Shown here: one piece after another, positions 1 to 64,000 of the stretch
How the letters are laid out: the number at the start of each line of letters is the position of its first letter
Numbering within the stretch: the first letter of the stretch is position 1
Source of the DNA: Mytilus trossulus
Taxonomy: Eukaryota
Length of the DNA stretch: 64,000 nt
NCBI RefSeq assembly: GCF_036588685.1
Contig: NC_086382.1
Span: 72,974,001 to 73,038,000 of the forward strand
Direction of reading: 5' to 3'
The notes under the pieces: model-generated
What the model was told of the DNA's origin: nothing
The model's input: the letters and a program-made list of their open reading frames with translations, nothing else
Database searches by the model: none
Translations under genes and position numbers: made by a program

Positions 1-1936
1 ACTCTCAACACTCTCATCGCCTTGAAATGGGCAGTGGTTTAGCAACACAACAAAGAAGAACAATATGAAAAACTTAATTGAAAAGGACTTGACTCATTGT
101 ATCGATACAAAGCAAAATAATGAAGTCAAATATAATTCGGTTGTCAATATTCAACTTCATACAACTTATTATCTGCTAGCAATGCTATCAAAAACGCCGA
201 TTACTCGCCTAGTCGTGTCAAAAAATAAAGTCGTACACAGTTTAAATATACTTGTACTAAACAAATAACAAATGTTTTTTGGAATTTATATCATTTTGTT
301 CAATATTCGTATTTTTTTCAGGCTATAACGACAATTGCACCAGTGGATTACGTATACGCAATTGGGATGAAAGTGATGATCCCTGTGTAGAACATCTAAG
401 ATGGTTTTCAAATAGTTCATTTGATAGACAAAACAGAGGTCAGAGATGGTTTGAGACTATTGGAAAAAAGAAACAAAAAGAAATGGTAAGATCGTATAGT
501 TGGGTGCCTAACGTCAGTTAAGGGTTTCAGGTAAACGACTCTAAATTAACAAAATAACACACGGCCAAATTTATTTATTTAACTATCCAATAATGAATTT
601 TGGACACAATAAGTTCATTAGAAAACAAAAGATAATTAGAAGTGTTTTATCTCTTCTACAGCCACCAAAGGAAGTGCACAGTGCGACTAGTCAACCTCCA
701 GTTGACAGAGACCATTCTGTATTAGAGGGAGAACAGAGCACACCTGCACACAGAGACATGGCTGAGGACTTGGGTATTACAATAGACAGACCAAGATATC
801 CAGCTTATTCTAATCTGAGTGTTAGGATCAGTACATTCCAGGGTTGGCCCGGATATTTAGATCAGGCACCTAGGGATACAGCACTGGCCGGATTCTTCTA
901 TGCAGGTTTGTTTATAAGCTTCCTCAATAAGCACTACTGAAGTTCACTTCACCATAACCTCGAGTTGTTACCTCATCATATCGAGGAGCGTTTAGAACAG
1001 TAATTTTGTAATAGTTTGGTAAAGTTAGACATGACTTGATTTGACACAGATAATGTCTCAGTATGGAAAACTTAAACAGTTGTGATTCGTTTCTTGTGCA
1101 TGAAGAAAGAAGAGATGTTTACTGTATGTTACATTATTATATAAACATGCCGTTAAGTAGTCCAAAATTAGCTGCATTTGCGAATAATTAAAGATAACTG
1201 AACATCCAATGACATGGTGTCATGGTTTAGTTCATGTGTTCGATATGATTCAGTTCTGTGATTCATGTAGTGTATGATGGAAAAGTATCAAACAAAATGG
1301 CTTGAAACTTAATGCAAAAAGTCCCATGGCTTTATCGTGTATACATATGAAGTTAAAGCAACTGTTTAAATCTGGAACGTCAAAATTACCTATGACCTTG
1401 AGCTCAATTTAAAGGTCAGAAACCAAAGACCTAGAAAAAAAAGACACTAGGTCTTCATTATATATGGTGACCGAGGTAAATCACCATACATATAATTTTA
1501 AATATAAGAGAGGAGAAAACTACAAATTAAAGTTAGCATACCATTAATTTTTAACCACAATATATGTGTTACGACATGTCGGAATTTAAGAATATGACAT
1601 TAATCTTTGACCTTGACCTATTAAATTTTTTTTACCAATGACCTCAAATTAAAAGACCCTGGGTGTCTATCACTTATGATTGATCGCTTTCTATTAATGT
1701 TGCGAAGAAGGTCTCATAACTAGAAAATCAGATCAAAACAAATAGGTCTTTCCACGGAAAAGTGGATAACATAATGAACAGATATCATACAACTAATGAA
1801 AAACTAGTAAACAAATTTTCGCTGATATCTTTTTTTCGCGTGTAAACAATTCTATTCAATATATTATCACAATCTCCAAATGGTTATGTTTTGTTCCCAT
1901 ACAAGAATCACATATAAGTGTTAAAATATATACATT

Positions 1937-3210
1937 TTGGCTCTCAATAATGACGACTTCAGTATGTATACTAAAGAAATTTATCCTGTTGAACTTACTT
2001 TAAATAAAGCTTATACTAACAATGACCACTACCCTTTCCTCGATCTTGATATCTATATCACTAACGGAAAGCTTAATACTAAAATGTATGATAAAAGAGA
2101 TGATTTTTCATTTCCTAACGTTAATTATCCATTTTATGATGATAACGTTCCCTTGTCACCATCTTACGGTGTTTATATATCTCAATTTGTACGATTCGCT
2201 CGTGTATGTAACAATGTTTTAGATTTTAACGAGTGAAATTTATGTATTACTGAAAAATTATTACACCAGGGTTTTCGATATCACAAACTAGTCAAAACAT
2301 TTACTAAATTTTATCATCGGTATAAGGACATCATTCGTAAATATAGCTCAACATGCAGACTTCTTATACGTTTAGGTATTTCACATCCAATTTTTTATGG
2401 AAATATTCTTTATAAAGCACAAAAATGTCAGTATTCATCACAGAAACTAACAAAACCTTTAAATAGACTTATTAAGAAGGGATAGAGTTACGATATTGTT
2501 GTCAGGTCATTAAAGATTGCATATTTTGGCGTTAATATTGATTGACTTATAGGGTCTTTGCATCGGAACTAAACACATTTATTCACAAACCAGTTGTTGG
2601 CATGACACGGGTTATGTTCTTCTCATATATGTAATGATGGTATGATACTAAACCCCTAACGGGAAGGATTGTGCCTGATATTCATATGATGAAATCATAA
2701 TCTTTCAATCAGTTTAATTGAAGTATGAAGCTGGTATGTCAGTTAACTGCTAGTAGTCTGCTGTTATTTATGTATTATTGTCATTTTCTTTATTTTCTTT
2801 GGTTACATCTTCTGACATCAGACTCGGACTTCACTTGAATTGAATTTTAAATGTACGTATTGTTATGCGTTTACTTTTCTACATTAGCTAGAGGTATAGG
2901 GGGAGGGTTGAGATCTTATAAACATGTTTATCCCCGCCGCATTTTTGCGCCTGTCCCAAGACAGGAGCCTCTGGTCTTTGTTAGTCTTGTATTATTTTAA
3001 TTTTAATTTTTTGTGTACAAGTTGGAAATTAGTATGGCGTTCATTATCACTGAACTAGTATATATTTCTTTAGGGGCCAGATGAAGGACGCCTCCGGTCG
3101 CGGGAATTGCTCGTTACATTGAAGACCTGTTGGTGGCCTTCTGCTGTTGTTTTTTCTATGGTCGGGTTGTTGTCTCTTTGACACATTCCCAATTTCCATT
3201 CTCAATTTTA
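1937..3210 (+). mobile_element. 5'-truncated Penelope-like retroelement (Naiad-type): RT thumb/C-terminus 1937-2572 plus 3' UTR
   Basis: Peptide IYPVELTL...FLDLDI...KLNTKMYDKRDDFSFPNVNYP...YGVYISQFVRFARVC is homologous to the RT C-terminus at 52025-52330. The frame continues through three stops to TAA 2570-2572, with no C-terminal GIY-YIG. The tail 2689-3210 recurs inverted at 45729-46258. Confidence 0.75.
2623..2689 (+). promoter_or_regulatory. SECIS-like element (type II selenocysteine insertion sequence) in the retroelement 3' UTR
   Basis: Helix I TCATAT(2623-2628)/ATATGA(2684-2689). Core ATGAT(2634-2638)...TGAT(2676-2679). Helix II of 11 positions GGTATGATACT/AGGATTGTGCC with one mismatch. 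Unpaired AAA at 2650-2652. Apical ministem CCC-CTAAC-GGG. It lies about 50 nt after the ORF stop. Confidence 0.75.
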
Positions 3211-3580
3211 TATTATATATTAAATGCTTTTCAATAGCAACTGCTTTAAAAGTAGTTCATTTGGAATACAATAGATTCTATGAAAAATCACAGTAATATA
3301 TAATAAGAAGATGCAGTAAGATTTCCAATGAGACAACTATTCACCTGAGATCAAATGACGTACCTGTTAGGTCGGTATAGAGCATACAGCAATAAGTAAA
3401 ACCCAAACATCTCAGCAAGCAATGAAAAGCAACTCAACAGAAAAAAAACCAATGACCTGACTTTTGTTCTAAACAATTATCGAAAAACAAATATACAGTA
3501 ATAAACGAAGTCACTGCATAACATACCCTTGATTTAGGACAGGAACATACAGAATATGGCGGCGTTAAATATGTTTGCGA

Positions 3581-3883
3581 ACTCTCAACACTCTCATCGC
3601 CTTGAAATGGGCAGTGGTTTAGCAACACAACAAAGAAGAACAATATGAAAAACTTAATTGAAAAGGACTTGACTCATTATATCGATACAAAGCAAAATAA
3701 TGAAGTCAAATATAATTCGGTTGTCAATTTTCAACTTCGTACATCTTATTATCTGCTAGCAATGCTATCAAAAACGCCGATTACTCGCCTAGTCGTGTCA
3801 AAAAATCAAGTCGTACACAGTTTAAATGTACTTGCACTAAACAAATAATAAATGTTTTTTTGGAATTTATATCATTTTGTTCA
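3581..3883 (+). repeat. Direct repeat of positions 1-302 (intronic segment that precedes the BIR exon)
   Basis: Near-identical sequence ACTCTCAACACTCTCATCGCC...; ORF-track peptides 65-268 and 3645-3848 match. The copy breaks off about 20 bp before the splice acceptor. Confidence 0.9.
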
Positions 3884-4172
3884 TAATCACCACCTTGATA
3901 TGATGAAACAGCACAACAAAAGAACAACATAAAGTTTGCGCATCTTATAATGTAAATGTTGGCAGGACTATGTAGTTTTTGGCAACTAAGCAATGCAAAA
4001 TATAACTAGATTTTAATATTTAATATAAAATGAAATATATGATAAGACCCATTATTCGGACATGTTTTTTGCAAAATATTTCAGACTTAAATAGAATATG
4101 TTAAACAAGGGTCTTATCAAAAAGCTAAAAACAACAAAGAATCAATCGAACAAAAAATAATATTAAACATTT

Positions 4173-4445
4173 AAGGAATGACTGTAATATTGTTTTCTGT
4201 CTATGAAGAAATAACATGAAAAATGCGGTGCATACTAAATAACCGGCGGAGCGGGTTATTATTAAGTGTGCACCACATTGTTGATGTTATTTTGAATAAA
4301 CAGAAAAAAATATTACTGTCATTTCTTATAATTTAATTATAATTTGATTTTAAACCAGATTAAATCATGAAAAAACGTCGGTGACGTCACGGTCACATGA
4401 CAGAATTATGTCTATGAGATGATAAACAAAACGACGTCAGCAAAT
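4173..4445. repeat. Interspersed repeat with a ~155-bp imperfect hairpin head; second copy at ~6000-6260
   Basis: AAGGAATGACTGTAATATT...AATATTACTGTCATTTCTT inverted repeat. A similar sequence starts at ~6000 (AAGAAATGACTGTAATATT...). Confidence 0.6.
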
Positions 4446-7139
4446 CATATATTCAATTATATCTTGTCGCAATATGTATTTCTGTGATAAATCTTTGACA
4501 CATTTTTTCAAATTTGGATTTTTTTTTTTTTTAGTTTTTTAAAATGTACGTCCGACACACTTTTCTGGATTAACATTTCAAACTCGAAAGTAAAGAATGT
4601 ATACATACCAACATACTTTCAGAGCCCTATGGCCGATAGTCATTTAAAACTTTAGCCAAATTAGCCAAATTCAACTGTAGGAGGACAACGTTGCCTTCAG
4701 ACATTTTCATTGACTTGAGTCTAAGATAAGACTCATTTTTGTAGCTTTTGTATTTTTGCACTAAATGCAGAAGTTTTGTAGCCCCAAATCAAAGATACAC
4801 AATTAAAATATATAAAAACTGATACATGACAGAGGTGTCACGAATTGGTTGACTGATACGAAATGTATAGGTTTCTCAACTGTCCAACGACGTGTTTTCA
4901 CGGTCTTAATTCTTAGATACCAGATTTTGTCATCTGACTTAATTTTTACGGAAGGCGAAATTTTGACTGAGTGCGAATTCCCTTTGCAGCTGATACACAT
5001 TGAAAGTATTCCAATCGGCATTGCAAAAGGTCATGTTTCTTTGACTGTTAAGACTGTTAATGACATCTTCACACTAAATCTTTTAGTATTTTTCTGTTTA
5101 TTTATTGATTTGTTTGTCTCAGATATATATAATGTTTAATTAGTTGGTGTTTGCTTTGAAATAGCTGTCAGTAACTGAGTTCTTTCAGAAATTTACTTAA
5201 TTTTATGTTTTGTTGTGGTATGTATAGATACGCTTTGCATCCGGTCTATGTTTAATGCTTTGATTTGATCTGATGAGTTCAGCCCTTTTCAAATGATTTT
5301 TATAGTTTGTTCTTATATATACCACTGTGCCAGGTCAACGAGTTTAACCCGGCCACATTATGTATGTGCCTTTTCTAAGATACAAGCCTGTAATTCAATG
5401 TTTTTTGTTGGTTTATGTCTGCATTTTAGTTTTCAACAAATCATTTGATTCAAATTATGCAGTTTTATATTTTCATAATAATCTTTTATTATGATCGACA
5501 ATGAAGTATGGAATTCTCTCATTCTTGAAGGTCGTTTAGAAGTCTATTATTGCTTGTATCCACTTCATTTGAACTTGTTGGATAGTTGCCGTATTGACAA
5601 TCAAATCTCAAGTACATCTCCTTATTATTATGTAGCGTGAGACGTTGGAGATAAATAAATAGCTTCAATGATCTTAGGTCAAAAAAAATATGCATATTGT
5701 TCGGGTTATTGTCTCTTTGACACATTCCCCATTTACATTCTCAATTTTATATTGGCTGAATTGCGATGTCGACGGTCTTATCAGTTTATTTTTGATCGTT
5801 TATTTTTCTTCTTTATTTGTGTTATGTTAACTATTTTTGGTCAGAAGTTGTACTCTTAATCAAAACCAGATTCTATTCATACTCGTGGTAGAGTTGCTTA
5901 AATGGTTGTTTTACGTTGGTTGAACGACGACCGTATGCATAAAATTTAGCATCCATACTGGTCTTGCACTGGAGAGTCAGACATTAGTTAACTAAATTTA
6001 AGAAATGACTGTAATATTTTTTTAATTCTATGAAGAAATAACATTAAAAATGCGATGCACACTGAATTTAAAGTGTGCACCCCCTTTTAATATTATTTAT
6101 AATAGACCGAAAAAATATTACAATCATATATTATAATTTAATTCTAAATTTCATTTTAACGGATTTATCGTAAAAATACGTTCATGACGTCAAAATCACA
6201 TGACAAAGATATGTCTTTGAGCCAATCAGAAGACGTGTTGCATCCAAAATTGAAATATTTATAAATACCTGACATGTATATGCAGATAAAATCTCAAAAC
6301 AGTATTGGAAAAAAGTAAAATCACAAAAATACTGAACTTAGAGGAAAATCCATTCGGAAAATCCATAATAATATGGCAAAATCAAATAACAAAACGGTTG
6401 ATTCTATTTTCCACTGTTTCGGATGATTGATAAAACTAATATTATCCATGTGCTCCTACAGTATCACTATAAAGTCAGATCAAGTTTAAGAAACATTTAT
6501 CACTCACACACTCTTGAAATTATTTGGCAGAGCAAACGAATTAGTCATCTGATGTTCAATCCCTTACGAAGAATATTACCAGTTCTCTTTCAAAGTACAT
6601 AATGATATCAGGTAGCAGTTCATTAGTACAATGGAAATGTTCATAATTTACAGATACGTAAAAGTAATGGAATTTTACAGAAAACAAAACATAACGGACT
6701 TTGGGAAAAAAAGAGAGGGCTTAAAAAATTGTCCTGTCTCCAAGTATCCTTTGATACATTTTCTGAAATTAGCCATACATAAAATCTTTCACAAAAAATC
6801 ATCCTAAAACAGTTAACATATTTTCAACCCAGCTCTAAATGACCGCGTTAAATCAGTGTATGAAAAGTGTAAATCCAGTTAGTTCATTTTCACTGTCGCA
6901 TGCGAGTATGTCTATTGTAGAATGAATAATGATAGGTAAAACTGCTTTTGTTTACTTTTTGAAAAGACAAATTAATTGATTTGAATGTATAGTTTGACAA
7001 ATTTTCATTATAATACAACCTGTCAATATATTATAACCGAATAAATTTAACAAAAACGTGTATTTAAAGCAGCTGAATCTATAATATTAATTACTGAATG
7101 TGATTTATTTTAACCATAAATGCTTATGTGGAATATTTG

Positions 7140-7625
7140 CCAGGCTTGTTTTGTTCATCACGATTTCCTTGATAGAGGGTTACTGCTCACTATGAGGCTT
7201 TTAAATCAAGAGTTCAAAATGGTGAAGTTGAAATCATCCCTTCCTAAATTACAATAACGCCAGCACGAGTTGATCGACCGTTATTGAATAACCATTTTAC
7301 AAATAATATCGTATCGGATTATGTCGTACCCTTCAATTTTCACGAATGTAACCTACCGAATTATACTATTTACTGGTTTTGTAATAACATGAGCAACACG
7401 ACAGGTGTAACATATGGAGCAGGATCTGCTTACCCTTTCCGGAGTACCTGATATCACCTCCAGTTTTTGGTGGGGTTCGTGTTGCTTAGTCTTTAATTTT
7501 CTATGTTGTGTCTTGTTTACTATTATTTGTCTGTTTCTGTTTTTCGTTTTGAGCCGTGGTGTTGTCAGTTTATTTTCGATCTGTAAGTTTGCCTGTCCCT
7601 CGTGTATCTTTCGCCTCTCTTTTGA
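7140..7625 (+). mobile_element. 3' fragment of the Penelope-like family seen at 49712-52701
   Basis: Aligns by eye to 52260-52700 (CATGATTTCCTTGATAGAGGG...GGAGCAGGATCTGCTTACCCT...TATCTTTCGCCTCTCTTTT). Confidence 0.8.
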
Positions 7626-9157
7626 AAGTCCGATGGTTTTTTTTTAATGTTGTTTACATGATAATCGACATGCATCAGCTGACAATAATCTTTTTTAATG
7701 ACTTGATATTAAAGATATTTACAATTTGAATTGCAGGCTAGTCGTACATTTTGTTAGCAATCATTTGCAACTACTAAACCTATTTGCCATTTTTAATATT
7801 CCACATTGAAGAAAAATAATTACTAGTCATCCAAGCGTCAATTGTAAGGCGTTATGACTTTCTATGATGGAAATTAATTGATTTCTATGAAAGTGCATCT
7901 CATGGACAATAGAAATGAATCGCTCTCCACTTAAAATGAAAGTCTAGTATCATATTTCGACATAAACATAAATCGCATAAAGAAAACAGCATAGTAGAAT
8001 TTGACCGAATATCCACAAGCTGAATAACAAAAAAAGTTTAAAGTTATACAACATTCACAATAATGTTAAAAGGTAGAGTTTTTTCTGCAAATGCACCTTA
8101 ACTGCTGCTGTTTAATTTCTTGCACGCTCTATTCATGAACTATTCTTAATATTTATCTATGTATGTATCATTTAAAAACCTGTACGACTGTAGCCGTGAT
8201 AAAAACCAGTCTGCTTTTCATACAAATATCATGCATTTATAAAAACAGTACGTATTATATATTATTTCTTATTTTATTCAAAAATCATGAATTTTTCGTC
8301 CGTTTATAGATCTTTCTACATAACAAATTTATTGTGGATACAGCTAAGTTATGTAGAATTACCTTCTGATCTAGCGTTAGAACATCCTCAGAAGCTCACT
8401 CCCAATCTCAGATGTTATGTATACATATATGTATCAGTAAAACACTTTTTCATTTCTTACATATTGTCCATGGTTTCTAGTTTGTTGAATTAAACCCATT
8501 TACTATTTGAACAGTTGTCATTTCTAACAAGAAAGGGACTAACATTATGTGCACTTTTTTATTTTTTTTATTCATTCTGCTTTGACTTCTTTTTTTTTCA
8601 AGTAGCAGAAGGACTGCACGACGAAAACAACCAGATGGAAAGATCCTGCAGCAGTTGCTTTATTTGCAGAAAGAAGAAAAAATCTATCATTTTCAAGCCA
8701 TGTGGTCATATTTTATGCTGCAAAGACTGTGCATTTCAGCATTCTTTTAAAAAATGTATGCAATGTGGAAAGAAAATTCAAAAATTCAAAAATGTCTTTC
8801 TTCCTTGAGTTAGTTACATGATTTCCGACAGGGTTCCTCGCAATGTAAGACAGCACACACAACGTCTTCTTTTCGTCTTTAGACAGTTTTATATATAAAT
8901 CATAACACTACATCTACAGTAGTAAAAGTAAATGGATCAATAAAAGACTTTTGTATATAACAGGAACTATTTTATAGAGACCCCTGACTTGAAGTAATTA
9001 CTACTCTATGACCTTAGCATTATATTATGAAGTGTTTCTATGGGTATATTTGTTAACATTGTGATATGATTTGTTTTCCTTTGATGTTTTAATTAAATAA
9101 TATGGTTATAAAGTGTGTTAAGAACCATCGTCTATTATCTGCAATGTCATAGTTATG

Positions 9158-12025
9158 TTCTAATTCACGTGTTCAAAAGATCATAAAGTATTTATGTGCA
9201 CATCGCAACTTAAATTCTGCAACCTACTTCCAACCCAAACTGTATACAATTTATTCTTGGTATTAAGTAAGAAACACATTTCTGATTGACCATGTCATTG
9301 TATTAAACATCAAACAAGATATTACTGTCCACAAAATCATTTGAATCACACAGAATAACTTAAAATAAACAAATATCATAATATCATAATATAACACAAA
9401 GTACACGTAAAAATGATTTCTGAATTACATAACAATTCTACACTACGGTAAATATGTTTACATTGAGTAATCACCGTCGTCACCGCCTAACCTCTATAAC
9501 TGATCCTTTTCTTATATACTACCCGCATAATTCAAACCGATTGTTTGCAATAGGTACGACGCGTAAAACACATAAATATATGTATATATTCTAATTCACT
9601 TGTTCAAACGAACTTAAAGTATTTATGTGTACATCGCTACTTAATTTCTGCAACCTACTTCAAACCCAAACTGTATACTATATTGTTCTTAGTATAAAAT
9701 AAGAAACACATTTCTGATTTTGTTCAGCACGGTGACCATGTTGATGCACAAAGAAAGCAGTGGTTATAAACCAAGATTTTTTTGTAACAGATTAACGCTT
9801 TTTCATATCTTCAGACACATATTCATCCTTTGACAAGTCTGATTTCCAGCGGCCTTGTATCTTAAAAAGTCTATCTGATATATCGTTTTTAGCTACCATG
9901 GTAGCCTCGCCTGAAAAAAAGCTTATACGCCGAACTCTTTTTTGGATTATCCGATACTATGAAGAGCCCCTGTTATCCCTTATCCTGCTCATGTAAATGA
10001 TAATTTCTCATTCTTAGAGAGTAAGGATTTTCTACAAAAAAGGTTAATGACAGAAAAATGTACATATCAGAATTCATCTTTATTTTAGCATCCGCCTAAT
10101 AGGACTTTTATTTCTTTACAGGACACAGAAGACTATCTAATTTACCAATATAAGCATTCTTCCTTTTTTCTATAACAATCAGTTTTACTCTTTTCTATTA
10201 AAATATCTGCATATTCGACAGTAAAAGAAATATGTTTGGCCTTAATATTACATAGTTCATTATATCTGAAAAACAACACATATACACAGTAAACGAATAT
10301 CTTTAAGTGATCTCAACTTCTTGTTAAAGAATTTATATTTTTTTTTTCAAAATATCTGGTTCCACTGGTGTCTTTTCCTGAATCGGTCTAGATAACTTAG
10401 ATGCATCTAGTATACTTCTTCCAAAATCTGAATCATAAGGATTCTTTACGCCTGCAATATGATGTACCTACTTAATAATGTAAAATGCGGCATCAACGAC
10501 ACTGCAATGCCTACTGGTATCTATTATGATTATCTAATAGAGGTTGCAAATATAGGCTGACATGTAATTCATTACACGGAAGTATCGAAGTTATCTCGGA
10601 ATATTTTAGTGTTCATAGTACAAATCTTTGTAATACAGTAGAAATCCAACGGAATTATTTGTAATGTATTTTTTAAGCAACTTTCACTTGATCTCACTTC
10701 TTCGAATTTAACTTTGTTTACTAGCACCGTTTTCTTTACATGTCTCAACTCTAGTTCAAGTCCATGTTTACCTTTTGTGCTGATTGCTACGGTCAGCGAG
10801 TTCACAACGTGCGGTCTGTTCGATACATCTTAACCTAACCCGCCTTTGAGCAAATCTAAAAAAGCTTCATGTACATAAATTGTATTTTTAAAGCAGACTT
10901 ATAATTTTTTTTAAATACAGAAGTAGGTTCCTGTAAAAAAGGAAATTTATAACTTTCTTTGATTATATTATAAACAAAATTTGTTGTACAAATCTTAACC
11001 CAAAAATGTAAAGACGTTTTAATCTGCCCTTCACAGTTACATCTTTTTCACATTCAAAGTAAGTGTCAATATCAAATTGTTCATGTACCTTAAACATTTC
11101 TTGACTGTTTTCTTTAAGAAGGAGGTGCTCTGGATAGTCTATTCTTGCGTTGTCTGTGACATTTTATCGCCAAATGTTAGTAGAATCCACACTTATAACA
11201 GACATTGGAAGGTTTTACTGTACTCTGCAGGCATTGATCTCCACAGACAGATGTCCCTTCACAAAAGGGCTGAAGTTACAAACCATTAACACCAGAATTT
11301 CCACCACTGTGCGCCTGTTGATATGACGAACTAGCCGCTTCTGTGGGTCTTTTTTTACTATGCTGTTGTTTTCCGTCTTATCTGCCTTGATTTTTTTGAC
11401 TGTCCTGCTATTCGCGGCCGTAATGTGTTTCTCATCTTCCGAATCACTCGCTAGCTCATCAGATAAGCATTCACTGACAGTCTACCAACCCCTTTGGACT
11501 TATCCGCGATCCTTATATGTTTATTCCGTTTATTCAGCAGCTCTTTATAATCTTTTAAGTACGAAATGGCTTTATTCGGACTCTTTCTTCTCGATGCACG
11601 ATAAAGCGGAATCTAAATTGTCCAACACATCTCCGTTAAGGTCTAAATAGACCTTGTTGTCTTTGAATTTATAGGTGGTTTCTAACTTATTTTCCTTTTT
11701 CGCTAAACTATTGGTCGAATAGTTCAAATTCTTCTCGAGACCGGTTACTTTGTTATTCATGTAGGTCTTAATTAGCGACGACAAAAAACAGCGTTAGAAA
11801 CATCTTCTCCCTATGTATGTTCAATCGTATCTTTATCCATGTCTTCATTATGATTATTTTCGTTGTCGGACATTATGTTTACACTGTATTAATCGACGTA
11901 GTCACCGCCTAACCTCGATAACTGAAAAAAAAACTTTCTCATATACTACTCTCGAAATTCCAACCGGTTCTTATAATAGGTACTACGCGACTAAAATTAC
12001 TACGCATAAAGCACATAAATATATT
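9158..12025 (-). mobile_element. Degraded, internally deleted Ngaro-type (DIRS group) tyrosine-recombinase retrotransposon
   Basis: Minus-strand relics: gag-like GW.TVSECLSDELASDSEDEKHI (~11420-11500); RT start PHVVNSLTVAISTKGKHGLELELRHV..KVKFEE (~10700-10815); YR C-terminus SGEAT..A...ISDRLFKIQGRWKSDLSKDEYV...NLGL* (~9765-9915). Split direct repeats in the order A1 (~11900-12025), ORFs, B1 (~9588-9720), A2 (~9478-9580), B2 (~9158-9285). Confidence 0.8.
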
Positions 12026-13435
12026 TATCATACTGTAATATCTAACACAAAATCCAACACGAATCTAAGAGGAAAGTATGCGAAGCATAGCAATGATAAC
12101 ACGTGTCCAATTTCATATAATTCCACGACTGAGGATCTACCATAAATTCTAAAATATATCTGCCTTTAATTTGTTTGGAAAGAAAGATAATTTATTTGTA
12201 TTATTTTTGTTGTCTTTAGTGTTTGGAATATAATCCTTATAATTGAGTTCTGTCGCCTCTCAAGAAATTGTATAAATACAATTTACCTCTTTATGTTCCA
12301 TTCATAAAGTTACATAGTTTACCCCTCTCCCACCAGTTATAAAAATACTGGATTCGCATCTATTTATTTCAAAACTACATGTGTGCCAACATTGTAAGTC
12401 AAATGCAGAACTGACTTGCATAAGCCACCATCTCATGTAACGTTGCCAGTGATTGATATTAGTTCAAAGGGTCAACAACATTATTTTTATTTACAAATTA
12501 TATATACCAACTACTAGATTTTTTAGTTCAAATATATCTAATCGTAAAAACCATGGAATATATAGTACTTATCCTCACCATCATTAATAACATATATATT
12601 ATATTGTGACATGCTTTTGTATGCTTTTTACTTATAACCACATACGTATGTTTAAATAATTGAGTGTGCTTGTATGATTTTTACAAAAGTAAACATTCCT
12701 TGTCAAGTGTATCTAATCCTGTATCTAAGACATATTTTAGTTGCAAATATATATTGTGCTGCCAAAAATATAGTTTTCTGTGTGTTTTGGTTTACCTTTG
12801 TTTCTGTCATTTTTTCCCTTTGTTCCACTTTTTATCTAAAATACAAGTCCACTTTTTTCTAAATGCTTTGAAAACAATTGAAAAAGTAGAATAAAGAAAC
12901 GTGAATTTCAGAATTATTATTACTAACAAGTACTCACTAGTTTTATGATATTAAACACTACTTGTATGATTTGGTGTTTCTTTAATTACATCCCAGCCCT
13001 TTGTTCTGAGCCGTAACACCCCTACCAGATCACCCCAGTTTGAGTTTCTTTGTTATGCATGCTTTCCTTTGTTCTGTTACATTTTGACGGGAATGTCAAA
13101 TCCACTTCAAAACTTATAATTAATTATACGGAAAAGACTATCTATCAAAATTCACGAAAAAAAATCCAGTGTATATGCTGGATATAAGCCCTAAGCCGGG
13201 AATGTCACAGTATATACCCTGTCTGAGACCTGGCCCCGGCGCCATAAAACTATTTGAGTACAGTTTTTTTACTCAGCCTGAGAATTTTCTCAATTTTTTT
13301 ATTCTCAGCAAAATACCCCGCCATAAAAAAATTCTCAGGTTTTTTTTACTCAAAAGTTAAGAATATTCTTAAATATTTGAGAACAGCCAAAGCCATACTT
13401 AAGTCAAAAATTAAGACTTAAGTATTATATAAACA

Positions 13436-16400
13436 ATGGCCGCTGTCCATGTACGCCGCATGAGAGTTCGCAATCGCAGACAGAGAAACCTGCCTAGGCC
13501 GAGGGTTTTCAGAGACAGGCTCAATCCACTTGAGTTTATGGATGACAATGAGTTATTTGACAGATATAGGTTTCGTCGACCGACCATCACTTATATATTA
13601 AATGGAATTCACCATTTTCTCGAGCGTCAAACTAGGAGGAATTTTGCCCTATCTCCCGTTACTCAGTTATTGTTGTTTCTAAGATTTGTGGCAACAGGCA
13701 CTCACTTGAGTTTAGTGGGGGATAGTTTAAATGTATCTGAATCAGCAACTGGGAGGGCCTGCAGAGACGTTTGTCAGGCAATTATAACAGTATTTCAGCA
13801 TGTCATTTCTTTTCCCGTTGGTGAGAAGGCTATCCAAGTTATGGAAGGGTTTAGAAGAATTGCTGGTAAGAAGCTGCTATCTATTCAGTTTCCGCTTGCA
13901 TCTTATTCATCATTCCCATAGCAAGTTTCAGAGTAATCGGACTTTTTTAGTGTTTCATAAACACGTCTAAACCGGTTTACGCTCATAACCACTATGACTA
14001 GTTTTGGGGCTCTCTTTGAGGGCAATTTTAATATGTTCATACCAACTTAATTGTTGGTTATTTTTCATTAAAAGACATTATGCCAGTTTTTCGGACCTTC
14101 TTTGCCTTCCCGGCTTTTAATAGTTTGAACATGTAAATTGTAAACATTTGTTGTACGTACCTAATTATACAGATTTTCTTGACAGTAGGCTAACAACGAA
14201 AATGATGAAAATAGTGACCGTAAGATTACCAAATAAAATTGCATTATGTAGTTAAAAAGATACTATAATGCACAGATATTTGGATAATTTGACAATCTGT
14301 TAGGAACTCTAAAGGAGCGTCTGCAAAATCTTAATAAAAACGACTTCGGACTTGCATCATCCGGATCAACATGGTTGCTTCGTACCTCGAATAGCACCGT
14401 CCCTTTTTGTGGAATGTTTTATGAAGTAAAATCCAAATCCCTTTATAGAATTTTCCGCCCTCTAAAAAAAGAAAATAAAGGGGTCGACAGGAAACAATTC
14501 TCAAAAGTTTTCTCGGAGTTCATCCCACTTTACAGATAGTTATTTTTTCGTTAGATAGAGGGCTATTGAAACTACCTGTATTTTCCAAATATCCATTTAA
14601 ATACCGATAATTAAATATTCCACCAGGTGAATAAGAATTTTCACTAACATAATCTTAACTTTAATAAGCTATGTGAAAAATCTATCTAATAATTGAGGGG
14701 TTTAAATTACAAAAATCTCCATAGAAATGAGATGTACACGTGACTTATATGTCCTTATATTATAACATATTATTAACTTACCGTATGTGGCTTCTATTTA
14801 ACTACTCGTACTACATCATAACTTTCACAATGAAATGCCATTTATAGCCGACTATGCAGTATTGACTCTGCTTATTGAAGTACATAGCAGTTGTTAATTT
14901 CTGTGTCATTTGTTCTCTTAATCTTTTTATATACATTGTAGTCAGGAAGCTAATGTTCAATGATCATTGTTTGTTAATGTGGTTCATAATTGTTTCCCGT
15001 TTTTATAAAGATTAGACGTTGATTTTCCTTTTTGAATGGTCTAAAACTAATCATTTTTGGGGCCCTTTGTAACTTGTTGTTCGATTTGAGCCAAAACTCA
15101 TTGTTGAAGCCCATGCTTTTGACCTATAATGCTTTACTTTTCCACATGTGGATGTTGGACAGAGAGTTGTCTCATTTGCACTTATACCACATTTTTCTTT
15201 AACATTTATATAAGCAGATACTTTTTTAAGACGATGCCCCGGGAAAAACTATTTCTTTTTTTGTCTCATTATTTTACTCTTTGTGTAGGCAAGACAAAAA
15301 TGAAATAGGGCTAAATTATGACTAAATTCCAGACACCAAAAAACGCATTCTATGCAACAACGTTTGTAACGTTCATTGTGATTGGATAACGTCACTTTTT
15401 TACATGGCATCATTTGACAATTGATACTATTGGACGTATGCGCAAGCACATACGACAGATTTTAACGTTGTTTTCTGTCAGTTTCATAAGAATGGAGATA
15501 ACAATATTGTATTTTAAGCTCCGACAGAGTCAAATGTGTATTCTTTAATAGGGTATAGATACATATATTATTAATTTGTACATTTCAACAAATTTGATTC
15601 GTTTATGGAAAGTCAAATGTTAAACTATATTTTCGATGGTAGAGAGAAAACGGTGGATAGCAAAAAACACTTTGCACATCAAAAAGCACAAGGAGACAAT
15701 ATGATATCTATAAAATTCCAACATTGACGATTTTGATATAAATATGGTCTGAAATTATTAAGATCACAAATATAGCCTTTGTATGGGATATCGACCTGAA
15801 AAAGTATATTGACCTCAAACTTCGTCATCAATCAATATACTTCTTTAAGGTCAATATATCCTTTTATCATATGTTGAGTAGTAAATACACTAGTTTAGAA
15901 AATTTGATAAATAGCCTGCTGTTTAATCTATATCGTGCAACTTTGATGCGCACCCTTTATTACACCCCTACATTTTTCGGTGACCATGAATTTGACAGCT
16001 AGTGCCCCTTTAAAACAAGACAAAAGAGGAAATAAGGGAACCCAGTGAACAGTTCATATAATATAACTCTCCTATTGATATATATGATAAAGCATATAAA
16101 ACCTGGCAAAATCTGTATCACATGCCATATCACCCTTGACAAATATCATACCTGGGGCTTACAGGCCCTTGGGGTGATATTGGTGTCTCGGGATGATATG
16201 ACATATGATACAGATATGTTACCATGTATTATTTTCTATTTATCGCTATTTTGTGCATTTTTCCTTTAATTTTGTTTTGTGATAATTTTCATATCGTGCT
16301 TCTCGCTTGAGATGGAAAAATTATCGCTAGAAACTAAGGAGGCCATGTGGCTTTGCTAACGAAATTGAGATTGAAATTGACAACATCGTCATAGGTAAAA

Positions 16401-18660
16401 TAGCAATAAACAGATCGTCATTGGTCGTCTCAACTTGATTGCTTTTCTCACTTTCGCTCTACCAGCTCATGCGAGAAAAGCAATCTCGTTGAGATAATCA
16501 ACGATAATCTCTAAGTATTAATCTCATACAAAGGCTATATTTGCATAATATCCAAATCAATTTGCAATATATATTATTTAAGTTGTATTGCTTACCAACA
16601 AATAATTCTTAAAAGATTGGTGGAGAGGACTTCTTGTAGTTGAGATTGACTTTGGTTATTTTTAAATGGACAACATTGGCCGAACTTCTTTTCATAACAA
16701 ATGTTAACAGGATGGCGGTGAAAATAACACAGAAGTTAATAAAATTCAATTCACTGCATGTTATTTGTTAAATAAAATAACTAAAACAAAGAGATTCGTT
16801 TGAATGATAAAAAAAATTGTAGTTTAATTTTTACAAGATTGCAGAATCGACGAATACATATTTTTGCGTAAATATACAACATATGTGGAATAGAGGTTAT
16901 TAAAGTGTTAAGAAACATATTTTTCCTATTTCAAATCTTAAACAATTATAAGGATTAAACGTCTTTTTAAAGGAATTTATTGGTGTATAAACTGGATCAA
17001 CTCACTCACAAACATATAAAGTCCTTTGGACTTAATTTGTTTGTGAGTTGATTGATTGAGTTTATACACCAGTGACGTCCTATAAATAGGCTTTAAATCC
17101 TGTGATAAAATATTATTATTATAGTGAGCAACTTTTAATGATTCTTTCTTATATTTGAAGGATTTCCAAATGTACTAGGATGTGTAGATGGAACGTTTGT
17201 GAAAATTATCAGCCCACATGAAAATGAAGCCGACTTTGTTAACAGAAAAGGAGTCCACGCTTTAAATGTTCAAGTAAGATAAACAATTATAATACAGAAA
17301 ATAATCCTTCAAACAGTATAATAACTTTTTGTGCTGATATAATCATACTTTCATTCAATTACAATTTTGCATTGTACCCAAAAAATTGAATTGTCGGTTG
17401 TCAAATTTGGAATTAGTCTAAATGCAAAAACGTCAACTGTATTTTAAGGCAACAGTTATAACTATGCATTTATTTTTATATTTAAATAAGCGGATCTCCT
17501 GTGTGAAATTAAATACTACATTTTTAAAGGTAAACAATGTTAATTTCAATTCCGAAAAATTTGAATGTCATTCCAATCAGATTACATGATACATACTGTG
17601 TGACATTAAAAAATATGTTGCCTTAGTTTTAAACATACTGTTCTTTTTTTTTGAAGATGGTTTGTGATCCTAATTTTAGAGTCACTTCTTTATGTGCAAA
17701 ATGGCCAGGATCAGTGCACGACAGCAGAATATTCAGAACAAGTGGACTATGTCAACAATTTGAAAATGGTAACTTAATTTAATTTTGTTTTCTTATTAGT
17801 AGAACTGAAGAAAAACTTCTTAATCTTCAAAACTTCAATTTTACATACTAACATATAGGATGCTCCAGCATTTACACATATTTCAGGCTTATGATGAACT
17901 TGCATGTATATTAACCATATATCTTACAATATAATAATGAGTCATTTAAATAGCCCACACAAGCTAGTAAACATATATACATATCTGGTCATTTGGTGTT
18001 GATATGCTTATTACAATTTCTTTTATAGTTTTGGCGAAAGAATGCAAATGATTTATTGTGCATATACTCAAATGCATCAATAGTGGGGAGATAATTGTGA
18101 AGTTTCTTCCCTTCGCGGAAAGTATTTTATTTGATTTTTTAATACAAATAAATTGGAAGGTGTAGTTTCTATAACTGTTTATGATACAAGCTTTAACTGT
18201 TTTAAACTGAATGTTGATTTATTTGATTATTTGAAATACAATGTGAATATTACATTAAAAAATTATTTAAACAGGAATTCACCAAGGACTGTTACTAGGT
18301 GACTCTGGGTATCCATGTACCAAATACTTGATGACCCCCTACCTTAGTCCAGCTGATAACTGCCAGGGAAATTTTAACAGAGCTCTTTGCAGGACACGGG
18401 TTCTAATTGAACAAACATTTGGGATACTAAAAAGGAGGTTCAATTGTTTACATGATGGTTTAAGAACAACACCAGAACAGTCTATTAAATATGTTACATC
18501 ATGTGTTATTTTACACGATATTGGCATTGACCATAATGACATAATTATAAATAATAATATTGAGGAAATTGCTGTTGCAGATTGTACAGGTTGTATTAAT
18601 ATGAACCCAACCTTTGATGGCACTGCAAAAAGGAATGACATAGCAAGACAATTTTTTTAA
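13436..18660 (+). CDS. Harbinger (HARBI1-like) DDE transposase, left copy. Exons 13436-13865, 17161-17273, 17657-17768, 18275-18660 (346 aa).
   Basis: GT-AG introns with compatible phases give a spliced length of 1041 nt. Motifs: [70 protein letters not shown]. The D-D-E triad is intact. Confidence 0.93.
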
Positions 18661-19821
18661 GTAAACCTTGCATTTGTAAATATCTTACTAGATTTCCGAA
18701 TTCACATTTTCTTCATTATTAAATTATAAATTTTGATTACACTGGAATATTATAACATAGAACTTTCCCAATTCATGTCCGACAGGTAAAATACATTTTT
18801 GGTATTTGAATTTATTATTTAGAATATGTTAAATAAATAAGGGATCTCTTACACAAAGATTTCATAAGCGATATGCAACATATCTTTAGTCACCAATGAT
18901 CTGAAACTTGAATTAAATATGCTGTCAGAAATATACAGTTGCTTACATTTATATGATATGAATATATGTCAAGGTGACAAAATGGGTACAATGTAAGACA
19001 ATATTTTACCAAGTATAATACATGTGTTTGAATGAAGAACAGAAATACTTTAAAAGTTAAGTTATTTAAAATTGAATACCAAAATTTTCAGATTTACAGT
19101 AATAAACAGTCAGGGGCATTACTTAAACAAGTAACAATAAAAATTACCTATACAAGTAATGTTGAAAACGAGGCTAATTTAAATATAACTTATTTAAGTT
19201 ATTTTTCTGAATATTATTTTTATAGGTGTCCAAGAATACATATTTTACTAGCTTTAAATAATTTTCACAGTTATTTGGTTATTTTTCCCTTGATATATAG
19301 AAACTAATTCTTCAGAAACACTTATTAAATTTCTGACGCACTTATCTTTCATACCCACGCTTCTGGGTCAAAGATTGGTCTCTTGGGACTATTAAATTAT
19401 CATTTTCTCTAAAATTTTGAAGGTAGACTGATATAAATAGATAGATACTTGTGAATTAATTAAGACCTGAACTTATTTATAATTTGTAACCTTAATCAAT
19501 TACATATGTGCCTTAGATAAGTGTAATTGCTTTTTTTTCCAAAAATGTTTAAAATAACTTATTCAAGTAATATTTTTGTCATTATTTTCAAAGTAACCCT
19601 TTATCTCTATACTCCTCTCAAATCTGATAAAAAAAATATTTTATGATATAAAATGTTGTTTCAAATTATGAAAACTACATTTGGTCTGTTTCTATTGAAA
19701 ATTAAAATAACTCTTTTAAGTAATTTTGTTATTTTTAAAATAAAAAAATACTTATATATATAAGTAGTTAAAAAAACCCAACTTGTTTAAGTAACGCCCC
19801 TGACTGATAAACATGTTGTGA

Positions 19822-22800
19822 TTATGGTTCATTTAAAATTTGTACACAATCAGGAAACTCAGACTGAAGTTTACAGATTAAACTTTGTTTTTTCAGGATA
19901 AAAACTTCTTTTGCCAATTTCAAATTTTCTTGTTCCATCTTTATTTTCTTGGTTTCTTCACGCAACCTTTCATTGTCCAACATTAAGTTTTCCTCTTCCA
20001 ACTCTGCCAAACTCCTTCGTCCCCTTTTGATGTTTCCTATGGACATGAATTATAAAACATGTAAAGTTGTTATAAAGTTATACAAATGTACATTCTTTTT
20101 GAATTTCATGATGAATCTGCTTTGTGAGCTGTGTCATAAAATAAGTTAATATCAAACCTTCTTATAATAAAATAGCTGAATCCATTTAAAGACATCAAGA
20201 AAATTAATTTGTATTTATTAAGTTATGTCCTATATGCAAATTACAATTGTGCAACAAGGTGGTTAAATTTTCAAAGATTTAGTTCCCCTTTGCTTGTTGA
20301 CATAATTATTCATTTTAATATCTTAGAAACATGTTCATTTTCATATATCTGTTTTATTTGTTAACAGTGTTTAGAATGAATTTTTAATTATAATTCTACA
20401 TAAATAAATATGATTTGTTTTTTGTACCAGAATTAAGCCATAAGTTTTCTTTTTTTTTAATTGTTATACATCTGTCATTTCAGGGACATTGATAGAAGGC
20501 AATGCTGTATAGACTGCTCATTGTTGAAGGCTAAACAAAAGTCTTTAGTTGTTAATGTCTTTTGGTCTATTGAGGAGAGTTGTGTCATTGCCAATTATAC
20601 CACATCTTCTTTTTTAAAGAAACATTTATCCTACTTTTAAAATGATTTTATTTAATTTCCTAGGTAGCAACATGAACAAATATGTCTATGTTGATCTCTT
20701 GTCTGGTTCAAAGTGATAATGATGTTGCAATTTCAATTGTGACGGCAATCATGTGATTCACATGTTTTAATCGAATTTATTATTAGAACATGGTTGGGTT
20801 TCCAAAGCCATAGAATAAACTCATATCAGAATCCATAACTTTTGAAAGACAAATTAGCCCTATGTTAGGAAACTTACCTTTACCTTTACCCTTTGGATTA
20901 GAACTTGGTACACTTGTCCTTTCACATTAGAAAATGCCTGTACCAAGTCAGGAATATGACAGTTGTTACCCATTCGTTTGATGTGTTTGGACTTTTGATT
21001 TTGCCTTTTGATTTTTGATTTTCCTTTTTGAATTTTCCTCGGAGTTCGGTATTTTTGTGTTTTTACTTTTTATTTTTTATACCATTTTGTTCTATAAAAA
21101 TCAATTTTCATGTAAACATTCATAGATTTTTATTACATTTTACATGGACGAAGACTTCAATTTTCAAACATCAACCCCATCGATACATTGTAAAGAGGTA
21201 TACTATTTCACAAATATATAGGAAATGCCCAGGCTTTATTCAATGAGCTGGACATGATCTCTGGGAAGTTTGCTACTGTAGACGTTTATTATCTCAAAAA
21301 GGTTATATATATATGTTTTATTTCAAATATGTATTTAATAACAGTTTTGATGTTATCAACTTAACCATTTTCTTTTCAGCAATTATCAAAAATCACTTTT
21401 TTCATATGTTTGTCATATATAACTTGATAGTTTCAATTGCAAACTAAAAAAAACTGTTGTTCTAAAATAATCAAATATACAATAAGCTGGGTTAATTTCA
21501 TGTTATGTCCATGCCATATCTGGGGCCTGAATTTTGAAGTATTTTTTTTCCATTTGTAAAGGTCACCTGTGTGTAATTGCTCAATCAAACTTTTTATCAC
21601 TTGTCAATTTTTCCAATGGGATCCATTACAGGAAAGACAAAAATGAAATACTTTATGTAACATATATGTTATAAATGTTGAAGACCATATTTTTAATAGA
21701 TTTTGTCATACTCAAGACTTTGAATTATATACATGTATTAACAACTTTACCTTGTTCTTCCACTAAGTTTACTTCAATACATGTAGGCTCTTTGTCAGCT
21801 TCAATCTGTCCATCAAGCTCCTCATTTTGTGTTGATTCTGAAATGTAATTGCATTATGTTGTATAAGTTTATTAATAATTTACTATAACTTCAGAAATGT
21901 AATAAAATTGACACTGCCTTGACAATATTTTTGTTGTTATTTTTAAAAACATTAACTATGGGTTTTTTTACACTAAAACTTAGTCTGACATGAGCAGTGG
22001 TGAGGGAGACAAATTACAATATTGAGAAAATTGAGAAAGGAAATGGAAAATATATCAAATGGTCAACAACTGGACCCAATAGAAGTTGACCTCCTTGACC
22101 TTTCACACCATCACATTGATTGTATACTAATATATATTTTAAATAACCGGAAATTAGTTTCTTTTTCTGTTGCCAAATTATTCATTTCATGTAAATTGGT
22201 TGGAGCAACAAACCTTTATATGTGTTTTCTTTTATAAATATCACCAAATCATTGATCAACGAAGGTAAATCAGGTGTTTTTAAATTTCTCAGGCAACTGT
22301 ATGTGTGACATAGGTAATTCACCAATAAATCACTTTGTGATTCATCTTGCTCCACCTCACTCTGAGAAATTCCCTTTAAGGTATCCATAATGTGAATATC
22401 ATTGGCTCTTGGGACTGGTGTTACAACTGTATGAGTGTCTAAAAATTTTTCTATTTTTACTGCCATTTTCTTGGCTGTTGTCACCAAATTTCTTTCTGAA
22501 AAATGAGACAATGGTTGAAATGACTTTATGCATGTCATATTTCTATGCATATTCATTTCTGACCTATATAGGAAGTTGTAGTGCAAGACATACATGTCAG
22601 GTTGGTGCTTATTTATTGTATATCTAAACTTAATTGTCATTATGGGACTTCAGGCAGTGACCATTTAATGAAAGTTTAGCTTTTTTCTTAAGTAATTTTC
22701 TGATTTATAAGCAGGAAAGACAGACATCTATAAGTAACAATATCTGTTCCTCAGATAATATCAGTTAGATTGGAGATGATGAAAATCTTACCCCTGAGCA

Positions 22801-24984
22801 TGATCAATTTTCAAGCCTCTTTCTTTCATATGTGTTTATTTCTTACACAAGAAGCATGAAAACAGCAAACTGTAATAAATGTATAAAGAAACAAGAGATT
22901 GTAAAAAATAAAAATACCTGATAGTTCTTTGTAGGCATCAAGAGCCTCCTTCTGTCTTGAAATCCAAGATCCAGAACATTCAGGTTGTGATGCAATTGCT
23001 GAAATAAGGCATATACTATCAGTTCTCATTTCGGACAAAATACCACATGTAACTAACTGACCAACAGTCCCACAAATAAAACAAAAAACCTTTAAATTAA
23101 TTCAAATCAAAATGTAGAAGAAAAAAAAAGACAGATGACTTGTTTAATATAGGTTAATTACAGATCAGGTTACATGTGTTTATTATGCAGTAACAACAAT
23201 AGAAAAACATTATTAACTATATTGTAAAAACCATCCTATGATAACTTTAATGCATTATTGATGCAACACCAAATTTATCAAAAGCTGCATATAATTGTAT
23301 TCAGTTTTAGACTTCTTCTATACTTTATTATTTACAGACTTTAATAAATAAAATCTACATGTAATTCTGGTGGTAATTCCACGTTTCACATGCATGTCAC
23401 AATATATTGTCAGAGAGAATAGAGTGATTAATATCTTGATGTAGGAAGATGTGGTGTGAGTGCCAATGAGACAACAATATATATACATGTAATACTAACT
23501 GTCAGTGTCTACACCGTCTGGAAAACCAGTCAGCTGTGTACGCTTCTCTTCAATCATATGACTGATGAGGAGTTCCTCTGCCTGAGTGGTTTTGGCAGCA
23601 GGACCTCCTCCTGTTTTTGGTCTCTTTTGTAGGTCATATTTTTCTCTACCTAAAAAGCATATATGTTTTTCAAATTAAGCAAGTTAAATATATTGGACTA
23701 TAAAACAACTCAATTTCTGTTATTATGTCAATGGTAAAAGGGATTAAAGGGGATACAATTTGTACCGAAAATTATTAGGACAATATCAGCCAATCACATT
23801 GTGAGAAATCGTGATAATATTAAACATACATTATAGAAATGTATCAACGATTTCACATCTAAAGGAAGCATTAATGTTTCCCCATTACACTGATGCCCCA
23901 CTTGCACTATCATTTTCTATGTTCAGTGGACTGTGAAATTGGGGTCATATCTCTTATTTGGCATTAAAACTTTTAAAAACAAACATATCATGAGGAACAT
24001 GTGTACATGGGGCATAAAAATGTTGCAGTTAAAATGTACATTTTGAATATAGTATGGAATGAGAATTATTTTCTTAATTTTCTGTTGTTTTTCTAGTTCC
24101 CATTTAATGAAGCAACAAATTGTTAAATTAATGTTGCCTTATGATGAATGAGATATTATACACCTGTTGACTGGGGGTGAGGGTAATAGCAAGTTTTTTG
24201 TGCCTGAGATCATGGAGATACCAACTATTGCTCGAGGCAAAGCCGAGAACAATAGTTGGTATGCGAAGGGACCACAAACTTGCTATTACCTGCACAACCA
24301 GTCATTAGCTGTTTTATTATACTGAACAACACAGCCACTAAGTGATTTTATATACAAAATAATTATTTTTCTAAGTGTATATATAACATCTGAAAGAAAA
24401 GAACTAGAGGCTCTCAAGAGCCGGTATTGCTCACCTGACTCTATTTGGGTTTTTGAATTCATATAAAAAAAGATTCAATATTAGAGTTTGACGTTGCAAA
24501 GCATACATAACCAAGCAGAGTAGTCAATGACATCATTATTGTCCAATGAAAAATAAGCATAAAAAAGTATGGGAAAGATGATTATGAAACTATTAACCAG
24601 GGTAGTCCTATAATATAAGACTCTGGAGGTTCATATCATTTACATTCAACGTTTTTTATCGGATATTTTTTTTTTACTCCATTGATAGTAAAAAAAAAAT
24701 ATCCGATAAAAAACGTTGAATGTAAATGATATGAACCTCCAGAGTCTTATATTATAGGACTATTAACCAGGGCAATAGTCTTTCAAACTATTGACTGGCA
24801 AATGTTTCTGTGGAATGAAATAGCACAACTATTTCATTATTTTTTATATAAAAAAAACATACTGAGGTATAATAAATTGCTTTAGTATAAACACAACATG
24901 AAACTATTGAACTTACTTCTCTGTTTTAGGTTGTAGTACTTTTTCTTTACTTCTTCAGCTGTTCTTTTACGAACTGTAAATCTT
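19822..24984 (-). pseudogene. Decapitated copy of the Myb/SANT gene (exon 2 to last exon; promoter and exon 1 missing)
   Basis: Mirror of 27552-32544. The arm ends at 25010, inside intron 1, 26 bp from the exon-2 boundary. Confidence 0.85.
24603..24762. mobile_element. 160-bp perfect-hairpin MITE with 10-bp TSD (Academ-like TAG...CTA termini), present in the left arm only
   Basis: 76-bp stem 24603-24678/24687-24762 with loop CCATTGAT. TTAACCAGGG at 24593-24602 and 24763-24772. The empty site is in the right arm near 27764-27773. It accounts exactly for the 170-bp offset between the arms. Confidence 0.9.
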
Positions 24985-25009
24985 CTGCATTAGAATTAAA
25001 AAGCCAAAT

Positions 25010-25170
25010 GGCGCCATAAAACTTTTTTTTGCTGAGTAAAAAAATATTCTCAGAATGAATTATTTTACTCAGCTAAGAATGAGAACTTTTTTATCCGCCA
25101 TAAAAAAATATTCTCAACGTTGAGAATATTCTCAGCTGAGAATATTTTTTCTCAGCTGAGAATTTTTTTC
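25010..25170 (+). repeat. Internal, truncated Harbinger terminus (Myb-side end) with palindromic subterminal motifs
   Basis: GGCGCCATAAAACT matches the outer TIR minus its first 5 nt. It is followed by repeated TTCTCAG/CTGAGAA motifs and a second CCGCCATAAAAAAA, as at 13233-13350. Confidence 0.85.
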
Positions 25171-25305
25171 TCCACGATGTAAGCGGTAGACGGAACTCTT
25201 TCGTGCTTGAAACCGAAAAAAGAGTGCTAAAGTCCGCGAAATGCAGGTGTGTTTTGATGGTAGAGTCGTCTGTCAAGGTAAGTTCTGTTGTTAGTGGCCT
25301 TCATA

Positions 25306-28300
25306 ATGGCAGAAAAAAACAAGAGAGGTGCAAACTGGACCACTGACGAGGAGCTAGCCCTTATAGACCACGCAAATCAAAGGGAGGATGCCCTCTTTGG
25401 GAAAATGAAAGGTTGTGGGGATGTGAAAATTGCTACGATTCGGCAAAATGGCTGGAAGGAAATCTGTGATATTTTGAATGCGTAGGTTCTCATTTTCCCA
25501 ATTTATTAAACGTTCTCAGAATGAGTATGTCAGTTGTATCAGATTCTTCGTCATTATATAATTTGAAGAATCCGGATCCATTTGGCGATTAGCACTGTTT
25601 CACGTTTGCCCTGATATCTTTATTGATTTTGTCAACAAAATAGTTGTTCCCAGTCCCAGCAATGCCAATATAACTGCATGATACTAGTCTGGAAACTAAA
25701 TGTAATTTCAGTGGCGTAGCTTGCCTTCTGTTTATAACGAGGCAGGTGGTTAGGGGGGCACCCCCTGAAGCTATTTAGGTTTTTACAATTTGAACAAGAA
25801 AGAATTGTTAAAAATAGTTGCTGTTCAATGTTATTTCATCATAATAGTGTTAATAACATGCCTTACTATCTATACTCAAAGCTATGAAAATAACAAAGTT
25901 ACTGAGAATTGTGGAAAATCACGCGCTTACCACAGCGCTGCCGCTATCCAAAAATCCTGGGGAGAACACTGGAATCTGTTTCTCAAATGTAGACAATATG
26001 CATCTTTTCCAATGATCTCCAAAAAGATGTTTTCTTTTTATGTAAAGACATTGGGCATGGTTGTCGTTGTTTAAGATGTCACAATAAGAAATTCAGAGGA
26101 AAGCAAGAAAATTTGATTTTTATTAATATTGGTGATTTCCTCAATGTCAGAAGCAAAATCTGAGTCCTGAGCTGTCAGAGGGTAAATTGTTTGATGGAAC
26201 ATTCTTCAGGTTGAACAACTACAGTACATGCATATATATATATAAAACAGTTTGCTACTTAGTAGTCAGACTCACTGTCAAAGAGGGAAAAAAAATCAGT
26301 CATGAACAATTCTGAGATACAAATCCAAATAAAATAAAATAAAATTAATGTCAAGTTGACACCTGACACATAGAGCTACAAACATTTAGATAATTTAACA
26401 CGTACATTTAAGTTGCTACAGATGGCTATATATGCCAGACATACACATAATCGATTTGTTTTGCTCTGTTGGATATAAAAAAAAAAAAAAACCCTACCTA
26501 CCTACCCACCTCTAAAAATGTGGGTAGGGGTTTGGGGAAACATACATTCTTTTAATTGTGGCCTCATCATCTATTCTACTCAGGCCATAGTTATTATATT
26601 TTTAGTTGTACGAAATTTTTTGACAAAACCAATGGGTAGGAGGACGAAAAAAAAAAAAAAAAACTGCTGCTGCTGCTGATTTTTTTTAATACCAACCGTC
26701 AATATCAAATTATTTTTTTTTATTTCACCAGGAGATTTTCTACTAGTGTAACAACTATTTTTTTTTCTTGACAAGGTTTGAATTGAAAATCAATGTGCAA
26801 AAACTTACTAAATCACCAAGAGCATAAATTTAGATTCTTTCATGCAGTTATGTACTAAAATTTTTTTTTTTGCATGAAAAACACTGGGTCGGAGGAGAAA
26901 AAAAAAATCAACATTTTTAATTTTATTTTTTTTCCTATTTGGCAAAAATTAGGGTAGGAGGGTTCGTAAAACTAAAAATAAAAAAACTACGGCCTCACTG
27001 TTTTCGCTTGCAATGGGGTAGGATAAAATAAATTTGTTGTTGATTTCCTTCACTCGTTGCCTCAAGGTAAGCTACGCCCATGGCTTTAAATAAACAACCA
27101 GAGGCTGTCTAGGATCATAAGGATGAACACAAATTCATTAATTAGATATATACATCAAAGGTTAACAGTTACCTGTACTATCTTTTCTATCCAATAATAT
27201 TAAAAACATGGATCACACTGAATATCAGACACTGCAAATTAATTAATAGTGAAAACTACATTTTGAGTGTTTTTTTTTTAAATAGATGGAAAGAGCATTA
27301 GTCATTCTTTACAGTTGAAATCTGGGGTACACATGTATATTATATTAAGCAAGTAAATCATGAACATGATGAATTAAACAGTTTATGATGTCACAAAACA
27401 TGACAAAATTATGTCAATATTAAGCTACATTTAATACACAAAAGACTTTCACACAATAAAATTCAGTGTTACATGTACATCCAAAATAAAATTGTATAGA
27501 AATAAATTTTCCTATTATTCATTAACATTTGGCTTTTTAATTCTAATGCAGAAGATTTACAGTTCGTAAAAGAACAGCTGAAGAAGTAAAGAAAAAGTAC
27601 TACAACCTAAAACAGAGAAGTAAGTTCAATAGTTTCATGTTGTGTTTATACTAATGCAATTTATTATACCTCAGTATGTTTTTTTTATATAAAAAATAAT
27701 GAAATAGTTGTGCTATTTCATTCCACAGAAACATTTGCCAGTCAATAGTTTGAAAGACTATTGCCCTGGTTAATAGTTTCATAATCATCTTTCCCATACT
27801 TTTTTATGCTTATTTTTCATTGGACAATAATGATGTCATTGACTACTCTGCTTGGTTATGTATGCTTTGCAACGTCAAACTCTAATATTGAATCTTTTTT
27901 TATATGAATTCAAAAACCCAAATAGAGTCAGGTGAGCAATACCGGCTCTTGAGAGCCTCTAGTTCTTTTCTTTCAGATGTTATATATACACTTAGAAAAA
28001 TAATTATTTTGTATATAAAATCACTTAGTGGCTGTGTTGTTCAGTATAATAAAACAGCTAATGACTGGTTGTGCAGGTAATAGCAAGTTTGTGGTCCCTT
28101 CGCATACCAACTATTGTTCTCGGCTTTGCCTCGAGCAATAGTTGGTATCTCCATGATCTCAGGCACAAAAAACTTGCTATTACCCTCACCCCCAGTCAAC
28201 AGGTGTATAATATCTCATTCATCATAAGGCAACATTAATTTAACAATTTGTTGCTTCATTAAATGGGAACTAGAAAAACAACAGAAAATTAAGAAAATAA

Positions 28301-31300
28301 TTCTCATTCCATACTATATTCAAAATGTACATTTTAACTGCAACATTTTTATGCCCCATGTACACATGTTCCTCATGATATGTTTGTTTTTAAAAGTTTT
28401 AATGCCAAATAAGAGATATGACCCCAATTTCACAGTCCACTGAACATAGAAAATGATAGTGCAAGTGGGGCATCAGTGTAATGGGGAAACATTAATGCTT
28501 CCTTTAGATGTGAAATCGTTGATACATTTCTATAATGTATGTTTAATATTATCACGATTTCTCACAATGTGATTGGCTGATATTGTCCTAATAATTTTCG
28601 GTACAAATTGTATCCCCTTTAATCCCTTTTACCATTGACATAATAACAGAAATTGAGTTGTTTTATAGTCCAATATATTTAACTTGCTTAATTTGAAAAA
28701 CATATATGCTTTTTAGGTAGAGAAAAATATGACCTACAAAAGAGACCAAAAACAGGAGGAGGTCCTGCTGCCAAAACCACTCAGGCAGAGGAACTCCTCA
28801 TCAGTCATATGATTGAAGAGAAGCGTACACAGCTGACTGGTTTTCCAGACGGTGTAGACACTGACAGTTAGTATTACATGTATATATATTGTTGTCTCAT
28901 TGGCACTCACACCACATCTTCCTACATCAAGATATTAATCACTCTATTCTCTCTGACAATATATTGTGACATGCATGTGAAACGTGGAATTACCACCAGA
29001 ATTACATGTAGATTTTATTTATTAAAGTCTGTAAATAATAAAGTATAGAAGAAGTCTAAAACTGAATACAATTATATGCAGCTTTTGATAAATTTGGTGT
29101 TGCATCAATAATGCATTAAAGTTATCATAGGATGGTTTTTACAATATAGTTAATAATGTTTTTCTATTGTTGTTACTGCATAATAAACACATGTAACCTG
29201 ATCTGTAATTAACCTATATTAAACAAGTCATCTGTCTTTTTTTTTCTTCTACATTTTGATTTGAATTAATTTAAAGGTTTTTTGTTTTATTTGTGGGACT
29301 GTTGGTCAGTTAGTTACATGTGGTATTTTGTCCGAAATGAGAACTGATAGTATATGCCTTATTTCAGCAATTGCATCACAACCTGAATGTTCTGGATCTT
29401 GGATTTCAAGACAGAAGGAGGCTCTTGATGCCTACAAAGAACTATCAGGTATTTTTATTTTTTACAATCTCTTGTTTCTTTATACATTTATTACAGTTTG
29501 CTGTTTTCATGCTTCTTGTGTAAGAAATAAACACATATGAAAGAAAGAGGCTTGAAAATTGATCATGCTCAGGGGTAAGATTTTCATCATCTCCAATCTA
29601 ACTGATATTATCTGAGGAACAGATATTGTTACTTATAGATGTCTGTCTTTCCTGCTTATAAATCAGAAAATTACTTAAGAAAAAAGCTAAACTTTCATTA
29701 AATGGTCACTGCCTGAAGTCCCATAATGACAATTAAGTTTAGATATACAATAAATAAGCACCAACCTGACATGTATGTCTTGCACTACAACTTCCTATAT
29801 AGGTCAGAAATGAATATGCATAGAAATATGACATGCATAAAGTCATTTCAACCATTGTCTCATTTTTCAGAAAGAAATTTGGTGACAACAGCCAAGAAAA
29901 TGGCAGTAAAAATAGAAAAATTTTTAGACACTCATACAGTTGTAACACCAGTCCCAAGAGCCAATGATATTCACATTATGGATACCTTAAAGGGAATTTC
30001 TCAGAGTGAGGTGGAGCAAGATGAATCACAAAGTGATTTATTGGTGAATTACCTATGTCACACATACAGTTGCCTGAGAAATTTAAAAACACCTGATTTA
30101 CCTTCGTTGATCAATGATTTGGTGATATTTATAAAAGAAAACACATATAAAGGTTTGTTGCTCCAACCAATTTACATGAAATGAATAATTTGGCAACAGA
30201 AAAAGAAACTAATTTCCGGTTATTTAAAATATATATTAGTATACAATCAATGTGATGGTGTGAAAGGTCAAGGAGGTCAACTTCTATTGGGTCCAGTTGT
30301 TGACCATTTGATATATTTTCCATTTCCTTTCTCAATTTTCTCAATATTGTAATTTGTCTCCCTCACCACTGCTCATGTCAGACTAAGTTTTAGTGTAAAA
30401 AAACCCATAGTTAATGTTTTTAAAAATAACAACAAAAATATTGTCAAGGCAGTGTCAATTTTATTACATTTCTGAAGTTATAGTAAATTATTAAAAAACT
30501 TATACAACATAATGCAATTACATTTCAGAATCAACACAAAATGAGGAGCTTGATGGACAGATTGAAGCTGACAAAGAGCCTACATGTATTGAAGTAAACT
30601 TAGTGGAAGAACAAGGTAAAGTTGTTAATACATGTATATAATTCAAAGTCTTGAGTATGACAAAATCTATTAAAAATATGGTCTTCAACATTTATAACAT
30701 ATATGTTACATAAAGTATTTCATTTTTGTCTTTCCTGTAATGGATCCCATTGGAAAAATTGACAAGTGATAAAAAGTTTGATTGAGCAATTACACACAGG
30801 TGACCTTTACAAATGGAAAAAAAATACTTCAAAATTCAGGCCCCAGATATGGCATGGACATAACATGAAATTAACCCAGCTTATTGTATATTTGATTATT
30901 TTAGAACAACAGTTTTTTTTAGTTTGCAATTGAAACTATCAAGTTATATATGACAAACATATGAAAAAAGTGATTTTTGATAATTGCTGAAAAGAAAATG
31001 GTTAAGTTGATAACATCAAAACTGTTATTAAATACATATTTGAAATAAAACATATATATATAACCTTTTTGAGATAATAAACGTCTACAGTAGCAAACTT
31101 CCCAGAGATCATGTCCAGCTCATTGAATAAAGCCTGGGCATTTCCTATATATTTGTGAAATAGTATACCTCTTTACAATGTATCGATGGGGTTGATGTTT
31201 GAAAATTGAAGTCTTCGTCCATGTAAAATGTAATAAAAATCTATGAATGTTTACATGAAAATTGATTTTTATAGAACAAAATGGTATAAAAAATAAAAAG

Positions 31301-32544
31301 TAAAAACACAAAAATACCGAACTCCGAGGAAAATTCAAAAAGGAAAATCAAAAATCAAAAGGCAAAATCAAAAGTCCAAACACATCAAATGAATGGGTAA
31401 CAACTGTCATATTCCTGACTTGGTACAGGCATTTTCTAATGTGAAAGGACAAGTGTACCAAGTTCTAATCCAAAGGGTAAAGGTAAAGGTAAGTTTCCTA
31501 ACATAGGGCTAATTTGTCTTTCAAAAGTTATGGATTCTGATATGAGTTTATTCTATGGCTTTGGAAACCCAACCATGTTCTAATAATAAATTCGATTAAA
31601 ACATGTGAATCACATGATTGCCGTCACAATTGAAATTGCAACATCATTATCACTTTGAACCAGACAAGAGATCAACATAGACATATTTGTTCATGTTGCT
31701 ACCTAGGAAATTAAATAAAATCATTTTAAAAGTAGGATAAATGTTTCTTTAAAAAAGAAGATGTGGTATAATTGGCAATGACACAACTCTCCTCAATAGA
31801 CCAAAAGACATTAACAACTAAAGACTTTTGTTTAGCCTTCAACAATGAGCAGTCTATACAGCATTGCCTTCTATCAATGTCCCTGAAATGACAGATGTAT
31901 AACAATTAAAAAAAAAGAAAACTTATGGCTTAATTCTGGTACAAAAAACAAATCATATTTATTTATGTAGAATTATAATTAAAAATTCATTCTAAACACT
32001 GTTAACAAATAAAACAGATATATGAAAATGAACATGTTTCTAAGATATTAAAATGAATAATTATGTCAACAAGCAAAGGGGAACTAAATCTTTGAAAATT
32101 TAACCACCTTGTTGCACAATTGTAATTTGCATATAGGACATAACTTAATAAATACAAATTAATTTTCTTGATGTCTTTAAATGGATTCAGCTATTTTATT
32201 ATAAGAAGGTTTGATATTAACTTATTTTATGACACAGCTCACAAAGCAGATTCATCATGAAATTCAAAAAGAATGTACATTTGTATAACTTTATAACAAC
32301 TTTACATGTTTTATAATTCATGTCCATAGGAAACATCAAAAGGGGACGAAGGAGTTTGGCAGAGTTGGAAGAGGAAAACTTAATGTTGGACAATGAAAGG
32401 TTGCGTGAAGAAACCAAGAAAATAAAGATGGAACAAGAAAATTTGAAATTGGCAAAAGAAGTTTTTATCCTGAAAAAACAAAGTTTAATCTGTAAACTTC
32501 AGTCTGAGTTTCCTGATTGTGTACAAATTTTAAATGAACCATAA
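25306..32544 (+). CDS. Harbinger Myb/SANT-like DNA-binding partner protein. Exons 25306-25481, 27552-27619, 28717-28866, 29368-29448, ~29871-30152, 30529-30615, 32330-32544 (middle exons less certain).
   Basis: The spliced N-terminus MAEKNKRGANWTTDEELALID...ALFGK...RQNGWKEICDILNA-RFTVRKRTAEEVKKKYYNLKQR-SREKYDLQKRPKTGGGP is a trihelix/SANT domain followed by the TGGG motif typical of this family. The C-terminus is coiled-coil-like (LAELEEENLMLDNERLREETKKIKMEQENLK). Splice phases are consistent. Confidence 0.8.
25709..27082. mobile_element. Possible old non-autonomous hAT-like element in Myb intron 1
   Basis: Imperfect inverted ends CAGTGGCGTAGCTTGCC / GGTAAGCTACGCCCATG; no recognisable TSD. 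Confidence 0.4.
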
Positions 32545-33705
32545 TCACAACATGTTTATCAGTCAGGGGCGTTACTTAAACAAGTTGGGTTTTTTTAACT
32601 ACTTATATATATAAGTATTTTTTTATTTTAAAAATAACAAAATTACTTAAAAGAGTTATTTTAATTTTCAATAGAAACAGACCAAATGTAGTTTTCATAA
32701 TTTGAAACAACATTTTATATCATAAAATATTTTTTTTATCAGATTTGAGAGGAGTATAGAGATAAAGGGTTACTTTGAAAATAATGACAAAAATATTACT
32801 TGAATAAGTTATTTTAAACATTTTTGGAAAAAAAAGCAATTACACTTATCTAAGGCACATATGTAATTGATTTAGGTTACAAATTATAAATAAGTTCAGG
32901 TCTTAATTAATTCACAAGTATCTATCTATTTATATCAGTCTACCTTCAAAATTTTAGAGAAAATGATAATTTAATAGTCCCAAGAGACCAATCTTTGACC
33001 CAGAAGCGTGGGTATGAAAGATAAGTGCGTCAGAAATTTAATAAGTGTTTCTGAAGAATTAGTTTCTATATATCAAGGGAAAAATAACCAAATAACTGTG
33101 AAAATTATTTAAAGCTAGTAAAATATGTATTCTTGGACACCTATAAAAATAATATTCAGAAAAATAACTTAAATAAGTTATATTTAAATTAGCCTCGTTT
33201 TCAACATTACTTGTATAGGTAATTTTTATTGTTACTTGTTTAAGTAATGCCCCTGACTGTTTATTACTGTAAATCTGAAAATTTTGGTATTCAATTTTAA
33301 ATAACTTAACTTTTAAAGTATTTCTGTTCTTCATTCAAACACATGTATTATACTTGGTAAAATATTGTCTTACATTGTACCCATTTTGTCACCTTGACAT
33401 ATATTCATATCATATAAATGTAAGCAACTGTATATTTCTGACAGCATATTTAATTCAAGTTTCAGATCATTGGTGACTAAAGATATGTTGCATATCGCTT
33501 ATGAAATCTTTGTGTAAGAGATCCCTTATTTATTTAACATATTCTAAATAATAAATTCAAATACCAAAAATGTATTTTACCTGTCGGACATGAATTGGGA
33601 AAGTTCTATGTTATAATATTCCAGTGTAATCAAAATTTATAATTTAATAATGAAGAAAATGTGAATTCGGAAATCTAGTAAGATATTTACAAATGCAAGG
33701 TTTAC

Positions 33706-36700
33706 TTAAAAAAATTGTCTTGCTATGTCATTCCTTTTTGCAGTGCCATCAAAGGTTGGGTTCATATTAATACAACCTGTACAATCTGCAACAGCAATTT
33801 CCTCAATATTATTATTTATAATTATGTCATTATGGTCAATGCCAATATCGTGTAAAATAACACATGATGTAACATATTTAATAGACTGTTCTGGTGTTGT
33901 TCTTAAACCATCATGTAAACAATTGAACCTCCTTTTTAGTATCCCAAATGTTTGTTCAATTAGAACCCGTGTCCTGCAAAGAGCTCTGTTAAAATTTCCC
34001 TGGCAGTTATCAGCTGGACTAAGGTAGGGGGTCATCAAGTATTTGGTACATGGATACCCAGAGTCACCTAGTAACAGTCCTTGGTGAATTCCTGTTTAAA
34101 TAATTTTTTAATGTAATATTCACATTGTATTTCAAATAATCAAATAAATCAACATTCAGTTTAAAACAGTTAAAGCTTGTATCATAAACAGTTATAGAAA
34201 CTACACCTTCCAATTTATTTGTATTAAAAAATCAAATAAAATACTTTCCGCGAAGGGAAGAAACTTCACAATTATCTCCCCACTATTGATGCATTTGAGT
34301 ATATGCACAATAAATCATTTGCATTCTTTCGCCAAAACTATAAAAGAAATTGTAATAAGCATATCAACACCAAATGACCAGATATGTATATATGTTTACT
34401 AGCTTGTGTGGGCTATTTAAATGACTCATTATTATATTGTAAGATATATGGTTAATATACATGCAAGTTCATCATAAGCCTGAAATATGTGTAAATGCTG
34501 GAGCATCCTATATGTTAGTATGTAAAATTGAAGTTTTGAAGATTAAGAAGTTTTTCTTCAGTTCTACTAATAAGAAAACAAAATTAAATTAAGTTACCAT
34601 TTTCAAATTGTTGACATAGTCCACTTGTTCTGAATATTCTGCTGTCGTGCACTGATCCTGGCCATTTTGCACATAAAGAAGTGACTCTAAAATTAGGATC
34701 ACAAACCATCTTCAAAAAAAAAGAACAGTATGTTTAAAACTAAGGCAACATATTTTTTAATGTCACACAGTATGTATCATGTAATCTGATTGGAATGACA
34801 TTCAAATTTTTCGGAATTGAAATTAACATTGTTTACCTTTAAAAATGTAGTATTTAATTTCACACAGGAGATCCGCTTATTTAAATATAAAAATAAATGC
34901 ATAGTTATAACTGTTGCCTTAAAATACAGTTGACGTTTTTGCATTTAGACTAATTCCAAATTTGACAACCGACAATTCAATTTTTTGGGTACAATGCCAA
35001 ATTGTAATTGAATGAAAGTATGATTATATCAGCACAAAAAGTTATTATACTGTTTGAAGGATTATTTTCTGTATTATAATTGTTTATCTTACTTGAACAT
35101 TTAAAGCGTGGACTCCTTTTCTGTTAACAAAGTCGGCTTCATTTTCATGTGGGCTGATAATTTTCACAAACGTTCCATCTACACATCCTAGTACATTTGG
35201 AAATCCTTCAAATATAAGAAAGAATCATTAAAAGTTGCTCACTATAATAATAATATTTTATCACAGGATTTAAAGCCTATTTATAGGACGTCACTGGTGT
35301 ATAAACTCAATCAATCAACTCACAAACAAATTAAGTCCAAAGGACTTTATATGTTTGTGAGTGAGTTGATCCAGTTTATACACCAATAAATTCCTTTAAA
35401 AAGACGTTTAATCCTTATAATTGTTTAAGATTTGAAATAGGAAAAATATGTTTCTTAACACTTTAATAACCTCTATTCCACATATGTTGTATATTTACGC
35501 AAAAATATGTATTCGTCGATTCTGCAATCTTGTAAAAATTAAACTACAATTTTTTTTATCATTCAAACGAATCTCTTTGTTTTAGTTATTTTATTTAACA
35601 AATAACATGCAGTGAATTGAATTTTATTAACTTCTGTGTTATTTTCACCGCCATCCTGTTAACATTTGTTATGAAAAGAAGTTCGGCCAATGTTGTCCAT
35701 TTAAAAATAACCAAAGTCAATCTCAACTACAAGAAGTCCTCTCCACCAATCTTTTAAGAATTATTTGTTGGTAAGCAATACAACTTAAATAATATATATT
35801 GCAAATTGATTTGGATATTATGCAAATATAGCCTTTGTATGAGATTAATACTTAGAGATTATCGTTGATTATCTCAACGAGATTGCTTTTCTCGCATGAG
35901 CTGGTACAGCGAAAGTGAGAAAAGCAATCAAGTTGAGACGACCAATGACGATCTGTTTATTGCTATTTTACCTATGACGATGTTGTCAATTTCAATCTCA
36001 ATTTCGTTAGCAAAGCCACATGGCCTCCTTAGTTTCTAGCGATAATTTTTCCATCTCAAGCGAGAAGCACGATATGAAAATTATCACAAAACAAAATTAA
36101 AGGAAAAATGCACAAAATAGCGATAAATAGAAAATAATACATGGTAACATATCTGTATCATATGTCATATCATCCCGAGACACCAATATCACCCCAAGGG
36201 CCTGTAAGCCCCAGGTATGATATTTGTCAAGGGTGATATGGCATGTGATACAGATTTTGCCAGGTTTTATATGCTTTATCATATATATCAATAGGAGAGT
36301 TATATTATATGAACTGTTCACTGGGTTCCCTTATTTCCTCTTTTGTCTTGTTTTAAAGGGGCACTAGCTGTCAAATTCATGGTCACCGAAAAATGTAGGG
36401 GTGTAATAAAGGGTGCGCATCAAAGTTGCACGATATAGATTAAACAGCAGGCTATTTATCAAATTTTCTAAACTAGTGTATTTACTACTCAACATATGAT
36501 AAAAGGATAAATTGACCTTAAAGAAGTATATTGATTGATGACGAAGTTTGAGGTCAATATACTTTTTCAGGTCGATATCCCATACAAAGGCTATATTTGT
36601 GATCTTAATAATTTCAGACCATATTTATATCAAAATCGTCAATGTTGGAATTTTATAGATATCATATTGTCTCCTTGTGCTTTTTGATGTGCAAAGTGTT

Positions 36701-38944
36701 TTTTGCTATCCACCGTTTTCTCTCTACCATCGAAAATATAGTTTAACATTTGACTTTCCATAAACGAATCAAATTTGTTGAAATGTACAAATTAATAATA
36801 TATGTATCTATACCCTATTAAAGAATACACATTTGACTCTGTCGGAGCTTAAAATACAATATTGTTATCTCCATTCTTATGAAACTGACAGAAAACAACG
36901 TTAAAATATGTAAATTAAAATCTGTCGTATGTGCTTGCGCATACGTCCAATAGTATCAATTGTCAAATGATGCCATGTAAAAAAGTGACGTTATCCAATC
37001 ACAATGAACGTTACAAACGTTGTTGCATAGAATGCGTTTTTTGGTGTCTGGAATTTAGTCATAATTTAGCCCTATTTCATTTTTGTCTTGCCTACACAAA
37101 GAGTAAAATAATGAGACAAAAAAAGAAATAGTTTTTCCCGGGGCATCGTCTTAAAAAAGTATCTGCTTATATAAATGTTAAAGAAAAATGTGGTATAAGT
37201 GCAAATGAGACAACTCTCTGTCCAACATCCACATGTGGAAAAGTAAAGCATTATAGGTCAAAAGCATGGGCTTCAACAATGAGTTTTGGCTCAAATCGAA
37301 CAACAAGTTACAAAGGGCCCCAAAAATGATTAGTTTTAGACCATTCAAAAAGGAAAATCAACGTCTAATCTTTATAAAAACGGGAAACAATTATGAACCA
37401 CATTAACAAACAATGATCATTGAACATTAGCTTCCTGACTACAATGTATATAAAAAGATTAAGAGAACAAATGACACAGAAATTAACAACTGCTATGTAC
37501 TTCAATAAGCAGAGTCAATACTGCATAGTCGGCTATAAATGGCATTTCATTGTGAAAGTTATAATGTAGTACGAGTAGTTAAATAGAAGCCACATACGGT
37601 AAGTTAATAATATGTTATAATATAAGGACATATAAGTCACGTGTACATCTCATTTCTATGGAGATTTTTGTAATTTAAACCCCTCAATTATTAGATAGAT
37701 TTTTCACATAGCTTATTAAAGTTAAGATTATGTTAGTGAAAATTCTTATTCACCTGGTGGAATATTTAATTATCGGTATTTAAATGGATATTTGGAAAAT
37801 ACAGGTAGTTTCAATAGCCCTCTATCTAACGAAAAAATAACTATCTGTAAAGTGGGATGAACTCCGAGAAAACTTTTGAGAATTGTTTCCTGTCGACCCC
37901 TTTATTTTCTTTTTTTAGAGGGCGGAAAATTCTATAAAGGGATTTGGATTTTACTTCATAAAACATTCCACAAAAAGGGACGGTGCTATTCGAGGTACGA
38001 AGCAACCATGTTGATCCGGATGATGCAAGTCCGAAGTCGTTTTTATTAAGATTTTGCAGACGCTCCTTTAGAGTTCCTAACAGATTGTCAAATTATCCAA
38101 ATATCTGTGCATTATAGTATCTTTTTAACTACATAATGCAATTTTATTTGGTAATCTTACGGTCACTATTTTCATCATTTTCGTTGTTAGCCTACTGTCA
38201 AGAAAATCTGTATAATTAGGTACGTACAACAAATGTTTACAATTTACATGTTCAAACTATTAAAAGCCGGGAAGGCAAAGAAGGTCCGAAAAACTGGCAT
38301 AATGTCTTTTAATGAAAAAGAACCAACAATTAAGTTGGTATGAACATATTAAAATTGCCCTCAAAGAGAGCCCCAAAACTAGTCATAGTGGTTATGAGCG
38401 TAAACCGGTTTAGACGTGTTTATGAAACACTAAAAAAGTCCGATTACTCTGAAACTTGCTATGGGAATGATGAATAAGATGCAAGCGGAAACTGAATAGA
38501 TAGCAGCTTCTTACCAGCAATTCTTCTAAACCCTTCCATAACTTGGATAGCCTTCTCACCAACGGGAAAAGAAATGACATGCTGAAATACTGTTATAATT
38601 GCCTGACAAACGTCTCTGCAGGCCCTCCCAGTTGCTGATTCAGATACATTTAAACTATCCCCCACTAAACTCAAGTGAGTGCCTGTTGCCACAAATCTTA
38701 GAAACAACAATAACTGAGTAACGGGAGATAGGGCAAAATTCCTCCTAGTTTGACGCTCGAGAAAATGGTGAATTCCATTTAATATATAAGTGATGGTCGG
38801 TCGACGAAACCTATATCTGTCAAATAACTCATTGTCATCCATAAACTCAAGTGGATTGAGCCTGTCTCTGAAAACCCTCGGCCTAGGCAGGTTTCTCTGT
38901 CTGCGATTGCGAACTCTCATGCGGCGTACATGGACAGCGGCCAT
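33706..38944 (-). CDS. Harbinger (HARBI1-like) DDE transposase, right copy. Exons 38944-38515, 35205-35093, 34709-34598, 34091-33706.
   Basis: Reverse-complement of the left copy; ORF-track peptides are identical. Confidence 0.93.
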
Positions 38945-40915
38945 TGTTTATATAATACTTAAGTCTTAATTTTTGACTTAAGTATGGCTTTGGCTGTTCT
39001 CAAATATTTAAGAATATTCTTAACTTTTGAGTAAAAAAAACCTGAGAATTTTTTTATGGCGGGGTATTTTGCTGAGAATAAAAAAATTGAGAAAATTCTC
39101 AGGCTGAGTAAAAAAACTGTACTCAAATAGTTTTATGGCGCCGGGGCCTGAATAACATATAATATGTCTCTGCCGCCGAGTTTTTTTCTGGCTTTGTCGC
39201 GCCAAAAACATCTTGACGTTTCTTATCTGTGACGTTGCAAAACTTGTGCCTCTCTATAGAACTGCACTTTCCCGCCGTCCATAATTTTTCCCGCGTCAAT
39301 GTAGCCGTAATTATGAAAAGGCGATGTATAAGTAATTTTACGGAAGTTATTGCTCTAAGATTGTCATAAACGATGTTTTTAATACAACATTATTTAAAAA
39401 TACAACTTTTAACCTTGAATATATATTTTTTTTATCTTTCTCGTCTTAAAATAAAGTGAAAATAATATACCAATTGCTATAATAGCTTTGAAGGTGACTT
39501 TCTTTTATCTTTGTCAAGTGAAACCCATGAAGCATTCTTAACCACCTTTAAAATACTAAAATATTTATATTATTCTCGGTTTTTTTTATTAGGTTATTGG
39601 TAAATGCTGTAAAAAAAATCTCTCAGATCATTGTATAAACGGCAAAACAACGGCACCCAATAAAAATGAAAATAAAAACAAAACGTGTACAAATTAATAA
39701 AAATAAATAAAATCTCCGAGCAGCTTCTCTATGATTCTATAACATACTTCTTGGTTTAAAGTATCAAACGTTTCAGATTAAAATTTTCATGATTTCAATA
39801 CTTGTTTCGGTAGGCGAGGAAATATTTTTTTTATATAAAAATTATTATTCTGTTGACCACTTATTTTAGAGAATACGAATGAAAAAAAAACATAGTAAAA
39901 ACGAGGGTAGAAATTCTCTAAAATGAATTTTTATTGTCTACAAGTGATCATGAATCAATAATAATTCATTTTCATTTACGATGATAAAGTACACACTGTA
40001 ATAAATTGACATACACAAAATATCTTTAAAATCTGTTAATTGATTAAATGTTCTCTTCTCAACGTTCAGTGGCAAATATTGCATGCAAATGATGCAATAT
40101 TGATCAATGTAAAGGACGTCTGAAATTCAATATACAATAAATCTATTGCTCAGTGGGTCCTACAAAGTAAAAAGATCTGTGGTGAATGTCAGAAAAAATA
40201 GGTTGCCACCTGGAAAGAATATCTATGATAGGAATAGAAATTAGTGTGTCTACTTCTAATTTAACATCCCCATTTCGAATGGAAATAAACATTTGTGTCA
40301 GTGCTTCCATGATGAAAAAGGTTTAAAACGTATTCAAATATCGTATGGCAATACAAGTACATCGGTTAAAATGTGTGTACTTTTACCAAAAAAAAGCAGA
40401 GACTTCAATTGTGGTATTTGAGCCCTAAATAAATGATTCAGTTCTTTTAAATAAAGCGTGTATGGTGTATTGTGAATAAATATTAATAATTTGCGTAATC
40501 AAGTATAACAGTTACCTTTTTTACGATTATTTATCAGGGATAAGACATTTGATTTATAGAGATATTTAGATTTATAGATGTACGAAAAAAAACCATAAAC
40601 AAATTTCTCGAAAGAATGCAACATTTAACATAAAAATGACGAACTAGATAATTAGTAACACGTTAAATAAGTTGGTATTATAGTACTAACAAGCTTATTA
40701 TCCTGTATCATTTATTGACCTACGTTTTGAGTATACTTTTAAAGCATTTTATTCAGTTTGCTACATTCCCGCCAAAATCGCCCTTTTGACGCCGTCTTTG
40801 ACGTTGTCAGTGCCCCTGAGTATTGTGACGTTACAATGGACCTTTGACGTTCTACACAATCAACAAGATTTGTGTGTAGAAGCCATAAATGTCCCTTTGG
40901 CAGCAAGAGGGTTAA

Positions 40916-41127
40916 GGCCTAAAAACATCCAGTGGACCAAGACGACTGGATACGAACTGATAGTGATTTGACATACTTAAAGGAGGGGGGCAAGGGGGTT
41001 CAAATAACAGCAAAACAGTAAATTGAAAAGGGACAAAAACAGTTAACAGTAAATGAAATCTTAATCAGTCGGGTCCAGAATACAGTAGATCTTATTATAT
41101 AACTGGTTGTATGGATCTAGCTAGGCC
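40916..41127. mobile_element. Small non-autonomous DNA element with TTAA TSD (Kolobok-like)
   Basis: TTAA at 40912-40915 and 41128-41131; imperfect TIR GGCCTAAAAACATCCA / TGGATCTAGCTAGGCC. Confidence 0.55.
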
Positions 41128-41131
41128 TTAA

Positions 41132-41206
41132 CAGAGACATATTATATGTTATTCAGGTCTCAGACAGGGTATATACTGTGACATTTCCGGCTTAGAGTTT
41201 ATATCC
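41132..41206 (-). repeat. Uninterrupted copy of the sequence into which the Harbinger dimer inserted (pairs with 13180-13232 + 39151-39172)
   Basis: The reverse complement reads GGATATAAACTCTAAGCCGGAAATGTCACAGTATATACCCTGTCTGAGAC-CTG-AATAACATATAATATGTCTCTG, i.e. left flank + a single CTG + right flank. Confidence 0.9.
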
Positions 41207-41226
41207 CCTGAGACCTGAATTACACA

Positions 41227-41669
41227 TATATTACGGATTACCCCTGACCTAATGTTATTTTCAAGTGCAGGTATTTGTTGACAACACATATATATTAAAA
41301 AACCCACGGAAAAACCCAACCTGATATGTTCGGCATACGTGAAGGATGTTCTAATTTGCTGTGAACATAATTTTATCGTGTACGTAATAATATATAATAA
41401 CACTTTTAACATTAAAAGTGTAAATTGCGTGATTTTGTAACAAACATGCATTTTTGACTGAATTACGTCAATATTTCCCTCTGTGAGCCTCTGACAGTCT
41501 GATTGCTTTTGACTTCGTCACATAGTAACCGGTGTTATGATGACGTTTTTGACGTTCCAATTGGGGATTAAAACGTCGTATATACCCCGGCAGTTTCCTG
41601 ATTATATACTGACATTTCTGTGTTGTTATCCAATCACAAACCTCGACACATTTGTAATCCGTAATATAT
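41227..41669. mobile_element. MITE-like element with short TIRs
   Basis: TATATTACGGATTAC near 41227-41241 and GTAATCCGTAATATA near 41654-41668. Confidence 0.5.
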
Positions 41670-42310
41670 ATATATGTTCACTTATTTAAAGGATATTTTG
41701 TCGAGAAATTAAATTGAAGCTGTTAAGACACATCTTTACTTGCAACAATAGTTTCTTAGCTTCACTTTTCACTATGTAAACCAGTTAAAAAGCTTTTTCA
41801 AAAAATGATAGTCATGCAGGGTTCTCTTTCTTGTTAATACAAAGAGGAGGAGTAGCCATTCTGAATGTGAAAGCTAAAAGCAAAGATGTTGTGTAATTCC
41901 AAAAGGCGATATTTCACTCACATATTCAAACAAATGATACATATACTATTTTTGTACTTTGTAAATTAGTATAAAAGGAGATGTGGTATGATTGTCAATG
42001 AGACAACTTTCCAAAAGAGACAAAGAGATTAACAACTATAACTCATCATACTGCCTTTGACTATGAGCAAACCAATACTGCATAGTCAGATATAAAAGGC
42101 TTTGAAATGACAAACGAAAAACAATTTAACAGCCTAATTTATCTACAAAACAATGAACAAAAACTAAGCAACAAATAACAATCACTGAATTACAGTCTCC
42201 TGACTTAGGACAGGCACATACAGAGTGAGACCGGGTTAAACATGTTAGCTGGTGCCAAACCCTTCCCTTACCTTGAACATTGGTGTAACAGTACAACATA
42301 AGGTTTATTA

Positions 42311-45231
42311 TAGTCCATCAGCTGGTAGGGCAAAAATTCAGTTCTGTGTTACACCCCAGGGTACCGCAATTTTTTTGTATAAATTTAAAGAGTAATATCT
42401 GAAGAATATTTTAAGAGGTGTTAGACTTTTGAAAAAGTGTCCAAAAGGGGTTAAAAGGGGACTTATTTCAGGGTATATCGAAAATTTTGTTTTGCACATT
42501 ATTACAGATAAATGTAAAAATAACCAAGTATTCAGTACTATACTTTTCATTAAATGGAACACATCATATCTTATGAAAACGCAGGCTAATTTTTAATTAA
42601 TTCTTAAATCGTAGAGGACCAAGAAAAAAGGGGGAGGGTCAATTTCCCAAAGTCATGATTTTGAATGAAAAAAAGCATACGTAATAATTTTCTTGATAAA
42701 ATGGTATATTTTTTCACATTGAAACATACAGCATAAAGTATATAAAGGCTGTTGTAAAGAAATGTAATGGTAAGAAACAAAAACATAGAATCAACGACAA
42801 ACATAAACATAAGCAAATAGAAATGCACGATTCTGTCACAAATTTATACATTACATTCATAAAATAACTCACATATTTAAACACACAAAACTGTCAGGGT
42901 TTCTAGATTTCTATATATTTTTTTAATGTAACAACCGCATTACCACATTTTAAGGACACACAGAAGGTCAATCCATAGAATCATCATCAGTGTGGTCACC
43001 TGCATCTACCGAATTATCATTATCATTTTTTCCATCATCTTCCTCGTCATCGTTAGCAATATAAACGGTTTGATAATGCTTATATCAACAAGCTTTGGAG
43101 CATTAACATACAGCTATCTGTTCAGGATAAACCTTGTTGAACACATGAATATCTTGTTTGGCACAATCAGCTTTACATGAACAGCACATCAGAATTACCA
43201 AAGCATCTAACGCTGGTGGTTGGTCTAGCAAATTGATACTGTTCAAAGCTCTCTAAACAATCCAACCATAGTTGTTTGGCAACAGACCAGTGTTGTGTTT
43301 AAGAGCAGATTTCCAAATCTTCGTCTGAAAGTTGGCTTGTTAATGTGCTTTAACATTGCATCTTTTGCATTTCAAAACGTTCTGATCTTTATTCATCGAT
43401 AATTTTATTTCGTAGCCATATATACAACGCGAAAACCTCTTGAGTGTTTTGACAACTCTTCGCCAACCTCTTCCAAGGTTTCACCAAGATGGAATAGACC
43501 TTCTGCAACTCCACATAACGTGTCAAAAAGCCGAATGCTTTTCTTTACCAGACAAAACACTTACTGAATCACAACCTGTATTGGCACGAAATCCTGGCAG
43601 TTTTCTACAAAAATTCTCACCAAATTTGCACACATTGATTGCACATTTAATAATGCATTTGAAGGATGTATTTGTCAGACTTACAATGTTAGAATTGATA
43701 TGCAACTGTGAAAAAAGTAAGCCAATACTTCCACAACAGTGTTAGGAGGTTTTTTTAACAATGGATTCGTAACCTTTGTCAGCTGCATGTTTTTTGCATT
43801 TTATTAAGAAACATTTTTTATCAGCTTCTTCCTGTTTGATTATAAGCTAAAACCATTCTACGCTATTTCATTTTCAACATATATTTTCTTTTTTAAAAAT
43901 GTAAGCAATGATTTTCTTTTTTATATTTTGAAGATATCGGTTGACTTTTGAATAAGCCGTTCCGTAATGAAAATTTCTGAGGTAAATGTTTCCTTTTCAT
44001 ACGCGTTAAGAATTCGCACATTAATTCCAAAGAAACAACAGAACCCGAGAACAAGCCATATAACTGCTAAGATGTTATAATGGAATTGGCCAGCTTTGCA
44101 GTGTCTGAAACAATTTCAAAACAACAGTTTCGTCTCGCTTCATTCGAGTTTTTATGAGTTTTTTTTGGGGGGCGGATGTTTAAGCGTTAACCATTCCTAC
44201 CAAATCTCGACATTTTAATGATATTGAAGCTCTTTATGTGCATTTAGCAACCAACGTTTATCAGAATCTTTATTTAAACTGAAACCAACAAAACCATTTT
44301 TTTGGTATCTCTAAGAAACCTAAGAAAGTAAAAAGTATTGCCAAACCCCAATACTGACTATTTGACGTTCGTTCAAAGCGATGTTTGTCGATTGAATGAC
44401 TTAACAATCTTAAGTCAATCACTTCATAGCTAAAACACAAAATATTATCAAGCACACCTTTATTGAGTTCGATAGAGTGCACCTTTTCTGAACGCAAAAA
44501 AATCACCTTAATTTGTAATTTTTTCATAAATATTTCGTTACACATTATCTTTATAAAATAATTTGTCTCATAAGAACATCATAAATCGACAATTAAATGT
44601 TTGTTTTCAGTTGCAAATTGTAATGCTTATGTGTGAATACATTATACATGTTGTATACTGAATCAAAGACGGTAATTTTATGATTTCCGGTATTTCACGA
44701 GTATTTGCACGAACATATTTTTTATCAAATAATTCATTTTTTAGACGATATATAAATACTGCAAATGATTTAAACATTGCATATTAATTAATTCTGAAGT
44801 TTAATAAACTAAAACGGGTAATTGTATGACAAATTTCTTTATGAAAGGAGAAAATATGCCCGAATTTTAACCCAAAAATTCGGATTGTTTGTAACGTAAA
44901 AAACATTATTTTTTACACAAAAAATCTTCCGAGTTACATTTAATATGATAAGTTTTGTATCTGTTTTAGTTGTTTAAACCAATACTTTATTTTTTTTAAT
45001 CGCTTTATATTAAAACAATTAATTAAAAAATAATTATTCATGATTGCGAAATGAGGGGATCATTGGAAGGTACGTTTTTAATCCTCTTTTGGACACTTTT
45101 TTTTTAGTCTAACACCTTGTATTTTATAAATAAGGTAATGAAGTTGAATTCTATCCAAAAAAATCGCGGTACCCTAGGGTGTAACACAAACTCCTTAACT
45201 AGCGCGCTTTTGAGAACTAGCTGATGGACTT
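42311..45231 (-). mobile_element. Degraded Academ-like (AcademX-type) DNA transposon
   Basis: Termini TAGTCCATCAGCT / AGCTGATGGACT(T) with TTA on both flanks. A longer imperfect inverted repeat (TGTGTTACACCCCAGGGTACCGC / GCGGTACCCTAGGGTGTAACACA). Minus-strand relic peptide LPGFRANTGCDSVSVLSGKEK resembles the XPG/FEN-like GCD motif, followed by Cys-rich and acidic remnants at ~43000-43180. Confidence 0.6.
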
Positions 45232-45728
45232 TTAGGTTCTTATTTAATCAAAGTCCTACACATTGTACCAATGATTTTTTTTGTTATAATAAATCCATAC
45301 GATAAGTTATTGTAAAAGTTATAAGTAAATTTTAGTCAGCTTTATACAAATTGTTATTTTTACAAATTATTATTGTACAAAAAAAGTGTACTAAGTCAAA
45401 ACACAAATTATAATTTGTAAGAAAAATGTGTTCTTAGTAAAACAACAAAATAAGTTTCAACTTAGTTTGTACCCATTTTTTGTACAAATTATATTTTTTA
45501 CAAAATTATACATTTAAAAACATATTCGCAGACAACGGAATTCATTACAAAGAATAATACATTTTGTAATAATGTATACTGGACTGTTTTTAAATATGTT
45601 TGATCATGCTTATGTGATGAATGTTACTGGAATCCTTCTCCAAATACGTGACTTTCATATCACCACTGTAAAGACACCTATAGTGATATAAAGAAGATGT
45701 GGTATGAGTGCCAATGAGACAACAATGG

Positions 45729-46258
45729 TAAAATTGAGAATGGAAATGGGGAATGTGTCAAAGAGACAACAACACGACCATAGAAAAAACAACAGCAGAA
45801 GGTCCCCATCAGGTCTTCAATGTAGCGAGAAATTCCCGCACCCGTAGGCGTCCTTCAGCTGGCCCCTAAACAAATATATACTAGTTCAGTGATAATGAAC
45901 GCCCTACTAATTTCCAAATTGTACACAAGAAACTAAAATGAAAAGAATACAAGATTAACAAAGGTCAGAGGCTACTGACTTGGGACAGGCGCAAAAATGC
46001 AGCAGGGTTACCCATGTTTATGAGATCTCAACCCTTCCCCTGTATCTCCAGCCAATGTAGAAAAGTAAATGCATAACAATACGTACATTTAAAATTCAAT
46101 TCAAGAGAAGTCCGAGTCTGATGTCAGAAGATGTAACCAAAGAAAATAAACAAAATGACAATAATAAATAAATAACAACAGACTACTAACAGTTAACTGA
46201 CATGCCAGCTCCAGACTTCAATTAAATTGTTAAACTGATTGAAAGATTATGATTTCAT
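45729..46258 (-). repeat. Inverted copy of the 3' tail (2689-3210) of the Penelope-like element
   Basis: Clear reverse-complement similarity throughout (e.g. AGAAGTCCGAGTCTGATGTCAGAAGATGTAACCAAAG). Confidence 0.85.
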
Positions 46259-46799
46259 GATTACATAAAAGCTTTTAGTAAATACAAAACTTAAAAATAA
46301 GGCCAATAATAATAATATTTTGATAAACATTTTAACAGCACATATCTATAGATATAAGAAAAAATTATGATATGATTGCCCACAAGAAAACTCTTCACAA
46401 GACACTAGCATAATACATAAATTAACAACTATAGATCACTGATTGACCTTCAATAATGAGCAAATCCCTTCCCACAAAAGCACACACTTTTACTCATCTT
46501 CAATAACACACATTTTATAGCATCTGCATAAACGATGGTCTCTCGGTATATTGTTTTAACGACCAATTTCAATATCCAATGTTCGACTACGTCTTTTTGT
46601 TACAAGACAGACATAATTGTTATAAGTAATATATTTTTTCAATGCAAAATGTTAATGTTATCGGTTTAGTACTGTTTCTCCCACTTTTCATTATCCTTAT
46701 TATCAAACAATTAAATAAAAAAAGTTGAAATACATTAAACTGTAATTCACCAAATAAGATAGAACGTTCACAAAGTTTGGAAAATCAGTTTCTGTTCAT

Positions 46800-47480
46800 T
46801 AAAATATAAATCGCAAAAATCGTCCGATTAATGAATGGTTAGATGGCAAATGAGAAAACGATACAAAAAGAATTCAAATTAAGCAAAAAATTTGTATACG
46901 TCACCAAACGGATACAAGAAGAATTGGAGACGTGACTGCTAAAAAATCTTTAAATTTAGTGAAGCGAAAAGTCCAGTGTAAAATTCGAATTTCAAAACAA
47001 TCCAAGGAAAATTTGATCAACCTTCAAACCAAAAAATCAATTAAAGTGTGAAGTTAACAATGACGAAATGTTCAATCATTTTGAAAATGTTCTTGAAATA
47101 AACCAACCTGAACTACTTGATGCAGTGGTAGATGGTACCAATAACCTTTTCATGAAATATAGATTTACTAGATTCAGACATATCGGAAGACGAAATTATA
47201 TAAGCACTGCAGAGACTTAAATCCGATGAAAGAACAGATAACGATAATATTGTAGGTGAAATATCTTCGCAATGTCCTGTAGTTTTCGCAAGAATTGCAA
47301 ATCCATGGTTCAATTTGATCTTTGCTATCAGAATATATCAAGGAAATTGGACTGTATACCTAGTTGTTCCAGTTCATTAAAAGTGGCGATCTTTGCGGAT
47401 CCGATTAATTTTAGACCTATCCTATTAATAAGCATTCTATGGAAGTTGTGTATTAGTATTCTAACTGGCCGTTTGTTATC
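46800..47480 (+). mobile_element. Degraded non-LTR (LINE) ORF2 fragment, region upstream of and at the start of the RT
   Basis: Relic peptides LDSDISEDEII.ALQRLK and NFRPILLISILWKLCISILTGRL (LINE RT domain 1-2 signature), with many stops. Confidence 0.6.
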
Positions 47481-47494
47481 TGCTTCTCAGAAGG

Positions 47495-48212
47495 AAAATA
47501 TATCCTACTTTGTAAAGGATCACTCTGATTCTAACAAAAGTTCTCTGAAACTGACATTATTAAGATACTTTTTTATTGACAACATATTTGTTACGTTCGG
47601 AGGACGTGTTTTTCAACAGACTGTCGGCATTCCAATGGGAACAAATTGTGTCCCTCTTCTTGCCGACTTGTTTATTAATTATGAGGCTGACGTCATACAG
47701 GAACTTCACAGGAAGAAAGATACGAAGTAAGCAATATCCTTTAACTCTACTTTCCGCTATATAGATGATGTTCTTTCACTAAATACACCAAGAGTACCAG
47801 ATGATGGAGTTGAAATCATCCTTCCGTCAATTTTACGGACGCCGTCACGAGTTGGTTGACCGTTATTGAATAACCGTTTCACAATGATATCGGATATGTC
47901 CCTTACGTCGTTACTACAATCCCTTCCCTTTCATGAATACGAACTACCGAATTAGACTATATACCGGATTTGTTATCACTTAGGCAACACGACGGGTGCC
48001 ACATGTGGAGCAGGATCTGCTTACCCTTCCGGAGCACCTGAGATCACTCCTAGTTTTTGGTAGGGTTTGTGTTGCTTATTCTTTTTTTCTATGTTCTGTC
48101 ATGTGTACTATTGTTTGTCTATTTGTCTTTTTCATTTGTAGCCATGTCGTTGTCAGTTTATTTTCGATTTATGAGTTTGACTGTTCCTATGATATCTTTC
48201 GTCCTTCTTTTA
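47495..48212 (+). mobile_element. Internally deleted 3' fragment of the Penelope-like family (RT motifs 4-5 and 3' end)
   Basis: FGGRVFQQTVGIPMGTNCVPLLADLF and FRYIDDVLSLN; similar to 51715-52700. Confidence 0.85.
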
Positions 48213-49074
48213 TAACTACTGGATCGATGTCTCTGCTGGTGGACATTTTGCCCCGAGGACATCCGCCCAGTATCAAAATTTTAATTGCAGTACATTACGA
48301 AGATGAAACAGTATACTAGCTCGGACGTCGCCCAGTATAAAAAGGTCTGAAACAGACGTCACCATGGACACGGTGTCGTCTGATATTGCAGGTGTCCCCT
48401 CATCACCAGACATCACTTATATCTCAAACATGACTCTTACAGATCATCATACTAGTGACAATGGCAATATTTCACATATACCGCTTTTATTAATTATATT
48501 TAATTTTGTACGATATTTAACGTTTGAAGTTGGATTCATAACAAACTGGACATATATATATTATAGTTAATTGCTATTAATAAGTATTGCAATATGCATT
48601 GTGTTTAAATGTAATATCAGTTTTTAGTTCTAATATAATTTTAAATCAATCCTAATTCTATCTTACTTTTGAATTATAGTTTTTCATATGTGAAGTCACG
48701 CTGTTTCTAAATTTCATAAATCAAATGTGGCGTAATGTTTGTGCCTTTTCGCCATCGTATGTGACGTCATTTTTATGATTTATAGCGTTTAGGCCTGGAC
48801 TGAGTCGGGTGTGTCTATTCTGTGTTGGTCTTCGCATTATGTATTCGGGTTTAGTTTTCTGTAATTAGTTAATACTTCAGTTTCATTATGTATATCTCTT
48901 TCATATTCATTTGATAAAATTTACTGTTTGCAATAGCATTAATTGTTCTAAATAATAAGGATGTTTTATCCCAAGCATAAAAACAACGCCGTATTTGGCA
49001 CAACCTTTTTCAACTTTTGATCTTCAGTGCTGTACAACTTTGTACTTTTTATCACTTTCGATCTTTTAGATCTG

Positions 49075-49120
49075 GGCGTCACTGGTGAGTCTTGTGTGGA
49101 CGAGGCGCGTTTTTGGCGTA
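49075..49120 (+). ncRNA. Degenerate hammerhead ribozyme motif within a repeat (~48985-49140)
   Basis: GCGTCA-CTGGTGA-GTC-TTGTGTG-GAC-GAGG-CGCGTTTTTGGCGT. Homologous to 56698-56741 but with core substitutions. Confidence 0.5.
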
Positions 49121-49711
49121 TTGAATTTTAAACCTGATGCTTTTTGTTATTTATTTATCATGTGTTTCTTTGTCTAATATGTTCTCCTATTTATTTGTAT
49201 TGTAGTCCTGTAATATTATGTTGTCATTTCAATGTTATATTTAACTTTGCCATTAAAGTGCGAGGTTTGGCATGCCACAAAACCAGGTTCAACCCACCAT
49301 TTTTATTCCCCCTTTAAAAATGTCCTGTACCAAGTCAGGAAGATGGCCATTGTTATATTATTGTTCGTTTCTGTGTATGTTGCATTTTAACGTTGTGTCG
49401 TTTGTTTTCTCTTATTTTTGAGATATTAAGATAAGACGTGGCACGGTACTTGTCTATCCCAAATTTATGTATTTGGTTTTGATGTTATATTTGTTATTCT
49501 CGTGGGATTTTGTCTGATGCTTGGTCCGTTTCTGTGTGTGTTGCGTTTCGGTGTTGTGTCGTTGTTCTTTTCTTATATTTAATGCGTTTCCCTCGGTTTT
49601 AGTTTGTTACCCCGATTTTGTTTTTTGTCCATGGATTTTTGAACAGCGGTATACTAATGTTGCCTTTATTTATACAGCCATGTTCAGTTCTCCTTAAAGA
49701 CATTTTGGATT

Positions 49712-52701
49712 TTGATGACTCACAACAACACTGTAGCATTTCAAAGTGTGAGACCAAAAGCTGCAAAACTTTTAATAACAGATGCTGAATTCACTAGCAT
49801 ATTGACCAAGAAGTCATATTTTACCAGAAGTTATGATGATCTTAATTGTAAATCGATAAATGTCGTCTACGGATTAGAGTGCAACCTTTGCTGATTGGTA
49901 TACGTCGGTGAAACGAAATAAGGCAAAACAAACGTATGTGCGGTCAGAGATCAGACATTTACCTCAATGCAAACGAGATTCTTTACCAGCAATTTGATCA
50001 GATCGATCATGCCATCGTTTTTTATGACAGTTCGCATTATCGAAAAAATATATACCATAGCTCTAACAATCCTAATCTTACAACGCCTCTCCGTAGACAA
50101 AAAGAAGACTACTGGATTAGATAATTGGGAACTGTCTTACCTTATGGTTGCAATGAAGAAAATTGATGGTATAAGTATTCTATCTAGTCCTTCGTGTAAC
50201 TCGGTGAATGTGGTGAATATTTTCAACTCGGCTCCTCGACGTAGACGCACTCATGGTCATCGTCATTATACATCACCTTCTCTGCATGATGTCTCTATTA
50301 ATGACCTGCTGCCATTTATACAAAAGCCGTTAGGTATTCATCACATTCGCACGAAACTTTATTCATTACCCCTTACAAAACTTCATTCTCTGTTCAATTT
50401 ATGTTTGAAATCCACTGTTACAAACCCTCATTCAATTCAATACAAACTTGAAGCTATAATTTCGGATATTGCTAGTCACAGACAGTTATTCCGCATTGGA
50501 AAAGATGAAAAAGAGAAAAGATCTTTCCTTAATATTTCCTTTGCCAACAAAGGTCTCGATGGCGTCAACTTAGGCAATATCCTTCATCATAAATTAGTTC
50601 AATCGAAAATACCTCCTTATTTCAAAGACCAGTCTGTACCAATTATTTCTTATACCTATACCAAACCTATTGCAACTAAGTTTTTCAATTACAAACACGT
50701 TTTGCAGGATCTCGATATTGACGACTTCAAGTCTAAAGCTCCTGATTGCACTTGTGCTAGTTCCCAATTCACATATAATCCTGTTGGCCACGTTATTACC
50801 GGTGACCTCAACATTGTTAATAACACTTCTTTACACAAGTTGTTATCGAAAGGTCCGAAATATCGTGAGCCTATATCCATCAATTGGAAATACAACTTTA
50901 AAATTTTGATGGATTCAGTCGAGGATTATGCCAGGCAATGGGTTAAGTGCGAAAGGGAAGACATAGACACTCTTTCCGAATGGATTAAGGCAGCGAGGTC
51001 GTTGATACAATTCAGAATTAAAAAACTGAATGGGTCCATCAATGCCCATGCTACGTCAATCTTTAAAGACCCAAATATTGCTAAACACCTATCCGACCTC
51101 CATGACAAATATGTTGTTGTCCCCACAGACAAAGCTCCAAATAACATCGTTTTTGTGTGTAAAAGTCATTACATTAACTGCTTGATAAACGAATTGGGTA
51201 TTGACAATTCACTTGGAAACTCAACATACACCCTCACGACACTAACCAAAGAGGAAATCCTAGATAAGCATAGGTCTGTTCTTTGTTCCTTTGGAATTTC
51301 AACCAAAGATGAAGAACTGGATCTTGCATCACTGTATTGGATACCTAAACTACATAAGTGTCATTACAAACAACGGTATATTGCTGGGTCTTCCAAGTGC
51401 TCCACGAAACTCTTTCTAAATTATTAACATCTATTTTATCAGCAATCAAAGACGGGCTTCAAAGTTATTGTGAAACTGCCTATTCTAGAGGTGGCGTGAA
51501 TCAGATGTGGATACTTAAAAATTCCAAAGATCATTTACAGTACATACAATCTAACTCTCTTTCATCTTTTAACAGTATTAAAACATTTGACTTTTTACTC
51601 TTTACACAAGTATTCCACATTCTAAACTAAAAGACAAATTGAAAGAGTTGGTATTGCTTTGCTTCATAAAAAAAAATGGCCGACGTAGATACAAGTATCT
51701 TGTCTTAGGAAGGAATAAATCCTACTTTGTAAAAGATCACTCTGATTCCAACAAAAAATTCTCCGAAACTGATTATTAAGATGCTTGATTTTTTGATTGA
51801 CAACATATTTGTTACGTTCGGAGGACGTGTTTTTCAACAGACTGTCGGCATTCCAATGGAAATAAACTGTGCCCCTTGCCGACTTATTTCTTTATTATTA
51901 TGAGGCTGACTTCATGCAGAAACTTCTGAGGAAGAAAGATAAGAAGTTAGCAATATCCTTTAACTCTACTTTTCGCTTTATGGATGATGTTCTTTCACTA
52001 AATAATTAAAAATTTGGTGACTATGTGGAACGCATCTATCCCATTGAACTAGAGATAAAGGATACTACAGATATAGTTAAGTCGGCTTCATATCTTGACT
52101 TACATCTAGAAATTGACAATGAGGGTCGGTTGAAAACAAAACTTTATGACAATAGAGATGATTTCAGCTTTCCAATTGTGAACTTTCCATTTCTAAGTAG
52201 CAACATTCCAGCATCACCTGTGTACGGGGTATATATCTCCCAATTGATACGATATCCCCGTGCTTGCATTTCCTATCATGATTTTCTTGATACAAATGTA
52301 GAGGGTTGCTGCTCACAAGGAAGCTATTAAACCAAGAGTTTCAAATGGTGAAGTTGAAATCATCCCTTCGTAAATTTTACGGACGCCATCACGACTTGGT
52401 TGACCGTTATGGAATAACCGTTTCACAAATGATATCGGATATGTTCCTTACGTCGTAACTACAATCCCCTTCCCTTTCATGAATGTGACCTACTTAATTA
52501 GACTATTTACCGGTTTTGGTATCACATAAGCAACACGACGGGTGCCACATGTGGGGCAGGATCTGTTTACCCTTCCGGAGCACCTGAGTCATGTGTACTA
52601 TTGTTTGTCTGTTTGTCTTTTTCATTTTTAGCCATGGCGTTGTCAGTTTGTTTTAGATTTCTGAGTTTTACTGTTCCTTTGGTATCTTTCGTCCCTCTTT
52701 T
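49712..52701 (+). mobile_element. Near full-length but frameshifted Penelope-like retroelement with N-terminal GIY-YIG endonuclease (Naiad-type)
   Basis: Motif order: CKSINVVYGLECNLC*LVYVGET (GIY-YIG, ~49845-49915), RRQKEDYWIR, DCTC...GHVITGDL, LLSKGPKYRE, VPTDKAPNN, LYWIPKLHK...RYIAGS, IKTFDF, QTVGIPM, FRFMDDV, YLDLHL...KLYDNRDDF. Confidence 0.85.
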
Positions 52702-53149
52702 ACAGCATTTTAAAGGTTAGTGATTGGAAGTAACAAAATCTTTGTAGTGTGCTACCTTAATAGACTAAATAATAAATTCATAATTGTTTAGGTCATCTTC
52801 AGTCTTTCGGAATTTGTTTTAAGTTTTTCTATCTGTAGAAATAAAATTCTCAAAAATATGTTGATGAGGACTGATTTATTATCTAAAATAAGCTCGTCGT
52901 CAGAAGGCTGCTGTAAGGGCTGTGATGGCTAACGATGTATAGCTTGCAGTCAAATACTTCACACAAAGACTTTCCATAGGTACTCGAATAAAAACAAAAA
53001 AGTAAAATTACAAAAATACTGAACTCCGAGGAAAATTCAAAACAGAAAGTCCCTAATCAAATGGCAAAATCAAGTAACAAAACACATTAAACGAATGGAC
53101 AACTGTCATATTCCTGACTTGGAACAGGCATTTTTAAATGTAGAAAATG

Positions 53150-53317
53150 GTGGATTGAACCTTGTTTTATAGTTCTAAACCTCTCACTTGTATGACAGTC
53201 GCATAAAAATTCGTTATATTTTCAACGATGCGTGTGGATTGAACCTTGTTTTATAGTTCTAAACCTCTCACTTGTATGACAGTCGCATAAAAATTCGTTA
53301 TATTTTCAACGATGCGT
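53150..53317 (+). repeat. 84-bp tandem duplication inside an interspersed repeat (~52995-53530)
   Basis: GTGGATTGAACCTTG...TTCAACGATGCGT occurs twice head-to-tail. The host repeat resembles 31300-31440 and 6310-6395. Confidence 0.85.
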
Positions 53318-54590
53318 GAACAAAACCGACATAATAGGTAAAATAGTCAAAATATGGGTACAGCAGTCATCACTGTGTTACAATCTTAAAACAAAAAAGC
53401 ATTTACAATAATGCACAAAAAGCATGCATCAAATAAAAAAAAACACACACATGCATTGCTTCGCGTGCATGACGTCAAAAAATGAAAACGTCAACTAAGA
53501 GGAAATTTTGTCGTCAATATGTATTCGAAAATACTGAATTTTACATGGGGAATGGTGGTATGCAGGGTTAAAAATGAAAAGTTATGTTAGAATTAATATC
53601 AGAAACAGACCAAAATTTAAAAGTATCCAGAAGTTCTTTAGAACTTCAAAGTACACCATATTTTGCAAGACTACACGAACTGCATATCTGCTTCAGTATA
53701 CATGTGTCAAACAGTATGTTGGAAAGTCAAATCGACGATTTATTAAGCAAATGACCATCGTCGTAAAGATCTTCTGGTCAGTCTAAAGCAGAAATGACCG
53801 AATGACTTTCATCATCATGAATTCCATTATACTACGTGGGAAGAGAGAATCAATCGGAAAAATAATCATGGAATACCTATCGTTTGATCATACTTTATTA
53901 ATAAGAAGTTAACGATTATTGAATTCTATAACACTTGTAATTAATAATGAAAATTTGAATACCGAACGAAGAAGAACCCTGACTTCTCTACAAACGATGT
54001 ACGGCATTTAATTAGTATGATAGCAATGGCTCTGATTGATAATACTATCAGGTAATAAGATAAAAACAAAAAAGTGCTTGATGTCGTATCAACTGAATTA
54101 TTTGATAACCATATATACGCAACTTTTCCATTTATAATTTATATAAAGTTGCATAGATAATAAAAGTATAGCAATAAAAAATGGCGAAATGATAGTTAAG
54201 CTAGTGTGACACGAAGTTATCATCCAAAGGAAAAGGAATGAGCAAGTCTTTGCAAGGCCCTTAACAAAAACCATTTTTATAGAAAATTAAAAAAAAAACT
54301 AAAGATAAGGAATACGTTACATTTTGAATTTATCATAAACAATATATATTCGATAGGTCTTATACTTTTTCACATAAATTTCACATGTTGCAACTTAACG
54401 TAGGGAATATATCTTATATGTTGAATTATTGAATAGAACATGTTGGTCATCATAAGCAGGAATAACAAAAAATACATGATATTAACTGTTTACATTAGAA
54501 AATGAAATTATCATTTAAATAGGAGAATTTAAACATAAGTTCATAAAAAGTACGAACTATATCGAAAAGTAGAAAATAAATAGATCGACA

Positions 54591-54765
54591 GGGTTGCGTT
54601 CAATATTGTAACGGCTACGTAGTGTTATGTTGATTTTTGTCGACCCAATGAGTAGCTGGCCTAGTTGCTATCAATATCTATGTAGCAGCTATGCTAGATA
54701 CACGTTCAATAGTCTTAAATCTACGACCCAGCCGTATGTAGGCGCTACGATATTGATCGCAACCC
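54591..54765. mobile_element. Tourist/Harbinger-like MITE
   Basis: Imperfect 28-bp TIR GGGTTGCGTTCAATATTGTAACGGCTAC / GTAGGCGCTACGATATTGATCGCAACCC. Confidence 0.55.
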
Positions 54766-55266
54766 CGCTTATTAAAAGAATATCGACGGCTCCATAAAAG
54801 AGCTATTGATAGATAGGCCGACGGATGGATTGACTGTTCTGTCTGAAATATGAATCACGTTATCTCAAATGTTCATCACGTTATTAAATTGAAAGATTGA
54901 TTTCAGATGCTTTATGAACTCGATTATCAAATAGAACACAATGTTGACTGCTGTACCCGTAATTTGGACATTTAAACACGTCTGTTCTCACATCGTCATC
55001 AATATAATGGAATTTTGAAGCAACTGTTTTACAGGTGAGAGGTCTATCTAGCTCTAAAACCTTGTTTAATAGACCAATTCCTACATACGAAATGACTGTA
55101 CCAAGTTAGGAATATGACAGTTGTTATCCATTCGTTTGATGTGTTTGAGCATTTGAGCATTAGGGACTTTCCATTTTGAATTTACCTCGGAGTTTGGTAT
55201 TTTCGTTATTTTTCATTTTTCATTTTCCAAAAAAATGTTTTCAAAGATTTAGATTTAGTATGTATA

Positions 55267-55593
55267 TGTTTCATGGAATTTGTAAAACCAGGGATTTTGT
55301 AAAATCACCGGACTTTTTAGTGATTTTGTAAACTCACTAACAGTTTCAGTGGTTTTGTAAAATCCCTGAAATTGTTAGGGATTTTACAAAGTCACTGAAA
55401 ATAGGGCTATATACATAAGATTTTGTTAAATCCATGATTACAATAAAGTATAACTTTCTTTTAGAAATTTGTTTTTCTTAATATAAACATATAAGGGATT
55501 TTGTAAAATCACTAGTCAAAATCAGGGATTTTCTAAATTCCCTGAAATTTTAGTGATTTTACAAAATCCCTGATTTCACAAATTTCCTGTAAC
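55267..55593. mobile_element. Non-autonomous DNA element with TGT...ACA ends and multiple GATTTTGTAAAATC subterminal repeats
   Basis: TGTTTCATGGAATTTGT / ACAAATTTCCTGTAACA ends, flanked by TA. The motif GATTTTGTAAA/TTTACAAAATC recurs about 8 times. Confidence 0.6.
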
Positions 55594-55889
55594 ATAAACA
55601 TATTAATTTATACAAAACTTAACTTCGGCGTAAAATTGAAAAAAATAAATTATAAAATCGATAAAAGACAGAACATATTTCCAATGCTTTAAAACTGTTT
55701 TTCTTTCCCTTCAGTATACTTATGATAACTGTTAGGTAATATAACAGCTACTAAAACATATCTCAATATTTTACACAATTATCCATGTTTTTCTTAAATA
55801 AAAAATCGTTTTGGCATTCTGAATCAGATTGTTTTTGGATGCATTTCATTTTGATAAATAATTCAAATGTGCACTATCCTTAAAATAAG

Positions 55890-55895
55890 TATAAA
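55890..55895 (+). promoter_or_regulatory. Candidate TATA box of the fibrinogen-related gene
   Basis: TATAAA about 50 bp upstream of ATG 55943; AT-rich context lowers specificity. Confidence 0.4.
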
Positions 55896-55942
55896 GCTGT
55901 TGCACAGTTGATATGCTATGACAGTGTCTTGTTGAGAGTACC

Positions 55943-58900
55943 ATGTCTATGTTTGGTATCTTTCTCGTTTTACCTGTTATAGATGGGTTTTCCATGAAAG
56001 AATATTGTCACAAAAATGACTTCAGTTGTAAGCAACCATTTTTTAAACAACAAGGGAAACTTGAGTTTGGACGATGCAGTTCAATAAATGTCCTTCGCAG
56101 AATGTTGAGACTTGGTATGATTGATTGTGTTAGAGAATGTTTGGTCACTTCACAATGTAAAGGCATTAACTATCGTCCAGACTGGCAAATGTGCGACGTT
56201 GTTGGCGAAATAAAACAGGGAGATCTGGAAGTAGAAGATGGATGTGTGTATAGCAATATAGCAACCTGGCCAGAGGTAACTAAATTTGTTAAGTTGATCT
56301 TATTTCTTTTACTCGTAAGATTTCGCAAAAACTTTAAACACAATGTTAATTAATATTTTGCAAGGTACAAACATACATTTGTCCGTTACATTTATAATAA
56401 TTTTTCATTGCAATACATTTCTTCTTATCATTCATTATTTATTTTATCAGTTGAAGAATGAATGATGGATGAATATGTTTCAATCTATGCGTATTTTTGA
56501 GAAATCCTAGTTTAATTTTACATTTGAGTCCCATTATCTGAAGGAGGAACATTTTTTACATCTTGCACGGGAATTCATAACTATAATTTTACTTCAAAAC
56601 ATAGATCACTTTTGCCGTATTTGACACCACTTTTTTTTAAAATTTTAGGTCCTCAATGCGCATCAACTTGTTTGGATTTCTAACTATTTTAATCTGAGTG
56701 TCACTGATGAGTCTTATGTAGACGAAACGCGAGTCTGGCGTATCAAATTATAAACCTGGTACCTTTGATAACGTTATAGATATTTCATTAAATGCATATA
56801 CAGTATTCCATGATTGCAAATAAATACATAATAAACAGTATTTCGATCTCAGAATTGCTTTCCGTCAACTATTTTTTTCTTTCTTTTTTTAATTATAGAG
56901 TTTAGCAGGAGTATGTCGAGCTTACGATTGTGATATAGGAGAAAAGTGTTTATTTGACGATAATAAAGTCCGATGTGAACAAGTTTGTAAGTAATCAATA
57001 TATTTACTTTCTTAGTAGAAGAGGCGGTGATAAGGTCTTTCCATTTTTCTGTGGACAGACCTATAGTATTTGTTCTTATTATTTTTAATTTATCTTACAG
57101 TAAATATTGATTTCCCAAGATGCCGATTAGATTTTTTTTACCTTTTTGGACACATTTATTTTCAAAATTACTTGATACATTCTCATATCTCCATAAGGGA
57201 ATAAATGTCCGCCTTTGCATTTGCATTGACATAAGAGTTGTATAAAACAAACCTAGAGGTGGTCTCAGGTATTTGTGAAAGCTAAACAGACAATGCTCCT
57301 CATGTGGGCCCGTCGTGTTGCTCATATAAGTAAAAACCCAATGTTTAGTCTAATTAGGAAGGCCACATATGGGGAAAGAGGGCCGGGAACACAATTGTCA
57401 TGAAAAGGGGCACAGCTGATTCTCATGGGAATACAAATTGTTTGTTGAAAAAACTTGTCATTTGTTATGACACAAAGCAAGACCAACTCTTTCAAATTTT
57501 CTATAAGTTGAGAATTGGGAATACTTGTGTAAAAATTAGATTAGTCAAATGTTCTGATACTTTTGCAAGATTAAAGAGTCTTAGATTGTCTGTACTTTAA
57601 AAACAAAACATTTTGAAGTTGTGTTGCCAAGTGATGGATTTGAGCTTTGGATACAACAATACCGGAATATGACAGTTATATCAATTCGATTGCTGTTTTT
57701 GAGCTTTTGTTTTTGCCATTTCATTAGGACACTTCTGTTTTCAATATTTTTTAGAGTGTCGTTTTTGTTGTTGTTATTTTACTTTTTTCACAGAGAAGTG
57801 TTACTGACAATATTAAAGTGAACAGTAATACTGTGGCAATGCAAGTCGAATTATATATGATTGGTGAACTAGCAAAGAAGCAATTAGGAGGTTTGGACTT
57901 AAAGTCGTCACTATTGAGATCCTGCAAAACTTGTTTGTAATTAGTTTTGTATAGGTTTAAGAAATTATAGGTACAGACTTATCTTTAGAATAGGGAAGTA
58001 TTTTCGAGTGATCTCATTTATGATGAAGGGTATTTGCCAACTGGATGGCATTTAAACCTTCGTTGGCAAAAGAAAGTTTGAACATAGATTTTTAGCTCAC
58101 ACATTATGTTGTTGGGTTCAAAATATTTGCGTTCGCCCAGCCTTCCAATAAGCGTAGGACAGTGGTGCAACAGCACGATGTTGACATAAGAACAAACTAA
58201 AAATCAGTTGCAAAAGATCTATATATGTCGAAACAAAAGTTTTAAAAAACCTCCAAAAAGACTTAATTAAAAAGTAAAATAACAAAAAAAACGAAATCCG
58301 AGAAAAATTCAAATCGGAAACTCGTTATCAATTCAAATTTTCATTCTTTGTTGTTTTTTCTTTTATCGTTTTGTGTACCAATGAGACTATTTCAATTGCT
58401 TTACATTTTTGTCAGGCTGAGGCTTTTTAATTAACTGTACTATATGTGTTTTGGTCTTATTGTTGAAGCCGTAAGGTAACCAAAAGTTGTTCATGTCTAC
58501 GTCATTGTGTCTCTGTTGAATAGTTGTGAAAATAAATATCAAGTATATCTACCTTGAAGGACTTGAAAGGTAAATATTACCATGTGTTCTTTAGATTTGT
58601 TTTTATATCTAGGCAAAGTCATAATTAGCCGTTAAAGTCATGAACAGCGAATTAAGCAAATGTTTTCATACATATTCTAAATAAAAAAAAGTATACTTTC
58701 GCATAACAGATTGTGAAAATAATCCGAAAGCAGATAATGCTATTTCTGACGAGAAGTTTGGAAATCATAAAAACCTCGGAGCTGGATTGAAGTTTCAGTG
58801 TAAGGATGGCTATAAACTCCAAGGACATCCTTATTCATTTTGCCTACATTCAGGAAGATGGGACACTCAGTTTCGATGCATTCTGAATAGTACAGGTAAA

Positions 58901-61900
58901 TTATATTTAAAAGCAATATACTAGGTGAAATTTTTCTACATTCATAAGTGAATAGAAAAAATAGAGTGAAAACGAAAGAAAATGTGCATACATTCATTCA
59001 CGACAAATAATTTACACAATTTGCAAACATTCTACCATATGTATTTGACTTTGGTTTGAATTTCCCTTCCATAGACTCAATGTAAAACAAAATATGGTAA
59101 AATTATATAAAAAATACATGTTACCCTTTTTAGCTCACCTGGCCCAAAGGGCCAAGTGAGCTTTTCTCATCACTTGGCGTCCGGCGACCGGCGTCCGGCG
59201 TCCGGCGTCGTCGTCCGTCGTCGTCGTCCTGCGTTAACTTTTACAAAAATCTTCTCCTCTGAAATTACTAGGCCAAATTTAACCAAACTTGGCCACAATC
59301 ATCATTAGGGTATCTAGTTTAAAAATTGTGTCCGGTGACCCCACCAACTAACCAAGATGACCGCCATGGCTATAAATAGAACATAGGGGTAAAATGCAGT
59401 TTTTGGCTTATAACTCAAAAACCAAAGCATTTAGAGCAAATCTGACATTGGGTTAAATTGTTAATCAGGTGAAGATCTATCTGCCCTGAAATTTTCAGAT
59501 GAATTGGACAACCTGTTTTTGGGTTGCGGCCCCTAAATTGGTAATTTTAAGGAAATTTTGCTGTTTTTGGTTATTATATTGAATATTATTATAGATTTAG
59601 GTAAACTGTAAACAGCAATAATGTTCAGCAAGGTCAGATTTACAAATAAGTCAACATGACCAAAATGATCAGTTGACCACTTTAGGAGTTATTGCCATTT
59701 ATAGTCAATTTTTAACCATTTTTCGTAAATTTTATATATCTTTTACTAAAATCTTCTTCTCTGAAACTGCTGTGCCAAATTGATCCAAACTTGGCCACAA
59801 TCATCTTTGGGGTTTCTTGTTTAAAAAATGTGTCCGGTGACCTGGCCATCAAACCAAGATGGCCGCCACGGTTAAAAATAGAACATAGGGGTAAAATGCA
59901 GTTTTTGGCTTATAACTCAAAAACCAAATAATTTAGAGAAAATCTGACATGAAGTAAAATTGTTAATCAGGTCAAGATCTATTTGCCCTGAAATTTATAG
60001 GTAAACTGTAAACAGCAATAATGTTCAGCAAAGTAAGATCTACAAATAAGTCAACATGAACGAAATGGTCAATTGACCCCTGTAGGAGTTATTGACCTTT
60101 GTAGTCAATTTTCAATCTGCTTCCTTTGTTTAATATTCACATAGACCAAGGTTAGCGACACAGGCTCTTTAGAGCCTCTAGTTTAAAGATGTAGTAGGAA
60201 AAACACACATTATTATTTTTTTTTTTTACTAATAGGCTAGCGATATTTTGTCGGTTAACAGCTTAACTTTCTATGTGAAAATCGTTTTTGGTAACAAAAT
60301 ATGCAATATATTATTTCATACATTTTCGAGTCAAACAATTGGAATGGCTGATCAAATTGAAATATTAAGAATATAGAATTTTATGCAGCAAACCAGGAAC
60401 AGATTGAAAAACATTTGATTGCACTTTTTTACAGCAAAAATCTTGATTCTATCAATTTCGATAAAAAATTTCATCACAAATCAACCTTCACTAGAACGTC
60501 ATCGTAATTTTAAGGCATACAATCGGTTCCTCTCGCCTGTTATATCGGTTCTACATGATTTGAAACCCGGTCTGTGTACCGAACTGTGATGTTAAATGTT
60601 GAAATGTTAGACACCAAATTCTCGATATCCCCTTTGTAGTTTATGATTTATTTAATATTAAAAAATTCTTGTTATAATATGGGTAGCCACCCCACAACAG
60701 TTTACATCATAACTGTCAATATAATTTTATTCCATATGATTCATAATCTGAACTTTAAAAACCTAAACATTTTTTTCAGCAATGATGCCATACAGTGCGT
60801 CATTTCGAAATCGAAAGGATACTATAGGTAATTCTGAAATGTAATTAGTGTTTCGTCATTGGTTTCATTTTGCAATGTATACAAGTAGTTTGATTGGAAA
60901 ATCTAATAAATTATTTAACAACAGTTACATAAGAAAGAATCATTGGCACATAAATATTTGTTTTATGCCACTTTGGAGATGTTGAAAATAATTCTCTGAA
61001 ACAAGTGCTTGAAAGTAACCTCATTGAAATCCTGAGTGTTTTGCTAACAACAAATATTTTAACTAAGAAGTATTTTTCAGTACACAGTCAACCTTCCAAT
61101 TGAAACTAACATAGCCTGTAATTCAGTCGTTGTCGTTTGTTGCTGTGTTACATATTTGTTTTTGTTCATTTTTTGTTCATGAATTATGGTGTTAGATTTC
61201 TTGTTTGAATTGTTTTACATTTTTCATTTCGGGGCCTTTTATAGCTGACTATGTGGTATGGGCTCTGCTCATTGTTGGAAGTCTTACAGGGATCTAAAGT
61301 TTTAAGGATGTTACACCCCAGGTTAAAGATTTATTTCTGTGTCATTTGGTCTCTTGTGTAGAATTGTCTTATTGGCAATCATACCGCAAGTTCTTTTTTA
61401 TATCTTATTTTATGTACAGAGCATATCAAAGAAGATTCCCTTTCACTGTATAACTCCAAGTTTAAATATGATAAAATATCCGAGGTCTAACATTTCTTAT
61501 AACGAAGTCCTTGCGGATTAGAGGTTGCTGCTCACCACATAAGTATTTGAATATCCCTTTGTTATCTTCCGACTATCTTTTTTATAGTTACTAACTTAAA
61601 ATGTCTTGAAGCAAATGAACATTCAATGTAATAGGACGATTCTTGAAAGTAAACCGCCTTTAATGTAAGGCGGATTTTTTTCTCTGTTTACTGCCACTAG
61701 AAAATAAGGTTATCAGAGACAAGATAATCATTTGCACCATAGTATCATATAAGGCCACAGAAGGAAACTGTATTTTTTTGATCAGGCCATTTCCAGTTTT
61801 TTTTCCGGTAACTAAGAAACCAAACCATTCCATGTTACATAAGGAATTGTTAAAAACGAACTGCAGGAAATCCTGCGATTCGTTTTTACAAAAATTAAAT

Positions 61901-63224
61901 GCCAAATAAATCAAGCGGATTTTTTGATAATGCCTATTCATGGTAAAGAACAACTTTAAGAGTATAAGAGGTGGTGGCAAGCTATAATAACAGCTGCGGG
62001 GGGGGGGGGAATGAGTCTACCAACGATTTGATTGACACAGTTTACTTAAAACAAATATGGTATACATCAATATATATCTTGTCTAGTAACAGTTGACCAG
62101 TCTTTATGTTGGTGTTTTTTTTGCTGTTGTTTTTTTAGATGTCTGTTGGTCTTTCAATTTTAAGCCATACCGTTGTCCGTTTATTACTGACTAATGAGTT
62201 TGAATGTCCTTTTGATATCTTTCGCCACTAGGTTACAACTTTTTTCAAAATTTGTTCACGGACATTGATATTTTACCCATAGTTTTATTGATAATTGACA
62301 GAAAAGAGCAATGAGTTTCCAAAGGATTGCAGTGATCTTCCGACAGGGAGCACCAGTGGTATTTATGTCATCAGTACCAATATAACAGTATATTGCTATA
62401 TGGTTGCTGGCTCAGAGGGATGGACAGTAAGTTTATGTTCTTATATAGCTCTATTATTTTGATTCTAATGATTTATCGATCATTTACTAGATTTTTTTCA
62501 AATATGTTTCAACTCTTCCCTTTGTTACTGATTTGTTTTTGTACAACTATTGAAATTATAAACAGTACTGTGCAATCTTATAAGTACGTTGGCTTGAATA
62601 CTTGAATTTTTTTCTAGTTTACTGTTTTAATTGAACTGTTTCTATTCTTTATAAACGTGTTTAGCTTCGAATAAACTTATAGATACCAGGATTAACATTC
62701 TGTACGCCAGACGCGCGTTTCGTTTAAAAAGGATCATCAGTGAATCCAAAAATGTTTGAAGAACTTTGAGAAACAAAATCTTCCGAAAGGTTTTGATAAT
62801 ACAGCTGAGGTTATGCATTCCTGGGGTGGAACATCTTTAGTAATTTAAACGTCATTTGTGCGAACAACATTTGAATCCAAAGTGAAAAATATAAATTATT
62901 CGTCAAACTTACATTTAATGTCAATGACTACTTCCTGTAATAATAGTTGAAAATAATTACAAGTATTTTTTATTAAAAATGAGATATATAAAAACAGTTA
63001 AAGCAGTTTTATTAGCTTGGCGCTTATAGTTTCAAGGAAATGCTGTTCTGACAACACACATAAACACAAATATTATAATAAAGAAAATAGTTTTGTATAA
63101 GAATTAAATTGATAACTTTCGTAAAAGGTAATACAGCATCGCTTTAATGGGAAGCAAACATTCGAAAAGAACTGGCATGAATACAAAACTGGCTTTGGAA
63201 ATGTTTCCGGTGAATTTTGGTTAG
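55943..63224 (+). CDS. Secreted fibrinogen-related protein (signal peptide, PAN/apple-like, Cys-rich linker, Sushi/CCP, FReD). Exons 55943-56275, 56899-56986, 58710-58895, 62302-62426, 63128-63224; continues beyond the window.
   Basis: Phase-compatible GT-AG exons. Hydrophobic N-terminus. DCVRECLVTSQCKGINY...CD (PAN-like). CENNP...FQCKDGYKLQG...CLHSGRWDTQFRC (Sushi). PKDCSDL...SGIYVI...VYCYM...GWT-VIQHRFNG..TFEKNWHEYKTGFGNVSGEFWLG (fibrinogen domain). Confidence 0.88.
56698..56741 (+). ncRNA. Minimal type I hammerhead ribozyme in a retrozyme/Penelope-derived repeat (~56610-56772)
   Basis: GTGTCA-CTGATGA-GTC-TTATGTA-GAC-GAAA-C-GCGA-G-TC-TGGCGT: complete catalytic core, stem II GTC/GAC, very short stem III, GUC cleavage triplet at 56733-56735. 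Confidence 0.8.
59127..60183 (+). mobile_element. Helentron-associated non-autonomous element (DINE-1/HINE-like) with internal tandem repeat
   Basis: 5' TTTTAGCTCACCTG with nearby inverted GTGAGCT; a (GTCC/GTC)n microsatellite; two ~500-bp internal units (~59246 and ~59747); 3' GGTTAGCG followed by hairpin AGGCTCT-TT-AGAGCCT and CTAGTTT. Confidence 0.75.
62704..62744 (-). ncRNA. Hammerhead ribozyme motif, antisense copy with weakened stem II
   Basis: Reverse complement TTCA-CTGATGA-TCCTTTTTAAAC-GAAA-CGCGCGTC-TGGCGT. Confidence 0.55.
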
Positions 63225-63669
63225 GTAAGTTTATTTTGCACATATGCTCTTTCAATGAATTATAATGGCGCTGTTTAAATCAAATATGCAAGTAAAAACG
63301 AAACAATTCAAGACTTCTGTCTGTGGCAGTATATGTATTCAGCGAATCTTTAAGTCTTTAGAATTCTTAATATATAATGAAAGGTCGAAAAGCACATCTG
63401 GTGCGAAACAATTGGTACTATTTATGTTATTACATCATAGCAACTCTGATGCAAGATTGTACTTGATAGGAACTACCATGCATCTTTTGACTAAATCGTG
63501 TTGGTGTTATATATCGTTATGACGCATCCATATATTGTTTAAATTAAGAGTTTTGTTTAAGACTTATAAACAGATCTAAGGTTTTGTGGCCTATCGTTGA
63601 TGTTGTATTAAAATAATCTGGAAGCCTAATTCGGATCCCTTTGGTACCATTGATTTTACATCTATACAT

Positions 63670-64000
63670 CATGACGATATAGACCGACCACGTCCACTCG
63701 TATTTTCTGTCTATCTGCTGAGTTAAGCCTTTTTCAACTGATTTTTATAGTTCGTTCTTATCTTGTACTGTTATACCACTGTCCCAGGTTAGGGGAGGGT
63801 TGAGATCCCGCTAACATGTTTAACCCCGCCACATTATGTATGTATGTGCCTGTCCCAAGTCAGGAGCCTGTAATTCAGTGGTTGTCGTTTGTTTATGTGT
63901 TACATATTTGTTTTTCGTTCATTTTTTTACATAAATAAGGCCGTTAGTTTTCTCGTTTGAATTGTTTTACATTGTCCTATCGGGGCCTTTTATAGCTGAC
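63670..64000 (+). repeat. Common interspersed repeat (related fragments at ~5230-5420, 61115-61400, 3300-3600 antisense, 41980-42290 antisense)
   Basis: Shared motifs GCCTGTCCCAAGTCAGGAGCCTGTAATTCAGTGGTTGTCGTTTG and GGGGCCTTTTATAGCTGAC. Confidence 0.65.

What the first reader, a model, noticed from the sequence alone, without database searches (positions are those of the whole stretch)
2623..2689. SECIS-like hairpin in the 3' UTR of a Penelope-like retrotransposon: candidate selenoprotein-encoding mobile element
All type II SECIS features are visible: helix I, internal loop, AUGA/UGA core, 11-position helix II, AAA and apical ministem, about 50 nt downstream of the RT ORF stop. Established: some Naiad Penelope-like elements of clams and spiders were reported to encode selenoproteins. 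This copy is 5'-truncated, so any Sec-UGA codons are not visible here. Inference: this family needs selenocysteine recoding and spreads SECIS elements through the genome; here it sits in sense orientation inside an IAP intron.
Basis: partly seen in the sequence, partly recalled or inferred. Interest (0 to 1): 0.8.

Follow-up and report, generated by a model that had tools for sequence, protein, structure and literature searches.

The report
Selenocysteine signal in mussel jumping gene
A dead, truncated copy of a mussel-type retrotransposon carries a real selenocysteine-insertion hairpin, and its family very probably needs selenium-dependent read-through of stop codons to make its protein, a trick already reported for related clam and spider elements but apparently far more widespread.

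Summary
The hairpin is real: 2624-2688 matches Rfam SECIS_1 (31.4 bits, under the cut-off of 35; E 2.3e-4). It is the only descriptor hit on either strand of the window and lies 50 nt behind the stop of a Naiad Penelope-like RT remnant (1934-2572). Relatives at about 52% identity carry a SECIS at the same place, with compensatory changes in 10 of 15 pairs. Full-length relatives have in-frame TGA at four conserved cysteines; Cys-type Naiads lack the hairpin. For this family, database ORFs stop exactly before the conserved Cys eight residues after DKA and restart behind it, the signature of a Sec codon. That link is indirect: no DNA of a full-length copy was available. The family differs from the published, Cys-type Mytilus Naiads. 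Selenoprotein Naiads are known (PMC8557442), so this is a new member. Two extras: the Sec lineage holds dozens of protein clusters, and it has an unreported Sec site in the CxC motif. This copy is dead (truncated, three premature stops) and intronic, sense, in a degenerate IAP-like gene; nothing shows that the host uses its SECIS.

The parts
1934..2572 (+). 3' remnant of the Naiad RT ORF (begins just after the YLDD motif; premature stops at 2234 TGA, 2483 TAG, 2543 TGA; natural stop TAA 2570-2572)
   Evidence: 92% identical over 212 aa to family protein P0005; groups with P0005/P0134/P0121 at 100/100; the stops align with R, Y, S in 4 of 4 family members checked
2573..3210 (+). 3' UTR / terminal (pseudo-LTR-type) region of the element, ending at a TA-rich flank
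   Evidence: 2686-3210 matches a second copy at 90%; junctions printed; the pLTR label follows PMC8557442 section 6 and was not tested
2623..2689 (+). SECIS element, type II-like: helix I, AUGA/UGA kink-turn core, 11-position helix II, AAA, 3-bp apical ministem
   Evidence: Rfam SECIS_1 31.4 bits; sole descriptor hit; covariation with L001, L003, L005, L006
45729..46261 (-). second, shorter copy of the same family, truncated just 3' of the SECIS; carries no SECIS
   Evidence: 90% over 533 nt to 2686-3210; no hit with Rfam or model R1
5698..5753 (+). 56-nt piece of the element's 3' end
   Evidence: 93% to 3159-3214
322..485 (+). host IAP-like exon: C-terminal half of a BIR repeat, zinc ligands partly lost
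   Evidence: AG/GT and phase read from the sequence; Pfam BIR 18.5 bits, under the cut-off of 22.9
662..905 (+). host IAP-like exon: linker plus N-terminal half of the next BIR; the intron that holds the Naiad starts at 906
   Evidence: AG/GT and phase read from the sequence; Pfam BIR 12.7 bits, weak
8603..8808 (+). host IAP-like last exon with RING finger; phase-compatible with the exon ending at 905
   Evidence: Pfam zf-C3HC4_3 42.4 bits, E 6e-11; sequence; the splice is inferred

Best explanation
The hairpin is the genuine SECIS of a selenoprotein-encoding Naiad (Penelope-like) retrotransposon family, probably of a Mytilus mussel. In a full-length element the single EN-RT ORF has in-frame UGA at conserved cysteines: at least the one eight residues after DKA, probably also in the endonuclease. 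The 3'-UTR SECIS recruits the host Sec machinery so that these are read as selenocysteine; without recoding no RT is made, so transposition depends on host selenium metabolism. Shown: hairpin, position, covariation, TGA plus SECIS in relatives. Inferred: TGA in this very family, actual Sec insertion, selenium dependence. This copy is a dead, 5'-truncated insertion in an intron; its SECIS is a passenger.
For: (1) SECIS_1 hit and descriptor control. (2) Loci L001-L004 (52-54% identical to P0005) have TGA at the CCHH first Cys, the Cys before GIY-YIG, the CxC first Cys and DKA+8, plus one at a non-Cys site, and SECIS_1 at 42-43 bits right behind the ORF in all 8 tandem copies; L005 (29 bits) and L006 (39 bits) have it too. 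(3) Of 21 of 28 loci scanned with Rfam, only those six hit. Cys-type L007, L009, L010 and L017, the TGA-free L016 and the Cys-type Naiad at window 49.7-52.5 kb have none. (4) 88% of cells paired, 10 of 15 pairs compensatory, 0 of 500 shuffles as high, slid controls 40-56%. (5) Predicted proteins end exactly at DKA+7 in 18 of 122 and 33 of 120 hits, or show W at DKA+8 in 19 and 24. W is TGA read by a TGA=Trp gene caller: P0520 and P0523 have W at all 5 TGA sites of L002. (6) Cluster P0344 (54 members): 11 of 15 listed end at DKA+7, none reads through. Cluster P0005 (133 members): 0 of 15 listed start upstream of the first Met after DKA. (7) The RT tree puts the window copy in a 26-row clade (SH-aLRT 99) with all SECIS- or stop-bearing rows.
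Against: The SECIS score is under Rfam's cut-off (31.4 against 35) and the fold z-score is weak. No DNA of a full-length copy of this family was obtained, so the stop at DKA+8 was not read as TGA here. P0344 is tied to P0005 only by tree position, similar identity ranking and cluster size; no shared contig length appeared among 15+15 listed members, and the N-side tree is unresolved there (P0212/P0007 is the alternative partner). The closest bridging families (P0014, P0020, P0012) have Cys at DKA+8, and an all-Cys family (P0629) lies inside the clade, so clade membership alone does not prove Sec. Covariation rests on 5 sequences (4 families), chosen because they hit the SECIS model. TGA plus SECIS was seen together in only one family. 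No experiment on Sec insertion exists here or in the sections of PMC8557442 that I read.
Confidence: 0.87

Rival explanations
1. Vestigial SECIS: the lineage used Sec, but this family has reverted to Cys everywhere and keeps a decaying hairpin.
For: The score is below the gathering threshold. Cys reversions occur inside the clade: 17 of 101 rows have Cys at DKA+8, and P0629 is Cys at all four sites. The P0344-P0005 link is not physical.
Against: In families with Cys at DKA+8 the predicted ORF includes DKA (P0014, P0020, P0012, P0580), whereas 0 of 15 listed members of the window's own cluster do. The copy is about 8% diverged in protein from its family, which can explain a lower score. Core, AAA and helix II are intact.
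Confidence: 0.08
2. Chance hairpin in AT-rich UTR sequence that resembles a SECIS.
For: Below the Rfam cut-off; window-wide E 0.03; fold z -1.4.
Against: About 2e-4 expected in the window just after the stop. The same structure sits at the same place in three other families with different sequence and compensatory changes and is absent from Cys-type elements.
Confidence: 0.02
3. The SECIS has been co-opted by the host IAP-like gene (intron retention or intronic polyadenylation would put it in a 3' UTR).
For: Sense orientation; AWTAAA hexamers at 3219 and 3500; reading exon 662-905 into the intron ends at a TGA (938-940).
Against: No in-frame TGA in the two visible upstream exons. The element lies between well-formed splice sites, the BIR exons look degenerate, and there are no transcript data. 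The TGA at 938 is in ordinary intron sequence. Exons upstream of the window were not visible.
Confidence: 0.03

Closest known systems
Selenoprotein Naiads of clams, Naiad_Scon and Naiad_Mmer (PMC8557442)
   Same: N-terminal EN type of Penelope-like element; SECIS just behind the ORF; stop at the Cys eight residues after DKA. By eye, their consensus DNA encodes the same RT C-terminal extension (S-[HK]-P-x-F-Y-G) as the window family.
   Different: Probably a mussel host. The SECIS is 50 nt after the stop (published: 1-21 nt, or overlapping). It is type II-like, while the paper calls all four type I. Sister families have a stop or W at the first Cys of CxC, a site not among the published ones. 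The published sequences were compared by eye only, not placed in a tree.
Naiad_Mgal and Naiad_Mcor, the published Mytilus Naiads (PMC8557442, File S1, S4, S5)
   Same: Same host genus (inferred) and same clade of elements; similar Cys-type Naiads lie in this window at 47-52.5 kb.
   Different: Not marked as selenoproteins in File S1. Cys in the visible EN part. The Naiad_Mgal ORF ends without the C-terminal extension (by eye). Four window motifs gave 0 hits in the supplement (line breaks could hide one).
Eukaryotic SECIS, Rfam RF00031 SECIS_1
   Same: Full-length match 1-64/64; UGAN/KGAW core, apical adenines, helix 1, helix 2 and helix 3 as defined in PMC3753652.
   Different: 31.4 bits, under the curated 35; lies in a transposon and, in this copy, in an intron.

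Membership tests
Eukaryotic SECIS | Core UGAN/KGAW quartet | tested here: met
   UGAU 2635-2638 / UGAU 2676-2679; definition from PMC3753652 passage
Eukaryotic SECIS | Helix II of about 11 pairs with unpaired apical adenines | tested here: met
   10 of 11 pairs, AAA 2650-2652; 9 of 11 pairs compensatory across 5 sequences
Eukaryotic SECIS | Rfam SECIS_1 gathering score of 35 bits | tested here: not met
   31.4 bits; relatives reach 39-43, one 29
Eukaryotic SECIS | Type II: third (apical) helix | tested here: inconclusive
   3-bp CCC/GGG possible in two registers, probability 0.21 for mine; 90% of cells paired, 1 of 4 pairs compensatory
Eukaryotic SECIS | In the 3' UTR of an ORF, sense strand | tested here: met
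   50 nt after TAA 2570-2572
Eukaryotic SECIS | SBP2 binding and UGA recoding; SECISearch3 grade | not testable with these tools
   needs an experiment or the SECISearch3 server
Naiad Penelope-like elements | RT at the C-terminus, no EN behind it | tested here: met
   The ORF ends after the RT C-terminal region
Naiad Penelope-like elements | N-terminal GIY-YIG EN, CxC and DKA motifs | tested here: inconclusive
   Missing from this truncated copy. CxC and DKA are in P0344 (inferred upstream half), the YVGQ/ET core in sister P0222 and in L001-L004. Pfam names no RT or GIY-YIG domain in P0005, P0344 or P0222
Naiad Penelope-like elements | 5' truncation, TA-rich target, no canonical hammerhead | tested here: met
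   Both long copies truncated; TA-rich junctions at the first copy; no Rfam hammerhead in 2400-2900 or elsewhere in the element
Selenoprotein Naiads | In-frame UGA at conserved Cys (before GIY-YIG; DKA+8) | tested here: inconclusive
   Direct in relatives L001-L004; indirect in this family, from ORF ends and starts; not read in this family's DNA; EN sites not seen for this family
Selenoprotein Naiads | SECIS close behind the ORF | tested here: met

The most novel reading that the evidence does not exclude
Selenoprotein Naiads are not four oddities but one large, old lineage (81 of 101 rows of one subclade show a stop or W at DKA+8). It keeps a covarying SECIS while Sec and Cys swap site by site, including an unreported Sec in the CxC motif, and it includes an abundant mussel family overlooked because of its apparent stop codons. 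Sec would then serve less as a catalytic residue than as a translational gate that ties retrotransposition to host selenium, and truncated copies would scatter ready-made SECIS elements through host genes.
Probability: 0.35. Interest if true: 0.72.

Novelty: new member of a known kind. Interest (0 to 1): 0.47.

Why it matters
PMC8557442 predicted that more selenoprotein transposons were hidden in bivalves and left open why Sec is used and whether such elements donate SECIS elements to host genes. A family with many database copies, sister families that differ in which Cys is Sec, and an all-Cys revertant give natural contrasts for testing that. In practice, these ORFs are split by gene callers and look dead, and intronic SECIS hits from such copies will confuse selenoproteome searches in mussels. 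This particular copy has no sign of function.

Tried and rejected
DNA of this family from elsewhere: the one genome-contig scan gave 28 loci, none of this family (best full-length 52-54%; the 72% hit L024 is a short stretch of a short-tailed Naiad). Plasmids and phages gave no match. Metagenome and viral contigs were closed and stayed unchecked. The search of 50% representatives with P0344 found no protein bridging P0344 and P0005. Contig-length matching linked three sister pairs (P0352-P0013 at 10940, P0500/P0501-P0165/P0023 at 5220 and 4141, P0222-P0193 at 3472) but not P0344-P0005. A plain alignment of 160-nt flanks misplaced the window hairpin and was replaced by one of the hits only. Helix I was left out of the pair count because its register differs between families. 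Model R1 recovers only its training families, which is no independent support. The AU test (p 0.002) is uninformative: my motif filter dropped P0268, which nests beside P0235, so the tested set was mis-specified; the free tree shows the 26-row clade. One search failed on a naming error. Rows left out: 51 of 241 proteins (no motif or too short); 6 rows. The TGAs at 2234 and 2543 were rejected as Sec codons; the TGA near 49,890 in the second Naiad is at a Gly position of a frameshifted copy. Identity with Naiad_Mgal/Mcor was rejected. Pfam did not name the RT remnant. The Atlas gave only unnamed or RT-like eukaryotic clusters. Literature: searches returned only PMC8557442 as relevant; two searches returned nothing.

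Full report
Observation. It starts 50 nt after TAA 2570-2572. Rfam SECIS_1 matches over its full length at 31.4 bits, under the gathering score of 35, with E 2.3e-4 locally and 0.03 window-wide. A pattern descriptor of my own gave this single hit on both strands, against 0.1 per 64-kb strand in 30 simulations. Folding energy alone is not significant (z -1.4). Helix I and the ministem have low pair probabilities in a free fold, while the lower helix II is firm.

The element. Bases 1934-2572 encode the C-terminal 212 residues of an RT, 92% identical to P0005, a cluster of 133 members. A sister cluster (71% to the window fragment) holds named Mytilus edulis and M. californianus proteins, so the host is probably a mussel; this is inferred. 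The copy starts after the YLDD motif and has three premature stops at residues that are Arg, Tyr and Ser in the family, so it is dead and its two TGAs are not Sec codons. The 3' region runs to about 3210. A second copy at 46261-45729 begins just 3' of the hairpin, and a 56-nt piece lies at 5698: 1 of 2 long copies keeps the SECIS. The family is not the published Naiad_Mgal or Naiad_Mcor, which are Cys-type and (Mgal, by eye) lack the C-terminal extension. The clam selenoprotein Naiads show that extension, again by eye.

Relatives with DNA. One scan of genome contigs gave 28 loci, evidently eukaryotic contamination of prokaryotic assemblies. L001-L004 are tandem full-length Naiads, 52-54% identical to P0005. 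Their ORF of about 1050 codons has TGA at the first CCHH Cys, the Cys before GIY-YIG, the first CxC Cys, DKA+8 and one further site, and all 8 copies have SECIS_1 at 42-43 bits right behind the ORF. L005 and L006, whose 5' parts are missing, score 29 and 39 bits. The other 15 of the 21 loci scanned have no SECIS hit. Among them, L007, L009, L010 and L017 have TGY at DKA+8 and at least 200 nt of 3' sequence, L016 has a TGA-free ORF, and L008 has too little 3' sequence to judge. The Cys-type Naiad at window 49.7-52.5 kb also has none. Across the five hairpins, 88% of cells pair and 10 of 15 pairs change on both sides; 0 of 500 shuffles reach this and slid controls give 40-56%. The set is small (4 families) and was chosen by the SECIS model, and TGA plus SECIS was seen together in one family only.

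This family's Sec codon, indirectly. Gene callers cut these ORFs at TGA or, under a TGA=Trp code, write W; P0520 and P0523 have W at all five TGA sites of L002. Among homologues of the region upstream of the RT, 18 of 122 and 33 of 120 end exactly before the Cys at DKA+8, and 19 and 24 have W there, against 59 and 50 with Cys. In an independent search the two commonest end points among 150 hits are just before the first CxC Cys (13) and just before DKA+8 (13); no other position has more than 3. Three sister families could be paired across the stop by equal contig lengths. For the window's family, none of 15 listed members starts upstream of the first Met after DKA. The largest upstream cluster of the mussel clade, P0344 (54 members), ends at DKA+7 in 11 of 15 listed members and reads through in none. 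P0344 and P0005 rank the bridging proteins alike and fall in matching parts of two trees, and among the clade's RT clusters that I saw, only P0005 is as large as 54. This is a good but not physical link, and the codon itself was not read. Against a simple picture, the nearest bridging families have Cys at DKA+8; they start just after CxC, and fragments ending just before that Cys exist in the clade (P0635, P0638), so they probably carry Sec there instead.

Lineage. In a fast tree of 195 rows (126 columns, weak) all 81 stop/W rows lie in one subclade of 101, with 17 Cys rows inside; many rows are near-copies. An RT tree of 43 rows gives a clade of 26 (SH-aLRT 99) that holds the window copy, all SECIS-bearing loci, all stop/W families and one all-Cys family, P0629. 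Three of the 'Sec' labels there (P0014, P0020, P0580) rest only on where the ORF starts. The AU test of that call was mis-specified and says nothing.

Host context. Exons 322-485 and 662-905 (weak BIR matches) and 8603-8808 (RING, E 6e-11) have compatible splice phases, so the element is sense in an intron. The first BIR half has lost zinc ligands, and I found no exon for the second half of the next BIR (motif scan); the intron piece 1-302 recurs at 3581-3883 without the exon behind it. No in-frame TGA is in the visible exons. The SECIS would be spliced out.

Mechanism. By established selenoprotein biology (own knowledge; PMC3753652 passages for the structure), the kink-turn core binds SBP2 and lets tRNA-Sec decode upstream UGA. 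Because the DKA+8 codon precedes the RT core, a full-length element yields RT only if recoding works. I put this at 0.87; a vestigial SECIS at 0.08, host co-option at 0.03 and chance at 0.02. Why Sec is kept is open: the paper suggests a catalytic advantage, while site-by-site swapping would also fit a translational gate (inference).

Novelty. Selenoprotein Naiads with a 3' SECIS, and the idea of SECIS donation, are in PMC8557442. Of that paper I saw the abstract, sections 6, 7, 8 and 15 whole, passages of others including section 16, parts 1, 22 and 23 of 59 of the supplement plus searches, and no figures; unread supplement parts could hold a closer family. Of PMC3753652 I saw four passages; other papers only as search listings. 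Searches found no report of a mussel Sec-Naiad or of Sec in CxC; Repbase, Dfam and subscription journals were not searchable. Verdict: a real SECIS and a new member of a known kind, with a broader lineage and one new Sec site as leads; interest 0.47.

Noticed in passing
window 13232-24602 and 39148-27764: An 11.4-kb inverted duplication at 99.8% identity. It holds ORFs at 13433-13921 and 18271-18660 that look like Harbinger-type transposase exons (label recalled, not tested), and a short hairpin lies at about 24613-24752. Recent event or assembly artefact.
   Followed up: no
window 49658-52700 (+); pieces at 7157-7623 and 47260-48212: A second, nearly full-length, frameshifted Cys-type Naiad with no SECIS, plus related fragments. 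Used as an internal negative control.
   Followed up: partly
L001-L004; proteins P0199, P0339, P0354, P0504, P0635, P0638: TGA, W or an ORF end at the first Cys of the CxC motif, a Sec site not listed in PMC8557442 section 8; some families have it with Cys at DKA+8, others the reverse.
   Followed up: partly
proteins P0629, P0630, P0634: An uninterrupted 974-aa family with Cys at all four sites inside the Sec clade: a probable reversion; whether it keeps a SECIS is unknown.
   Followed up: no
L001-L004 (CBDDTI010000653.1, CBDDTI010000448.1), L005, L006 and others: Prokaryotic assemblies in genome contigs hold eukaryotic Naiad sequence, in L001-L004 as tandem arrays of about 3.8 kb: contamination is the plain reading.
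   Followed up: no
L001-L004, ORF codon 345: A fifth in-frame TGA at a position that is Leu, Tyr, Ile or Lys in other families: Sec at a non-Cys site.
   Followed up: no
window 1-302 and 3581-3883: Duplicated intron piece (97%) that precedes a BIR exon in the first copy only; the IAP-like gene looks degenerate.
   Followed up: partly
window 56698-56741 (+): Weak Hammerhead_1 match, 26 bits against a cut-off of 34, E 0.049.
   Followed up: no
window 2603-2616 with 2696-2707; 3078-3145: A further stem may extend below the SECIS, and a G+C-rich stem-loop lies near the element's 3' end; no role tested.
   Followed up: no

What the first reader, a model, noticed from the sequence alone, without database searches (positions are those of the whole stretch)
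13233..39147. 26-kb palindromic 'double Harbinger' bounded by two identical transposase-side ends and a single CTG TSD
Seen in the sequence: a nearly complete 14.1-kb element (25010-39147, Myb gene and transposase convergent) is fused to an inverted 11.8-kb copy (13233-25010) that is truncated in Myb intron 1. Both outer ends are the same (transposase-proximal) end, and the whole unit is flanked by CTG. Established: normal Harbingers have one left and one right end and 3-bp TSDs (TWA or CWG). Inference: the dimer either transposed as one unit using two like ends or was built in place by aberrant transposition or repair. It has two intact transposase genes and one intact Myb gene, so it may be an autonomous giant palindromic transposon.
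Basis: partly seen in the sequence, partly recalled or inferred. Interest (0 to 1): 0.9.

Follow-up and report, generated by a model that had tools for sequence, protein, structure and literature searches.

The report
Head-to-head double Harbinger transposon in mussel
Two copies of one large cut-and-paste transposon lie head-to-head in a single target site of a mussel (Mytilus) chromosome; this is a real by-product of faulty transposition or repair, of a kind known from maize, and nothing shows that it moves as a giant transposon.

Summary
Window 13233-25010 is an inverted copy of 27526-39147. The arms differ by 9 substitutions, a 14-bp indel and a 156-bp foldback insert found only in the left arm. 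Both outer ends are the transposase-side (R) terminus. An uninterrupted paralogue of the target (41132-41206) carries one CTG, so the whole 25.9-kb block sits in one target site with a true CTG duplication. The inner junction (25010/25011) lacks the first 5-6 nt of the L terminal repeat, shares 1 nt of overlap and is not at a CWG target. It is therefore an end-joining scar, not a transposase joint.

Both transposase genes are identical and open (346 codons, 4 exons). The Myb/SANT-like gene is complete only in the right unit.

The junction is unique in this 1.3-Gb genome, and no public run held all its sampled words. Nothing shows that the dimer moves as a unit.

I favour a second copy landing on the resident copy's own target duplication, which this family does elsewhere, followed by loss of the palindrome's centre. 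The rival is one aberrant transposition using two R ends. The closest analogues are maize Mu killer and Ac composite insertions.

Other notes of this scan, on other pieces of this genome, flag self-stacked Harbingers and a Mu-killer-like hairpin.

The parts
13230..13232 (.). Left copy of the CTG target-site duplication
   Evidence: the uninterrupted paralogue at 41132-41206 has a single CTG between the same flanks.
13233..25010 (-). Left arm: inverted copy of the element, running from the R terminus to position x in Myb intron 1 (x = 27526 in the right unit). It lacks the L end, the Myb promoter and exon 1.
   Evidence: 99.9% identical to the reverse complement of 27526-39147.
13233..13250 (+). 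Outer R terminal inverted repeat (18 nt) of the left arm, followed by about 150 nt of subterminal TTCTCA/TGAGAA motifs
13436..18660 (+). Left-arm transposase gene. Exons 13436-13865, 17161-17273, 17657-17768 and 18275-18660 (the last includes the stop). Exon sequences are identical to those of the right-arm gene.
   Evidence: exon identity, 346 codons, no internal stop; DDE_Tnp_4.
19822..23557 (-). Left-arm promoterless remnant of the Myb-like gene (exons downstream of exon 1), identical to the right-arm exons
24603..24758 (.). 156-bp foldback mini-element inserted in the left arm only, flanked by a direct repeat of about 10 bp. It marks the arms as physically distinct DNA.
   Evidence: each half is 100% identical to the 76-83-bp terminal repeats of 3.3-3.5-kb elements elsewhere. 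No other Harbinger copy carries it.
25010..25011 (.). Inner junction: intron-1 position x joined to nucleotide 6/7 of the L terminal repeat. The junction has a 1-nt (G) overlap, the TIR tip GCCCC(G) is missing, and there is no CWG.
   Evidence: unique in the genome.
25011..39147 (+). Right unit: a full-length element lacking only the first 5-6 nt of its L terminal repeat
25306..25482 (+). Myb/SANT-like gene, exon 1 (present only once in the dimer)
   Evidence: PF13873, E 0.003, profile positions 1-50 of 78; all best Atlas clusters are Myb/SANT-like.
28809..32544 (+). Myb-like gene, downstream exons, mapped with annotated Mytilus proteins: 28809-28868, 29367-29447, 29861-30151, 30516-30620, 31443-31493, 32329-32541 plus stop
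33706..38944 (-). Right-arm transposase gene: exons 38944-38515, 35205-35093, 34709-34598 and 34091-33709, plus the stop. Splice sites are canonical GT/AG.
39130..39147 (-). Outer R terminal inverted repeat of the right unit
39148..39150 (.). Right copy of the CTG target-site duplication
41132..41206 (-). Paralogous empty site: 52 nt of the left flank, one CTG and 22 nt of the right flank, uninterrupted

Best explanation
This is a real head-to-head composite of two copies of one Mytilus PIF/Harbinger element, sitting in a single YCWGR target. Shown: the 25.9-kb block is bounded by two precise R termini and one true CTG duplication. Its inner junction is an end-joining scar that removed the L tip of the right unit and 2.5 kb of the left copy. 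Both transposase genes are intact. Inferred route: a full-length copy was resident here (flank-CTG-L...R-CTG-flank). A second copy, most simply the sister-chromatid copy, then inserted in inverted orientation into the CTG beside the resident L end by an ordinary transposition. That gave a near-perfect 28-kb palindrome (R'...L'-CTG-L...R). Such palindromes break at their centre. Asymmetric resection and end joining removed the central CTG, 5-6 nt of one L tip and 2.5 kb of the other copy, which stabilised the structure. Consequences: neither unit keeps a usable L terminus, so each is immobilised on its own, and only the R-R pair remains as a possible substrate. The locus is a fixed source of transposase and Myb-like protein. 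Its 11.6-kb inverted arms could also give hairpin RNA.
For: One target site with a true target duplication. The junction lacks the TIR tip, has a 1-nt overlap and is not at a CWG. The family self-targets. Three different non-autonomous derivatives (85-95% alike; 2.3, 2.7 and 3.8 kb) are stacked on one CTG at C6:34878696-34887577. Two further ends sit in the family's own TTCTCAGR subterminal motifs (L028 and L037). In all, about 4 of 50 sampled ends touch another copy. The target consensus is YCWGR, and a TSD followed by the TIR's first G fits it. Perfect palindromic transgene junctions are unstable and are stabilised by asymmetric central deletions (PMC8701086, reviewing Akgun 1997 and Cunningham 2003). 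This route needs only canonical transposase reactions. The arms are distinct DNA: each carries at least one private derived substitution, and the left arm carries a private 156-bp insertion.
Against: The central CTG and both L tips, which would prove stacking, are the very parts that are deleted. Both stacking junctions seen in this family are head-to-tail and involve short derivatives, not 14-kb autonomous copies. No allele with a monomer at this site was seen. A 2.5-kb one-sided loss is larger than the typical centre-break deletion. Reads of the source individual were not available, so the assembly is not independently verified.
Confidence: 0.4

Rival explanations
1. One aberrant transposition event built and integrated the composite. 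The transposase used two R termini, either from sister chromatids or from a fold-back or hairpin derivative of one excised copy whose cut L end was joined to an internal break at x. It inserted them together into one CTG target. This would be the Harbinger counterpart of maize Ac 'composite insertions', which are made by alternative transposition with re-replication and end joining.
For: The two precise R ends, the single target duplication and the preferred YCWGR site are what a concerted integration of two R ends predicts. The inner break lies 5-6 nt from a transposase cleavage site. A 3' end at the trimmed L tip that folds back on x with 1 nt of pairing and copies out to R gives exactly the observed order (my derivation). 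The L and R ends share the 18-nt TIR, a second CCGCCATAAAAAAA box about 87 nt in, and dense TTCTCA/TGAGAA motifs, so like ends may be interchangeable. Ac composite insertions are flanked by target duplications and hold inverted fragments of one terminus (bioRxiv 10.1101/2020.01.07.897926; PMC4270019). The other near-identical autonomous copy on this chromosome also lies in a young rearrangement: its L end plus at least 1.5 kb of flank occurs three times, twice direct and once inverted, at 99.7-99.9%.
Against: Like-end synapsis has not been shown for PIF/Harbinger. The route needs more breaks or an unusual intermediate. No donor-flank DNA lies inside the insertion, as it often does in Ac composite insertions. 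There is no second locus with the junction.
Confidence: 0.3
2. Assembly artefact: a fold-back chimeric read, a haplotype fusion or a mis-resolved repeat created the palindrome or its inner junction.
For: No public run held more than 7 of the 11 sampled words across the junction. No reads of the source individual could be laid. Mussel assemblies are prone to false duplications, and another locus of this family shows 99.7-99.9% duplicated flanks.
Against: A fold-back read gives a symmetric palindrome, whereas this one has a 2.5-kb non-palindromic centre and a break 5-6 nt from a TIR tip. The flank-CTG-R' and R-CTG-flank junctions are both precise and fit one empty site; an assembler cannot invent that, and two haplotypes of a monomer cannot give it. 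The arms differ by 9 non-homopolymer substitutions, an indel and a 156-bp transposon insertion. The window has no gaps, and the flanks share no inverted homology.
Confidence: 0.1
3. The dimer is a currently active, autonomous 26-kb palindromic transposon that moves as a unit on its two R ends.
For: It has two intact R termini, identical over their first 827 nt, two open transposase genes and one complete Myb-like gene. It carries two of only four near-identical transposase copies in the genome.
Against: There is a single locus. The junction is unique in the genome and was not seen whole in 22 runs from 11 studies. The arms have had time to gain 9 substitutions and a transposon insertion without a second copy appearing. 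Excision and reinsertion of PIF/Pong/Harbinger elements fall with size (PMC10288884).
Confidence: 0.07

Closest known systems
Mu killer (Muk) of maize
   Same: It is a partial inverted duplication of an autonomous DNA transposon that includes the transposase gene and is bounded by two copies of the same terminal repeat (PMC3440606).
   Different: Muk belongs to the Mutator superfamily and is found in a plant. It is about 4 kb and defective, and it is known to give hairpin RNA and heritable silencing. The element here is a PIF/Harbinger in a bivalve with 11.6-kb arms, and it keeps a complete gene set. Its transcription and small RNAs are untested.
Ac/Ds composite insertions and Ac killer 1 (alternative transposition with re-replication)
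   Same: These are flanked by a target duplication, hold inverted fragments carrying the same transposon terminus, and are fused internally by end joining (bioRxiv 10.1101/2020.01.07.897926; PMC4270019; PMC13635294).
   Different: They belong to the hAT superfamily, have 8-bp duplications, arise from two closely linked elements and often include donor-flank DNA. Here there is no flank DNA inside and no linked partner, and one arm is nearly full length.
Palindromic transgene junctions stabilised by centre-break deletion
   Same: A long head-to-head repeat loses its centre of symmetry by an asymmetric deletion with little or no microhomology (PMC8701086).
   Different: Those are injected concatemers in mouse. 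Here the palindrome would have been made by two natural transposon insertions.
Canonical PIF/Harbinger autonomous elements (for example Harbinger3_DR and Ping/Pong; from my own knowledge plus PMC2836001)
   Same: They have a DDE_Tnp_4 transposase plus a separate Myb/SANT-like DNA-binding protein, short terminal repeats, a 3-bp target duplication and derived Tourist-like short elements.
   Different: Canonical elements have one L and one R end. This unit has two R ends, and its only L end is internal and trimmed.
Foldback and Galileo-type elements with kilobase-long inverted termini
   Same: Kilobase-scale inverted arms end in identical termini (PMC3688188).
   Different: Those are multi-copy families whose long arms belong to the mobile unit. 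This one is a single locus with a repair scar.

Membership tests
PIF/Harbinger superfamily element | DDE transposase of the DDE_Tnp_4 / Plant_tran type | tested here: met
   PF13359 on exons 2-4 (E 1.4e-16 on exon 4); four exons cover residues 18-336 of a 338-aa relative, giving 346 open codons.
PIF/Harbinger superfamily element | Second gene for a Myb/SANT-like DNA-binding protein | tested here: met
   PF13873, E 0.003, 17.8 bits. This is below the 21.7-bit cut-off because exon 1 covers only profile positions 1-50 of 78; all ten best named Atlas clusters are Myb/SANT-like. Downstream exons match annotated Mytilus proteins. The joined protein was not searched.
PIF/Harbinger superfamily element | 3-bp target-site duplication (TWA or CWG) and short terminal inverted repeats | tested here: met
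   39 of 50 ends are flanked by CAG or CTG, with a pyrimidine at position -4. The 18-nt terminal repeat is shared by the L and R ends.
Composite insertion made by alternative transposition (Ac/Ds type) | Bounded by transposon termini with one target duplication at one site | tested here: met
Composite insertion made by alternative transposition (Ac/Ds type) | Internal fusion of truncated copies by end joining, not by strand transfer | tested here: met
   the TIR tip is missing, there is a 1-nt overlap, and no CWG lies at x.
Composite insertion made by alternative transposition (Ac/Ds type) | Termini drawn from two separate or sister elements, with re-replicated donor flank or a linked donor rearrangement | tested here: not met
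   No DNA foreign to the element lies between the arms, apart from the later 156-bp insert. The origin of the two termini cannot be tested with these tools.
Mu killer-type silencer locus | Partial inverted duplication of an autonomous element with two copies of one terminus | tested here: met
Mu killer-type silencer locus | Hairpin transcript, derived small RNAs and silencing of the family | not tested
No RNA was examined.
Mobile composite (macro)transposon | The same unit at two or more loci with different flanks and target duplications | tested here: not met
   the 200-nt junction occurs once in the 1.3-Gb genome; the best share was 0.64 of the sampled words in any run.
Fold-back assembly artefact | Symmetric palindrome with identical arms and no biological boundary features | tested here: not met
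   asymmetric centre, arm-private variants, precise termini in one target site, and no inverted homology of the flanks.

The most novel reading that the evidence does not exclude
The dimer is a natural 'transposon killer' in an animal. Read-through from the left-arm transposase gene or from the central Myb promoter would give a long hairpin RNA (arms up to 11.6 kb, loop 2.5 kb) that feeds siRNA or piRNA production and silences this Harbinger family in carriers. That would be a self-inflicted route to silencing like Mu killer and Ac killer in maize. Alternatively, or in addition, the dimer can still move as a 26-kb unit on its two like ends.
Probability: 0.15. Interest if true: 0.7.

Novelty: new member of a known kind. 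Interest (0 to 1): 0.4.

Why it matters
If real, this is a cleanly resolved animal example of how a cut-and-paste transposon damages itself. One locus records a target-site duplication, two like ends, a repair scar and later divergence of the arms. It also locks two of the genome's four near-identical transposase genes into a unit that can no longer excise in the normal way. It gives a testable case for two questions. Can PIF/Harbinger transposases use two like ends? Do inverted self-duplications start small-RNA silencing of DNA transposons in animals, as they do in maize? In practical terms, it is a likely site of instability and a trap for assembly and PCR in mussel genomes.

Tried and rejected
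1. Two separate insertions with loss of the DNA between them. Rejected: the paralogous empty site shows that the two flanks are contiguous around one CTG.

2. Self-insertion by transposase strand transfer of the L end into intron 1. Rejected: the joint lacks the first 5-6 nt of the TIR, and x is not a CWG.

3. Gap repair in place, with the left flank invading the R end in reverse. Rejected by reasoning: after excision the flank keeps no TIR homology, and CTG does not pair with the R-side CTG in that orientation.

4. Fold-back read or haplotype fusion. See the rival explanations; judged unlikely.

5. Search for other abutting TIR pairs. Only the C6 array was found.

6. The C3:86.30-Mb cluster first looked like R'...L...R, but it is an old mosaic of short derivatives at 72-96% identity.

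Only 3 of the 9 arm differences could therefore be polarised.

8. Pfam scans of further plus-strand ORFs gave nothing.

9. The single run search and the single read-laying run returned only Logan contigs of other individuals. They can show neither the source animal's molecules nor the orthologous empty allele. The empty-site reads come from a multi-copy host repeat.

10. Spliced gene models were checked exon by exon only. The joined proteins were not sent to any search or folding tool. In one script the transposase exons were concatenated only to count codons and stops.
Full report
**Observation**

The inverted repeat is real. Window 13233-25010 is the reverse complement of 27526-39147. Across 11.6 kb the arms differ by 9 substitutions, one 14-bp indel and a 156-bp insert at 24603-24758 that only the left arm has. 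The centre, 25011-27525, is not repeated.

Both outer ends start with the same 18-nt terminal repeat followed by the same R-specific sequence. CTG lies at 13230-13232 and at 39148-39150. The window has no gaps. The flanks beyond the element share no inverted homology.

**What the element is**

The right unit carries a DDE_Tnp_4 transposase on the minus strand in four exons: 38944-38515, 35205-35093, 34709-34598 and 34091-33709. The splice sites are canonical. The exons cover residues 18-336 of a 338-aa relative and give 346 open codons.

On the plus strand a Myb/SANT-like gene starts at 25306. Exon 1 hits PF13873 at E 0.003 over profile positions 1-50 of 78, and every best Atlas cluster is Myb/SANT-like. 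Its downstream exons (28809-32541) match proteins annotated in Mytilus trossulus and M. californianus at 89-91%. So the genome is a Mytilus or a close relative. This fits the 'mollusc' and 'marine plankton' labels of the runs that hold the sequence.

I checked the gene models exon by exon. The joined proteins were not sent to any search or fold.

All nine arm differences lie outside the exons. The two transposase genes are therefore identical, and the left arm holds a promoterless Myb remnant without exon 1.

**The family in this genome**

Dozens of 2-4-kb non-autonomous derivatives share about 185 nt of the L end and 190 nt of the R end. Only four near-identical transposase copies exist. Two are in this dimer, one is at C10:24.35 Mb and one is at C8:9.23 Mb.

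Fifty ends give the full terminal repeat GCCCCGGCGCCATAAAAC. The flanking triplets are CAG (21) or CTG (18), and the base before them is a pyrimidine in 44 of 50, so the target is YCWGR. Because CWG is so strongly preferred, a matching CTG on both sides would arise by chance in roughly four cases in ten.

**The target site**

The TSD question is settled another way. The 52 nt left of the block and the 22 nt right of it recur, uninterrupted and with a single CTG, 2 kb downstream in inverted orientation (41132-41206; 96% identity). In contigs of three other runs, the left flank likewise continues after CTG directly into the first 15 nt of the right flank. These are paralogues within a multi-copy host repeat, not the orthologous allele. 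They still show that the whole 25.9-kb block interrupts one site and duplicated its CTG. That excludes two insertions at different sites followed by a deletion of the DNA between them.

**The inner junction**

Genomic L ends begin GCCCCG-GCGCC. At 25011 the element begins GCGCC, preceded by intron-1 sequence that ends in G. So 5-6 nt of the tip are missing, the overlap is 1 nt, and the intron partner (27526) is not at a CWG. A transposase strand transfer would keep the tip and would choose a CWG. This junction is an end-joining or fold-back-priming scar.

**Is the structure real?**

No reads of the sequenced animal were available. The run search on 140 nt across the junction found 22 holders in 11 studies, but none held more than 7 of the 11 sampled words. 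That is what is expected if the roughly three junction-spanning words are absent everywhere, so the junction is private, rare or artefactual.

Several points argue against an artefact:
- The palindrome is asymmetric, and its break lies 5-6 nt from a TIR tip.
- Both flank junctions are precise and fit one empty site. Neither a chimeric read nor two haplotypes of a monomer can produce that.
- The arms carry private variants. A at 14060 is found only in the left arm; the right arm, another genomic copy and all contigs of three runs have C. T at 37563 is found only in the right arm.
- The left arm has a private insertion of a 156-bp foldback whose halves are 100% identical to the terminal repeats of 3.3-3.5-kb elements elsewhere.

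I put the chance of an artefact at about 0.1.

**How it arose**

Two routes fit every observed feature.

Route S uses only canonical reactions. A resident copy lay at this site, and a second copy inserted in inverted orientation into the CTG beside its L end. The resulting near-perfect 28-kb palindrome then lost its centre. The family does stack in this way. At C6:34878696-34887577, three different derivatives (85-95% alike; 2.3, 2.7 and 3.8 kb) lie head to tail and share CTG. Two more ends sit in the family's own TTCTCAGR subterminal motifs. A TSD followed by the TIR's first G also fits YCWGR. Perfect palindromic junctions are known to be unstable and to be stabilised by asymmetric central deletions (PMC8701086). 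Note s1-827173 reports stacking in another Harbinger family of this genome; I did not check that locus.

Route A is a single aberrant event in which two R termini were integrated together. They came either from sister chromatids or from a fold-back derivative of one excised copy. Meanwhile the cut L end, trimmed by 5-6 nt, was joined to an internal break. This mirrors maize Ac composite insertions, which are flanked by target duplications and hold inverted fragments of one terminus (bioRxiv 10.1101/2020.01.07.897926; PMC4270019). The L and R ends share the TIR, a second CCGCCATAAAAAAA box about 87 nt in, and dense TTCTCA/TGAGAA motifs, so like ends might serve. The other autonomous copy on this chromosome also sits in a young rearrangement: its L end plus at least 1.5 kb of flank occurs three times at 99.7-99.9%.

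I favour S (0.4) over A (0.3), because S needs no untested like-end synapsis. The parts that would decide between them are the deleted ones.

**Consequences**

The left arm has no L end, and the right unit's L end lacks its cleavage tip. Neither can excise alone, so only the R-R pair is left. The junction is unique in the genome. PIF/Pong/Harbinger mobility falls with size (PMC10288884). The arms have had time to gain 9 substitutions (0.08%) and a transposon insertion without a second copy of the unit appearing. 'Autonomous giant transposon' is therefore unsupported.

[quoted passage not shown] Hairpin RNA and silencing are thus a reasonable hypothesis, but untested here.

**Verdict**

The structure is a biologically made composite of a known kind in a new superfamily and host. 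There is no evidence that it moves as a unit. Interest is moderate.

Noticed in passing
window 24603-24758; relatives at e.g. G000:C8:24326776-24330110, C8:24349787-24353120, C7:4953505-4956927 and C9:77129194-77132727: The 156-bp insert in the left arm is a foldback made of two terminal repeats. They are 100% identical to the 76-83-bp inverted termini of 3.3-3.5-kb elements at several loci. The insert is flanked by a direct repeat of about 10 bp (TTAACCAGGG). This points to a very recently active DNA transposon family and its miniature derivative.
   Followed up: partly
G000:C6:34878696-34887577 (loci L014, L016, L019, L046, L047, L052): Three different non-autonomous derivatives of this Harbinger family (2.7, 3.8 and 2.3 kb; 85-95% alike) lie head to tail with only a CTG between neighbouring termini. 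This is self-stacking on the target duplication. They are the only two abutting TIR pairs in the genome.
   Followed up: yes
G000:C10:24341679-24385800 (loci L002, L003, L008-L010, L013, L034): The other near-identical autonomous copy on this chromosome lies in a young rearrangement. Its L end plus at least 1.5 kb of the same flank occurs three times (twice direct, once inverted) at 99.7-99.9% identity, but only one transposase exon 4 is present. This is either an alternative-transposition product or a false duplication in the assembly.
   Followed up: partly
window 13180-13232 + 39151-39172, and 41132-41206 (minus strand): The dimer interrupts a 75-nt unit that recurs inverted 2 kb downstream and is multi-copy in other Mytilus runs. 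It is probably one terminal repeat of a host element of about 2 kb, whose body includes a 570-bp repeat (39171-39745) with at least 40 copies at 82-99% identity.
   Followed up: partly
window 12984-13182: A SINE-like repeat of about 180 bp lies immediately left of the target. It has more than 1000 candidate copies in the genome at 85-94% identity.
   Followed up: no
window 25898-27502: This 1.6-kb stretch of Myb intron 1 is replaced by about 0.49 kb in the C10:24.3-Mb copies. The dimer's break point x (27526) lies 24 nt beyond its right border. This may be a coincidence or a fragile spot.
   Followed up: no
window 13361-14739 in run X12 (coded organism B) versus X1, X2 (A) and X11 (C): Contigs covering the transposase exon-1 region are about 99% identical in runs of two coded organisms. 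They are absent at 95% likeness or better from a deep run of a third, which still holds the termini. The autonomous copy therefore seems patchily distributed among related mussels.
   Followed up: no
window 1-287 and 3581-3867: Direct repeats of 287 nt (96% identity), 3.58 kb apart, bracket the region that another note of this scan calls a Penelope-like retroelement. A 512-nt inverted match lies between 2699-3210 and 45729-46240.
   Followed up: no
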